Under the pieces are notes generated by a model. It searched no databases. It saw nothing but the letters and a program-made list of their open reading frames with translations, and was not told where the DNA came from. Positions 1 through 64,000 of a stretch of DNA of 64,000 bases are shown here, in pieces. Positions within the stretch are counted from its first letter, which is position 1, and every line of letters starts with the position of its first letter. This stretch comes from Mobula hypostoma (lineage: Eukaryota), in assembly GCF_963921235.1 (NCBI RefSeq), contig NC_086110.1, forward strand, positions 37,696,001 to 37,760,000, in the 5' to 3' direction. The position numbers were made by a program, and so were the translations under genes.

Positions 1-1320
1 GTGAAATCATCGGACAAAGTCAGCATGGATTTGTGAAAGGAAAATCATGTCTGACGAATCTCATAGAATTTTTTGAGGATGTAACTAGTAGAGTGGATAG
101 GGGAGAACCAGTGGATGTGGTATGTTTTGATTTTCAAAAGGCTTTTGACAAGGTCCCACACAGGAGATTAGTGTGCAAACTTAAAGCACACGGTATTGGG
201 GGTAAGGTATTGATGTGGATGGAGAATTGGTTAGCAGACAGGAAGCAAAGAGTGGGAATAAACGGGACCTTTTCAGAATGGCAGGCAGTGACTAGTGGGG
301 TACCACAAGGCTCAGTGCTGGGACCCCAGTTGTTTACAATATATATTAATGACTTGGATGAGGGAATTAAATGCAGCATCTCCAAGTTTGCGGATGACAC
401 GAAGCTGGGTGGCAGTGTTAGCTGTGAGGAGGATGTTAAGAGGATGCAGGGTGACTTGGATAGGTTGGGTGAGTGGGCAAATTCATGGCAGATGCAATTT
501 AATGTGGATAAATGTGAAGTTATCCACTTTGGTGGCAAAAATAGGAAAACAGATTATTATCTGAATGGTGGCCGATTAGGAAAAGGGGAGGTGCAACGAG
601 ACCTGGGTGTCATTATACACCAGTCATTGAAAGTGGGCATGCAGGTACAGCAGGCGGTGAAAAAGGCGAATGGTATGCTGGCATTTATAGCAAGAGGATT
701 CGAGTACAGGAGCAGGGAGGTTCTACTGCAGTTGTACAAGGCCTTGGTGAGACCACACCTGGAGTATTGTGTGCAGTTTTGGTCCCCTAATCTGAGGAAA
801 GACATTCTTGCCATAGAGGGAGTACAAAGAAGATTCACCAGATTGATTCCTGGGATGGCAGGACTTTATTATGATGAAAGACTAGATGAACTAGGCTTGT
901 ACTCGTTGGAATTTAGAAGATTGAGGGGGGATCTGATTGAAACGTATAAAATCCTAAAGGGATTGGACAGGCTAGATGCAGGAAAATTATTCCCGATGTT
1001 GGGGAAGTCCAGAACGAGGGGTCACAGTTTGAGGATAAAGGCGAAGCCTTTAAGGACTGAGATTAGGAAAAACTTCTTCACACAGAGATTGGTGAATCTG
1101 TGGAATTCTCTGCCACAGGAAACAGTTGAGGCCAGTTCATTGGCTATATTTAAGAGGGAGTTAGATATGGCCCTTGTGGCTACGGGGATCAGGGGGTATG
1201 GAGGGAAGGCTGGTGCAGGGTTCTGAGTTGGATGATCAGCCATGATCATAATAAATGGCGGTGCAGGCTCAAAGGGCCGAATGGCCTACTCCTGCACCTA
1301 TTTTCTATGTTTTCTATGTT
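1..1320 (+). mobile_element. CR1 LINE, RT region and 3' end (young copy; 5' part lies outside the window)
   Basis: Uninterrupted 397-aa RT ORF ([23 protein letters not shown]) and (TTTCTATGT)n-type tail. Confidence 0.95.
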
Positions 1321-2239
1321 TTGATCTGTTCCCCTGAACTACTACTCCTTGTATGTAGTATTTAATTAAATCAGCCACAAACCCCTGATCCCACAGAGCT
1401 GTCATAATCAAAAAATATTTTAATGTAGAAAACCTCATTGAAGTGAGAGAACTCCAGACTAGCCGCTTTAGCTTTGACTTAGTTTTCAGCTTCCCCTTGC
1501 CTTATGGCTTTAAAGGTGAATTAGGCTTTTTTGATTAAAATTAACTTCAAAGTAATATTTGTACTGTTAGCCTTTGGTAATAAGTCCATTTACATAGTAC
1601 CTTCAATGTAGCATAAATTCCTGAGGAAGATTAGCAGAAAGGAAAAAAAATAATGCTCAACCATACAGAGTTATCAATGTAATTGATCAAAATTTTGGTC
1701 AGAGATGTGGATTTTAAGGAACTCCTTAAAAGGAGGAAAAAGAAGTAGGTGTTGAAGAGGGTTAGAGAGGGAAGTAATTTTAGGGACTAGTGTGCACACA
1801 GCTGAAGCATAGCTACAAGTGGTGGAGTGGTTTAATTCATGGATGAGTAAGAAATCAGAATTACAGAAGGCAGTTGTCTTAGCAAAATACAAGACTGGAA
1901 CAAGATACGAAAAGTAGGAAGAGGAGACATAGGAGGGATATGGAAACAAGTATGAGAAGGTTGAGGTAAAGGTTGCTGAACCAGGAAACCTGACTAGTCA
2001 GCAAACAGAAAGATGATGGCCGAAATAAGACTTGCTGCAATTTAGGAGATGGCATGAAGTTTTGTATAATATAATTTATTGAAATTTGAATGAGAAGGCT
2101 GCCGAGAAGTGCTTTGAAACAGAGATAGAGGATGAACTGGGCAGGACACTTGGAAACTGGAAATAATTTGGAAGGTGTGTAGCTTGGGTGGTTGATGGTT
2201 GGGTTGAGTTGTTCTCCATTCATGGCAATTTACTTGCAA

Positions 2240-2670
2240 ATATATCGTCACTATGCGAGGAGACATTGCCAGTGCACTGTTAATTTTGGTGTGTCCTCCG
2301 AATGCTTGGCCTTTAGGTACTTTTCAATCAGCTGATTGGACATCATTTTAGAAACTCAATTGTGGGGAGGAAATCTCGTCACTGAATGGCTTGGGGCAAA
2401 CTTCGTGCATTATGGTCTGGATTTTTGCGCACATCGGCTTATAAATAGGATTGGGGTCTACGTGTTTGCTTTCATGGTCGTATATTTCACCTTAAGCATT
2501 CATGGAGGAAGAAGGGTTGCTCCCGTGCGGAGGCTTGCCTACAGGCGATGTTCTCCCAACTAAGCATCAGTGAAAGTCACGGTGCAAGCGAACACGCGGC
2601 ATTCAAGAAAATTTCTAGAAGTGTGGTTTTCCGCGAACAATTCTGTAAACAAACACGTAGGCCTCAATTC
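2240..2670 (+). promoter_or_regulatory. CpG-richer unique region around candidate exon 1 (possible promoter/first-intron regulatory region)
   Basis: Many CpG dinucleotides (e.g. ccgtgcggag, cacggtgcaagcgaacacgcggc, ccgcgaac) against AT-rich, CpG-poor flanks. Confidence 0.35.
2253..2316 (+). CDS. Candidate exon 1, signal peptide [21 protein letters not shown]
   Basis: ATG at 2253, hydrophobic core [10 protein letters not shown], phase-1 donor TTAG|GTACTT matching the phase-1 V exon. Followed by a CpG-richer stretch. Confidence 0.6.
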
Positions 2671-5600
2671 TATCTATGAGCCAATGTGGGCAAAATGGCA
2701 CACCTGAATACTATTTTAAATTTGATTTCACATTATAATGTACTTTCTGTTTTTTATCTTCTCTCCACGCATCCCCCAAACATCTTGCAACCATAGTAAT
2801 TCCAAAGCAAAATAACATTTTCAGTGTGGAAGTCGATGGATTTGTCTCCTATATCTACGGCAATATGTTTCAACTGAGATCAAGTGAACGCTCTGTGAAG
2901 AAGTTTAAAGGAAAAGGAAGCATAGACCTTTAAGTCAAAGGAAGAATCACTGGTGCACTTTATCAAATACAGCATTGACCTCTTGATTCAGCATTGCAAG
3001 AAACAATGGAACCCTGTATGTTTGGCTCAATCAGCATGAACATGACACAATTGGGATGTTTAAAATCTTGTATAACAATCGTCAAATCATTGCTTTTAAA
3101 TATTTGGCAATGAAAGGATTTTCCAGAACGTTAGATAAATGTGTTCTCATTTGTAATCCTTACAAACTATGAATGAATACAGATAATTTTCTTTTAAAGC
3201 TGTGGTAAGTTTATCACAATGTTCAACAGCAGAAATTAAATTAGTTCTATGGGTAATTTGCATTTAGGTATTTGTGGCAAATATATATGTCACAGTGCAC
3301 TTCACAATGAGGAAGAAATATACCTTGGACCAATAAAGCAATCATTAGGAGTGTGAGTAAACTTGGTTAGAGTTATGTGTTTTAAAGAGGTTTTTAACAT
3401 GGATGTTGAAAGAGCTGTAAAATATGGATGCATTTGAGGGTGGCAAGTTTGAAGATAGAGAACCTGTGTGTTCAGAGAGGAATATGACCCAGAAGGAGTT
3501 CATAATGCAGAGAGGATAAAGTATAAGGAGGAATTTAAACACTTTAAAATTGACAGAATGATCTATGAAGAAATTGAACATCAGGGTAGGTAAAATGATA
3601 GACAAGTGGAACTGGTTCAGGTTCGAATGTGGAAAAGAAGCAATTTTTGATAGATTACAGTAACAGGGTAGAGGCTGGGGAGAAGAGACTGAAAGAGGAA
3701 CGGTAGAGCAAGTTTGAAAGTGACACCTGTAGCTGGTTGTCTCAGCATCTGATGGGGAATGTTACAGAGATAGGGTCTTTGTGACAGAGATGATAGAAAA
3801 TCTGGTTTACTGTGTCAATGAGAATATTGAGACTGAGAATGGTGGGGCTTAGCCATAAATATCACATGAAATCCTACTTAATAGGAAGAAACTCGATGTT
3901 TGTCGCTGTTGCTGAATACATTGTGGTTTATGAATCATTTCAATGATGTAATACTTAGGGGAAATAATTTACCAAAAAACAAATTAATTTGACATTTTAC
4001 TGCAATAGATGCATCATTAGAAAAAGAGTGTTACAATAATGAAAAGTCCTGCTTTCACTGTCTTGCAACAGATTGACTATTTGATGAAAACATTCATCAT
4101 CTCATAGCAAAGGGAAGTTTCTGAACTAGTTCATTTGCCGTATTTGGCATATAAGGATAATAATTACACAAGTCTGAGAGAAGTAGATGGTCAAAGAGCA
4201 GTAAAATCATAGTAGTTCATAAAGAAAAAGTTTTAAAAGAATTGGAAATAACTTACTGCTGAAATTACATGAAATGCTGCTGAGTGAAAATGTATATTTC
4301 ATAGTAAGGACATTCTAATGTTTGATCATATTGCAGATGAGTGAAAATATGAATCAGAAGCAGGTTTATTATCACTGTCTTGTATGACATGAAATTTGTT
4401 TTGCAGCAGTACAGTGGAAAGAAATTTTTTTAAAAGATTATAAATTACAAAATAAATATTGTTTTAAAAAAAAGGGAATAACCCAGCAGAGTTCTTGGAC
4501 TGTTCTGAGATCTGATGACAAAATTCCTCATTGCCTAGAAGCAGTTCATATATCTATGGTTTGTTATGCACTTGGATTTTCCCATGGAGTTCACAAGTAA
4601 AATCCAAATGAAGTAAACAAGAATACTGAATAAAAATGTCTTCAAATTGTCATCATTTGACATTCCAGAAAATGAATCTAAAAGTAGGATAATTTCGTAA
4701 TTTAAGGTTGTTCATGTGGAATATAATGTATTAAAAACTGCCAGCTGATTTTAGGAAAATTTAACCCATTGCCTGGTAATTTTTTAAATACCTCTAATTG
4801 GGTACCGAAAACATGTTTTTGTCAAATATGAATAATGCGTATTTAGGAGCACTGAATGAAGAAGAGGATTTTGTTATAATGGAAATTGGATTGCCTGGGA
4901 GGCCTGAGATGCTGTTGTGGGAAATGGACAGAATACTTGAGGGGAAGTGGTGTGAAGCAGATCTCCATCCTTGCCAATTACCAACAGGACTGCCAGTTAA
5001 TACAAGTTGCTTCTATTTCAGCAATGGATCTTGGAACTGTAAGGCGCTGGTGGTCTCTTTTCCACACACTGATTAGAATTCTGAGGAGAAAGGAACATAA
5101 TGAAAGCTGACAAGATCCTTACTTAAGTCCCTTGTTCAGACCTCAGCTTCACGTGAATGGTAGTGTGAGCAAAGCAGGTAGAGTTAATGAGGTTAGAGCA
5201 CATAGAATCAGGGGTAATATGCCAATATGGGCAAAGAATTGTCATCAAAATGAAAGCTAAAAGTGAGAGTAAATGAATGCTTCTTAGGTTGGCAGACTGA
5301 CTATTCTGCAGAGAATGCACTTGTGCCCTAGCTGTGCTCAATCTATCTAAATATTTGGCTGAAGGGTCCAAACATCACATTTCCAAGTTTGCTGAAGGTA
5401 ATAAACAAAGGGGATAGAATATAATATGGAAAAATATGAGATGATCCATTTAGGTAAATGACAGATGGGTAGAGCATTGAAAAGTGTGAAACTGGGTCAT
5501 GTTCATGTTCAAAGGAACTTTGGTGATCAATTCACTGATGACCAACATACAAGTACAGCAACAGTTAGGACAAACCTTATGTTATCCATTATAAAGAGGA

Positions 5601-8600
5601 TGTGATTACAAGAACTAAAAAGGGCTTATTGCAATTGCAAAGGTGTTGCTGAAACCCCCCACATGGAGTGTTGGGTATAATTTTGGCATGGAACAGTGCA
5701 GCATGGATTCACTGAAATAGTTCTATGGATGGCAGCGTCTCATATGAGGAGAGATTGAATGGACCGTGACTATATTATCCAGAGTTTAGAGAAATCAGAA
5801 GGGAAGCGAGTCGTATTACTTTCTTGAAAAGCATGCCAGGCTAAATTCAGGGAGAATATTTGCTGCAACTGACCATTGTGCGGAGTTGACAATAAGATGC
5901 AAGCCAATGAGGACTGAGATGAAACAGTTCTTCACTCGGGAGAAGGTAAGTCCAGAGGGATGAGGAAACCTTGTCAGTGAGTACATTCTAATCAGAAATC
6001 AATCATAACGATCAGATGGCTAACGTATATTCTTACCACTCCAGCACCAGCCCCTCACCCCTGTTTAGAAGACTGTGCGTACATTCTTTTATGGATATTT
6101 GCTGAAGTTAATAGAGGTAATTACAATGGTTGTGGTCACAGAACCTGAGACTAGAGGTTGACATTTTAGAAAGATGAAGTAACAGTTACTTTGTGAGAAT
6201 CAAATGCTTTGCTTCCTTATATAATCAGGGTTGTGAATGCTGTTGAGTGCTGGCAAATGAAGAGTGCTTGACAGCTATTCCAAGCATGCATTCTCACTAG
6301 GGTTACCAGCATTGCATGAAAATTGTGATCCTTTAAAAATTCACACATTCCCCTTTCAAATATTTTCTAGCAACACATAAAAAATGCTGGAGAAACTCCA
6401 CAGGCCTGGCAGCATCTATGGAAAAAGAGTACAGTTGACGTTTCTGGCCAATATCCCTCAAGACTCAGAAAAAGATGAGGAGTCAGAGTAAGAAAGTGGG
6501 GGGAGGGGAGGAAGAACCACAAGGTGATAGGTGAAACCGGGTGGGGGAGGGGTGAAGTAAAGAGCTGGGAAGTTGGTGAAAGAGGTACAGGGCTGGAGAA
6601 GGGGGAATCTGATAGGAGCAGACAGAAGGCCGTGGAAGAAAGAAAAGAGGGAGGTGATAGGTGAGAAGGTAAGGTGAGAGGGAGAAATGGGAATGGGGAA
6701 TGGTGAAGGAGGAGGGAGAGTGGGCATTGCTGGAAGTTTGAGAAATTTATGTTCATGCCATCAGGTTGGAGGCTACCCAGACCAAATATAAAGTGTTGCT
6801 GCTCCAACCTGCGTGTGGCCTCATCACGACAGTACAGGAGGCCATGGACTGATATGTGGGACTGGGAAGTGGAATTCAAATAGTTGGCCACTGGGAAATC
6901 TCGCTTTTCCTGGCAGACAAAGCGTAAGTGCTTAGCAAAACGGTCTCCCAATCTGCGTCAGATTTTCTAGTCATTTTGAGGTACAGCACAGAAATAGGTT
7001 TTTCAGCTCACAGAGCCCATGCCAATCATCAACCATTCATTTACAGTGGTCCTACATAAATCCAATCTTCTCCACATTCTCATCAGCTCTCCCAGATTAA
7101 ACCATTTCCTTGACACAAAGGACAATATACAGTGGCCGATTAACCTACATACCTACACGTTTGTGCCGTTGGATGAATCTGGAGGACCTAGAGGAAACCC
7201 ATGTAGTCACATGGAGAATGTGTGAACAACATTCAGACAGGACCCAAGGATCTTCGGCACTGTGAGGCAGTAACTCCACCAAATGCACCACTGTGTCACC
7301 CTAAACTGCTCAGCTTTTGCTTCTGAAACTACTTCAACTAATGCATGTTCACTGCCTATTTTTCCTGATGGCATTCCATTTACAGCCTTTTTATGGATTG
7401 ACTTTAAGGAAGTTTCTTTCCAGCCTTAATTTAACATTAATGTTTCTATACAATATATCCATAATCTGGCCAAATCTATTGTTTACTGTGACCATTCTGA
7501 ATTTAATGTTTTTGTAATGAATTGCACTGATCAATCAGTTCTTTGATCTGAGTTAAAGTGGTTTTTTCTTCTTCCTGTATGCAGTAATGTTTCTAAATTA
7601 AAGGCAAAGTTTCATGGTATTTGGCAATGTCATTTCTTTTTATTTTAAAATATACAGTAAAATATATCAATTATTGTTTAGTTATATCACATCGCATAAA
7701 TAATCCTGCCCTACATATTTTGAAAACATTGCCCCTTTAATTTTCCCATTTCAAAATCTTTCTGGTTTCAGTTTCTGTTTTCCAAATTCTCTTGTGACAG
7801 TTAAGATGAGGTCGTGTGCATTGTTTTTACTTCTACAAAATGGCCTTCAAGCTAAGAGGAAAAATGAACTGTTTGCTGATTGATCTGATGATATTTTACA
7901 TTCTCTCTTTAGTGGGTAAGTGGATATCTCCAGTTAAATGCAGCTAATGAGGTACTGCAAGCAAATTTTACAACAAAGGACTTGTATGTTAGGCCTGGAA
8001 TCTTCTCTGTAAGGGCTGTTCAGGTACACTGCTAAACTTCCTGGTTATTTTAACTTGAAAGGGAAAATCTACATTCTTGTATGCTCCGATACCAAATCAC
8101 TATCAATGTTTGTTCTGTGAGTGAAAGGGAAGGGGAGAACAGGGGTGTGCTGAATGTAGACTTTGATTAACTCTTTGAGGTGCAGTCAGATTTGAACATA
8201 GAATAGTACAGCACAGTACAGGCCCTTCGGCCCACAATGTTGTGCCGACCCTCAAACCCTGCCTCCCATATAACCCCCCACCTTAAATTCCTCCATATAC
8301 CTGTCTAGTAGACTCTTAAACTTCACTAGTGTATCTGCCTCCACCACTGACTCAGGCAGTGCATTCCACACACCAACCACTCTCTGAGTAAAAAAACCTT
8401 CCCCTAATATCCCCCTTGAACTTCCCACCCCTTACCTTAAAGCCATGTCCTCTTGTATTGAGCAGTGGTGCCCTGGGGAAGAGGCGCTGGCTATCCACTC
8501 TATTCCTGTAATTATCTTGTACACCTCTATCATGTCTCCTCTTATCCTCCTTCGCTCCAAAGAGTAAAGCCCTAGCTCCCTTAATCTCTGATCATAATGC

Positions 8601-11600
8601 ATACATTCTAAACCAGACAGCATCCTGGTAAATCTCCTCTGTACCCTTTCCAATGCTTCCACATCCTTCCTATAGTGAGGTGATCAGAACTGGACACAGT
8701 ACTCCAAGTGTGGCCTAACCAGAGTTTTATAGAGCTGCATCATTACCTCGCAACTCTTAAACTCTATCCCTCGACTTATGAAAGCTAACACCCCATAAGC
8801 TTTCTTAACTACCCTATCCACCTGTGAGGCAACTTTCAGGGATCTGTGGACATGTACCCCAAGATCCCTCTGCTCCTCCACACTACCAAGTATCCTGCCA
8901 TTTACTTTGTAGTCTGCCTTGGAGTTTGTCCTTCCAAAGTGTACCACCTCACACTTCTCTGGGTTGAACGCCATCTGCCACTTCTCAGCCCACTCCTGCA
9001 TCCTATCAATGTCTCTCTGCAATCTTTTGACAATCCTCTACACTATCTACAACACCCCCAACCTTTGTGTCGTCTGCAAACTTGCCAACCCACCCTTCTA
9101 CCCCCACATCCAGGTCGTTAATAAAAATCACGAAAAGTAGAGGTCCCAGAACAGATCCTTGTGGGACACAACTAGTCACAATTGTTTCAGTTTTTGTTAG
9201 GCCAAATCTATGCAAAGGTTGGCAATCTGTCAGACTGGATGAGAAACTTGCAATGTTTTTCTTCAGTTTCTGGTTTTTAATAGGTCCATTCTGGGAGTTT
9301 TAAGTACAGCCCATACTTCTGATCATGTGTCTACAAGACCAAAGGAGTAGATTGCCACACTGCTAACAAACACCTTCTGCCTGGGTACTAGATTCTTGGT
9401 TGCACCTTTACCTTGTGAACTGTCCGAGTTACAAACAATCTGTAGAAATGACCCTACCATAACCCGGGGAAAATCTGCATTATGGATTACTGTTTTTTTC
9501 TACTTTATTGGTATCACTGGCAAGAAGAGCATATATTACACAGCTCTTATTGTCCTTGAGAAGGTGGTAGTTGTGTTATGTGTGTACATAATAAAGAACT
9601 TCAGTTCCTAATGTGCAATACAGGTGGTTCACCCCAGAACCAGAAGTGACATTGATGTGCTGGTGGCACACACTCAGGTCGACCAGAAGCCATTCTGTAG
9701 ATAAATATGTGTTTTACCCATTCTGAGTTTGTCAAGAACAAACATAATATGGATTCAGAAGCGTGATCTGAACCCAAACTTAATTATATCCAAACCACAG
9801 AATGACTGTCCCATGAGGATACAGTGCATGTTGATAAGGCTGCAGAAATATAAGATGACCTACACAACGGGAAAATGTATATTTGCTGCTGATGTGCTTC
9901 CTGAGCAGTCAACAAGAAAGAAAAGAGTGACCAAGAGATTCATGCTGATATGGAGGTCTATGTTGACATGACTGTAGCCTCTATTCCAGTATCTCCCCAT
10001 TGAACAGATGAGATTAGGACAGCAGCAGGAACAAAAACAATGAAGGTACTCAAAAACACAATACAGAAAGGATGGCCAGCAAATAAAAATGACGGTCCAA
10101 TGTGTATTCAGGATTATTGGGTGTGCAGAGCTGAAATGTCAGCAGTGGAAGATACGGTCTTCAAAGGGAACAGGTTTGTGAATCCAGTGTCACTACACAT
10201 GGAAATGCTCCAAAAGATACATGAAGGGCATCTTGGTGAAGAGAAATGTAAATGTAAAGCTTGTGAAGTGATGTGCTGGCCAAGAATGAACTGAGACATT
10301 AGCCAGACCACAGCTTCATGTGAGATGTGTCTTATCTACAGACTAAAGCAGAAAGTAGAACCACTTACACTACACCCTGTAGCAGACAGGCTGCAGTTCA
10401 AAGTTGAAGTGGATTTGTTTGAATATTAGGGGAAGAGTCATACTGTTGTAAGAGACAACTTATCCAATTACCCAGAAATTCAACACTGCAATCAACATCT
10501 TGTAAAGCGGTTGTCACCTTCCTGAAAGCTGTGTTTGTGAGGCATGGAGTTCCATGTGAAGTGGTATCCGACAAGGGTCCACAATTTTCGAGCAGTGAAT
10601 TTGAGTTCTTTGCCAACAATTGGGGGACTTAACATATAACTTCAAGCCCACATCACCCAAAATCTAATGGCCAAGTAGAGAGTGTGGTCAAGGTAGTGAA
10701 GGGCCTCATGAAGATTGCGGAAGATGAACAAGAGGACTTCCTCAACAGTCCAATGATTTACAGAAGTGTACCGCTGTAGAATGGCCTTTCACCAGCCCAA
10801 ATGCTGGTGGTCAACACATGCACTAATCTATCAGTGAATGAAAACCTGTTGACACCTAAAGGAGCACACAAGGTCAAACAGAAACAGTATCACGACAAGA
10901 CTGCAAAAAGCCTACCAGTCCTGAAGCCTGCAAATCAAGTATGAATCTGAGATCACAATTCCAACACATGGTCCATGCAAGAGGAAGTTGCTCCACATCC
11001 CTACCAGAGACCCAGATGGAGTAGGAATACTAAGAAGGAACCGTTTGGATCTATGACCACAAGGCCCGACCCATAGCTGTGACACGCCACATGTTAGAAC
11101 ACCAAAGGGGCCAGCATATGTGAAAAAATAAACTTGTTGATCAGAGTTTTCAGAAACACACTAATAATAACGTAGCAAAGGAAGGCAATACATTTGTGAA
11201 AATAAATAGCAGACCAAAATGGATCACCAGACCAGTGCAGAGACTGACTGAAAGGTGTTCAGTGAATAAGAGACTATTTGCTCATTACAACCGAGGTTAA
11301 TGTAAGCATCTTTGTAGAATGCATTATTGTTTCTTGCAGGTTTATGAGGACATAGTATTGTGTTTGTTTTTTTTAAAGGGGTAAGATGTGTTATTATGTG
11401 TATACATAGTAAAGAACGTCAGTTCCCAATATGTAATGCGGGCAGTTCACCCCAGGACCAGAAGTGATGTTAGTGAACTGGTGGCATGCACTTGTGTCGA
11501 GCAGAGCCATTCTGTCAATAAAAATGTGTTGGTTTTACCCAAGCTAAGTTTATCTTTGATCAAGAACAAACATAACAGTAACGCGCCAGTTTGTGGAACC

Positions 11601-14600
11601 GCTGTAATCCTTCTAGGGAAGGAAAGCTATGTGGGTCTTGCTCATAACAGCTGCATAACATTATTAAACAGAGCACAAAGACGTAAGCAGCAGAATTCTA
11701 TTATCATAGACTTTGCAGTGGGTAGTTTAGCAGAATAACATTTGGGCTGGCATCCTGAGTCCACTGAGGAATTTGAAGCCCACTGTCTGGGAATCCAGCA
11801 GTCCACTAGAGGCTGGAGACTTGAGACCAGAGATGGCCTGTCATAGTGTTGGAGGACAGTGTGGCTGGGAGCAAGAAATGGGGCATGTTTTGTTGCTTGT
11901 TTTGTGTTATTCTGCCCAATATGATCAGCTTGCTATGTTGGCACTAGAATGTGTGGCTGCCCCAGCACATTCTTAGGTTGTATTGGCTGTTAACACATAT
12001 GATGTATTTCACTGATGTACATGTGATAAATAAATTTATGTCAATCAACAAATTGTTTTATGTTTCAATTTCTAATAGGCAAAATTTATAATGTGAAGGT
12101 CTTCTTTTCTATCATTTAGAAAAATATGGCTTTTTGAGGATAATGCATGGTGAGGAAGTGGAGCTGGAAATAGGCTTTCCAAATGTACTGGTAATTTTTT
12201 TTGAAAGGGAACTAATCAAATAAATTGAACCACATTAAAGAGGAACAACAAAATAAACAATGGCTGCTCTGAAATTATACTGCATGGTAATAATTTAACC
12301 ATATATAACCATATAACAATTACAGCACTGAAACAGGCCCTTCTAGTCCGTGCCGAACTCTTACTCTCACCTAGTCCCACCGACCTGCACTCAGCCCATA
12401 ACCCTCCATTCCTTTCCTGTCCATATATCTATCCAATTTAACTCTAAGTGACAACATCGAACCTGCCTCAATCACTTCTGCTGGAAGCTCGTTCCACACA
12501 GCTACCACTCTCTGAGTAAAGAAGTTCCCCCTCATGTTACCCCTAAACTTTTGTCCTTTAACTCTCAACTCATTTCCTCTTGTTTGAATCTCCCCGACTC
12601 TCAATGGAAAAAGCCTATCCATGTCAACTCTATCTATCCCCTTCATAATTTTGAACACGTCTGTCAAGTCCCCCCTCAATCTTCTACGCTCCAAAGAATA
12701 AAGACCTAACTTGTTCAACCTTTCTCTGTAACTTAGGAGATGAAACCCAGGCAACATTTTAGTAAACCTCCTTTGTATTCTCTCAATTTTATTCACATCT
12801 TTCCTATAATTCGGTGACCAGAACTGTACACAATACTCCAAATTTGACCTTACCAATGCCCTATACAATTTCAACATTACATCCCAACTCCTATACTCAG
12901 TGCTCTGATTAATAAAGGCCAGCATACCAAAAACTTTCTTCACCACCCTATCCACATGAGATTCCACCTTCAGGGAACTATGCACCATTATTCCTAGATC
13001 CCTCTGTTCTACAGAATTCTTCAATGCCCTACCATTTACCACGTATGTCCTATTTTGACTAGTCCTTCCAAAATGTAGCACCTCACATTTTTCAGCATTA
13101 AACTCCATCTGCCATCTTTCAGCCCACTCTTCTAACTGTCCTAAACCTCTCTGCAAGCTTTGAAAACCTTCCTCATCATCCACAACACCACCTATCTTAG
13201 TATCATCTGCATACTTACTAATCCAATTTACCACCCCATCATCCAGATCATTAATATATATGACAAACAACACCGAGTACAAATCCCTGAGGCACACCGC
13301 TACACACTGTCCTCCAATCTGACAAACAGTTATCCACCACTACTCTCTGGCATCTCCCATCTAGCCACTGCTGAATCCATTTTACTACTTCCATATTAAT
13401 GCTTAACGATTGAACCTTCCTAACTAACCTTCCATATGGAACCTTGTCAAAGGCCTTACTGAAGTCCATATAGACAACATCCACTGCTTTACCCTCGTCA
13501 ACTTTCTTAGAAACCTCATCAAAAAATTCAATAAGATTTGTCAAACATGACCTTCCACGCACAAATCCATGTTGACTGTTCCTAATCAGACTCTGTCTAT
13601 CCAGATAATTATATATACCATCTCTAAGAACACTTTCCATCAATTTACCCACCACTGACGTCAAACTCACAGGCCGATAATTGCCAGGTTTATTCTTAGA
13701 ATAAATTTAATTTAAAATGATAATTTAAAATCAATGTAACCCAAAGTTAGCATTTTCAGTTGAATTTGTATCAGTTGCAAATTAAATTAAACACTTCCAT
13801 TGGGATGTGTAAAATGGCACCTGATGTTTCCCAGCTCTTCGTGACAATTCATGTTTTACACCTTCCTGACATAAAGTGTAAGGTTTATGTAGCATGAAGT
13901 TCCCCTGGAGACTTGTGGCCCCAATCCAATACAAACATTTTGTATTTCTTAGCCATGAAGCTGATAGGAATTACATTTTTTTCAGTAGAATTTTACAAAC
14001 CAATTATTCTTTTTTAACCAATTAATGATTTGTTGTCAATCAAAAAACTATAGATGCTGGTAATCTGAAAAAGGACACAAAATGATGGAAACTCAGGTAG
14101 CATCTGTGAGGAGAAAAAGAATAGACATTTGTCAAGGCTGATAAACTGACATGTTTTAAAACTTATTTCATTTTGCACTTTCATCTTTTTAATATAGCTA
14201 CATTGGATTTGGAAGTCAGCCCAACAGTGTTGGATGCCACAATTGGTGAAGAAGTCCTACTAAGTTGCTTATTTTCTCACACCACTAAACTTGACCTGAG
14301 CTACATTGTGATCGAGTGGAACCAGAGAACAGGAGATAATGAGAAGGCTATTTGCCTGTTTGAGTTTGGAGAATATGAAATCTATAGACCTGGATCAAGT
14401 CTCTCTTTAAGCGAAATAAGCAAAGGAAATGCATCTTTACTCCTAAAAAATGTTACTATTAGTGACATTGGATCATACTCCTGTACAGTTACAATATTTT
14501 CTGATAAAAAAGTGGGGAGAGTTACTTTGTCGATTTCAGGTGAGTACAGAGATAATACCTGAAATCTGTCAAAACTGTGTTAGCTGAAAACTGGAAATGT

Positions 14601-17600
14601 TAATGATGATAAAAATTACCACACGTGTTTGGTGACTAACATTAGAAAATACACCCACATGCCAAAGAATTTCAGTGTTCATCTGCATAATGGTGGTGAT
14701 TTGAAATCCATTGTTAATTTTAAACATGAGACTGATTATTAAAAGTAGAAAAAGTGTTAAGAATAATTGAAGCAAAACCCAAAGAAGGTCAATATCCAAA
14801 GTATAAACAAGTGTCATAAAGTCATAGAAAAGTACATCTAGTCTGTGCCAAACCATTTAAACTGCCCACTTCCATCAACCTGCGCCGGGACCATAACCCT
14901 CCATACCACTACTATCCATGTACCTATGCAAACTTCTCTTAAATGTTGAAATCAAACTTACATGCACCACCTTTGCTGTCCACTCATTCCACACACTCAC
15001 AACCCTCTGAGTAAAGAAGTTTCCCCTCATGTTCCTGTTAAACTTTTCACCTTTTACACTTAACTCATGACATCTGGTTATAGTCCCATCCAATCTCAGT
15101 GGAAAAAGCCTGCTTGCATTTACACTATCTATACCCCTCATAATTTTGTGTACCTCTATCAAATCTCCTCTCAATCTTCTGCATTGCAAGGCAGAAAGTC
15201 CAGACCGATTCAATCATTCCTTGCTGGAGGCATTGATTAGATCAGATAATAACAGTGGTAAGAGAAAAAAGAGTGAACATTTCAGGGCAATGTCTCTTCA
15301 TTAGAAAAATTCTAAGAAGGGTGAGCTGGGCAAAGCTGGACAGATGGCCACTGAACAAACAAGATTTCATTGAACAGCACACAGACTCTGGAAAATGGGA
15401 GGAGTGGGGAGGGCATGCAACTTGCTCCATTGCAAAGCACCATGAACATGTTATATTCAAAGTGATACCAAATGAGAAAGCTTATGAAGGTACTACTACT
15501 ACTATTACGTCAACTCAGGCCTAAGGGGCCAGCGTCGGGCACGATGACGGACTCTCCACTTCTCCCTCTCCCAGATCAGTGTGTTCAGTTCATCTACATT
15601 AGCCGCGCCGCTGTCTTCTAGGATTGTGTTGACCATATTCTTGGGAGGGTGCCCAGGGTTCATCCTCCCGTGCTTGGGCTCCCATATGATGACTAGCCTG
15701 GCAGGTAGCTCAGGGTGGCGTAGACAGTGCCCCCTAGTTGCAGTCTTCTCGCCTCGATTTTAGTGGAGAGCACCGGTGGGTTGTTACAGAGCTCAAAGTT
15801 TGTTATGTGCTGTTGCCAATTCACATCAAGAGACATCCGGAGCATTCGTGTATAGCAACCATCCAGAGACTTGTGCATCGTCTTGTTGAGTGTCCACATC
15901 TCGCATCCGTACGTGAGAATGGACTCTATGACTGCTATGAAAATCTATGAAAATGCTATGAATCTCATGCAATATATATCCCGCTTCTTTTATTATTGTA
16001 GCACCTCCTGCAGTCTGGGTAAACACTGTAAATATTACAATTGAACCTGGTGAAGATAAAGCAATTATTTGTGAGATGCAGAACTTTTACCCAAAGAACC
16101 ACTCTGTCACTTGGTTGAAAAGTGGCTCAAAAGGCAATGGAAACCAGGTGGATGTCACATCCCAAGCAGTTTCCGGAACACCTCAGCAAAATCAGGATGG
16201 GACATTCAATCTGATTTCATTCCTAATCATCAAAGGAAACCAGTCAGATGATGGATCTTTTTATATCTGCCAAGTGGATCATGAAGCTTTAAAATCACCA
16301 GTGCAAAAAGCCATTAGTTTGACCGTAAAGGGTGAGTTATAATAAATGAGGTTGGTATCATTTCTCTTACGCCCTGTTTATTCTTATTTAGGGAACCTTG
16401 GTTAGAATTTTGTGTAACAGCCACATGATAAAGGCATCACTGAAAGAAGCAATCATCATCCAGTCCCTTGCCTAATGGTACATCAGTTCCTTAAAATTAG
16501 TCTGACTTGTTAACACTGTTACATGGTTTGCTGTGTTTCATTTAAAATAAGTTTTTTGTCGTTTATTTGCAATATGTACACAAAATATTTCAACAGAAAA
16601 ACTGCCAACCTTTGAACTCACTTTATCAGAAAATATACAGCAATAAAATAGTTTTATAGCTGCATTTCACTGACTATTTATACAATATCTGAATCATGCG
16701 GTTTCTAAATTATTTTTTGCGGTTTCATTGTCAAATTATGCAAGAAGAGAGTCATTTGACGTGAACATCTGACAGTTTTCAAAATTATACTCAGTAAATA
16801 CTTAATTAAATAAAAAAAATTTTGATCAATTAGTTCTCTGACCTAATGTGAAGGAGCCTCTGAACCAAACTACATGTGGGATATTAATGTAACGTGGATA
16901 TATTCTCCCACAGAGGGATGCATTGCCTTTATTTTTCAAATGAGGTACTATATTAAAGTGTGGTTTGTTTTCCAGGAATACCATGACACCATTTTAAAAA
17001 AGAGCTCAATGTTTCGATGACATGGTCAATGTTTGTCCTTCCCCAAGATCTTCCACCAGTACCAAAACCACTTTTCTGCTCATTATCACACTCAAAATGC
17101 TGGAGCAGCGGTTCCCAAACTTTTTTTAGTGCCGTGGGCCAATGCCATTAAGCAGTGGGTGCATGAACACCAGGTTGAGAACCCCTGTTCTAGAGTAGCT
17201 CTTCCAGTTGCTCTGGATTTCCAGCATCTGCAGAATCCTTTGTGCTGCTCATCGTCATTTGCTGTTTGAAGGAGCTTGCTGTGTTGAAATTGACAGGCTT
17301 GCTTCCTGCATCATAAGATTTCAGTTTGAATGTATTTCATTGGCTGCTAAGTGCTTTGGAATGTTCTGACAATGACACAAAAATATCAGACAAATGAAAT
17401 TCTTCATTTCTTTTGGAGAGTTTAGGTGAACGTTGCTAGAACCAGGGCTCGGGGAAACTCAAATTTGCACAGGAATACTGCTGCAATCGATACTCATCCA
17501 CTTGCTCTGCATAAATATGAAATCAATAGAATTCCCAGGCCCCAAAGCTTTATTGCCAAGCCAACATAGCTGAAAAATTATCAAAATCATACCTTTGGCA

Positions 17601-20600
17601 TCTACATTGATCAATTATTGGATCAATATTTGATATTGATAATATGATTTAGTTCTGAATCACTTGTATCTTTAAGTTTCCTCCCTAAGCTTTGTCAATA
17701 ATGAGACCATAAGACATAGAAGCAGAGTTAGGCCATATGGCCCATTGAGTCTGCTTCACCCTTCAACCGTGGCTGATTCTTTTTTTCCCCTTCTCAACGC
17801 CATTCCTGCCCTTCTCCCTGTAACCTTTGATGCCATGTCCAGTCAAGAAACTATCAATCTCTGCCTTAAATACACCCAATGCCTGGCCTCCACAGCTCTA
17901 TGTGGTAACAAATTCCACAAATTCACCACTCTCTAGCTAAAGAAATTTCTCCACATCTCTATTTTAAACAGACGCACCTCTATCCCAAGGCTGTGCCCTC
18001 TTGTCTAGACTCCCCCACCGTGGGAAACATCCTTTCCACATCTACTCTGTCTAGGCCTGTCAACATTTGAAATGTTTCAATGAGATCCCCCCCCCCACCC
18101 CACAACTTTCTGAATTCCAGCAAGTACAGACCCAGAGCCATCAAACGTTCTTTGTATGATAATCCTTTCAATCTGGGAATTATTCTTGTGAACCTCCTCT
18201 GAACCCTCTCCAATGCCAGCACATCTTTTCTTAGATGAGGAGCCCAAAGCTGTTCACAATACTCATGGTGAGGCCTCACCAGTGCCTCATAAAACCTCAG
18301 CATCACATCCCTGCTCTTGTATTCTAGACCTCTTGAAATGAATGCTAACATTGCATTTGCCTTCTTCACCACCAGTTCAACCTGCAAGTTAATCTTTAGG
18401 ATGTTCTGCACAAGAGCTCCCAAGTCCCTTTGCATCTCAGATTTTCAGATTTTCTCCCCATTTAGAAAATAGTCTGCACGTTTATTTCGATTACCAAAGT
18501 GCACGGCCATGCACTTTCCAACATTGTATTTCATTTGCCATTTTCTCGCCCATTCTCCTAATCTCAGTCCTCATGCAGTTTACCTGTTTCCTCAACACTA
18601 CCTGCCCTTCCACCATTCTTTGTATCATTTGCAAACTTGGCAGCAGTCCATCTATTCCATCATCTAAATTATTAATATAGAGCATAAAAAGAAGCGGTCC
18701 CAACACCAACCCTTGTGGAAAACCACAAGTCACTGGCAGCCAATCAGACAAGGATCCTCTTATTCCTACTCACTGCCTCCTACCAATCAGCCAATGCTCT
18801 AACCATGTCAGTAACTTTCCTGTAATACCATGGGCCCCTAACTTGGTAAGCAGACTGATGTATGACACCTTGTCAAAGGGCTTCTGAGAGTCCAAATATA
18901 CAACATCCACTGCATCCCCTTTATCTATGCTACTTGTAATCTCAAAGAAATCCAACAGGTTTGTCAGGCAAGATTTTCCCTTAAGGAAGCCATGCTGACT
19001 TTGTCCTATCTGGTCCTGGGTCACCAACTACACGTAATGCATATGTGCAAATTTGAAATGTGTTGAATCAGACAATAGAAATGTCAAAATAGTTGTGAGT
19101 AGATTGCCATTAATCTCTTAGTCAAAATATAAAGCATTACTTTTGGAAGAGTATAGTTTCCAGCATTAGATACTTTAAGTCTCAGTTTTTTCAACTATAT
19201 TTGGAATATAGTTTGGATCGACTATATTGATATAACATACATCTCTTTCGAGTCACCCCATAGCACATTACAGCCAATGACATGTTTTCTAAAATACTGC
19301 TGTTGTTGCATTGGAAATGGTGTTTTGTACTGCGCTGCAACAAAGTTTAAAATTCTGGTCTGTGATTGCAAGTAGCAGTCAGCTCAAAGAAACTATAACA
19401 AATAATCAATAACATCTGCTTGGCTTTTTGTCTTCATAGGACCCAAATTAACTAGCAGATCAAGAGTATTACTCACAATTGTTTTGACATTTCTGATCAC
19501 AGCAATGTCAACTGTCTGTTTTGGAACTTGCCTTTTCTACAATAAAGGGATAGGTAAGTAATAGAACTCTTAAAACTTATTTTTGGGATGAGGTTGAGTT
19601 TACCAGGGCAGTATTTACTTACCCTTAATTTTCCCAAGAAGGTGATGATGTCCTATCTCTTCGAGTAATTGGGGTTTGTGTGATGGTAGTGATGGTGATG
19701 TTGCCTCAGTGTGTTTGAATAAAATACTTCAGTGATACTAAGCTTCTGACAGTGATCCTTTCCTCTTGTCCCTAGTGCTTTATTGTACTGTAATATTTTT
19801 TTCAGTTGCACAATATTTAACTAAGCATAGCTGTCTGACTAGATTTGCATACTCAATGTGTTTTAGTGTTCAGTCCATCTATGACCTTGACTGCTTTTGA
19901 AAAAAAAGTAACTTCACTGCGATTGTTAAAAGCAGCAAATGCTGGAACTATTCAGCAGGTCAGTCCACATTGGTGGGAGGAGAAACAGAGCGAACGTTTC
20001 ACATCCAAGGGTTTTTGACATGAAGCATTGATTCTGTTTCTCTCCCCACGCATGCAGCCTGGCCTCCTGAGTATTCCCTGCATTTTCTGCTTTCAGTTAA
20101 GATCGCCAGTATCTGCATCTTTTATATATATATATTTGAACTGGAATTGATCATTGTCCGTCAATCAGATTAGTAAAAGAGCATTCCTTAAAAAAATAAA
20201 GCAAGAGGATCAGCAAAGTAAATAAGGAGTGGGAAACGGTCTGGAAGGTTAGATCACATGAGATCCAAGGTGAGATAGCCAATTGGATGAGAATATTGGC
20301 AGCATGGTTAATAAGTTAGCATATCTAAGATTGCAGTGAATTCTAGATTAACTGAGCCGGTGTGCGGACAAATGACAGATGGGTAAATGTGAAGTCTTCC
20401 ATTTGGGAAAGACAAGCAAGTGCAGCAAAGTGAATGGTAGGGTCCTAGTGCTTGCTGTAGACTGGAGACCCAGGGGTGCAGGTGCATGATTCCGTGGAAG
20501 GGGCAACACACACAGACATATACTTAGGAAGGCATCAGGATATTGAATACAACAATTGAGAACATCATGTTACAGTTGTACAAAATGTTAGTTAGGCCAC

Positions 20601-23600
20601 ATTTAGAGTACTTCATGCAGACCTGGCTGTCCAACTGTAGGAAGAACATCATTCAGTTGAAAAGGATACAAAAAAGATTCAGGAGGATGTTAATAGAACT
20701 GGAGGGTTTGAGTTATAATGAGGGGCTGGATAGGCTAGCCTATTGTCCCGTGGAGCATTAGAGGCTGAATGGTGGCCTGACGGAGAACAATAAAATCAAG
20801 AGGTGAAAAGCCACCATCTTTTTTCCAGAATAGGGCAGTTCAAAATGAGAGGGCCTAGGCTTAAAGTGAGTGAGGAAAAAAAATAAAAGAGGCCTAAGGG
20901 ACAATGATTTCACGCAGAGGGTGGTCCTGTATGGATCCTGCTGCCAGAGGTATGTAGAGTGGTGTACAGTCACAATGGTTAAAAGGCATTTCAGCAGGTA
21001 CATGGAAAGGAAAGAGTTAGAGGGCTATGAGCCTAAGGGACACCTCAGTCTGACATGATCCAGGTGGGCTGAAGGGCCTGTATTCCATGCTGTATAGTTA
21101 TATGACTCTGATTCTACAAGTAGCAGAGCCTTTTTTTTTAGTAAAGAACAACAAATTGATTATGTTTCTCTTTGATTTTCAGTTACTGCCAGGGTGACAA
21201 ATATTGTTAAATCAAACCACTGGAACACCAACGCTCCACTTTCTCTTGCCTGTGCAGTTTACTGGTTCGGAACAAAACCAATCGTTGTGTCTTGGTACAG
21301 GGAGGAGGTGGGTAAATTCCAAAGAGTCCTCGTTGGTAAATGGGACAACACTTCACACTGTGCAAAAAGGAAGTCAAAAGGGTATTTTCAGAATGAGCAA
21401 GAAGATAAAGCAATGTTGTTCCACAAAGGAGAATATGATATTGCTGTGACTTGGAACAGCCACGAAAGTAGTGGAATGTACAGTTTAATATCTCAGCTCA
21501 CCTTCAGATGTGCAAGAGCTGCGGAAGGAAAGCAGGAGTACTATTTTTCTGTCCAGCATGGCTCACTGAAGCAAAACATTTTAAGATCCGTTATTGTAGA
21601 AATAGAAGGTGAGTTGCCGTTATTTTATTGCAGAATAGGCCAAAATAAAATTTGAAATATTTTAAACTAAACTAAAATAGACATTGATAAGAAATAGAAA
21701 CCCTTTGGAACTCTTTGTTCTGTACAATCTATAGCCGCCAGCAGTCCATTCCACACACTCACCATTCTCTACGTAAAAAAAACTTACCCCTGACATCTCC
21801 TCTGTACCTATTCCCCAGTACCTTAATACTATGCCCTCTCGTGCTAGCCATTTAAGTCCTGGGAAAAAACCTCTGACTATCCACACAATCAATGCCTCTC
21901 ATCTACTTATACACCTCTATCAGGTCACCTCTCATCCTCCGTCGCTCCAAGAAGAAAAGGCCGAGTTCACTCAACCTATTCTCATAAGGTTTGCTCCCCA
22001 ATCCAGGCAACGTCCTTGTAAATCTCCTCTGCACCCTTTCTATGATTTTCACATCCTTCCTGTAGTGAGGTGACCAGAATTGAGCACAGTACTCCAAGTG
22101 GGGTCTGACCAGGGTCCTACATAGCTGCAACATTACCTCCCAGCTCTTACACTCAATCCCATGATTGATGAAGGCCAATGCACCATATGCTGCCTTAACC
22201 ACAGAGTCAACCTGCGTAGCAGCTTTGAGTGTCCTCTGGACTCGGACCCCAAGATCCCTCTGATACTCCACACTGCCAAGAGTCTTACTATTAATGCTAT
22301 ATTCTGCCATCATATTTGACCTACCGAAATGAACCACCTCACACTTATCTGGGTTGAACTCCATCTGCCACTTCTTAGCCCAGTTTTGCATCCTATCAAC
22401 GTCCCGCTGTAACCTCTGACGGCCCTCCACACTATCCACAACACCCCCAACCTTTGTGTCATCAGCAAACTTACTAACCATCCTTCCACTTCCTCATCCA
22501 GGTCATTTATAAAAATCACGAAGAGTAAGGGTCCCAGAACAGATCCCTGAGGCACAGCGCTGGTCACCGACCTCCATGCAGAATATGACCCATCTACAAA
22601 CGCTCTTTGCCTTCTGTGGGCAATCCAGTTCTGGATCCACAAAGCAATGTCCCCGTGGATCCCATGCCTCCTTACTTTCTCAATAAGCCTTGAATGGCAT
22701 ATATGTTAAGATTTCATTTTGTAATATTTTCTGGTATATCACATAGTATATGCCACTAGTGGAAAGAGTGAATTCAAGTTAAAAAAAGGGTCTCTCACCT
22801 GAAATGTTTCTCTGTCTACAGATGTGGGGTGACCTGCTGAGTATATTTTTTGTTTTAGATTTCCAGCAGATTTTGTTTTTTTAATTTTTCTCCACCACAG
22901 GAATTTGTCTAGTCAAACTTTTTTTGATCTCTCACTTAAGTAGGGGTCCCACACCACCAGGTTCAGAACAGTTATTGCTCTTCAACCATCAGGCTGCTGA
23001 AACAGCGTGGATAATTTCACTCACCTCAACACTGAACTGATTCCACAACTTATGGATTCACTTTCAATGACTTGACAACTCACGGTCTCAGTATTATTTA
23101 TTTACTTGTCTATTCATTCTTTATTTGTTTATTTTAAATGTGCACAGTTTTGTCTTCTTTAACACATTGGTTGTTTGTGAGTCTTATTTGTGTGCAGTTT
23201 TTCATTGATTCTATTGTATTTCTTTGTTCTACTGTGAGTGACTGAAAGAAAATTAATCCCATGGTAGTGTACGATGACAAAAGCATACTTTGATAATAAG
23301 TTCACTTTGAAATTTGAAGTAAGGGTATCCCTTGGGAAGGAAGATGTTCAATGCAGTCTCACTCACTGCAGTCTCAGACAATCTTCTGTAATAGGAGACA
23401 TTATTCCACTTGGTTTTCAGCTGCACTGTCAAGTTAACATTATATAAATCATGCACAAGACCACCTAGGTCCACCTAAAATTCCAGTGTTCTCACTCCCT
23501 GCCCACTTAAGAAAATTGTGCTTTTCTATTTTTACTATTGAACTGGATAACCCTACTTGCCTCACAGATCCCTTTAAATCTTTCTCTTCACACCTTAAGT

Positions 23601-26600
23601 CTACATCCCTTAGTGTTAGACACCCCTACGAGAGGAAAAGGACTGTGATCCTCAACCTCATCTATGCTCCTCGTGATCTTATAAATCTCTATAGGGTCAC
23701 CCCTCAGCTTCCTACGCTTCAGGGAAAACAGTTCCAACCTACCCGGTCTCTCCTTATAACTCAAGTCCTCCTTGTTAAGCTTCTCTGCACCTTCACTAGC
23801 TTAATCTCATTCTACCTACACCATGGCAATCGCAATATTCCACACACACTCTCACCATCATCCTATATAGATAGAGATAGATAGATACTCTATTGATCCC
23901 AAAGGAAATTACAGTGACACAGTAGCATTACAAGTTTATAGATAAAGAAATATACAAACATTAGAAGAGAAATAAGAAAGAATAAAAAAATAAGACTCTC
24001 AGATAAAGGAGCAGAAGTAGGCCATTTGGCCTATAGAGTTTACACCGCTATTCGATCATGGGCTGATCCAATTCTTCCAGACGTCCCCCCTCCTCTGCCT
24101 TCTCTCCCGTACCCTTTGATGCCCTGGCTAATCAAGAACCTATCTATCTCTGCCTTAAATACACCCAATGATTTGGCCTCCACAGTCGCTCATGGCAACA
24201 AATTCCACAGATTTACCATTCTCTGACTAAAGTAATTTCTTCGCATCTCTGTTCTAAATGAATGTCCTTCAATCCTGAAGTCATGCCCTCTTGCCCTAGC
24301 CTTCCCTACCATGGGAAATAGCTTTCCAACATTGTATTTCATTTGCCACTTCCTTGCCCATTCCCCTAAACTATCTAAATCTCTCTGTAGGCTCTCTGTT
24401 CCCTCAACACTACCCACTCCTCCACCTATCTTTGTATCATCGGCAAATTTAGCCAGAAATCCATTAATCCCATAGTCCAAATCATTGACATACATCATAA
24501 AAATCAGCAGTCCCAACACCAACCCCTATAGAGCTCCACTAGTAACTGGCAGCCAGCCAGAATAGGATCCACCCACGCTAGTAACTTCCCTGTAATTCCA
24601 TGGGCTCTTATTTTACTAAGCAGCCTCATGGGTGGCATCTTGTCAAAGGCCTTCTGAAAATCCAAGTTCACCACATCCACTGCATCTCCTTTGTCTACGC
24701 TGCTTGTAATTTCCTCAAAGAATAGAGTAGGTTAGTCAGGCAGGGTTTTCCTTTCAGGAAACCATACTGGCTTTGGCCTATCTTGTCATGTGCCTCCAAG
24801 TATTCCATTATCTCATCCCTAACAATCGATTCCAACAACTTCCCAACCACTGATGTCAGGCTAACAGGTCTATAGTTTCGTTTCTACTGCCTCCCACCCT
24901 TCTTAAATAGCGGAGTAACATTTGCAATTTTCCAGTCATCCGGTACGATGCCAGAATCTATCGACTCTTGAAAGTTCATCGTTAATGCCTCTGCAATCTC
25001 TGCAGCTACTTCCTTCAGTACCCAAGGGCGCATTGCATCAGGCCCAGGAGATTTATCCACCCTCAGACCATTAAGCTTCCTGAGCACCTTCTCAGTCATA
25101 ACTTTCACTGCACATAAATTACCTCAAACAGTCCAACAGGAGGGGATCATTACTTTCTCAGTTATAGTTTGACTCATTATAGAGCCTAATGGCCGAGGGT
25201 AGGAATGACCTCAGATAGCGCTCTTTGGAGCAGCGCAGTTGTCTTAGTCTATTACTAAAAGTGCTCCTCTGTTCAGCCAAGGTGGCATGCAGAGGGTGAG
25301 AAACATTGTCTAGAATTGCCTGGATTTTCCGCAGGGTCTTTTGTTCTACCACAGTCTCTAGTGTGTCCAGTTTGACTCTTATAACAGAGCCAGCCTTTCC
25401 AATCAGTTTACTGAGTCTGTTAATTCCATTGCTCCAGCACACCACTGGATAGAAGATTGTACTGGTGACAACAGACTGTTACAACATGTGAAGGAGAGGC
25501 TTGCATACTCCAAAGGACCTCATACCTCAGGAAGTAGAGGCAACTCTGGTCCTTCTTGTACACAGCCTCTGTGTCGGTGCTCCAATCAAGTCTGTCATCC
25601 CCAGATACTTGTAGGCCCTCACCACAACTATGACCTCACCATCAATAATACCAGGGAGCAGTGCAGGCTTAGTCATCCGAAAGTCCATCACCATCTCCTT
25701 TGTCTTACGAATGTTCAGCTGCAGATGATTCAGCTTGCACCATTTGACAAAGTCCTCCTCCAGGGCCCTGTGTTCATCCTCCCATCCTCCCTTTATACGC
25801 CCAACTATTGGTGAGTCATCAGAGAATTTCTGCAGATGACATGACTCAGTGTTGAATCTAAAGTCCAAGGTTTACAGGGTAAATAGGACGGGAGCCAATA
25901 CTGGCTCCTGTGGGGCCTGAGTGCTATTTATAGCCATGTCTGACACACAGCTCTGAAGCCACACAAACTGTGATCTGCTAGTCAGGTAGTCCATTATCCA
26001 GGATACAATGGAAGTGCCAACCTGCATTGAATTGAGCTTTTCCCCACAGCAATGAGAGCTGTAGGGTTTTGAAAGCACCTGAGAAATCAAAAAACATGAT
26101 CCTCACAGTGCTGCCCTGCTTATCCAAACGGGAGTAGGCTCTGTTTAGCAAGTAGTTGACAGCATCGTCAACTCCAGTGTGCTCCTGGTAGGCAAACTGC
26201 AGGGGATCAAGGGCTAATCTAACCAGGGTCGAAGGTGAGCCGGGACCGGCCTCTCTCAGATCTTCATGATGTGTGAGGTCAGGACCACTGGACAGTCGTC
26301 ATTCAAGACTTTTGGTTGGCCCTTTTTGGGCACCAGGACCATGCATGATGTTTCCCACACAGTTGGGACCCTTTCCGGGTTGAGACTCAGATTAAAATTG
26401 TTGAGAGCTCCACATAGCTACTCAGCACACTCCTTCAGGACCTTGGTGTTCACGCCATCCTGTCCCAATGCTTTGCCGTGTTTCCTCAGAGCCCTTCTCA
26501 CCTGCTTAGTGGTGAAGGGGAGTCCATAATGATTGGGGAGCTGGGGGAGGGGAAAATCGGGATGATAGCAGTTGGTGTGCGGATGATAGGTGCAGGGCAA

Positions 26601-29600
26601 GGAGGAGATGCAGACAGTGGTAGCCTGTGTTGTTTATCCACATGCTGGACTGGAGGGGGGAGGAGGGGAGGTGTTGTTACTGAGCGAGAATTGGGTACCT
26701 TGGCACCTGGACTGGTGTGCTGAGGGGGGTTGTGAACAGAAGGGCAATTGTCAAACCTATAGAAGAATTGGTTTAACTCTGTATCCCATTCACGGCTGCA
26801 TTCCAGGGCTCTACAGCCAGGCTGATTGAAGCCAGTGATGTTCTTTATGCCTCTCCACACCCCCCATGTTCTACTCTGCCCAAGCTTGTTCTCCAGCTCG
26901 CTCCTGTATTCCTCTTTAGTCACCTTGATCTTCTCCTTTAGCTCCCTCTACACACGTTTCAATTCCTCCCTGTCTCCTGATCTAAAGGCTCTCTTTTTGT
27001 GGTTGAGAAGAGCCTTTAGCTCACTAGTGACCCATGGTTTGTTGTTAGGGAAGCAACAAACAGTCCTTGATGGTGTTACAGTGTCCACACAGAAGTTGAT
27101 ACAATTAGTGATGCAATCAGTAAGTCCGGTAGTGTCCTCCCCATATGGTTCACAAAGCACATTCCAGTTAGTTACCTGAAAGCAGCCCTTCAGGACCTCG
27201 AGGGCCTCTGGAGACCATTTCTTTACTACCTTGGTGGCAGCTAGCCGCTGCTGTGCTTTGGGCTTATGAGGTGAAACAGGCTGTGATCTGATCTTCCAAG
27301 TGGAGCTGTGTGTATCTTTAACGTTTCAATACAAGAGATCCAATGTTTTATTTTCTCTTGTATGACACTTGACAAACTGATCCAAGCTGGGTAGGATTGT
27401 CGAAGGAGAAACATGGTTGAAGTCTCTCCCGATACTGCAGTGAACGTATTGGGGTGTTGAGTCTGGAGCCTCGCGATGGTGGTGTCTATGACATCACACT
27501 GCGTCGGGAAGGCAGAATGTAGACAACCAGCAAAATGGTGTGGCTGAGCTCACGCAGCAGATAAAATGGATGCTATTTCACTGCAAGCAGTTCGATGTCC
27601 GGACTGCAGATACGTTCCTTCACAGAAATGTAACAGGGATTACACCATCTATTGTTCACAAACACAGCAAGCCTACCCCTCTTCCTCTTACCGCACTGTA
27701 GATTAACTCTGTCTGCTTGTATCATTGAAAACCCAGTCACAGTAGCATTGCACTCCGGGATTTGCTTGTGTAACCATCTCAGACGGTGTGTGCCATGCAA
27801 GGTGGCAGCACATTACAGTGGCTCCGTGACCATTAGGCATAGGAGCAGAATTAGGCCATTTGCCCGTTGAGTCTGCTCTGCCATTTTATCATGGCTGATC
27901 CATTTTTCCTCTCAGCTCCAATCTCCTTCCTTCTCCCTGTATCCCTTCATCACCAGACCAATCGACAATCTATCAATCTCTGCCTTAAATATCCATAAAG
28001 ACTTGGCCTCCTCAGCTGCCCGTGGCAATGAATTCCACAGACTCACCAATCTCTGGCTAAAAAAATTCCTACCTCACTTCCATTGTAAGAGGACTCCCTT
28101 CTACTGTGAGGCTGTGTCTTCTGGTCTTAGGTGCTCCCGCCATAGAAAACATCCTTTCTAAAATAAGGGGCGCAAAACTGCTCACAATACTCCAGGTGAG
28201 AACTCACCAGTGCCTTATAAAGTCTCAACATACCGACTGTTTTAGACAGCGCCCTATCCAATGAAGGCAAGTGTACCGTACTCTTTCACTATTTTGTCTA
28301 CCTGTGTTGCCACTTTCAGGAAACTGTGTGCTTGCACCCAAAGTCCTACAACACTCTCCAGGTCCCTGATATTTGCTGTGCAAGTCTGATCCTGATTTAG
28401 CTTCTTAAGATGCAACACTTTGCACTGTCTGAAATGATTACTTTTTCGTAAGTCTATATTGACTTCACCCAAACGCACACAACAAACCTTGGAAGAAGTT
28501 CAGGGAACAACGACTTAGTTGGATAGCATGAATGGCTTGTTGTTTGAGAAATGGCCGTGTTTAGAGGAATGTTAAGTGATTACGTAGAGGACTGACTGAG
28601 CTTGACAGGGAAGATTCTGAGAGATGATTCTCCTTGTGGGACAATCTGGAATTCAATAGCGCAGTGTTTGAATAAGTGATGACCTGTTTAAGAAGAAGAT
28701 GAGGAAAAGTTTCTTTTTTCCAAAGGGATGAAATCCTTGAAATTCTCTACCACAATGAGTGGTGAATATATTCAAGGTCAAACTACAAATTCTCATGTTT
28801 GTTATATGCAATATTTCTGAGGTTTACTAAATTCCCCTGAGAGAATCACACAGAGATTTTGCATTTATTTATCTAACCCTGTGAGGCAGTTGATCAAAGA
28901 GTGGCCCTTTTGCTTCAGGGTCAGATCGTTTTGGAATCAAGTCTTGATCCAGAGCTGAGCACCAAAATCGACCAATACGTTTGAGAGCTGTGCTGAAAGG
29001 GTGCTGCTGTGTGAGGAAAAACCGCCATCCGTTCTTTCAGGTGGACCTGATAGGGCGGCACGGTAGCATAGTGTTTAGCACAACGCTTTACAGTAGCAGC
29101 GACTCACATTCAATTCCCGTCGCTGCACGATCTCCCCGTGACTACGTGGGTTTCCACAGGGTGCTCTGGTTTCCTCCCACAGTCCAAAGATGTACTGGTT
29201 AGTAGGTTAATTGGTCATTGTAAATTGTCTTGTGATTAGGCTAAGGTTATATTGGGGGTTGCTGGGCAGTGTGGCTCGGAAGACCCCATTCCGCACTGTG
29301 ACTCCAAATAAATAAATAAATTATATATTTCGTATTATTAAATCAAAGAGAAGTGGGGAAGTTTCCTTGGATGTACTGGCTAATATTTGGTATGTCCTGA
29401 TCAGCATAAATAATGCCAGATAATTTGCTTTTAATTATGGGGATTTATTGTGTGCAAATTGGCTGTGATGTTTCTTCCAGTAATGACATCCATTTTAAGT
29501 ACTGGCTATTTGCACTATTTGTAACGTGTACCTCAAATGATCAAAACATACTGTGAAATGTGTCATTTTCATCAGTGCCAACTCAGCCCATGGATTGTGC

Positions 29601-32600
29601 TGGGGTGATCCCACTAATGTCACCACACTTCTGGTGCCACGATAACATGCCCACAACTCACCAGCCCTAACCATATATCTTCGCAATGAGGGAGGAGATC
29701 GGAGCGCCCAGGTAAACCCAGACCATCACAGAGCGAACATACAATCTCCTTACAGACAGTGGCAGATCTAATTGGCGATCACTGGCGCTGTACAATGATT
29801 GTTCTAACCCCTATGCTACCATGCACCATGGTTTAAAGTTCAAAGTACACTTAATATCAAAGTATGTATACATTATACAACCTTGAGATTTGTCTCCTTT
29901 CAGGCTGCCACAAAACAACCCATAAAAAAAAGACCATCAAACAGCCGGCGTGCAGAGAAAAATCAAATCACGCAAACTAATAAGAGTAAACAGAAAGTAT
30001 TCAGAGCGCAAGTGAGTCCGCAGACACAGACCCAGAGCATCCGTAGCAGGCCCAGTTCATCGCAGAGCTGTGTAACCATCGCGGAACAGCCAGCAGAATC
30101 GGCCTTACCATCTCTTCTGGTCCCGACACCCTGCCGTTTCAATCTGGCCTGGCTTTTAACTCATCCAAACATTGCTGCAGCACCCAGACCCTGTCACTTC
30201 GATACACTCCAGGCCTGGACCCCGCCACCACATTTTGGCCCGTACCTGACCTTTCCAAACTGGCCTGGCGCTTAGATCTATTAAACCACAGGTCTTCCCT
30301 GACTCTCGGTTTAGGTGGACAGGCCTTGATTTTTCCTCATCTCCGCTCGCCCTGACTTTGCCTCACCTCCGCTTCTTCAAATCTGCCTCAACCTCACTTC
30401 CACTTGCTTCGACACTCAACCCTTCCTCACCTCCACCCACCTCTCCGTTGTTTGTACTGATCGTTTACCATAAATGTTATGAGAAGGAGTGTTGTCAATA
30501 AAGCATTTGGTTGTATTTCCTGATGAAGGGTCTCGGCCCGGAATGCCGACTGTACTCTTTTTCCATAGGTGCTGCCTGACCTGTTGGGTTCCTCCAGCAT
30601 TTTGTAGGTGTTGTTTGGATTTCCAGCATCTGCAGGCTTTCTCTTGTCTGTAGTTGTGTTTTTTGTTTTGTTTGCCACCAACAAGTAGTCGCTGGGCCTC
30701 ACCAGCGACTTCTTAAACTGGAAATTATAGAGTGCTGTATAAGTTACATTTCTTCAATACTTTTATGTTCTTAAATAACATTCCTCATAGGTGTTGATGA
30801 CGATATTGAATATTTTCCAACACAAATGAAGTGCAAAGACTGGGCACTGCAGGCTATTGAAGAAGGGCGCCGCACTATAGTTAATTACATCAGTCCAAAC
30901 ATCCATCCGCTCCTAAATATTTTAACAGAGAAGAAAATAATCTCTGAGAATGATCAGAGTGATATAAAAGCTAAGCTAGACGTCGATAAAGGCCGGACTC
31001 TTCTGGACATAGTGAGCCACAGAGGGCAGCGGGCTTGTGTTCAATTTTTCAATGTCGTACAGAATACTGATGATCTTTATCCTGGCATCAGAAAGTACCT
31101 AACATCACTTTTGGAATCCTACACTGAGAAAGATGACAGACCTGTTTTTGATCTCCTCTGTGAAGGCAGACCAACGAGTTTATTTCAGGTCAACAACGAA
31201 AAATCCGAAATAATCAATATTCCTGAAGGTAAGTGTGCTTACATATTTAGAATTAATGGACATTTCTGTATTTAACAATAATGAATCATGAAAAGCTTGA
31301 ACCCATCTCTTTGCAAATTCCATAATAATATATCAAAGTACTGTGACGCAGATATGCTCTGTCACAGTACTTTGGTATATAGCTGGTTGAGGTGAGTACT
31401 TGACGGCTTGAAGCCCTCACACATTAAAAAAAGATGAAAATTATCCCTCCATGGGACTATTCAGTTAAAAGGCCTCCAAACATAGCCCTCAACCTAAGGA
31501 CATAATTTCTCTTGAAGTATTCTGTTCTCCATTTTGAATTTAGTTCATCATGTAGGCAAAGTCATCTAGTCACCATCAGCAATCTTCCAGCCACCTCCAC
31601 GGTCAATGGTACATGTACATTAGGTAGTTTTGTCAAATCCCCAGCTCCAAGCAAAGCACTTTTACAGTTTTATTCAGTTTAAATAACATTCCTCAGGAAT
31701 TTCTGGATTGGATTAGCTGGAAGTTGTGTAGTTGTTCAATATAATTTGATAAGAAATGTGTATTTGTGCAAAGTGCTTCTGAATGAATAGGCTCATTGAG
31801 TAAAGGACCTCTCTCACATTCCCTTACAATGTCCCAGGTTTATCTGCACATACTTCACACAGTGAATAATTCATGTGCCATTGTTGCCTCACTTTTATTG
31901 AATATAAAGGTGATTTGTAGAACAATTTTACACCAGATTTTTGCAGAATTTATACCTAAAATGTACCCAAGATTGTATTCTAGCAACGATTAGATTTTTA
32001 TTTTTTCCTTAGTATTCCTGTGAATTTAGGAGAAGTTAATTGTTTTTCAAATAGAGCTACACCTTAACAATATGTGATACCAAGAATCCAATTTGCGATT
32101 GAGTTTACTGATAGGCTCTGCCTACCATATTTGTGGAAAGGAGTATATTACTGTTTGAACAATATTGTTGTCTACCTTCATATCATTCTAGAAGTAGTAT
32201 TTAAACTCTATTGAACATGTTTTGTATTGTCTTACTTACGTGTAATAGAGCTTCTAGTACTTATATTCCAATGATCTACCTTCTGTATAAGACTTCATTC
32301 TTGCAAGGCATCACCTCACAGCAAATGTTATCCCATCATTACAGTTACAATGTTCATTGTAAATCAACCTCACAGATATGAAAGGTTTGATTTAATTTCA
32401 AACATAAGAGATTCTGCAAATACTAAAAATCCAGAGTAACGCACAAAATGCTAGAGGAACTCAGCAGGTCAGGCATCATCTATGAACAAAAATGAAGAGT
32501 CAACATTCAGCCAAAGACCCTTGAAAGGTCCTGGTGCCCTGTTGAAAGGTTTTGGCCCGAAACATCATCTCTTTATTCCACTGCATAGATGCTGCCTGAC

Positions 32601-35600
32601 TTGCTGAATTCCTCCAGCATTTTTCATGTGTTACTTTAGTTTAATTTTTATGATTTGTGTTCTAGTATGTGCCCATTTTATTACTGTATCTTATACATTA
32701 TGTTTTATTACTCACTTTGGATGCTGCATTCATTCTAATGTTCTGTCTTTTGTAATTATAGAAATCCTTAAAGCAACTGATAATCACAAGAGCATATTGA
32801 GAGCTCAGATGGAGAGAATAAAACCATACTTTGCATTTGATAACTCTAGTCCATTGCTGCAGGAGCATTTTACCAGCCTGGTCATTCTCAATGTCCAAGA
32901 AAGGAACAAAACTGAACATGAGCTGCTCCAGCACAGAGACTATACAGCCTGCGAGTATACAGATTTGCAGGAGCTTCTTTCCCCATCTGCACCAGGGAAG
33001 CCACCACCACGAATCACACTCGTGCAGGGAGTGGCAGGTATAGGAAAAAGCATTATGATGCAGAAGCTCGCCTACAGTTGGGCATGTGGAACAGGTTACA
33101 CTAGATTTTATATGTTGCTGTATTTCAGTTTCCGAGAGTTAAACACAATCACTGAGAAAATCAGTCTGACCGAGCTTATTATACGTAGTTATCCTCATTT
33201 GACTGTATTATGCAAAAAACTCCTGCAATTTCCAGCTGGAATTCTATTTTTGCTTGATGGATTGGATGAATTCAAATGGCCTCTTGATTTTAATGTTCAT
33301 TCAGTTGATAACCCGTCCGTTTCTGAACACATTAACCACTTGATTGTAAGCTTCATCAAGGGAGATCTCCTGCGTGACTCAACTGTTCTTATCACATCCC
33401 GCCCAACCTCAATTGATTTAGACCACAAAACCTATTTTAATCGGTGTGCTGAAATTTTAGGGTTTTCCAGGAATGAAATTGCAAAATACTTTGAGAAGTG
33501 CCTCAAGAATAAAACATTTGCTGATCATGTCTTCCAGACTGTGAAGAACATTGACTCCTTGTATGGGCTCTGTTACGTCCCTGCGTTTTGTGACATTTTG
33601 TGCTTCTATCTCCGTAAATCATTTCACTCTAAAGGCAAATGGTCCAATCTGTCTTCATTTCCAAAAACGATCACAGATTTATTCCTTCGTTTCACCAAGT
33701 GTTTACTTGTCTGTACCGGTGGTGAGGAAGAAGACCCTGAGTCCTTCTGCATAGAAGCTGATGAAGACAAGAATGAAATTATTAACTTGGCACAACTTGC
33801 ATGGGATGGAGTCATCAATAAAACAATAATATTTTCATCTAAAGACGTTGAAAAAAACATCTCTCAAAAGGCCAAAGTAATAAAATCCTTCTGGAAAAAA
33901 ATCCTCACTAAAGAGAGCCTACAAATGATGCATTCTCATATTTGGCAGTTTTTCCATCTGACTCATCAAGAGTTTTTTGCAGCACTCTATTGTATTTCTG
34001 GTGTGGATCATGTGCACAAGGCCTTCAGCTCAAAGGGCAGCACTTTTGAGATTGTGCTGAGGTTCACTGCTGGCTTGGTCTCTCGCAGCAACAGAAAACT
34101 TGTCCAACAGTTGGTGCCTGAACACCAGGTCAAAGAAAGAGAAGTCTTTGCAGCTATTGAAAATGCTGCTGCTGTTGACATTCCAAAAGAAGACAAGCTA
34201 ACTCCTGAAAATATCAAAAAATATACAGCACACAAAAGACAAAAACTAACAGCCTCTCATTGTCTGTATGAAGCAGCAAATGAAGATCTAACAAAATCAG
34301 TTGCTTCCCAAACAAGTGACTGTGTGAATTTTTCTTACATCACTTTGAATGTGACTGACTGCACTGTGATTGCAAACCTCCTTTCCCATCACACAACTAT
34401 TGAAACACTCGAACTGGATGGGTGCAAAGCTGGAGCTGCTGGTTTCCAAAGACTGAAGTCTATTTTTTCCAGAATCAAAACACTGAGGTAATGAAATAGA
34501 ACATAGAAATCTACAGCACATTACAGGCCCTTCGGTCCACAATGATGTGCCGACCACGTAACCAACTCTAGAAACTGCCTAGAATTTCCCTAGCGCATAG
34601 CCCTCTATTTTTCTAAGCCTATCTAAGAAACTATTAAAAGATCCTATTGTATCCGCTTCCATCGCCACCGCCGACAGTGCATTCCACACACCCACAAGTC
34701 TCTGTGTGAAAAACCTCTGACATCCCCTTGGTCCCTATTTCCAAGCACCTTAAAACTATGCCCTCTCATGTTAGCCATTTAAGCCCTGGGAAAAAGCCTC
34801 TTGCTATCCACACGATCAATGCCCCTCATCATCTTATATACATCTATCAGGTCACCTCTCATCCTTCGTGGCACAAAGGAGAAAAGGCCAAGTTCACTCA
34901 ACCTATTCTTATAAGGTACGCCCTCCAATCCAGGAAACATCCTTGTAAATCTCCTCTGCACTCTCCCTATATTATCTGCATCCTTCCTGTAGTGAGGTGA
35001 CCAGAACTGAACACAGTACTCCAAGTGGGATCTGACTAAGGTCTTGTATAGCTATAACGTTACTTCTCGGCTCTTGAACTCAATCACACGGTTGATGAAT
35101 GCCAACACACCATATGCCTTCTTAACAATAATGTCAGCCTGCACAGCAGCTTTGAGTGTCCTTTCAACACAGACCCCAAGATCTCTCAGATCCTCCGCAC
35201 TGCCAAGAGTCTTACCATTAATACTATATTCTGTCTTCAAATTTGACCTACCAAAATGAACCACCTCACACTTATCTAGGTTGAAGTCCATTTGTCACTT
35301 CTTTGCCCAGTTCTGCATCCTATCGATATTTCATTGTAACCTCTGACAACCCTCCAGACTATCCACAACACCCCAACCTTTGTGTCATCGACACACTTAC
35401 TAACCCACCCCTCTACTGCTTCATCCAGGTCATTTATAAAAATCACAAAGAAGAGGGATCCCAGAACAGATCCCTGCAGAACACCAACCTCCATGCAGAA
35501 TACGAACCATCTACAACCACCCTTTGCCTTCTGTGGGCAAGCCAATTCTGGATCCCGAAAAAAAGGTCTCCTTGGATGCCATGCCTCCTTAGTTTCTGAA

Positions 35601-38600
35601 GGAGCCTTGCATGGGGAACCTTTATCAAATGCCTTACTGAAATCCATATACACTACATCCACTGCTCTACCTTCATCAATGTGTTTTGTTACATCCTTAA
35701 AGAATTAAATCAGGCTTGCAAGGCACAACCTGCCCTTGACAAAGCCATGATGACTATCCCTAATCAGATTACGTCTCTCCAAATGCTCATAAATCCTGCC
35801 TCTCAGGATCTTCTTTAACAACTTGCCCACCACTGAAATCAGTCTGACTGGTCTATAATTTCCTGGATTATCTCTACTCCCTTTCTTGAACAAGGGAACA
35901 ACATTTGCTATCCTCCAATCCTTCAGTACTTCTCCCATCCCTATTGACGACGCAAAGATCACCTCCAGAGGCTCAGCAATCTCCTCCCTCGCTTCCCACA
36001 GTAGCCTGGAGTATACCTCATCCAGTCCCGGTGACTTATCTAACTTAATGTTTTTCAAAAGCTCCAGCACATCCTCTTTCTTAATGTCTGTACGCTCAAG
36101 CATTTCAGTCATCCCCACAATTGCCAAGGTCTTTTTCCCTGGTGAATACTGAAGCAAAGTATTCAATAGGTACCTCCGCTACCTCCTTCGACTCTGTGCA
36201 CATGTTTCCACTATCACTCCTGATTGGTCCTATTCCCACACGGCTCATCCTCCTGCTCTTCACATACTTGCAGAATGCCTTGGGGTTTTCCTTAATCCTG
36301 TTCACCAAGGTCTTTTCATGTACCCTTCTAGCTCTCCTAATTTCATTCTTAAGCTCCTTCCTAGCAACCTTGGAATTTTCTGGAGCCATAACAGTACCTA
36401 GTTTCTTGAACATTTTGTAAGCTTTTATTTTCTTAACTGGATTTTCTACATACATTGTACACCATGGTTCTTTAACTCTACCATTCTTTCCCTGCCTCAA
36501 TGGAACATACCTATGCAGAACTCCATGCAAATGTTCCCTGAACATTTGCCACATTTCTGCCATGCATTTCCCTGAGAACATCTGCTCCCAATTTATGCTC
36601 CCAAGTTCCTGCCTAATAGCATCATATTTCCCCCTAACCCAATTAAATATTTCCCCAAATTGTCTGTTCCTATCCATCTCTAGCGCTATGATGAAGGAGA
36701 TAAGTTGTGGTCACTACCTCCAAACTGCTCTCCCACTGAGAGATCTGACACCTGACCAGGTTCATTTTCCAATGCCAGATCAATTACAGCCTCTCCTCTA
36801 GGTGGCTTATCTACATATTGCATCAGGAAATCTTCCTGAACACACCTTACAAACCACCCCATCCAAATCCCTTACGCCAAGGAGATGCCAATCAATATTA
36901 GGAAAGTTAAAATCACCCAGTGAGGTTGGTTGCTCATCCTGATATGCCTAGATGATTCCATTACTCCTATAGACAATTCTTAAATAATGTCAGTGACCCA
37001 GCTTCAACCACTCTCTCAGGCTCTGCTTTCCAGGTACTTACCACTCCTTGGGTGAAGGCAGTCCCTTCATAACCCCTCCAAAACCTTTCTCCCATACCCT
37101 AAATCTTCTATGTCCTAAAAACCCTCATATACCTTATGCCCCTAGTTATAAAAATTACCCTATCTACACTCTTCAGAATTTAAATAAAAACTCAACCAAA
37201 TCTCCTTTTATCCTCTTCTGCTCCAGGAAGATGAATAGTGAGCAAGAAGAAATAATTTATGATCTTTAGTTTATGGGGAAATACTAGCAAAACATCAATA
37301 GCATGATTATAACTCAGTAAATGAATAATTCATTGCTTGAAAAATGCAGATACAAGGAGAGCAAAAGATTATTATTGCAGCACACACCAAATGCTGGAGG
37401 AACTCAGCAGGCCAGGAAGCATTGTGGAAAAGAGTCAACAGTCGATATTTCAGGCCGAGACCCTTCATCAGGGCAAAAGATAATTATTGCTTTGTTTTTA
37501 CAGTTTAGAGGGAAACATGCTAGAAGATGAAGGAGCAGAGATTATTGCTGATGCTCTCAAAAATGAAACGTGTAGAATAGAAACCTTAAGGTAAAACTTC
37601 CAATTCTTTACACATTTATGCACAATATTGAGAAGTATTGTTTTATTTGAAGTTGTACACTAGTAACATTAAGATTAAGCAAGAAGTTTCAGAAGTATAA
37701 ATTCAATGAATGTAGAATGAAAACCAATAGGGTTAAAGTTTCTCAGCTTCATTCTAACAAGGTCACTCGTACATTGTCTCAAGGCTGTGGCCTCGTAAAC
37801 ATGGATTTAAAATCCTTTACTTTATATATCTTAGAAACCTGAAAAGGCACAATTTATTCACTCTGACCAGTTGGCATCCTTTTGTGTTAACCCCATCACC
37901 CAGCTCTTGGTTCAGAGCTCCTCTGTGCCTAGGTGATGCAAGACATCCAGACGTTCATTGGGACATTTCTTAGATGCTCTCAGCAAACCAGCTTTAACCA
38001 CTTCCGGTGCATTTCAGGCACTTTACCATCTCTTCCCTTTACCCTCTCTTCCCTTTACCCTCAACCTGCATTATCTAGTTTATCTACTCTGATATGGAGA
38101 GAAGTTTTCTGCAGTCTACCTTACCCATTTCCCATTTAATTATATGCATTTTAGTCACGTCTCCTCTTAACCTTCTCTGCTCCATGACAGGGATCATCCT
38201 GGTGAATCTCCTTTACAATTAATTCTCTAAATCTATCTGGTAATTAATTCTGAGCTATATAACATATAAATTGTGTACACATATTGTATATTACTGTCAT
38301 GAACTCTTAGGACCAGTGCATGGCATCGGAGGACATCAAGCCTCGGTGCTCCAATGCACCCAAGCATCAGTGATTTGTTTTAACTAAAACTTGTTGAGTA
38401 ATTGGTTTAATCATTAAGTTTCCCTTGTGCTTTCATGCCACTTATTTTTTTGAATGTGGGTTCCTCGTACATCCTGTTTTTAGTTTGTTGTGTTTTAATT
38501 TTGATATGCATGGGGTTTCCGTGCTATATGCATTATTTAAGTTAGTCATGAATAGCGTTCATCACTGAGTCCTGAAGTTGGAGTAGGAACGAACTAACGT

Positions 38601-41600
38601 TCTGAGTCATTTATTATTCCTCTGTTACGTTCTTCAAATAAATCCTCATCATTACTTTCTACCTCTGAGTCTTGAGTTTACTCTGCGCCCGGCTCGTTTG
38701 CCTGAAGAAATCATTACAGCAAGTCTCGGGCATCATGGATCCAGCAGGGTTTGATCAGTTGGTAACTCAGTTATTGGAGTTTTTGCAGGTTGAAGCACAA
38801 CTCCATAGGGGAGAAAGGAGCAACACAAATTGCAGAGGCTTTGAAAACAAACAGCAGCCTGAAGGTATTGGGGTATGTATTGAACCTACTGGATTCAACA
38901 CTCGACAACCTCTGGATCGTTTGTAAGGAACAACGTTCTATTCAATGTATCAGAACACTTCAAAGCACTTAACTTCACTAATGAGCGAAAACCTTAAACT
39001 GAAACACAAAGGGAGAGATTATGTAGAATCTTAATCAGAAAGGTGAATTTTACGGTGCAGTTTTTAAAGTGGGAAAGGGTAAGAGAAGTGGAGAAGAAGG
39101 AATTCCTGGAGAGGAATTTAAGTACAACACCATAGAAGAATTGAGAGAGCTTTACAAGTAACTTCACTGAGAGAGCCACTGTACAGAGGCAGAAGTAAGC
39201 ATTTTGAACAATAGACCGTACATTGGTATAGTATATATTTTGTCATCTAATACATCAAGTCTGATTTAACTTCATATGTTTGCAAGGGAGAGACATGGGG
39301 ATGATGATAAAAGAAGAGAATTTGTAGTAGGACCAGAAACAAATGCTTCTCAATATTAAATTACAGAAAGTGTGTTTCTTTCAATACTGATATCAAACAA
39401 GCAGTGTGACTTAGAAACCAGAAAGGTAGATGCTGTCATTATGGATATGGAATAAGTTACTGGGTTTCAAATACTATTGGTTAGGAGCAGTTGTAGATGG
39501 GGAATAGAAGGGACCAGTACAGATTGTTGGAGAGCATCATAGTAACAGCGCAAGCCCAAAAGAGAAGCTATTGCTGCTGATGCTGTGACCATGACTGGTA
39601 GAGTGATATCCGAAACCAATAACCTAAGTCCCACCCATCAGAACAATGAAAAGATACTGGACAATGATGTAACTAACTGTACTAAAGGCTGTAATTTGGT
39701 AGAATAAGATGAAGACAAAATTACCTTTGTTATCAAGCAACATACATAAAAATTGCTGGTGAACGCAGCAGGCCAGGCAGCATCTATAGGAAGAGGTACA
39801 TTCGACGTTTCGGGCCGAGACCCTTCGTCAGGACTAACTGAAAAAAGAGATAGTAAGAGATTTGAAAGTGGGAGGGGGAGGGGGAGATCCAAAATGATAG
39901 GAGAAGACAGGAGGGGGAGGGATGGAGCCAAGAGCTGGACAGTTGATTGGCAAAAGGGATATGAGAGGATCATGGGACGGGAGGCCTATGGAGAAAGAAA
40001 GGGGGAGGGGGAAGCCCAGAGGATGGGCAAGGAGTATAGTGAGAGGGGCGGAGGGAGAAAAAGGAGAGTGAAGGAATAAATAAATAAATAAATAAATAGA
40101 TAGATAGATAGATAGATAACGGATGGGTACCAAGGGGAGGTGGGGCATTAACGGAAGTTAGAGAAGTCAATGTTCATGCCATCAGGTTGGAGGCTACCCA
40201 GATGGAACACCTACGCTCTGTCCGCCAGAGAAAACAGGATCTCCCAGTGGCCACACATGTTAATTCCACGTCCCATTCCCATTCTGATATGTCTATCCTC
40301 GGCCTCCTCTACTGTAAAGATGAAGCCACACTCAGGTTGGAAGAACAACACCATATATTCCATCTGGGTAGCCTCCAACCTGATGGCATGAACATCGACT
40401 TCTCTAACTTCCACTAATGCCCCACCTCCCCCTCGTACCCCATCTGTTACTTACTTTTATACACACATTCTTTCTCTCACTCTCCTTTTTCTCCCTCTGT
40501 CCCTCTGATTATACCCCTTGCCCATTCTCTGGGTTTTCCCCGCTCCCTCTTTTCCTTCTGCCTGGGCCTCCTGTCCCATGATCCTCTCATATCCCTTTTG
40601 CCAATCACCTGTCCAGCTCTTGGCTCCATCCCTCCCCCTCCTGTCTTCTCCTATCATTTTGGATCTCCCCCTCCCCCTTCCACTTTCAAATCTCTTACTA
40701 ACTCTTCCTTCAGTTAGTCCTGATGAAGGGTCTTGGCTCGAAACGTCCACTGTACCTCTTCCTAGAGATGCTGCCTGGCCTGCTGCGTTCACCAGCAACT
40801 TTTATGTGTGCGTTGCTTGAAATTGATTTCTTCGTGATTACCTTTGTTATGTTCATTTGGGTATGATTACTGATTAGAAGCTTTCAAGGGCTCAAACAAA
40901 TGATTTAACTGCATTGTTGTTTTAGTCGCTGTATTGCTGATAGATCTCCTGATACTAACTAAATCACTTTGCCTTCATTAGGTTGAGAGCAAATGTTGTC
41001 AAAGCCAAAGGTGCTCAGTTCATAGCCGAGGCCCTGGAAGTCAACACCACACTGAGAGTTTTGGGGTATGTTGTCGTTCTCTTCTACTTGTGCTTGTGTG
41101 ATTTCAGAGCAGCACCGTTTACTGCTTATTTTGAAAACTCGATTGACGTTGTCTCATTGCAGCTCGTGCTCTTCATGTTAAAAATGTTTTCAGCTTATCT
41201 TGTATAATTTATGATATATGACCTTTAAAAACCAGAGGTCGAAAAGTAAGTGTCTGTACTCACAGCTTTATCATCATTCAATCAATGCTAGAACAAAGCA
41301 TTAGAATTGCTTATCTGTGTGATCTAAAGAGCATGGGCGTTATGCTAGATCTTCACCATTTGCTCATATCTTCATATGGGACAGTACTTCTGATTGAGCA
41401 AACTGCGTTACTGGGTGCTCGCTGTTAGGAATTCAAGCAAAGCTGAAGCCAATGAGGACGAGAGCGGAGGGCGGGCGGGTGGATGGGCATTCAGTGCTGT
41501 CTGCCTGCATTTTACCAGCCTTGCTCTTCCTCTCACTGGCTGCTTTCTCTCGGAGGAAGGCGCAGGAGCCATTTGCAAGGATTGATCGGCGTGGCTTGTG

Positions 41601-44600
41601 GTTAAGGATCTTTTTCCGGAAATTTTGAGTGTGATGTTGCATGTATTTCTGGATTCAGGTTACTCTTTCCTTTTTGCAGTTTTTGAGCAGTTTGATCAGG
41701 GTGCTTCAGTGTGGACTGGGGCACTTCGGTGAAGTCTGACTCTGCAGAATGCAGTCGGCTGGTGGTGTGGAACTGAACTGAACTAAACGGAATACTGCTA
41801 GACTCGTAGTTTGATGTTGCCAAAAAACTCCATGTTCATTAAGCTGTTGTGTGCCTTTTTAATACTTATAAAGCTCCACTGAAAGCTGACTCAGTGGATT
41901 CTGATTAGAACATGGAACAAGAAGAGCAAATTGTCTCATCGCTTTGATTCCTCTCTATCAATACCTATGCCTGTTTCTATAGAGTTTAAAATTTTTTAAA
42001 CTTTATTTAAAAATGAACATTAATATATTTGTATCTTTGTCTTAACTCAGCTTGCAGTGTAACAAGATTGGAGATGAAGGTGCAAAGTACATGGCCCAAG
42101 CAGTTGAAAGAAATCGCAGCTTGGTTGAATTACGGTATAGATTAAATCTAAGCTCACATATTAAAACCTATCCCACTTCAACTGCTCAGGCACACGCAAC
42201 TTTGTAACAATTTTAGCTTATTAACTTTTAGTTGCCATATTTTTCTTCTCAAGGCTTAGACCTATCAAGTACTGAGTTTCTTTGAAATATTTTACAGACT
42301 TCACCTATCATATCTACTCTTCAGCTGACAGCTCCCTTGTAATTCAAAATAATTGCAATATATTACATGTCCTCAGTTATAAGAATTCAAAGCTATGATA
42401 CTCCTCTAACAGCAAATGACCTTATCCTGCTGGTCCAATCCTAGATACCTCCCTGCAATTTGCTCTCCACTTTCATGATAAGTACTCTGTTTTATTCACA
42501 AAAAATAAGGTCTGTCCTTGGGAATTCCAGGTGTCCGGCCAGAAGAGCTTAAAGGCTAGCTGATCAGATCTACAATCATTGAAGTGTTTTAATTCATTTA
42601 TTCTTTTCAACTTGGAAATGTCCTACACTGTGACTCATTTCATAATTCATTTGTAGCTTAATATACCGTTAATGAGTCAAATATAGTCTTGAACATTACT
42701 TATACCCACTCAATTCCACAGGAGATATGATTGAGAAATCATTGCTTTTATTGTAAAATTATATATCTATAATTATTGTGTAAATAATTGCTTTTGACTG
42801 TAATGGAAACAGGAAATGCTGGATATAATCAGCAGGTCAAGCCTTGGGAAAAGAAACATGAAAATCTTTCAGGTTGAGGGCCATTCATCAAAACTTCAGA
42901 ACTCTGTTCTGACAGAAGGTTTTGACCTAAAGCATGAAATCCATTTTTCTATGCAGTGTGACTTGCTGAGTATTTCCTGCATTTTATGTTCTATTTTAGA
43001 TTTCCAGCATGAGCAGTTTTTGTTTTAAGTTCAATTGAATACTGTATGACTACTTTGGTTAGCAGATTTAACATAGTTTATTTTGTGTAAAATCCTTTCT
43101 GAAAAAAGTTCAAGACAGAAAATTCAGTACTGTCTTTCAATCTCATTTTTTTAAATCTTAATCAAACCTTTAAGACTTATTTTCACTTTTGTAATATTTT
43201 CACTGAATCATTGTTTATTGCTCATTAAATGCTGGTTTTGCCAGTACCATGCATATTCCAAAATATGAATAAGTTAAAAAAACACAGTAACAAATTCATT
43301 AACCAGTAGTTTCTATAATTCACACTTTTGACCTTTATTTTCATATATATTATCAGTATAATTCTAAGACAAGATCTGATTAATAAAATAGATATATCTT
43401 GTTTGCAGACTTGGAGATAATGAAATCACTGACAAGGGGAGTGGTTACTTTAGAAGTGCTTTAGAAGTAAATGATGCACTTGAAGAATTGTGGTAAGAAT
43501 TTTGTTTTGATTTCCATGTTTTTGAAAGTTTATTTATTATAATGTAATTGCACTTTGGGATCTCATGCACAGGGCTTTTATTTTCTTGGAACAAAACAAT
43601 CCAACAGATAGGCAGATTTCAGTATTATGATGTTTGCTATTTATGATGGAAATCATATCTTTAAATAAAAATAAATTGAATTTGTCCCTATTGTTCATTA
43701 CTGAGAAAGAAATACTAATCAATGTGAAGAGTACTAAAAGCTCTTTATAAAAAATATTGTGGAATTACATACAAAAATAATGTTAAACTATTGTATAACC
43801 ATATATCTTGTTTAACACTGCAAATTTAAACTTTTCTGATGGGGTATTTGAAGATAAATTATTATAAACCTGAAGATAAAACCAACAAAAAACTGTAATA
43901 ACCCAACCTGCATTGAAAACTTGTAATGTTACCAAATAAAATGCATTTGGGTTATGCATTTATTTTTTAAAAAACATCTTTAATACCTATAAAATAGATC
44001 AATATGTTTTTTAAAAATATTATTTTTAGTGCCTCCCATGGTCTTGCACACAGTGCTCGAGGAACATAGAAAGCCTACAGCACAATATAGGCCCTTCGAC
44101 ATGTCCTTAATATAGAAATTACCTAGGGTTACCCATAGCCCTCTATTTTTCTATGCTCCATGTACCTATCCAGGAGTCTCTTAAAAGACCCTATCGTATC
44201 CGCCTCCACCACTGTTGCCAGCAGCCCATTCCACGCACTCACCTCTCTCTGCATAAAAAACTTACCCCTGACATCTCCTCTGTACCTACCCCTCAGCACC
44301 TTAAATCTGTGTCCTTTTGTGGCAACCCTTTCAGCCCTGGGAAAAAGCCTCTGACTATCCACACAATCAATGCCTCTCATCATCTTATACACCTCTATCA
44401 GGTCACCTCTCATCCTCCGCCGCTCCAAGGAGAAAAGGCCGAGTTCACTCAAACTATTCTCATAAGGCATGCTCCCCAATCCAGGCAACATCCTTGTAAA
44501 TCTCCTCTGCACCCTTTCTATGGTTTCCACATCCTTCCTGTAGTGAGACGACCAGAACTGAGCACAGTACTCCAAGTGGGGTCTAACCAAGGTCCTATAT

Positions 44601-47374
44601 AGCTGCAACATTGTCTCTCGGCTCCTACATTCAATACCACGATTGATGAAGGCCAATACACCGTATGCCTTCTTAACCACAGAGTCAACCCACGCAGCTG
44701 CTTTGAGCGTTCTATGGACTCGAACCCCAAGATCCCTCTGACCCTCCACACTGCCAAGAGTCTTACCATTAATGCTATATTCTGCCATCATATTTGACCT
44801 ACCAAAATGAACCACTTCACAATTATCTGGGTTGAACTCCATCTGCCACTTCTCAGCCCACTTTTGCATCGTATCAATGTCCTACTGTAACCCCTGACAG
44901 CCCTCCACACTATCCACAACACCTCCAACCTTTGTGTCATCAGCAAACTACTAACCCATCCTTCCACTTCCTCATCCAGGTCATTTATAAAAATCATGAA
45001 GAGTAAGGGTCCCAGAACAGATCCCTGAGGCACACCACTGGTGACCGACCTCCATGCAGAATATGACTCATCTACAAACGCTCTTTGCCTTCTGTGGGCA
45101 AGCCAGTTCCGGATCCACAAAGCAATGTCCCCTTGGATCCTATGCCTCCTTAGTTTTTCAATAAGCCTTACATGGGGTAGTTATTAAATGCCTTGCGGAA
45201 ATCCATATACACTACATCTACTGCTCTTCCTTCATCATTGTATTTAGTTACATCCTCAAAAAATTCAATCAGGCTCATAAGGCACGACCTGCCCTTGACA
45301 AAGTCATGCTGACTATTCCTACTTATATTATACCTCTCCAAATGTTCATAAATCCTGCCTCTCAGGATCTTCTCCATCAACTTACCAACCACTGATGCAA
45401 GAGTCACTGGTCTATAATTTCCTGGGCTATCTCTACTCCCTTTCTTGAATAAAGGAACAACATCTGCAACCCTCCAATCCTCTGGAACCTGTCCCGTCCC
45501 CATTTGTGATGCAAAGATCATCACCAGAGGCTCAGCAATCTCCTCCCTCACCTCCCACAGTGGCCTGGGGTACATCTCATCCGGTCCTGGCGACTTATCC
45601 AACTTGACGCTTTCCAAAAGCTCCAGAACATCCTCTTTCTCAATATCTACATGCTCAAGCTTTTCAGTCTGCTGCAAGTCAGTACTACAATCACCAAGAT
45701 CCTTTTCCATAGTGAATACTGAGGTAAGGTATTCATTAAGTACCTCTGCTATTTCCTCCGGTTCCACACATACTCTCCTACTGTCACACTTGATAGATCC
45801 TATTCTTTCACGTCTTATCCTCTTACTCTTCACATACTTGTTGAATGCCTTGGGGTTTCCTTAATCCTGCCCACCCTAATTTCCTTCTTAAGCTCCTTTC
45901 TATTAGCCTTATAATCTTCTAAATCTCTAACATTACCTAGCTCTCTGAACCTTTTGTAAGCTTTTCTTTTCTTCTTGACTAGATTTATTACAGCCTTTGT
46001 ACACCATAGTTCCTATACCCTACCATAACTGCCCTGTCTCATTGGAACGTACCTGTGCAGAACTCCACACAAATATTTCCTGAACATTTGCCACATTTTT
46101 TCCGTACTGTTCCCTGAGAACATCTGTTTCCAATTTAAGCTTACAATTTCCTGCCTGATAGCCTCATAATTCCCCTTACTCCAATTAAACGCTTTTCTAA
46201 CTTGTCTGTTCCTATCTCTCTCCAATGCTATCGTAAAGGAGATAGAATTATGATCACTATCTCCAAAATGCTCTCCCACTGAGAGATCTGACACATGATG
46301 AGTTTCATTTCCCAGTACCAGATCAAATGCAGCCTTTCCTCTTGTAGGCTTATCTACATATTGTGTCAAGAACCCTTCCTGAACATACCTAACAAACTCC
46401 ACCCCATCTAAACCCCTTGCTTTAGGAAGATGCCAATCGATATTTGGGAAATTAAAATCTCCCATCATGACAACTCTGTTATTATTACACCTTTCCAGGA
46501 TCTGTTTCCCTATCTGCTCCTCGATGTCCCTGTTACTATTGGGCGGCCTACAAAAAACGCCCAGTAAAGTTATTGACCCCTTCCTGTTTCTAACCTCCAC
46601 CCACAGAGACTCCGTAGACAATCCCTACATGGCGTCCACCTTTTCTGCAGCCATGACACTATCTCTGATCAACAGTGCCATGCCCCCACCTCTTTTGCCT
46701 TCCTCCCTGTCCTTTCTGAAACATCTAAAACCCGGCACTTGAGGTAACCATTCCTGTCCCTGAGCCATTCAAGTCTCTGTAATGGCCACCACATCATATC
46801 TCTAAGTACTGATCCACGCTCTAAGGTCATCCACTTTGTTCACAACACTTCTTGCGTTAAAGTAGACGCATCTCAACACTTCATTCTGAGCACGCCCCTT
46901 CCCTATCACTTGTCTATCCTCCCTTTCGCACTGTCTACAAGCTTTCTCTATTTGTGAGCCAACCTCCCCCTATCAGTGATCACTGGTGCTGGAAAGCAAT
47001 TGCACTAACCACTATGCTAATGTGCCATGCAATAAAATCTAATAAAATTTTCTCAGCTTATAATTGGGTGAATAAGATGTAAGTATCTTACTCGCCCAAT
47101 ATCATCAGACAAAAATTAACAAGAAGATCAGTGCCTCTATGTCTATGGAGGAAGTAAGAACTACAGATACTCTTATTAGAAAATAACCCTTAATTTTAAT
47201 GTTAAGGACTTGATGGATTTGCAAACTCAAGAATGTGAATATAAATTTTGTGTTCTTCTGAAATTCTTTAACTTTCATTTATCTTTTAGGATTTTGGTGA
47301 ATAACATATCAAGTGCTGGAAAGGAAAGATTGAAAAATGCCTGGCGTAAAAATCCAAATCTTCGATTGAATTAA
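2253..47374 (+). CDS. Predicted 13-exon gene, join(2253..2316,14198..14539,16002..16331,19440..19553,21183..21608,30791..31228,32762..34487,37504..37590,38789..38872,40982..41065,42051..42134,43409..43492,47290..47374): SP-IgV-IgC1-TM-cytoplasmic Ig-CARD-NACHT-LRR, 1315 aa (B7-H6-like/NOD1-like membrane NLR)
   Basis: Every junction is GT-AG with compatible phase (1,1,1,1,1,1,2,2,2,2,2,2). Summed length is 3948 nt, divisible by 3, with a single stop at the end. Least certain parts are exon 1 and the 21608^30791 junction. Confidence 0.72.
5000..5950 (+). mobile_element. Old degraded CR1 fragment
   Basis: Remnants resembling RT-coding segments (atttccaagtttgctga, ccccacatggagtgttgggtataattttgg). 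Confidence 0.6.
6367..6960 (-). mobile_element. Penelope-like element 3' fragment (GIY-YIG endonuclease C-terminus plus tail with degraded hammerhead)
   Basis: [12 protein letters not shown]...FPVANYLNS...[25 protein letters not shown]; tail shared with the 39734-40836 element. Confidence 0.8.
6980..7285 (-). mobile_element. Degraded HE1/V-SINE-like element
   Basis: Reverse-strand V-domain-like gaggaaacccatgtagtcacatggagaatgtg and a CR1-like 3' tail. Confidence 0.55.
8194..9180 (-). mobile_element. 5'-truncated CR1 LINE
   Basis: RT ORF fragments (8432-9215) and gaacatagaa tail. Confidence 0.92.
9572..11577 (+). mobile_element. Internally deleted Gypsy/Ty3 LTR retrotransposon (LTRs about 9572-9749 and 11387-11577)
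   Basis: Diverged direct repeats TGTGTT...CATAA(T/C)A, TGG-starting PBS-like site at 9750, polypurine aaaggggtaaga before the 3' LTR. RNase H ([15 protein letters not shown]) and integrase zinc-finger ([12 protein letters not shown]...WPRMN) remnants. Confidence 0.85.
12297..13702 (-). mobile_element. 5'-truncated CR1 LINE
   Basis: RT ORFs 12371-13297 and 13251-13670 separated by a frameshift. Confidence 0.95.
14198..14539 (+). CDS. NCR3LG1-like: Ig V-set exon, B7-H6/NCR3LG1-like ([10 protein letters not shown]...LLSCLF...IVIEW...[22 protein letters not shown]...VTLSIS)
   Basis: Acceptor tttttaatatag|CT, donor TCAG|gtgagt. Canonical Cys, Trp and D-x-G-x-Y-x-C motif; B7-family GNASL motif; [13 protein letters not shown] resembles the recalled B7-H6 segment FEFFGDHQEAFRPG. 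Confidence 0.9.
14815..15215 (-). mobile_element. CR1 3' fragment
   Basis: [20 protein letters not shown]...GNFFTQRVV. Confidence 0.85.
15490..15925 (-). mobile_element. RTE-clade LINE 3' fragment
   Basis: [33 protein letters not shown] motif typical of the RTE C-terminal region; (TAC)n tail near 15491. Confidence 0.75.
16002..16331 (+). CDS. NCR3LG1-like: Ig C1-set exon (APPAV...[17 protein letters not shown]...[13 protein letters not shown]...[11 protein letters not shown]...LTVK)
   Basis: Acceptor ttattgtag|CA, donor AAGG|gtgagt. C1 motifs CxxxxFYP, W, NxDGTF, YxCxVxHxxL; N-glycosylation sequons NIT, NHS, NQS. Confidence 0.92.
17106..17187. mobile_element. hAT-Charlie-type MITE
   Basis: TIRs CAGCGGTTCCCAAAC / GGTTGAGAACCCCTG; flanks TGCTGGAG and TTCTAGAG match at 6 of 8 positions and resemble the NTCTAGAN target. 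Confidence 0.7.
17703..19028 (-). mobile_element. 5'-truncated CR1 LINE
   Basis: Frameshifted RT ORFs 17980-19027. Confidence 0.92.
19440..19553 (+). CDS. Transmembrane exon ([38 protein letters not shown])
   Basis: Acceptor tttgtcttcatag|GA, donor ATAG|gtaagt, phase 1-1, about 25 uncharged, mostly hydrophobic residues. Confidence 0.85.
20215..21115 (+). mobile_element. Degraded CR1 LINE fragment
   Basis: [24 protein letters not shown]...; ctatgactc-type tail. Confidence 0.75.
21183..21608 (+). CDS. Post-transmembrane C1-like Ig exon ([18 protein letters not shown]...[11 protein letters not shown]...[11 protein letters not shown]...VIVEIE)
   Basis: Acceptor tttgattttcag|TT, donor GAAG|gtgagt, phase 1-1, open for 142 codons. 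C1 strand motifs are recognisable, with the F-strand Cys replaced by Phe. Confidence 0.85.
21735..22695 (-). mobile_element. CR1 LINE fragment
   Basis: RT ORFs 21903-22481 and 22310-22642. Confidence 0.92.
23865..27835 (-). mobile_element. Rex1/Babar LINE (endonuclease and RT remnants), interrupted by a CR1
   Basis: ORFs [62 protein letters not shown]...SPDIELLAV; (GATA)n-like tail near 23870. Confidence 0.85.
23996..25110 (-). mobile_element. Internally deleted CR1 nested in the Rex1/Babar 3' region
   Basis: ORFs 24190-24522 and 24884-25108; host sequence resumes at about 25111. Confidence 0.85.
27832..28480 (-). mobile_element. CR1 3' fragments
   Basis: cataggagcagaattaggccat 3' end and RT remnants. 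Confidence 0.75.
29053..29320 (+). mobile_element. tRNA-derived HE1/V-SINE
   Basis: tRNA-like head ggcggcacggtagcatagtg, V-domain ggtttcctcccacagtccaaaga, (TAAA)n tail. Confidence 0.8.
29490..29828 (-). mobile_element. Degraded V-SINE-like element
   Basis: Reverse-complement similarity to the SINE head and body (ctatgctaccatgcacc end). Confidence 0.55.
30791..31228 (+). CDS. NOD1-like: CARD exon, NOD1-like ([18 protein letters not shown]...[38 protein letters not shown]...)
   Basis: Acceptor ttcctcatag|GT, donor GAAG|gtaagt, phase 1-1. The CARD helix pattern resembles the NOD1 CARD as recalled (KVRKILDLVQSKGEEVSEFF). Confidence 0.88.
32762..34487 (+). CDS. NOD1-like: NACHT exon (NBD, HD1, WHD, HD2 and first LRR)
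   Basis: Acceptor taattatag|AA, donor TGAG|gtaatg. Walker A GVAGIGKS, Walker [10 protein letters not shown], sensor-1 LITSRP, HD1 [25 protein letters not shown]2 LRFTAGL, CLYEA. Confidence 0.96.
34495..36918 (-). mobile_element. CR1 LINE (endonuclease-RT remnants) immediately after the NACHT donor site
   Basis: Several frameshifted ORF2 fragments 34779-36677; gaacatagaa tail at 34498. Confidence 0.93.
37504..37590 (+). CDS. LRR exon 1 ([29 protein letters not shown])
   Basis: 87 nt, phase 2-2, cag|T...AAG|gtaaaa, ribonuclease-inhibitor-type LRR consensus. Confidence 0.9.
38789..38872 (+). CDS. LRR exon 2 ([28 protein letters not shown])
   Basis: 84 nt, phase 2-2, tttgcag|G...GG|gtatgt. Confidence 0.92.
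39800..39835 (-). ncRNA. Minimal type I hammerhead ribozyme motif (Penelope-associated)
   Basis: Minus strand AGTC-CTGACGA-A-GGG-TCTCGG-CCC-GAAAC-GTC|GAAT: intact core, stem II, palindromic ACGT stem III, one mismatch in stem I. Confidence 0.75.
40716..40751 (+). ncRNA. Minimal type I hammerhead ribozyme motif (partly degenerate)
   Basis: AGTC-CTGATGA-A-GGG-TCTTGG-CTC-GAAAC-GTC|CACT; core intact, G-U wobble in stem II, mismatch at the first stem I pair. Confidence 0.65.
40982..41065 (+). CDS. LRR exon 3 ([28 protein letters not shown])
   Basis: 84 nt, phase 2-2, cattag|G...GG|gtatgt. Confidence 0.92.
42051..42134 (+). CDS. LRR exon 4 ([28 protein letters not shown])
   Basis: 84 nt, phase 2-2, aactcag|C...CG|gtatag. 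Confidence 0.92.
43409..43492 (+). CDS. LRR exon 5 ([28 protein letters not shown])
   Basis: 84 nt, phase 2-2, tttgcag|A...TG|gtaaga. Confidence 0.92.
44062..46965 (-). mobile_element. CR1 LINE with most of ORF2 (endonuclease and RT), frameshifted
   Basis: ORFs 44129-44869, 44788-45120, 45168-45833 and 46013-46621 (APE motif MGDFNFP). Confidence 0.95.
47290..47374 (+). CDS. Terminal coding exon, LRR cap ([28 protein letters not shown])
   Basis: Acceptor atcttttag|G, phase 2, TAA at 47372-47374; looks like a typical NLR C-terminal cap. Confidence 0.85.
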
Positions 47375-47837
47375 TTTTATTTTAAAAATGCATAGCAATA
47401 CCTATTGTGCAAATCTAGCACTTGGTTCTGCTGAAAGGTGCAAAGAACAGCCCATGAAGCATTTGTGTGCTTTTATCGAAATCTCCAGAAGCAAGCTTGC
47501 TTGTTCAGACTGACCTGTTTCCCTTGAACAGTACTCCCTTCAACAGCTTGATTTCTGGACTCCTGTAGTTTATGTGTAAGATAAAAACTTATTTAAGAGA
47601 TTTTTATTATATTATCACATGACAAAGGTGATATAAAAGTATAATTCGGTGAGAAAGACATACCTTAATGTATTCACAGCTCTTCACTCCAAGTTCTTGT
47701 CTGAGTGAATCTGTTGGGTTTTTCACAGAAGAACGGCAAAAGTTCTGTTTTATTACACTTTTCTCCTTTATGTGATAGTCAACAATGATAATGTAAATTT
47801 ATTAATGTTATTTATTGCTATAACTGCTAAGCAAATA

Positions 47838-48356
47838 TACTCAGTGGCTACATTATAAAGTACACCTGTAGACCTGCTCATTATTGCAAATATCTAATAA
47901 GCTGGCAGCAACTCAAAGCAGAAAAACGTACAGACGTAGTCAAGAGGTTCAGTTGTTTTTCAGATCAAACATCAGAATGGGAAAGAAATGTGATCTAAGC
48001 GACTGTCACCGTGAAATGATTGTTGGTGCCAGACGGGTGGTTTGAGTATCTCAGAAACTGCTGATCTCCTGGGACTTCCACACACAACACTCTCTAGAGT
48101 TTACAAAGAATGACGTGTAAATCAAAAAACATTCAGTGAGCGGCTGTTCTGTGGGTGAAAATACTTCGTTAATGAGAGAGGTCAGAGGAGAATGGCCAGA
48201 CTAGTTCAGGCTGACAGTAAGGTGACAGTAACTCAAATACTCATGTGTTACAACAGTGGTGTGCAAAAGAGTATCTCTGAGTATACAACATGTCAAACCT
48301 GGAAGCGGATGGGCGACTGCAACAGAAGACCATGACTGGGATGTAGCCACTGAGTA
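47838..48356 (+). mobile_element. Non-autonomous Tc1/mariner deletion derivative
   Basis: TIRs TACTCAGTGGCTA / TAGCCACTGAGTA with TA flanks; transposase N-terminal remnants (MGKKCDLS...MIVGARR...SISETADLLG...RRMARLVQAD). Confidence 0.85.
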
Positions 48357-48934
48357 TACAACAAGTCAAAAGTTTCATCAGTATTGTTCATCCAAGAAGA
48401 TTTCCACGCAGTTATCAATATCTATTTTAAACCAGATATTATACTGCCAAAATTAATATACTGTAGTACATTGAGGACTTCTAGTGTTGTTGAAACTGCC
48501 AGGGAGTTCTGCCGTGACAATCTCATGCTGAAAGGACTGTAAGGACCTTTTGCTTTTCAACTGTATTACTGAATTACAGAAATTGTGCCAAACATGTACC
48601 TTCATCAAAGGAATAAATTAATTTTTTTAACATGTGTTAGAAAATGCACTTTACTAGATGAATAGCTGATCCAAATCCTTTGGGAAAATCTATAATCTCA
48701 ACCCCATCCTTTGAAGAATATACAATTGAAGAGTAAATCACTCTTTTTTACAGTTATTATGTTCCAAGGAATTGTGGTTAGTTAAAATAATCCAGCATAG
48801 GATTTGTGTCATAAAAATATTGGAAATAGAAGCAGAAATAGAACATTTTGTCCCCTGAGACTGTTCTGCATTCAATCAGCTGTTCATTTACTTCAGGGCC
48901 TCTTTCCTGTAACAACTCCATAATCATAAAGAGT

Positions 48935-49985
48935 CTTCAAGAAGAACAGCACAGGAACAGGCCTTTAGCCCATTTAGTACTTGCCAAAACCACATATACT
49001 GCCTGCTTCCATCGATCTGCACCGGGAGCGTAGCACTCCATTCCCCTACCATCCATGACCTATCCAAACTTCTCATAAATGTTGAAATCAAGCTTGCATG
49101 CACCACATGTGCTGGCAGCAAATTCCACATTCTCACAACCCTCTGAATGAAGTTGTTTTCCCTCATGTTCCCCTTCCACTTTACACCTTTCACCCTTAAC
49201 CCATGACCTCTGGTTGTAGTTCCACCCACCTAAGTGGAAAAAGCCTGCTTGCATTTACCCTACCTATGACCCTCTATCAAATCTCCTCTTGAACTTCTAC
49301 TTTCTAAGGAATATAGTCCCTAACCTATTCAATCTTTCCTTATGACTCAGGTCCTACAGGTTCAATAATCAGGGGATTGAGATCAAGAAATGCAAGATGA
49401 TCTTGCAGCTCTATAAAACTCTAGTTAGGCCACACATGGAGTATTCTGTTCAGTTCCGGTCATCTTGTTATAGGAAGAATGTGGAAGATTTAGAGGGCAC
49501 AGAGGAGATTTACCAGGATGATGCCGGGATTAGAAAGAATGTCTTATGAGGCTAGACTGAATAGACAGTGAGCTAAAGCATATACCTTTGGCCAGACGGA
49601 GGATGAAAAGAGACTTGATAGAGATGAACAAGATGATAAGAGGCATAGATTGAGTAGACAACCCAAGACTTTTTCCCAGGGTTGAAATGGCTAATATGAG
49701 GCGGTGGAGGTGGGGGATGGTTTGGGAGGAGATGTTTGGATGAAAGTATAGGGGGTATGTCAGAGGTCGGGTTTTTCTTACACAGTGTGTGATTAGTGCA
49801 TGGAACATGCTGCCAGGAGTGGTGGTAGAGATAGATACATTAGGGATATTTAAGAGACTCTTAGATAGCAACTTGGATGAAAGAATAATGATGTGGGAGG
49901 GAAGTGCTTGATCGACGTTGGAGTGGGGGTTAAGGGTCAGCACAACCGAAGGGCCCTTACCACGCTGTACTGGTCTATGTTCTCA
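48935..49985. mobile_element. Two CR1 3' fragments in opposite orientation (about 48935-49360 minus, 49360-49985 plus)
   Basis: RT C-terminal remnants on both strands. Confidence 0.75.
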
Positions 49986-51128
49986 TGTTGGTAAGCTCCC
50001 AAGACAAATTTAACAACCTACAATCTTTATTCATTTTAATGAAGAATTAATTGTTGTGTTTATAGATCTTAATGAGCATTTTATATTAAAAATCGGCAAC
50101 TGATACAATTAAAGGTAATTATTCAAAAGTATACTCGTGCTACAGAATTTCGCCTGAAAGAATCTACTCATCAAGCAACCGCACTCACCGTTTCTCACTT
50201 TGGGGTGAGACAGGCAGAATCCACACCCAAAATTGTCCCGATCGTTCTCACTGCAACCATCATTTGATCCACCTGGCACTTTAAAAAAAAATGTCCTCAG
50301 TAAACGAAAGGGGTATTTTGTACTTACTTGCTGCGTATGCAGTAGTCTATGAAACCTAAGTAAAGCGTAGATTATATATGTACAGATGAATAAACAATGA
50401 AATTGGCCTTGAACGGATATCAGAAATTAACAGTGACCAGTCAGGACTTCCCTTCAGAAGGTACACGAACACCACTTTGGCAGCTGAACCTCACAACTGT
50501 ATTGCATGCTAGTCCTGAGGAATGCTTGGGAGATTTCCTTCAATAGCGTATTCTTACTCTGCTTACCTGAATCTTCCCCTTCATTGAAATTTAACAGATG
50601 GTCTGTAACAATAATCAATGTGTGCTTCAAACCTGAGCTTAGAGATCCAAGTACTGTCACACTAAGCTTAAATGCATGATGTTGCAAGGCCCAGGCTAAT
50701 GTTAGAACAATATTGGAAAGTAATCTTCTATTTATTAGAAATTTTAGAAACAATGCCATATTTGTTTAAAGTTGTCCTGTAATAAACAAACATGAATAAC
50801 ATGAATTATCAACCTCTTCAACCATGGCTAGACAAATACTGCAAAACATTCCCTCTCCTTACTACTACAATCAGGCAGGAGGTACAGAAATCTTTTATGT
50901 CCCACACCACCAGGTTCAGGAACAGTTATTACCCTACAACTGTCAGGCTCCCGAACTGTTAAAGGTAATTTCATTCACTACAACTCGGAAGGATCTACAG
51001 ACTCACTTTCAAGGACTCTTTACAAATCAGGTTCTCAAGTGTTATTTTGTTTGCATAGTTTGTCTTCTTTAGCACACTGGTGTTTGTTAGGCTTTGTCTG
51101 TTTATGTATATTTTTGTAAAATTCTGTG

Positions 51129-51935
51129 TAGTCCATTAGCCAGGACCCCAAATTTGGGCCACCGATACCATCTGGGGGGAGTAATTCTTATAGTGATTTT
51201 TGGCAAGGTATCACCCCTAGTGCTAGAAAATATGTGATAGCATTGCAGCAGTGGTCGCTTTCATAGTAAACTCCATGCTATAAGAACCATGATCCCAGGT
51301 GCTTTGCCTATGATAAGATGAATTATGCCAGGTACCTGTCCCCTTACTTTGCTCAGATGATGAACCTCCCGGAGAAGAATCCTCCTCTGTCTGAGGCCTT
51401 CAAGACAGGCCAATTCTCAGTGCAGCTGTCAAGTAACAACCCCTTTGGGCAGATCCCTGTGGACCAGGCCATTGAAGCCACAGTGAACAAAGACACACGG
51501 ACTCCTGGAGGCACATCACAGTTCAGCCTGAATGCTGGAGCTATCAAGCATTACGGCATAACAGCTGAGCACCGCAGTGCATTCCTGGGACAGTTAAGGG
51601 AGATGGTGCAAGGCAACAAATCAGAGCTTTGTCATGCGGAGCTACAGCGGCCAAGAATCCAGAAAGATGAGGAAACAGTTTCAGCAGCGGTTAGCCTCAT
51701 ACATGAATGGGTCAACCCATTTGCAGAGAAGTGGGACCTCACTAGCATCTCTAGGGCAAAGGCAGCCCCCAAGGACATTGCCTCCAACCTGATGAAGGCA
51801 TATGAGATTGGTGATCAATGCTACGCAACCTTCAGGGATGAGAGACTAGAGGAAGACCCACCAGCAAAGAAATTCCATGACCCAATGAAAACCAACAAGC
51901 TGAAAACATTCAGTAATATGTGTAAGAAGAGAGAA
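51129..51935 (+). mobile_element. DNA transposon fragment, probably Academ-like
   Basis: ORF 51318-52016: NYARYLSPY...LP...F..GQFSV...DQAIE..NKD.RTPGG...NPF motif series as recalled from Academ-type proteins; the GC-richer block starts with TAG at 51129. Family assignment is from memory. Confidence 0.5.
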
Positions 51936-52224
51936 GAGGTATTTCTTTTTTTCTCTGTAAATGCTGCGGGTGGTATATGGAAATATTTACATACTTTGAT
52001 AATAAATGTATTTTGAAATGTAAAGCAAAGCATTAGTGTCATAGTCACTGTATTTTCTGATCCATATCCTTTACAAAATAACATAAAATTGAAGCCATCT
52101 TCATACAGTTACATGTCAGTCACAAGAGTATCACTGTGCTGAATTCAGCTATAACCCTAGACATCTGTGATACAAGTCAAGGGAGTCACAGTTATTTTAA
52201 TATCACAGAAGGAAAATCACATGA

Positions 52225-53988
52225 GGGAAAATTTGGAACAAGTGGATTCAGTTACGAAGACAGTGGAAAAGTGTGTATGGAACCGGAGGAGATAGCAGAG
52301 GTACTTAATGAGTACTTTGCTTCAGTATTCACTATGGAAAAGGATCTTGGCGATTGTACTTACAGCGGACTGAAAAGTTTGAGTATGTAGATATAAAGAA
52401 AGACGATGTGCTGGAGCTTTTGGAAAGCATCAAGTTGGATAAGTCATCGGGACCGGACAAGATGTACCCCAGGCTACTGTGGGAGGTGAGGGAGGAGATT
52501 GCTGAGCCTCTGGCGATGATCTTTGCATCATCCATGGGGATGGGAGATGTTCCGGAGGATTGGAAGGTTGCAGATGTTGTTCCTTTATTCAAGAAAGGGA
52601 GTAGAGATAGCCCAAGAAATTATAGACCAGTGAGTATTACTTCAGTGGTTGGTAAATTGATGGAGAAGATCCTTAGAGGCAGGATTTATGAACATTTGGA
52701 GAGGCATAATATGATTCGGAATAGTCAGCATAGCTTTGTGAAAGGCAGGTCGTGCCTTATGAGCCTGATTGAATTTTTTGAGGATGTGTCTAAACACATT
52801 GATGAAGGAAGAGCAGTAGATTTCAGCAAGGCATTTGATAAGGTACCCCATGCAAGGCTTATTGAGAAAGTAAGGAGGCATGGGATCCAAGGGGATATTG
52901 CTTTGTGGATCCAGAACTGGCTTGCCCACAGAAGGCAAAGAGTGGTTGTAGACAGGTCATATTCTGCATGGAGGTCAGTCACCAGTGGTGTGCCTCAGGG
53001 ATCTGTTCTGGGACCCCTACTCTGTGGTTTTTATAATGACCTGGATGAAGAAGTGGTGGGATGGGTTAGTAAATTTGCTGATGACACAAAGGTTGGGGGT
53101 GTTGTGGATAGTGTGGAGGGCTGTCAGAGGTTACAGCGAGACATTGACAGGATGCAAAAGTGGGCTGAGAAGTGGCAGATGGAGTTCAACCCAGATAAGT
53201 GTGAGATGGTACATTTTGGTAGGTCAAATATGATGACAGAATATAGTATTAATGGTAAGACTCTTGGCAGTGTGGAGGATCAGAGGGATCTTGGGGTCCG
53301 AGTCCATAGGACACTCAAAGCTGCTGCGCAGGTTGACTCTGTGGTTAAGAAAGAATACGGTGCATTGACCTTCATCAATCATGGGATTGAGTTTAGGAGC
53401 TGAGAGGTAATGTTGCAGCTATATAGGGCTCTGGTCATACCCCACATTGAGTACTGTGCTCAGTTCTGGTCGTCTCACTATAGGAAGGATGTGGAAACCA
53501 TAGAAAGGGGGCAGAGGAGGTTTACAAGGATGTTGCCTGGATTGGGAGGCATTCCTTATGAGAATAGTTTGAGTGAACTCGGCCTTTTTCCTTGGAGCGA
53601 CGGAGGATGAGAGGTGACCTGATAGAGATAAGATGATGAGAGGCATTGATCGTGTGGATAATCAGAGGCTTTTTTCCAGGCCTGAAATGGCTAGCATGAG
53701 AGGACACGGTTTTAAGGTGCTTGGAAGTAGGTACAGAGAAGATGTCAGGGGTAAGTTTTTTACGCAGCGAGTGGTGAATGTGTGGAATGGGCTGCTGGTG
53801 ACAGTGGTGGAGGTGGATATGATTGGGTCTTTTAAGAGATTCCTGGACAGGTATATGGAGCTCAGAAAAGTAGAGGGCTATGGGTAGCCCTAGGTAATTT
53901 CTCAGATAAGGACTTGCTCGGCACTGCTTTGTAGGCTGAAGGGCCGATATTGTGCTGTAGGTTTTCTATGTTTCTATGTTTTCTATGT
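52225..53988 (+). mobile_element. 5'-truncated CR1 LINE (same subfamily as 44062-46965)
   Basis: 349-aa RT ORF 52354-53403 and (TTTCTATGT)n-type tail. Confidence 0.95.
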
Positions 53989-55719
53989 TAAGCTCAGTCT
54001 GTCCTCCAAGGTTCAATGATAACCATGCTAAGACTTTGTAGCTCATCTCCTTCTATATGGAACAGCCCTAATGTGGTCTCTTACATAGTGATGTCTGCAA
54101 AATCTTTTATAGAACATTGTCAGGCAATGTTAAGACCTCCTGAGTTCCGGTTGATTCTTTTCTCTAATGGCTTCTAGCTAACGTCTTCAATAAATTCTCC
54201 CATGATTACTTTCATTGATAATTTCTGGAGTATTTTTGTTTGCATTTCTTTTTAACTTTTATTGATCAAATTGGCATTGTTAAAATAAATAAATCTCTCA
54301 CTGATGTAAATATTCTGACTATTCTCCCCAGTACTGTGATCTACTGTATTTCAATTTCTATAAAAAGATATCTGTTATCTTTAGTGCTATTTTAATCACT
54401 TTATTTATCTGTGTGAATTTTTTTTATCTTAACATTTTTTTGTCTTTTTCTGTCCCTTAGTCTGAGAACTTGAAAACAAGCTCTTCGTATACCCAAGCAT
54501 CCAAATTTTTCAAGATATATAATCTTTTTGTAAAATACATATCATGACTTTGATTATAATTTTAGCTTCTGAAATCGTTATGCAGGTTTCAATGTGTCAC
54601 CACTATGGCTATTGAAGCATTTGACCATCTGTTATTTAAGTTTCCTCAGGAAATGTTTTTTAAATTTGCATGCCTAAGTATTGAAAAGAAGTCAAATATG
54701 CAGGTCAGCTGCTTGGCCTTATTTACTAAACTGGGTGTTACTGTCTGAATTTTACTGTTAAAATGCTGTTTGTTGGGGTACAAATAAAGGTTTTTTAACC
54801 TTACCCAACCTTCTTGAGTTCATGTTTCCCTCTTTCAGAGAAAACTATGTATGTGTTCCCGTGCTAAAGATCTAATGCAACCAATTCAGTTGAGCAACAT
54901 TACAACCAAAGTAAGTAAGACCTGCTTGCGGGCTTTGGATTTCGTAGTAGTGAGAGTGGAGACATCATTTCTGCAGTGAAACGTTTGAAAGGTTTTGCAA
55001 GGAAGGAAACATTGGAGGAAATAAAAGTGGAAGATGGCTTTTTCAAAGTTGCATGAATGATTATCATTCTATTTAGGTTATTCATCTTTACCTTACATAA
55101 GTCCTTTTATGTTCAGCAATCTGCCTGTTATATAATTTGTCTAACGCTTGTTATAGAGCTGATTTAATAATCCTGGCAGAAGATCAGTTGCAGTCAGTAA
55201 AAAACTCAAACTTATAGAACCAAAATCCTGATTATCTAATAGATCTTACGGCATTGCAGGTTTCTTGTATTGTAAGATACAAACAGGAGGGGAAAAGTGT
55301 ATGGCTTATTTTTAAAAAATCCAGCTTTGCATTTCCTTCCTTCCTTCCTGAGTACACTTGTGTTAACAGAAACGCAGCAAAACAAACATTTCTCAACCAA
55401 CCTTTCTGCTCTCTGCAATAGTGTGAAGGCTGATTGCAGGAACAAGCAGAATATTTTCATCACAAAACAGGTACGTGTTTCTTTTTAAACATTTCATTCA
55501 AATTTAAGTATTGCTGAAATTAGTCAGCTTAGTATTTCATATTAGTGCTGGGCTAGACTCACACAGATCAAATGCCTGGTTTGCAGCACCTTGAGCCCTG
55601 GGAATGTTCCTCTCTGGCATATTAAATTGATTTGAAACTGAAATAGCCCTGGTGCTTAACAAGTAACTGTGGCCTTTCAGGCAAGGCTGCAATGGGGAAA
55701 TAAAAAATCCAATTCTTTT

Positions 55720-57190
55720 GCACTTCACGTAAGTGAAAATAATCTTTAGGGTGAGGCAAATTAAGATGGATAAATCCACAGGGCCTAACAAAGTGCCCTT
55801 CGGACCTCATGCAGAAATTGCAAGGGGCCTGGCAGAGGTATTTAAAACATTTTAAGCACGGGTGAGGCGCCGGAACACTGGAGGATATTTAAAGTTGTTT
55901 CACTGTTTTATAAAAGGCTCTTAAGAATCAGGTGGGAAATTATATAGTGGTGAGCCTGATGTCAGTAGTGGGTAAATTAGTGAAAGGCATTCTAAGTGAC
56001 TACATATATAAGTATTTGGATAGATAGGTTCTGATTAGGGATAATTAACATGGCTTTGTGTGTGGTAGTTTTTCTGAGAAGGTTTCCAGGAAAGTTTATG
56101 ACGACAAGGCATGGACTTTAGCAAGGCTTTGACAAGGTCCTTAGTGGGAGGCTGATCAAGAAGGTTCAGTCGCTTGGCATTGAGGATGACATAGTAAATC
56201 GAATTCAAGATTGACTTTGTGGGAGTAGCCAGAGACTGGTAGTAGATGGTTGACTCTCTGACTGGAGGCTTGTGACTAGTGGTGTGCTGGGGCCCTTTGT
56301 TGTTTGTCACCTATAGCAATGATCTGGTTGGTTATGTAGTAAACTAGATCAGCAAATTTGCGGATTACACCAAGGTTGCCGGTGTAGTGGACAGCGAGAA
56401 AGGTTGCCATAGCTTGCAGCAGAATCTGGACCAGCTGGAAAAATGGTCTGAAAAAACTGCAGATGGAATTTAATGCAGACAAGTGTGAGGCGTTGCACTT
56501 TGGCAGGTCAGGGCAAACCAGGGTAGGACTTAGTGAACAGCAGGGCACTGAAGAGTGTGGTAACAGAGGGATCTGGGGGTACAGTTCCATAATTCCTTGA
56601 AAACGGTATCACAGGTAGGTAGTGTTGTATAGAGAGCTTTTGACATAAAAACAGAGTATTGAGTATGGCAGTTGGAATGTCACGTTGAAGTTGTATGGCC
56701 AATTTGGAGTGTCGGGTCACCTAACTACAAGAAAAATATCGGTAAGATTGAAAGAGTAGAGAAAATTTACAAGGATGTTGTTGGGACCTAAGTTGCAGGG
56801 GAAGATTGAATACGTTACGAAATTTTTTTCCTGGAAAACGAGGGGAAACTTGATAGAGGTATGCAAAATGATGAGAGGTATAGGTAGGATAAATGCACAC
56901 AAGCTTTTTTCTTACTGAAGTTGGGTGAGACTAGAACTAGAAGTAATAGGTTAAGGGTGAAAGGTGAAATATTTAAGGGGAAACTGAGGGATGGCTTCTT
57001 CACTCAGAGGGTTGTGTTGCCAACAGAAATGGTGTGGTGGACACAGGTTTACTTGCAACATTGAAGAGAAGTTTGGTTAAGTATGAGGGCTGCGGTTTGA
57101 CATGACGAGGCAGAATAATAATTTGGCACGGACTAGATAGGCCGAAAGGCCTGTTTCTGTGCTGTAGTACTCTATGACTCTATGACTAGT
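55720..57190 (+). mobile_element. Degraded CR1 LINE
   Basis: RT remnants (ggactttagcaaggctttgacaagg, aaatttgcggattacacc) and ctatgact tail. Confidence 0.8.
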
Positions 57191-58237
57191 AAGCACTCAG
57201 TAAGAAATTATTTGGTTTGCTTTCATACCTAGCAATGTAGGGCTGGGACAATATTTGGACAAACTTCGTGATTAGAGATTATTTCAGAGAATGTATTATT
57301 TGTTCATGCAACAATTAAAAGAGTACAATTGATATTCATTTAGATGTGATGGGACATATCCTCTTTGAGTGTTGAATTTCATAGTAAATGTTCTTGTTTA
57401 GACTTCCTCCTACACCCTTGTTGCACAATAATGTACTGGATGTCAGGGCTTTTAAGAATGTCGCAAGGCGATCCAATCATCTGAGACTGTCGTGAATGAT
57501 GGAAACAACCATTTATCCCCTGAACAAATGAGACTAATGAGTGCGAAAGGAGAGGAATGGCAAGGAGCCAACTGCTATGGCAACTCTATGTTCTGTGACG
57601 GAGAAAACTGATTGAAACCAGGTGCAGAAGTAGGGAGAATTAAATGCAACACACACGAAATGCTGGAGGAACTCAGCAGGTCGGGCTGCATCTATGGAAA
57701 TAAAGAGTCGATGCTTTGGGCAGAGAACATTCCTCAAAACTGGAAAGGAAGGGGAGAAGCAAGAATAAGAAGGTGAGGAGATGGAGGAAAAACAGTAAAA
57801 GCTAGAAGGAGATAAATGAAGCCAGATGCCCACTCCCACCCCACAACAGATTTGCAGTAATAAACACGAGGAATTCTGCAGATGCTGGGAATCCAAACAG
57901 AATCGCACACGAAATGCTGGAGGGTCTCAGCAGGTCTAGCTTGTACTCTTCCCCCCAACCCCACCTTCTGATTCTGGCTTCTTCCCCCTTCCTTTCCAGT
58001 TCTGATGAACCATCTCGGCCCGAAACATTGACTGTTTATCCATTGCCATAGATGCTGCCTGACCAGCTGGGTACTGCTGAATGAGATTCACTTTCTTGCA
58101 GGCGTTTGCAGGAAAATAAGGAAATGCAATAGAATTTACGAAAAACTATAAATAAAAAACACTGAAAACAACCAATGTGCAAAAGAAGATTAGTCATGCT
58201 ATAATAAAAAAAAGGTAAATCGATAATACTGAGAACA

Positions 58238-59679
58238 GTCAGCTTTAATTTTATTAGAAGCATCAGGACATAAATTCATAGTTATATTATATATAATTGC
58301 TACTACACTTTTCTGAGAGAGATTTAAATCTAAGATTTTTTCCAAAATGTCCATTGGATATGGGTGTGGAAAATTAGGGGAAACAGTAATTAAAAAGTTT
58401 CTAATCTGTAAATATCTAAAAAAGTGAGATCTGGGTAAAGTATATTTATTAGAAAGTTGATCAAAAGACATAAAACAATTATCCAAAAATAAATCGCGAA
58501 AAGATATTATACCTTTGGTTTTCCAATCAAAGTAAGCTTGATCCATCGTGGAAGGTTGAAAAAGAAAATTTGATATAATGGGACTTGCTAGAATAAATTG
58601 ATTAAACCCAAAAAATCTTCGGAATTGAAACCATATACGTAAAGTATGCTTAACTATTGGGTTATTCATTTGTTTATATAATTTAAAAGAAGTAAAAGGA
58701 AGTGAAGTTCCTAAAACCGAACCCAAGGAAAACTTGAGATTAATATACCGACTGAGAAATGGGAAAAAATTCTTCAGTTGGTGAGTTCATCCTCTGTATG
58801 TGCTAAGCATAGGTTGATACAGTTTAAAGTAGTGCACAGGACTCATATGTCCAAAGATAAACTATCTCGTTATTACTCTTATATTAATCCAATATGTTAC
58901 AGATGCCATTCCGAGATAGCTTCTTTAACCCACATGTTTTGGTCATGTCCCTTGTTGGAGAAATATTGGAAAGATATTTTTGATATTATCTCAATGGTCC
59001 TAAACATAGACTTACAACCTCATCCAATTACTGCTATCTTTGGACTACCAATGATAGACTTAAATAATTTAACCTCTTCATCACGAAGGATGATTGCATT
59101 TCTTACTTTAATGGCTAGAAGATCCATTTTGTTGAATTGGAAAGAGATTAACCCTCCTAATGTATTTCATTGGTTTTCACAAACTATGGTGTGTTTGAAT
59201 TTGAAGAAAATTAGAAGTGTGGTTTATGACCCTTCCATTAAGTTTGAAAAAACTTGGAGGCCATTCATTCAGCATTTTCATTTGATGTAATTTGATCATT
59301 TCCAAACTTGTTTTATCTCCCTGTACTGTTGTTGGAGGGGAATGGAGTCGTCGGCAATAAGGTTTTCTTCTTTTCCATTTTTAAGTTGTTAGTTTTGCCC
59401 AAGTCTTTTAGTTTAGTTGATTAATTCTGTTTTTCTTTGGGGATGGGGTTTATTTTTTTTTTTGGTTTTGTTTTTTTTTTCTTTTTCATGATTTTTTTTC
59501 AGTTTTTTTTTGATTTGTATTATCCGTTGTCAGTCCTACATGATTGGGAGCTTTGTTAATTTACACTATTTGGTTTTGCAATTACTTTTCTTAAGTGTAA
59601 CAATATTTCTCCTACTATTTGTATTATTGTTATGTTTTGTTTCTATTCTTCGAAATTAATAAAAAGATTGAAAAAGAAA
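58238..59679 (+). mobile_element. L1/Tx1-clade LINE 3' portion with 5' inversion (58238-58730 inverted, 58731-59679 forward)
   Basis: The minus ORF ends ...ASNKIKAD and the plus ORF continues ..LEINIPTEKWEK...CYRC...SLTHMFWSC (zf-RVT). 16-bp TSD GATAATACTGAGAACA at 58222-58237 and 59680-59695. Confidence 0.88.
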
Positions 59680-60625
59680 GATAATACTGAGAACAAGAGT
59701 TGAAGAATCCTTGAAAGTGACTCGATGGGTTGTGGAGGCAGGTCAGTTCAGCGAGATGGTTGTAGGGTAATCACTGTTCCTGGATTTGGTGGTGTGGGGC
59801 CTAAGGCTTCTGTAGCTCCTGCCCAGTGGAAGCAGTGAGAAGAGAACATGGCTTGGACGATAGGTGTCATTGATGATGGATGCTGCTCTCTTGTAGCAGT
59901 ACTCTACAAGATGTGCTCAAAGAATGGGGGGAGGCGTTTCTTGTGATGGACCGGTCTGTATCCATTACTTTTGTAGAATTTTCCATTCCTTGGCTTTGGT
60001 GCTTTCATATGAGGCGATGATGCGACCAGTCAGGACACTCTCCACTGTGACTACATAGAGAATTGTCAGTGTTTTAGGTGACATGCCTAACCTGCACAAA
60101 CTTTGAAAAAGTTGATCCATCTGTGCACGGTCTATATCCCTCCACTGCCTGCTTTTACTTGTTTCTACCTTATGCCTCTTAAATCTGTTATAGCCTAAGA
60201 ATGATCTCCCCTTCTATCCTAGAGCCACTGAGGCTGAGCTACTGTGAATAGTTGGTATCTCAATGAACATTATGATTATGATTATGAGGACACACAGTCC
60301 CCTTTTATTGTAATTTAGTAACGCATGTATTAAGAAATGATAAAATGTTTTCCAGAATGATATCATGAAAACACATGACAAACCGACTTAAAAACCAACA
60401 AAAACCACATAATTATATAACATTAAGAATGAAGAATAGAAAATTCTTGGTCTGTCTATCTTAGTTTCATAATATCCAGTGCAGGGGTACATGAACTGCA
60501 ACTAGGCTTGTGGAGCTGAAAGTAAATATGCCTAGTACTAAATCTAACAACTGACCTTCCCTAAAGTCATAGACTGCTGAACTATTGTTGGTTAAAATGA
60601 CCTGTAACAAATATTCATTTCTTTC

Positions 60626-61101
60626 CATTCAGTGGCAATTTTATTCAGTACAGGAGTGGAACCTGGTGTGGTCATTTGCTGTTGTTGCCCATCCACTTAA
60701 ACATTTGACATGTTGTGCATTCAGGGATGCTCTACTGCACGCCACTGTTGTAGCACCTGGTTATCTGAGTTACTCTCGCTTTCCTGTCAAATTGAACTAG
60801 TCTGGCCATACTCCCCTGACCCCTCTCATTAACAAGGTGTTTTCGTCCACAGAACTGCCACTCACTGGATAATTGTTTTGTCTTTTGCACCGATCTCTGT
60901 AGACTCTAGAGACTGTTGTGCAAGAAAATCCCAGGAGATTAGTGATTCCGAGATACACAAACCACCCCGTCTGGCACCAACAATCATTCCACAGTGACAG
61001 TCACTTAGATCATATTTATTTCACATTCCGACGTCTGTTGACTATGTTTGCATGCTCTTATGCATTGAGTTGCTGCTCCATAATAAAGCAGCTACTGAGT
61101 G
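60626..61101 (-). mobile_element. Second non-autonomous Tc1 copy (same family as 47838-48356)
   Basis: Reverse-complement similarity across the transposase remnant; degenerate TIRs CATTCAGTGGC / GCTACTGAGTG. Confidence 0.75.
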
Positions 61102-61104
61102 CAT

Positions 61105-64000
61105 ATAAGACCATAAGATTCAGGAGCAGAATTAGGCCATTTGGCCCATTGAGCCTGCTCCACAATTTCACCAGGGCTGACCCATTGCCCTTTCAACCCC
61201 AATCTCCTGCCTTCTCCTCGTATCCCTTCATGTCCTGACTAATCAAGAATATATCAACCTCTGCCTTAACTATACACAACACTTGGCCTCCATAGTTCCA
61301 TGTGGCACAAATTCCACAGATTCACCACTCTCAGCCTACCGGTCAACCTCAACGCTTTACATTTCGCCTACCGGAGCAACAGGTCAATGGCAGATGCCAT
61401 CTCTCTGGCCCTACATTACTCCTTAGAACACCTGGAGAATAAAGACGCATATGTAAGGCTCCTTTTCATTGACTAGAGCTCTGCTTTTACTGCCATCATT
61501 CCAAATAAACTGATTCCTAAGCTCTGGAACCTGGGCCATAGCACTCAGATCTGCAGTTGGATCTTCAACTTCTTCACAGACAGGACCCAGGCTGTAAAAA
61601 TAGGGGACAAGCTCTCCTCTACAATCACTCTGAGCACCAGTGCCCCACAAGGCTGTGTACTCAGCCCCCTGCTGTAGTCACTGTACACCCATGATTGTGT
61701 AGCCAAGTTTCCATCGAACTCAACATATAAGTTTGCTGATGACACAACAATTGTAGGCCGTATCTCAGGTAATGATGAGTTTGAGTACAGAGAGGAAATT
61801 AAGAACCTGGTGGCATGGTGCGAAGACAATAACCTATCCCTCAATGTCAGCAAGATGAAGGAATTGGTTGTTGACTTCAGAAGGAGTAGCGGACCGCACA
61901 ACCCCATTTACATTGGTGGTGTGCAAGTGGAACAGGTCAAAAGCTTTAAGTTCCTCGGGGTCAATATCACAAATGACCTGACTTGGTCCAACCAAGCAGA
62001 GTCCACTGCCAAGAAGGCCCACCAGCGCCTTTACTTCCTGAGAAAGCTAAAGAAATTTGGCCTGTCCCCTAAAACCTTCACTAATTTTTATAGATGCACC
62101 GTAGAAAGCATTCTTCTTGGGTGCATCTCAACCTGGTATGGAAGTTGTCCTGTCCAAATCTGAAAGAAGCTGCAGAGGATCGTGAACACAGCCCAGCACA
62201 TCACACAAACCAATCTTCCGTCCTTGGACTCACTTTACACCACACACTGTCTGAGCAGTGCTGCCAGGATAATCAAGGACACGACCCACCCAGCCAACAC
62301 ACTTTTTGTCCCTCTTCCCTCCGGGAGAAGGCTCAGGAACTTGAAGACTTGTACGGCCAGATTTGGGAACAGCTTCTTTCCAACTGTGATAAGATTGCTG
62401 AGCAGATCCTGGCCCGGATCTGGGCCGTACCCTCCAAATATCCGGACCTGCCTCTCAGTTTTTTTGCACTACCTTACTTTCCCTTTTCTATTTTCTATTT
62501 ATGATTTATAATTTAAATTTTTAATATTTACTATCAATCTGTACTCCAGGGAGCGCAAAGCGCAGAATCAAATATTGCTGTGATGATTGTACATTCTAGT
62601 ATCAATTGTTTGGTGACAATAAAGTAAAGTAAAAAAAATTCCTCCTTCGCTCCATTCTAAATGTCACTCTATTGTGAGGATATGTCCTCTGGTCTTAGAC
62701 TCCCCCATCACAGGAAAAATCCTCTTCATATCCACCCTGTTAGGCCTTTCACCATTCGATAAGTTTCTATGATGTCCCCCCTCGTTCTTCTGAATTCCAG
62801 TGAATACAGGCCCAGAGCCATCAAACACTACACATACGATAAGCCTTTCAATTCCGGAATCATTTTCGTGAACCTCCTTTGAACCCTTTCCAATATCAGC
62901 ACATCCTTTCTTAGATAAGGGGCCGAAAACTGCTCACAATACTTGGTGAGGCCTAGCCAGTGCTTTATAAAGCAGAAAATTACATCCTTGCTTTTATATC
63001 CTAGTCCTCTCAAAATGAATGCTAACATCACATTTGCCTTCCTCACCACGGACTCACCTGCAAATTAACCTTTAGGGATACTGCATGAGGACTCCCAAAT
63101 CCCTTTGCACCTCAAATTTTTGAATTTTCTCTCCATTTATGAAATAGCCAATGCTTTTATTTCTTCTATCAACGTGTATGACCATACACTCCTCGACATT
63201 GTATTCCATCTGCCACTTCTTTGCCCATTCTCCTAATCTGTGTAAGTCCTTCTGTAGCCTCCCTACTTCCTCAAATCTACTTGCCCCTCCACCTTTCTTT
63301 GTATCATCAACAAACTTGGCCATAAAGTCATCAATTCTGTCATCCAAATCATTGACATATAATGTAAAAAGAAGTGGTCCCAACACAGACCCCTGTGGAA
63401 CACTACTAGACACCAGTAACCAGTCAGAAAAGACTCCCTTTATTCCCACTCTGCCTCCTGCCCATCAGCCATTGGTCTCTCCATGCTGGTATCTTTCCCG
63501 TATAACCATGTTAACCTGTATAACCATGTTAACCTGTATAACCATGGGCTCTTAACCTGTTAACATGTGTGGCAGCTTGTAAAGCACATTCTGAAAATGC
63601 AAGTACACAACATCCACTGATTCTCCTTTGTCTATACTGCTTGTTATTTCTTCAAATAATTCCACCAGATTTGTCAGGCAAGATTTTCCCGTGAGAAATC
63701 ATGCTGACTATGGCCTATTTAATCATGTGCCACCAAGTGCCCCAAAACCAAATCCTTAACGATCGACTGCAACATCTTCCCAACCTTTGAGGTCAGGCTA
63801 ATTGGCCTATAATTACCTTTCTTCTGACTCTCCTACCTCTTGAAGAATGGAGTGACATTTGCAATTTTCCAGTCTTCCAGAACCAAGCCAGAATCCATTG
63901 ATTCTTGAAAGGTCATTACTAATGCCTCCACAATCTCTTCAGCTACTTTTTTCAGAACTCTAGGGTGTACAGCATCTGGTTCAGGTAATTTATCTACCTT
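61105..64000 (-). mobile_element. CR1 LINE interrupted by a Rex1/Babar insertion; runs off the window end
   Basis: 3' end at 61105-61336, resumes at about 62636; RT ORFs 62828-63449. Confidence 0.88.
61337..62635 (+). mobile_element. Rex1/Babar LINE (RT and 3' end) nested in CR1
   Basis: [44 protein letters not shown] and FFPTVIRLL remnants; (AAAGT)n tail. Confidence 0.9.

Follow-up and report, generated by a model that had tools for sequence, protein, structure and literature searches.

A single 13-exon gene on the forward strand of the analysed window (64,000 nucleotides of Mobula hypostoma DNA), spanning 7840 to 47374, probably encodes a predicted type I membrane protein of 1319 residues, and this is our best explanation of the locus overall. 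In this protein, a signal peptide is followed by an IgV domain, an IgC1 domain, a transmembrane (TM) segment, a C1-like Ig domain, a CARD, a FISNA-NACHT module, and about seven LRRs. The public 1319-aa model XP_062923016.1 is the exact translation of the 13 exons (Table 1), and threading of a public protein (P0274) onto the window gave a unique 13-exon solution, in which all splice sites are GT-AG and 1319/1319 residues match. This exact threading supports the claim of the sequence-only reading that the Ig/TM exons and the CARD-NACHT-LRR exons, lying on the same strand, form one gene for a predicted type I membrane NLR; at the level of the gene, the fusion is real. The window sequence and the Mobula locus (L001) are identical; the latter is counted among the six loci read, and these loci span both rays and sharks. 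The automatic RefSeq name of XP_062923016.1 is "NLRC3-like".

The 5' end of the gene lies elsewhere than was proposed earlier. The first exon formerly placed at 2253-2316, and with it a span starting at 2253, is wrong, because it falls within POP4, the neighbouring gene upstream, the last coding exon of which extends to position 2933 of the window; the peptide of this exon is unlike the N-terminus of any orthologue. The joined reading frame of 1315 aa could be reproduced (2253-2316 plus exons 2-13, with a single terminal stop), but its exon 1 is incorrect and the real protein has 1319 residues. The true leader exon carries a motif ([18 protein letters not shown]) that is conserved across species.

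Table 1. Exons of the B7H6-NLR gene and intron 5 in the Mobula hypostoma window.
Feature	Position	Strand	Remarks
Exon 1, start codon and signal peptide	7840..7915	+	25 codons + 1 base; phase-1 donor gtaagt; exact threading
Exon 2, IgV (B7-family-like)	14198..14539	+	phase 1-1; Pfam V-set 1.5e-12
Exon 3, IgC1	16002..16331	+	phase 1-1; Pfam C1-set 9e-14
Exon 4, single TM segment and short flanks	19440..19553	+	phase 1-1; exact threading, hydropathy
Exon 5, degenerate C1-set Ig-like domain, post-TM	21183..21608	+	phase-1 donor; Pfam C1-set in orthologues
Intron 5, 9182 bp	21609..30790	+	minus-strand LINE reverse-transcriptase fragments and SINE-like element
Exon 6, linker and CARD	30791..31228	+	phase 1-1; Pfam CARD 9.7e-11
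Exon 7, FISNA-NACHT-WH-HD2 and first LRR	32762..34487	+	Pfam NACHT 1.8e-32, NLRC4_HD2 3.6e-9
Exon 8, LRR	37504..37590	+	exact threading; tblastn of 14 orthologues
Exon 9, LRR	38789..38872	+	exact threading; tblastn of orthologues
Exon 10, LRR	40982..41065	+	exact threading; tblastn of orthologues
Exon 11, LRR	42051..42134	+	exact threading; tblastn of orthologues
Exon 12, LRR	43409..43492	+	exact threading; tblastn of orthologues
Exon 13, last LRR/C-terminus and TAA stop (47372-47374)	47290..47374	+	exact threading; tblastn of orthologues

Only two strong hydrophobic segments are common to the species compared, namely the signal peptide, with a hydrophobic peak at residues 12-30 in 11/12 species, and the TM segment, which occupies the same position in 12/12 species (Kyte-Doolittle 19-mer mean of 1.85-2.63) and for which a low-confidence model of the Narcine orthologue shows a helix (residues 252-278). 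Among solved structures, the best relatives of the exon 2 IgV domain are CD276/B7-H3 (1.6e-13), then VTCN1 and B7-H6 (7e-8), and in 12 species there is no variation in its Cys49-Cys121 pair or its two NxS/T sequons. The IgC1 domain of exon 3 keeps Cys163 in 11/12 species and Cys229 in 12/12, and its best non-antibody match among solved structures is B7-H6 (NCR3LG1; 1.9e-14, across the whole exon), but for the IgV domain CD276 ranks above it. The label "B7-H6-like" given earlier is apt, considering the IgC1 match and the deposition of the nurse-shark orthologue as B7H6. The arrangement that defines the B7 family, IgV and IgC domains with canonical disulfides followed by a single predicted TM, is present; the POP4 neighbourhood presumably differs from that of human NCR3LG1. 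From the predicted topology, the two N-terminal Ig domains are very probably extracellular or lumenal and everything past the TM cytosolic. Basic residues flanking the TM are commoner on its N-terminal than on its C-terminal side, which we list against the best explanation.

Exon 5 had been described as the last Ig exon; its end on a phase-1 donor at 21608 was right, but its position after the TM exon was missed. Because it is encoded after the TM exon, its domain is predicted to be cytosolic. Pfam C1-set is matched by 6/6 orthologous exon 5 sequences (best 2.7e-6), and the exon 5 profile aligns with C-kappa (2e-5) along strands E-F-G. In 12/12 species the first Ig Cys is retained and Phe stands in place of the second, making the domain disulfide-less. 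In the searches made, this domain was found in the B7H6-NLR gene only, where it is under purifying selection. An origin by duplication of the IgC1 exon was considered and is unsupported (BLASTP E = 0.4). AlphaFold models were too poor for use, both for the exon 5 domain (6 sequences, pLDDT 40) and for the CARD-less Narcine protein at full length (14 sequences, pLDDT 41). A cytosolic Ig-fold domain is uncommon, and this is also counted against the best explanation.

The CARD profile matched, among solved structures, ICEBERG (2.3e-9), the NOD1 CARD (1e-4), and caspase-1 (4e-3), and its sequence assigns the domain to the ICEBERG/caspase-1/NOD1 kind. The best solved relative of the exon 7 NACHT is NLRP3 (2e-44), with NOD2 at 1e-28; the NLRP3 alignment begins at query residue 12, corresponding to NLRP3 residue 143, as for a FISNA-NACHT core of the NLRP3 type, with weak Pfam matches to FISNA (5.6e-3) and NOD2_WH. 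The ATPase motifs of exon 7 are intact (Walker A GVAGIGKS at 665, Walker B LFLLDGLDE at 737, TSRP at 787). About seven LRRs of the ribonuclease-inhibitor type are encoded by six exons of 84-87 nt together with one LRR in exon 7, and LRR_6 matches were obtained in orthologues. The protein thus bears the hallmarks of NLRs, including a Walker A/B NACHT, winged-helix and helical domains, C-terminal LRRs, and a death-fold domain beside the NACHT, but departs from their usual soluble cytosolic state by its predicted signal peptide (11/12 species) and predicted TM (12/12). There was no PYD match, the pyrin domain being replaced by a CARD. Outside the orthologues, the closest relatives are "NLRP3-like" proteins and NLRP3; gar NLRC3, which is 27% identical, was used as outgroup, and NLRC3 orthology was favoured by none of the tests run (solved-structure matches, relatives, and NACHT tree).

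A search of other shark and ray proteins for Ig, TM, CARD, and NACHT in one chain showed the same architecture annotated in at least 18 elasmobranch species. Fourteen proteins, representing 12 elasmobranch species, combine an N-terminal Ig region with a Pfam CARD (save in CARD-less isoforms), a NACHT, and LRRs, and the species beyond those 12 come from protein clusters. Outside Gnomon, the full architecture is present in GCC25762.1, and a shorter protein, GCB79211.1, has IgC1, CARD, NACHT, and LRR without a V-set match. The nurse-shark protein QTT61908.1 (1318 aa, non-RefSeq, named "B7H6" by its depositor) is 69% identical to the Mobula protein from end to end, and sequence comparison identifies the gene as the single-copy elasmobranch orthologue of nurse-shark "B7H6". 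POP4 lies immediately upstream in 5/6 loci by Pfam match, and in the catshark an unannotated 220-aa gene occupies that place. In the NACHT tree, the elasmobranch sequences form one clade with a long stem that broadly follows the species tree. Over all comparisons of exons and species pairs, dN/dS was 0.12-0.81, with every exon below 1 and no stops (exon 2, 0.12-0.45; exon 3, 0.17-0.48; exon 5, 0.27-0.49; exon 7, 0.14-0.23). Exon 6 is skipped in annotated CARD-less isoforms of Narcine and Pristiophorus, and the shorter isoforms listed for other species have lengths compatible with a CARD-less form; no short assembled fragments (78-247 aa) containing exon 5 were found. The support at the RNA level is therefore indirect, consisting of isoform annotations and the depositor's nurse-shark sequence. 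The Ig-NLR models of bichir were rejected as orthologues, as they nest within a polypterid NLRP3-like expansion in the NACHT tree. A further reason is that the models (P0068/P0271) extend over 1.12 Mb, a gene range in which other genes are nested, and they look unreliable.

The junction between exons 5 and 6 was found as described from the sequence, with the Ig-like exon ending in ...ATA GAA G|gtgagt at the phase-1 donor (21608), the CARD exon opening on the phase-1 acceptor cctcatag|GT (30791), and 11 open codons ([11 protein letters not shown]) preceding the first CARD-exon ATG in the context CAA ATG A. The codon split across 21608^30791 is G|GT (Gly), and 6/6 loci have a phase-1 donor G|gtgag and a phase-1 acceptor ag|GT; in five other species, the length of intron 5 is 11429, 4999, 4676, 2990, and 910 bp, the shortest being that of the catshark Scyliorhinus. 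Since the exon chain, phases, and frame recur in six loci and at least 18 annotated species, a chance origin of the junction is excluded. An annotation artefact, in which predictors merged an adjacent B7-like Ig gene and CARD-NLR gene via a chance phase match, is very improbable: many exons of IgSF genes are phase 1-1, which allows chance in-frame joins, and the superficially similar bichir models are doubtful, but the join has been made by at least two pipelines as well as in the depositor's nurse-shark protein, its splice sites are conserved in rays and sharks, neither half was found as a stand-alone version in the searches made, and the selectively constrained exon 5 domain is confined to this gene. 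Furthermore, the CARD-exon Met is replaced by Leu/Val in Chiloscyllium, Rhincodon, Ginglymostoma, Narcine, and Heptranchias, so that the exon is unable to open a stand-alone NLR in these five species, and the YFP just upstream of this Met is invariant. The latter observations also bear on a second arrangement, in which an Ig-only B7H6 ends after exon 4/5, a soluble CARD-NLR is expressed from a promoter in intron 5, and the fusion is a minor or read-through product. Many isoforms are annotated per species (1134-1347 aa), and the ray intron is long (9-11 kb) with weak CpG-rich patches at 28.9-30.4 kb, which is in favour of such an arrangement; however, all listed isoforms are at least 1134 aa long, and most of the exon chain is therefore retained in them, although the length window of the search would hide short ones. 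The CARD exon begins in phase 1 with a conserved peptide upstream and has no conserved ATG, the catshark intron is only 910 bp, one CpG patch is SINE-like, and no intron block is conserved beyond neutral similarity (by blastn, neutral-level similarity throughout to the stingray intron and nearly none to sharks). In addition, none of the species has an in-frame stop in exon 5 close to the donor site; reading on downstream in Mobula, a stop is first reached at 21653-21655. As had been noted for the gap, which was said to hold neither a convincing terminal exon for an Ig gene nor a separate NLR start, we saw nothing in intron 5 to suggest an internal promoter or a terminal exon, and separate products are quite unlikely. 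The intron contains RT-like ORFs on the minus strand, and Rfam and tRNA scans of it were empty. The CpG patch at 28.9-29.3 kb seems by eye to contain a tRNA-derived SINE.

For the fused protein, the likeliest mechanism, advanced tentatively by analogy and at slightly less than an even chance, is a membrane-tethered NACHT-LRR that would be switched on from the cytosolic side, like other STAND/NLR proteins, and would then oligomerise on the membrane with two outputs. In the same cell, the CARD may recruit a caspase-1-like, ASC-like, or RIPK2-like CARD partner, with the CARD-less splice form acting as a possible modulator; at the same time, oligomerisation would cluster the B7H6 ectodomain, to be recognised by lymphocytes through NKp30-family receptors, an inside-out flagging as in butyrophilin BTN3A1. 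STAND ATPases are normally opened from the sensor/LRR side, and therefore inside sensing or inside-out signalling is at least as likely as outside-in signalling. In the latter, which we consider rather unlikely, the B7-like ectodomain would be clustered by a ligand, or by a receptor of another cell, and the NACHT domains would be brought into a proximity that drives their oligomerisation and signalling by the CARD, much as TLRs or death receptors work; that ectodomain engagement could drive NACHT oligomerisation is something we purely infer. The layout of ectodomain, single TM, spacer domain, CARD, and NACHT is compatible with it, and CARDs are established to signal via proximity-driven polymerisation. 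However, NLR/STAND proteins are held closed by ADP and the LRR/sensor side, need nucleotide exchange, and are not known to be opened by clustering alone. An Ig-TM-NACHT protein of sea cucumber has been reported as a surface receptor for Vibrio (PMC8699970, PMC13133943), which is in favour of outside-in signalling, but selective constraint is strongest on the LRR and NACHT (dN/dS 0.14-0.23), which suggests that they have a ligand or partner in the cytosol that has been conserved, and are not a passive scaffold. It is also unlikely that the protein works both ways, as an NK-cell ligand coupled to an inflammasome-type sensor, in which cytosolic danger would cluster the ectodomain and NKp30 engagement would trigger CARD-dependent death or inflammation; the fused state may then be ancestral, with the B7H6 and NLRP-type genes split later in bony vertebrates. 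In human, NCR3LG1 and several NLRP genes are located at 11p15.

In the textbook view, the NLRs of vertebrates are soluble sensors of the cytosol, and only lipidation or lipid binding takes them to membranes. The earlier statement that no vertebrate receptor of this kind had been described holds for the searchable full text, where neither a vertebrate Ig-TM-NLR nor a paper describing B7H6-NLR as a membrane-anchored vertebrate NLR was found, but models from many elasmobranchs are public in RefSeq/GenBank. The protein sequence was already public because QTT61908.1 had been deposited as B7H6, and part of this may therefore be known to the depositing laboratory. The automatic names "NLRC3-like" and "NOD1-like" mask the architecture in public databases. 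This public status lowers the novelty, not the biological interest, of an NLRP3-like CARD-NLR joined to a B7-H6-type ectodomain, which is under purifying selection and has been kept throughout a vertebrate class since the shark/ray split. If made as predicted, the protein would be a natural test of whether membrane tethering suffices to organise NLR oligomers and whether an NLR can be driven from outside the cell, and would raise the question of whether the NKp30-B7H6 axis was originally wired to cell-intrinsic danger sensing.

Among known systems, mammalian B7-H6 (NCR3LG1, the NKp30 ligand) shares the signal peptide, IgV, IgC1, and single TM with the ray protein. In the human protein, the cytoplasmic tail is short and gag-like and contains signalling motifs but no CARD, NACHT, or LRR, whereas the tail of the ray protein comprises about 1040 residues with an Ig-like domain, a CARD, and an NLR. 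NLRP3 and the FISNA-NACHT NLRs annotated as "NLRP3-like" in bichir, sturgeon, lungfish, caecilian, and sharks resemble it in the alignment from FISNA to winged helix and in the RI-type LRR exons, but in the ray protein a CARD takes the place of the PYD, the LRRs number only about seven, and the N-terminal part comprises a signal peptide, Ig ectodomain, and TM. NLRP3 attaches to membranes through a polybasic region and palmitoylation, without a TM helix. NOD1/NOD2 have the same order of CARD, NACHT, and LRR, and the NOD1 CARD is the second-best CARD match; their function at membranes is essential and depends on S-palmitoylation, whereas the membrane anchor of the ray protein is predicted to be hard-wired and its NACHT is far closer to NLRP3 than to NOD2.

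The butyrophilins BTN3A1/BTN2A1 likewise combine a B7-like IgV-IgC ectodomain, one TM, and an intracellular sensor, and BTN3A1 signals inside-out to lymphocyte receptors. Grouped with teleost NLR-B30.2, they are, by analogy of layout, the best functional parallel, although their sensor is B30.2 rather than a STAND ATPase and they have no CARD. The bichir models with BTN-like Ig and NACHT (P0068, P0190) belong to a different NLR clade from the ray gene and depend on the doubtful gene range of 1.12 Mb. Among invertebrates, TM-containing NLR models have been noted in sponges (PMC12909245), and the sea-cucumber proteins AjNLRC4 and AjNLR-new, which are reported to be membrane-localised, contain Ig, TM, and NACHT in one chain, without CARD or canonical LRR, one of them being proposed to have an extracellular NACHT (PMC8699970, PMC13133943). 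The one-chain Ig-TM-NACHT architecture is thus common to sea cucumber and ray, but the former host is an invertebrate, and the two architectures likely originated independently.

Compared over its first 57 kb, the window is identical to L001, the locus record of the public Mobula hypostoma gene model (GCA_963921235.1, OY992605.1; L001 position minus 2161 gives window position), and it contains no N runs. An HMMER search of the whole library with the NACHT exon returned one close match, a 1168-aa protein of Narcine bancroftii whose NACHT exon begins at residue 425 and is preceded N-terminally by Ig and TM sequence. With residues 1-424 of this protein as query, 14 proteins from 12 elasmobranch species were recovered that possess the same N-terminal region together with NACHT and LRR, including four rays (Narcine, Pristis, Mobula, and Hemitrygon) and eight sharks (Pristiophorus, Heptranchias, Heterodontus, Carcharodon, Chiloscyllium, Rhincodon, Scyliorhinus, and Mustelus). 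CARD is present in 12 of the 14, and the remaining two are CARD-less isoforms.

The public Mobula model itself, P0274 (XP_062923016.1), is named 'NLR family CARD domain-containing protein 3-like' and is essentially identical to the window exons by tblastn (100% for most exons). Enumeration of GT/AG sites flanking the tblastn cores led to a single solution of 13 exons, GT-AG throughout, which translates exactly into the 1319 residues of P0274, with exons 2 to 7 each starting in phase 1. The sequence-only reading had joined Ig/TM exons in frame to CARD-NACHT-LRR exons, and its junction was reproduced: the donor ATA GAA G/gtgagt (G = 21608), the acceptor cctcatag/GT (30791, split codon GGT, Gly), and, within the CARD exon, 11 open codons ahead of its first ATG (context CAA ATG A). 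Its Ig, CARD, and NACHT identities agree with the Pfam matches, and its 1315-aa joined ORF with one terminal stop is recovered when its exon 1 (2253-2316) is used. That exon, however, sits in the last intron of the upstream gene POP4, whose range ends at 2933; its leader peptide was rejected, as it resembles no orthologue, whereas the leader at 7840-7915 has a cross-species motif. The lengths of 1315 and 1319 aa differ because the two leader exons differ by four residues. What had been called the last Ig exon is real, but its position after the TM exon was overlooked.

Features of the Ig-NLR locus, with pairwise Nei-Gojobori dN/dS per exon
Feature	Position	Strand	Content or match	dN/dS
LINE/CR1-type RT + endonuclease ORF fragment	33-1226	+	Exo_endo_phos_2 / zf-RVT group	
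POP4 last coding exon (RNase P/MRP subunit p29)	2739-2933	+	ORF 2739-2930 matches RNase_P-MRP_p29	
Exon 1	7840-7915	+	start codon, signal peptide	
LINE/CR1-type RT + endonuclease ORF fragment	12371-13670	-	Exo_endo_phos_2 / zf-RVT group	
Exon 2	14198-14539	+	IgV	0.12-0.45
V-set	14.2 kb	+	Pfam E = 1.5e-12	
Exon 3	16002-16331	+	IgC1	0.17-0.48
C1-set	16.0 kb	+	Pfam E = 9e-14	
Exon 4	19440-19553	+	TM	0.15-0.81 (short exon)
Exon 5	21183-21608	+	C1-like Ig domain	0.27-0.49
LINE/CR1-type RT + endonuclease ORF fragment	21903-22642	-	Exo_endo_phos_2 / zf-RVT group	
Exon 6	30791-31228	+	linker + CARD	0.29-0.70
CARD	30.8 kb	+	Pfam E = 1e-10	
Exon 7	32762-34487	+	FISNA-NACHT-WH-HD2 + first LRR	0.14-0.23
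NACHT	32.8-34.5 kb	+	Pfam E = 2e-32	
NLRC4_HD2	32.8-34.5 kb	+	Pfam E = 4e-9	
Exon 8	37504-37590	+	LRR	
Exon 9	38789-38872	+	LRR	
Exon 10	40982-41065	+	LRR	
Exon 11	42051-42134	+	LRR	
Exon 12	43409-43492	+	LRR	
LINE/CR1-type RT + endonuclease ORF fragment	44129-46621	-	Exo_endo_phos_2 / zf-RVT group	
Exon 13	47290-47374	+	last LRR, stop	
LINE/CR1-type RT + endonuclease ORF fragment	52354-53403	+	Exo_endo_phos_2 / zf-RVT group	
LINE/CR1-type RT + endonuclease ORF fragment	58778-59290	+	Exo_endo_phos_2 / zf-RVT group	

LINE/CR1 reverse-transcriptase fragments are abundant on both strands, in introns and flanks (the Pfam matches were pooled over the six ranges). Intron 1 also holds frame-shifted integrase fragments (Integrase_H2C2, rve; 10004-10941, +), the relic of an LTR retrotransposon. 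Downstream of the Ig-NLR gene, an ATG-started ORF of 232 aa (51318-52016, +) without Pfam match is probably transposon-derived.

Only two strong hydrophobic segments are common across the 12 species, the leader (11/12) and, near residues 250-280, the TM (12/12). The Cys pair and two sequons of IgV are invariant, and the Cys pair of IgC1 is retained in 11-12 of the 12. The IgV exon is nearest to CD276/B7-H3, VTCN1, B7-H6, and PD-L1, while B7-H6 is the top non-antibody match of the IgC1 exon, over its full length. The roughly 142 residues encoded by exon 5 are found in this gene alone; all six orthologous copies match Pfam C1-set (best 2.7e-6), and their profile aligns to C-kappa over its E-F-G strands (2e-5). 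Where constant domains have the motif Y-x-C-x-V-x-H, exon 5 has Y-[YS]-F-x-V-x-H. Of the two Ig cysteines, the first is invariant and Phe stands in place of the second in 12/12 species, which fits a domain long resident in a reducing compartment. Since it is encoded after the TM exon, this domain is predicted to be cytosolic, where it may serve as a spacer or an oligomerisation surface. The CARD profile is nearest to ICEBERG (2.3e-9), followed by NOD1 and CARD11 (~1e-4) and caspase-1 (4e-3). The NACHT exon aligns with NLRP3 from the FISNA region on (2e-44; NLRP1 and NOD2, ~1e-28 to 1e-30), and Walker A, Walker B, and TSRP are intact.

Whether the Ig/TM and CARD-NACHT-LRR exons belong to one gene or two was addressed at six loci. 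The exon-5 donor G/gtgag and the CARD acceptor ag/GT, both phase 1 with a Gly codon, are conserved in 6/6, and a same-strand gene lies directly upstream in each (POP4 by Pfam in five; that of catshark is unannotated). Intron 5 measures 9182 bp in Mobula, 11429 in Hemitrygon, 4999 in Pristis, 2990 in Heterodontus, 4676 in Chiloscyllium, and 910 in Scyliorhinus, the last leaving scant space for a terminator plus a promoter. In the CARD-exon residues upstream of the "first ATG", YFP is invariant; the Met is replaced by Leu or Val in Chiloscyllium (TTG in DNA), Rhincodon, Ginglymostoma, Narcine, and Heptranchias, so the CARD exon is unable to open a stand-alone CARD-NLR there. One of the weak CpG-rich patches upstream of the CARD exon is explained by an element in intron 5, at ~29050-29300 (+), which by eye alone we take to resemble a tRNA-derived SINE; a 78-nt match of the Chiloscyllium intron falls inside this element. 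The fusion also appears in annotations of another pipeline, with full architecture in GCC25762.1 (C. punctatum) and with IgC1, CARD, NACHT, and LRR, without a V-set match, in GCB79211.1 (S. torazame). The nurse-shark orthologue QTT61908.1 shares 69% identity with the Mobula protein end to end, exon 5/6 junction included. As judged from these comparisons, a single gene is very probable, and the fusion noticed in the sequence-only reading is a real, conserved elasmobranch gene. It is already in public databases under uninformative names, once as B7H6. The Cetorhinus maximus orthologue (P0318, 1317 aa) was auto-named 'PLEKHF1 isoform X1', a hint of PLEKHF1 as the neighbour downstream and of a mis-merged locus in the basking shark; no obvious PLEKHF1 exons were seen in the ORF list at 47.4-64 kb of the window.

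Every exon compared is constrained, and all are free of stop codons throughout the species compared. Narcine and Pristiophorus have annotated CARD-less isoforms in which exon 5 runs straight into exon 7 (P0121, P0276; in frame, 146 codons shorter), which suggests that CARD inclusion is regulated. Other species have shorter isoforms on record whose length is compatible. In P0283 (Mustelus asterias), the start of the exon-5 domain is partly duplicated in tandem (alignment columns ~300-340), which may be genuine or a quirk of annotation.

The NACHT tree places the elasmobranch proteins in a single clade, strongly supported and long-stemmed, and the branching within it broadly matches the species tree; closest to them are 'NLRP3-like' proteins from sharks, caecilian, lungfish, coelacanth, sturgeon, and bichirs. 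Three Polypterus senegalus models (P0068, P0190, P0271) combine butyrophilin-like IgV-IgC, TM, a weak CARD, and NACHT-LRR, and belong to another NLR clade than the elasmobranch proteins. P0068 and P0190 are placed within a polypterid expansion beside non-Ig and TRIM-NLR members, and the models are situated in a TRIM/BTN/NLR cluster. These models were distrusted, because the longest isoform spans a gene range of 1.12 Mb in which other genes are nested; they represent either an independent fusion, if real, or chimeric models. Ig-TM-NACHT receptors have been described in sea cucumber (PMC8699970, PMC13133943), NLR models containing TM have been noted in sponges (PMC12909245), and NLRs, among them a new NLRP-related family, are catalogued in the whale-shark genome paper without mention of Ig or TM (PMC8455134). 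Full-text literature searches, whose coverage left out the likeliest shark B7H6 papers, found no vertebrate Ig-TM-NLR. The gene is a new vertebrate form of NLR and of B7 ligand, both known kinds, and not a category of its own.

According to signal-anchor topology, the basis for placing the Ig domains relative to the membrane, IgV and IgC1 are predicted to be outside the cell or lumenal and the remainder cytosolic. STAND/NLR proteins are activated on the LRR/NACHT side, with nucleotide exchange and then oligomerisation. By analogy, this side would be the site of activation, with nucleotide exchange, in the membrane-anchored NLR; after oligomerisation, the CARD would nucleate a CARD partner, and the ectodomain, a putative NKp30-family ligand given its B7-H6 likeness, would be clustered as well. 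We tentatively favour such inside sensing with two outputs, at somewhat less than even probability. Activation from outside in through the ectodomain, as first envisaged from the sequence, appears rather unlikely, and the rest of the probability goes to separate products or something else. In butyrophilin BTN3A1, an intracellular sensor domain is reported by a B7-like ectodomain, and the proposed inside-sensing Ig-NLR would similarly link a B7-like ectodomain to an intracellular sensor.

Follow-up and report, generated by a model that had tools for sequence, protein, structure and literature searches.

Introduction

C1-set immunoglobulin (Ig) domains are a signature of the extracellular molecules of adaptive immunity, i.e., antibodies, TCR, MHC, tapasin and B7-H6, and to our knowledge every C1-set domain described so far lies outside the cell or in a lumen. 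The NKp30 ligand B7-H6 (human NCR3LG1) is a type I protein whose cytoplasmic tail carries signalling motifs and a gag-like stretch, and is not known to contain an Ig domain or an NLR part. A B7-like ectodomain is linked to a cytosolic sensor in butyrophilins such as BTN3A1, where V, C and transmembrane (TM) segments are followed by a coiled-coil juxtamembrane module and a B30.2 domain, and this arrangement permits inside-out signalling. Within the reducing cytosol, Ig β-sandwiches that do without a disulfide occur in titin, obscurin, myosin-binding protein C and filamin. These are cytoskeletal domains of the I-set or filamin type, with no sequence relation to the C1-set and no membrane anchor. 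In all NLRs studied, the CARD-NACHT-LRR machinery works in the cytosol; NOD1, NOD2 and NLRC3 are soluble proteins that are brought to membranes by lipidation or by partner proteins. Proposals of NLRs with a TM segment have so far concerned sponges and other invertebrates (PMC12909245).

Here we describe a gene of the ray Mobula hypostoma, contained in a genomic stretch of 64,000 nucleotides (the window), whose fifth exon encodes a real, expressed and diverged C1-set Ig-like domain. Our preferred reading, to which we assign a probability of roughly 70%, is that, in a type I B7-H6-like/NLR protein, this C1-type β-sandwich makes up the cytosolic stretch next to the membrane, that it serves as a folded spacer and docking platform, and that it stems from an ancestral V-C1-TM-Ig module. 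A search of the full-text literature, covering open-access papers and preprints, returned no description of such a domain.

Gene architecture and transcripts

The gene consists of 13 exons on the forward strand, the conceptual splicing of which exactly matches a 1319-aa M. hypostoma RefSeq model (P0007). The encoded order is signal peptide, V, C1, TM, post-TM Ig-like domain, CARD, NACHT and LRR, and every exon from V through NACHT is entered in phase 1. The coding part of exon 1 (7840..7915) provides the start codon and a signal peptide with a 15-residue hydrophobic core (Kyte-Doolittle peak 2.16); it was placed by tblastn with orthologue N-termini and by the exact reconstruction. Exon 2 (14198..14539) encodes the Ig V-set domain of the B7-H6-like ectodomain (Pfam V-set, E 2.9e-12), and the overhang of the RNA contigs at 16000 matches the end of exon 2. 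The extracellular C1-set domain with both canonical cysteines is encoded by exon 3 (16002..16331; Pfam C1-set, E 8.8e-14), which is covered by RNA contigs and joined to the TM exon. Exon 4 (19440..19553; 114 nt, phase 1-1) encodes a TM helix of 25 residues, as judged from a Kyte-Doolittle peak of 2.37 over 19 residues, conservation in 8 species, the RNA joints and AlphaFold2 (AF2), which models it as one long helix. Exon 5 (21183..21608) corresponds to residues 288-430 of P0007 and encodes the diverged C1-type Ig-like domain, which is documented by exon borders, RNA contigs, profile homology and an AF2 model.

The downstream exons encode the NLR part. Exon 6 (30791..31228) encodes the CARD (Pfam CARD, E 1.4e-10; AF2 pLDDT 79-93), is in frame with exon 5 and is joined to it in the RefSeq model. 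The NACHT and its helical domains lie on exon 7 (32762..34487; Pfam NACHT, E 2.1e-32; NLRC4_HD2, E 5e-9), with NOD2 (5irl) as best PDB match (E 5.2e-62). Six LRR exons follow as exons 8-13 (37504..47374; i.e., 37504-37590, 38789-38872, 40982-41065, 42051-42134, 43409-43492 and 47290-47374), the last of which includes the stop codon; they were placed by tblastn and by the exact reconstruction, and Pfam LRR_6 is found in the orthologue P0001.

The protein shows features of two families. A single reading frame holds a CARD, a NACHT with the Walker A motif GVAGIGKS, helical domains and C-terminal LRRs. Its ectodomain has a membrane-distal V and a membrane-proximal C1 domain in type I orientation and is closest to human B7-H6 (best PDB match of V and C1, E 1.8e-28), followed by B7-H3 (5.5e-23). 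The whole architecture is found in 8 elasmobranch species, comprising rays and sharks. While the CARD-NACHT-LRR part resembles NOD1, NOD2 and NLRC3, the ray protein differs from these by the addition of a signal peptide, an Ig ectodomain, a TM helix and an Ig-like spacer. The closest analogy are the butyrophilins, although the ray protein carries an Ig domain in place of the coiled coil, and CARD-NACHT-LRR as the sensor in place of B30.2.

RNA reads were examined over 15900-21700. In contigs from four runs, C1, TM and exon 5 are joined across GT..AG introns with zero mismatches, and both joints (16330>19439 and 19551>21181) occur in all four. Single contigs of 3.5 kb span V, C1, TM and exon 5 in three runs, while the fourth yielded shorter contigs. 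The three long contigs extend 2250 nt beyond exon 5, and the lengths of CARD (438), NACHT (1726) and first LRR exon (87) add up to 2251. Moreover, the contig alignments overrun the exon 5 donor by three letters (GTG), which are the letters common to the intron and the start of the CARD exon. Judging from the RefSeq model, the reading frame and this contig-length arithmetic, exon 5 is probably spliced directly to the CARD exon. The position that the preliminary description had given to exon 5, behind the TM helix and before the CARD, agrees with the RNA joints and with the exact 13-exon reconstruction.

Exon 5 encodes a diverged C1-set domain

Exon 5 comprises 142 codons in phase 1-1, is preceded by AG before 21183 and followed by GT after 21608, and is stop-free over 141 codons from 21185. 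The C1 hallmark motifs that had been noticed in it from the sequence alone are indeed present, and both MAFFT and hhalign pair them with the motifs of the extracellular C1 exon. The strand C Trp (VSW) and, the Cys position excepted, the F-strand pattern Y-Y/S-F-x-V-x-H are invariant across 8 species.

The relation to the C1-set is visible to profile methods only, as plain BLASTP of exon 5 against the extracellular C1 exon gave no significant match (E 0.36). An hhalign comparison of 8 orthologues with 8 ectodomain C1 domains yielded a probability of 88% (E 3e-6, 21% identity), and a profile search of the PDB returned Ig constant domains from E 1.6e-5, a search of the kind suggested earlier for the exon product; at profile level, the resemblance exceeds chance. 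Pfam C1-set (PF07654) is the sole consistently matched family, with 7 of 8 orthologues at E<0.1 and a best value of 4.6e-6. The Mobula exon alone reaches 19.3-19.4 bits, short of the cut-off of 21, in an alignment that covers strands A-C only. The closest ESM Atlas clusters of the domain are likewise C1-set, and phmmer with the single exon product gave marginal matches to Fab structures in the PDB (E about 0.01).

Three features set the domain apart from the C1-set, which it otherwise resembles in its profile and in the hallmarks of strands B, C, E and F. First, the Cys pair of strands B and F is incomplete: all 8 elasmobranch orthologues of our Cys survey keep the Cys of strand B, and all have at the F-strand position the Phe that had been noticed in Mobula. 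Because the F-strand Cys is replaced by Phe in all elasmobranchs examined, the canonical B-F disulfide is impossible. Second, the extra stretch of about 30-35 aa noticed between the C and E strands was recovered as two blocks of 15 and 17 residues, ~32 aa in total relative to the ectodomain C1; in the alignment to the gene's own C1, both come after the C strand and before the D/E strands. A third difference is the location of the domain behind a TM helix.

Predicted fold and conservation

AF2 prediction of the exon 5 domain alone used an alignment of only 8 sequences (Neff 1.8); the best of five models reached a pLDDT of 62.8, while three of the five remained at ~30. The model contains strands B to G and, in addition, a strand C', and loop residues 59-79 are predicted to be disordered. 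According to this model, the domain would have gained the C' strand together with a loop of ~20 residues that holds invariant positions. Its best structural match is a CL domain (Z 10.6, rmsd 2.3, 101 residues), and further matches of the constant type are the shark UrIg2 C domain, HLA class II beta2, the B7-H6 C1 (Z 10.2) and the TAPBPR IgC (TMq 0.59). Titin domains are also among the matches (Z 9.5). A two-copy (homodimer) prediction gave a score of 0.01 and a mark of 0.32, which counts neither for nor against pairing.

The low and context-dependent AF2 confidence could also mean that exon 5 is a decayed relic, i.e., a C1 descendant that no longer folds stably and acts as a flexible, partly disordered linker between membrane and CARD. 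In a TM-Ig-CARD construct, the Ig part dropped to a pLDDT of 20-34, while the CARD was modelled at 79-93. Disorder is predicted for residues 59-79, the Mobula sequence falls slightly below the Pfam cut-off, and among the globular modules of the protein, the domain is conserved least (60.7% mean pairwise identity versus 75-82% for V, C1, NACHT and LRR). However, ESMFold2 predictions of single chains of the domain gave a pLDDT of 63-65, similar to the AF2 model of the domain alone. Across rays and sharks, 37 columns of the domain are invariant in the 8 species. Among them are the core motifs of strands B, C, E and F (C, W, SLISQL and Y.F.V.H), and eight lie inside the ~32-aa insertion, which is present in all 8 elasmobranch orthologues. 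The length of the domain is constant in these 8 species and in the lungfish (see below), and a pure linker would not preserve the alternating hydrophobic pattern of β-strands. We therefore regard a relic as unlikely and favour a folded C1-type β-sandwich. A TRAF-type motif, considered by eye for the conserved YFQ.E.E stretch of the insertion, was rejected, as it fits some of the species only.

Side of the membrane

The hydrophobicity profile shows an N-terminal signal peptide and one hydrophobic helix of 25 residues, from which we infer that the exon 5 domain would reside in the cytosol. N-glycosylation sequons within it each occur in at most 2 of the 8 species; in the ectodomain, two sequons of the V domain are conserved in 8/8 species and one of the C1 domain in 6/8. 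The domain has a single conserved Cys and a pI of 7.1-9.2 (≥8 in 7/8 species), and the pI of the ectodomain domains is 4.3-6.0, except for the C1 of Narcine at 7.8. Sequon pattern, single Cys and pI indirectly favour the cytosolic side, as does the CARD-NACHT-LRR part that follows. The loss of the F-strand Cys is consistent with a reducing compartment and is no proof of one: the disulfide is also missing from some extracellular Ig domains, and Phe alone is thus a weak guide to the compartment.

A domain of the C1-set would, from all that is established about its relatives, be expected outside the cell or in a lumen. The exon 5 domain would meet this expectation if the hydrophobic exon did not span the membrane, if it were skipped in the functional isoform, or if the Ig product were separate from the NLR product; since all exons concerned are phase 1-1, the frame would survive skipping. 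Yet in each of the four runs, the TM exon is the only partner of the C1-exon donor among the joints listed, on contigs that also hold exon 5 and ~2.25 kb downstream. The 25 hydrophobic residues of the helix are conserved in 8 species, and neither conserved glycosylation sites nor more than one conserved Cys are found in the domain. Moreover, a CARD-NACHT-LRR part in the lumen would have no known partners. An extracellular or lumenal domain is thus highly improbable in our view, and we retain the cytosolic placement between membrane and CARD.

Origin of the module

The post-TM Ig domain has a counterpart in a lungfish gene model. BLASTP aligned the uncharacterized computed model XP_043938022 (P0002) with the ray protein in one colinear alignment over signal, V, C1, TM and post-TM Ig (E 3e-31). 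The lungfish domain has the same long insertion and a Val instead of the Cys at the F-strand position. Downstream, the lungfish model continues with ~7 more C1-like domains instead of the NLR part, which is absent. The surmise that post-TM Ig domains may occur in non-mammalian B7-H6-like proteins thereby gains one example. From the shared V-C1-TM-Ig order we conclude that the module is ancient and did not arise by recent copying of the C1 exon next to it; the match makes it older than the split of cartilaginous and bony fish, and the lack of the NLR part in lungfish implies that it predates the elasmobranch NLR fusion.

These findings bear on the proposal of the preliminary description that exon 5 is a duplicated phase 1-1 C1 exon. 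The phase was correctly assigned, while descent from the gene's own C1 is not supported, since that domain (E 3e-6) matches exon 5 no better than unrelated constant domains do (E 1.6e-5). A lineage-specific tandem duplication that placed a copy of the gene's own C1 exon downstream of the TM exon at the time of the NLR fusion would account for the phase 1-1 borders of both exons and for their common E-F-G strand pattern (LIS.L, Y..V.H..LK). It is at odds with the 21% identity, which is again no better than the similarity to unrelated constant domains, and with a lungfish model that already has the module, insertion and loss of the F-strand Cys included, and no NLR. Such a duplication is distinctly unlikely. 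Under the ancestral-module reading that we prefer, the domain would have been inherited from an ancient B7-H6-like gene that was already V-C1-TM-Ig, and the NLR exons would have been joined downstream by phase-1 exon shuffling.

When the lungfish post-TM domain was searched for further relatives, only the lungfish protein itself was returned. Matches from bichir (P0003) and tree frog (P0004) in an exhaustive search were rejected as specific relatives, as each score adds up from numerous weak C1 matches; the domains behind the hydrophobic segment in these two proteins keep the canonical Cys pair.

Possible function and significance

As the only structured element between membrane and CARD, the exon 5 domain probably sets the geometry in which engagement of the ectodomain and oligomerisation of the NLR influence each other. 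The preliminary description had raised a spacer or a dimerisation/adaptor module as candidate roles. As a folded spacer and docking platform, which we consider the likeliest mechanism, it would keep the CARD and the oligomerisation machinery of the NACHT at a constant distance beneath the membrane, and it may link NLR assembly to the B7-H6-like ectodomain at the surface, with influence running one way or both.

In a wider and more tentative scenario, which we place slightly short of an even chance, elasmobranchs and lungfish keep B7-H6-like surface molecules that early jawed vertebrates possessed and whose cytoplasmic tail starts with a disulfide-free C1-type Ig domain; in elasmobranchs, this module would couple a surface Ig ligand or receptor to a NOD-like signalosome. 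If so, exon 5 would encode the first C1-set domain that works in the cytosol, and the protein would be the first vertebrate transmembrane NLR, signalling outside-in or reporting cytosolic danger inside-out to NKp30-like receptors.

If a conserved and expressed C1-derived domain does lie in the cytosol, the fold would prove usable in a reducing compartment even after the loss of its disulfide. Exon 5 would also mark the exact seam at which a B7-family surface molecule and an NLR were welded by phase-1 exon shuffling, and the domain could be targeted precisely in deletion, swap and interaction screens of the ray receptor architecture. RefSeq names the 1319-aa model "NLRC3-like", an automatic annotation behind which the surface-receptor architecture of the gene is hidden.

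Exon 5 is transcribed between the TM and CARD exons

The gene comprises 13 forward-strand exons, all with canonical splice sites: a leader exon (7840-7915), the V (14198-14539), C1 (16002-16331) and TM (19440-19553) exons, the Ig-like exon 5 (21183-21608), the CARD (30791-31228) and NACHT (32762-34487) exons, and six LRR exons, the last one ending at 47374. Once joined, they translate exactly into a RefSeq model of Mobula hypostoma that is 1319 aa long and carries the name "NLR family CARD domain-containing protein 3-like". Pfam places V-set, C1-set, CARD and NACHT each in the expected exon, and every exon from 2 to 7 is entered in phase 1. In the window sequence, a polypyrimidine tract and AG precede exon 5 and GTGAGT follows it; the exon holds 141 stop-free codons in the frame starting at 21185, and the three motifs quoted in the preliminary description are found there letter for letter.

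In four sequencing runs, only exonic words of this stretch were present. We aligned the contigs of these runs to window 15900-21700. In three runs, single contigs of 3523-3586 nt join 16000-16330 to 19439-19551 and to 21181-21611 with zero mismatches, the skipped intervals being bounded by GT..AG, while the fourth run has identical joints on shorter contigs. These GT..AG gaps, the freedom from mismatches and the identical joints in four runs indicate that the contigs represent spliced RNA. The loose contig end upstream of 16000 consists of the final codons of the V exon. Skipping of the TM exon had been considered as a way for the domain to end up outside the cell; among the joints listed for the four runs (22 weaker joints lie outside this set), the C1 donor joins the TM exon and none bypasses it.

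The three contigs extend 2250 nt past exon 5, and the CARD (438), NACHT (1726) and first LRR (87) exons add up to 2251. An end after the first LRR exon fits the repeated 84-nt LRR exons, at which an assembler can be expected to break. The alignments overshoot the exon 5 donor by GTG, exactly the three letters common to the intron and the start of the CARD exon. The junction between the Ig-like and CARD exons rests on the contig-length arithmetic, the reading frame and the RefSeq models of eight species. Two predicted isoforms, Narcine X4 (P0001) and Pristiophorus X2 (P0010), contain the Ig-like exon and lack the CARD exon (corresponding to window 30791-31228, phase 1-1); in these models the Ig-like domain adjoins the NACHT region directly.

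The post-TM domain is conserved in rays and sharks

The architecture is common to rays and sharks, as it was found identically in Hemitrygon, Pristis, Narcine, Pristiophorus, Heptranchias, Heterodontus and Scyliorhinus. A survey of cysteine loss bore out the preliminary description: all eight elasmobranch species have Phe at the F-strand position, retain the B-strand Cys as the only conserved Cys of the domain, and possess the TM helix and the insertion. The segment that joins TM helix and CARD is a conserved, transcribed, C1-derived module. With a mean pairwise identity of 60.7% it is the least conserved of the globular modules (V 77.5, C1 74.7, CARD 68.9, NACHT 82.0 and LRR 81.6%), and 37 of its columns are invariant, eight of them within the insertion. 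The insertion (window 21320-21420, residues about 46-80 of the exon product) has invariant R, L, KW, Q, F, G and D and carries a conserved YFQ.E.E motif despite its predicted partial disorder. Its invariant residues suggest a binding site, and the inserted stretch may be a linear binding motif. In the ectodomain C1, Narcine (P0005/P0001) has Ser at the B-strand Cys, which is kept in the other seven species; canonical Cys loss in this family hence also occurs extracellularly.

Homology and fold of the domain

Judged from the single Mobula sequence, evidence for homology is weak: the exon 5 product scored 19.4 bits against Pfam C1-set (cut-off 21; strands A-C only) and E 0.36 against the neighboring C1 exon by BLASTP. 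The eight orthologues make C1-like homology clear at the sequence level. Aligned by hhalign, their domains (A2) matched the eight ectodomain C1 domains (A3) with a probability of 88% (E 3e-6), reproducing the pairing of the B-C and E-F-G strands proposed earlier. An hmmsearch of the PDB with A2 gave Ig kappa constant and heavy-chain constant domains on top (from E 1.6e-5), Pfam C1-set was matched in 7/8 orthologues (best 4.6e-6) with no second family recurrent, and the closest ESM Atlas clusters were C1-set. The profile search agrees with the C1 assignment of the preliminary description.

In structure prediction, AF2 on A2 yielded a middling model (pLDDT 62.8, pTM 0.62; only 2/5 models above 55) with strands B (22-30) and C (35-43), an extra C' (48-55), a disordered stretch (59-79), and then D, E, F and G. 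This model matches constant domains: Foldseek returned the TAPBPR IgC domain first (TMq 0.59 and 0.55), followed by fish IgM Fc, H2-DM, IgNAR C domains and class II beta2, interspersed with single V domains (nanobodies). Exhaustive structural alignment placed CL on top (Z 10.6, rmsd 2.3 over 101 residues), then IgE Fc, the shark UrIg2 C domain, HLA-DP beta2 and the B7-H6 C1 domain (Z 10.2). In a longer TM-Ig-CARD construct, the Ig part dropped to pLDDT 20-34 (CARD 79-93). Homology together with one middling model, rather than a confident prediction, underlies the putative Ig fold.

Origin of exon 5

Exon 5 had been proposed to be a duplicate of the gene's own C1 exon, yet it resembles that C1 no more closely than it does unrelated constant domains. 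The elasmobranch NLRs formed the single strong cluster returned by an exhaustive search of 1.84 billion representatives, and three further clusters were weak. The bichir and tree frog clusters were set aside, being long C1 arrays that keep the canonical Cys pair and whose score is summed from weak matches. The third is the lungfish model XP_043938022 (P0002), which aligns with Mobula residues 16-431 in a single colinear BLASTP segment (E 3e-31) spanning signal, V, C1, TM and post-TM domain; the latter is of equal length and has Val at the F-strand Cys position. This computed gene model provides the post-TM Ig domain that had been surmised in non-mammalian B7-H6-like proteins. It lacks the NLR part and has further C1-like domains instead: residues 272-1203 comprise the post-TM homologue and about seven more, the F-strand Cys is missing from three lungfish C1-like domains, and a second TM helix is absent. 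XP_043938022 represents a long cytosolic Ig array or, alternatively, a glued gene model. If the model is right, V-C1-TM-Ig predates the divergence of cartilaginous and bony fishes, the NLR exons are a later addition, and a copy of the own C1 exon is not the simplest reading.

Membrane topology and possible function

The protein begins with a signal peptide and has just one hydrophobic helix, of 25 residues; therefore, the sequence after the helix should be cytosolic, and we infer this side for the Ig-like domain. CARD-NACHT-LRR proteins work in the cytosol. N-glycosylation sequons occur in V (two, conserved in 8/8) and C1 (one, 6/8), and none in the Ig-like domain is common to more than two of the eight species. 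The pI of this domain is 7.1-9.2 (at least 8 in 7/8 species), that of the ectodomain 4.3-6.0, except for Narcine C1 (7.8). Sequon pattern, single conserved Cys and pI are three independent, indirect signs consistent with a cytosolic location. A VCFGTC motif in the TM exon (19515-19535) places Cys residues, one invariant in eight species, at the cytosolic helix end, a typical position for palmitoylation.

The ectodomain's best PDB match is human B7-H6 (E 1.8e-28). The Ig-like domain most likely serves as a folded cytosolic spacer and docking surface, which would keep the CARD-NACHT unit at a fixed distance and in a fixed orientation beneath the membrane and would couple the B7-H6-like ectodomain to a NOD2-like engine. 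This proposed role resembles that of butyrophilins, whose juxtamembrane region couples ectodomain and B30.2. A two-copy homodimer prediction of the domain gave no answer.

Disulfide-free cytosolic Ig folds (titin, filamin) and NLRs are both well known. In open-access papers and preprints we found no description of a C1-set-derived cytosolic-side domain in a vertebrate transmembrane NLR; the TM-bearing NLRs proposed so far are those of sponges and other invertebrates (PMC12909245). The proteins are already in RefSeq, under an uninformative automatic name.

Other features of the window

Introns contain LINE-type reverse-transcriptase fragments at 17064-19003 (intron 3) and 12374-13706 (-), with a Pfam RVT_1 match at 12374-13339. 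RNA contigs stack thousands deep on 17064-19003 and presumably stem from other repeat copies. Downstream of the gene, a 248-aa open frame (51270-52013, +) had no match in a Pfam search; nearby, 58715-59287 (+) encodes a zf-RVT domain from a retroelement.
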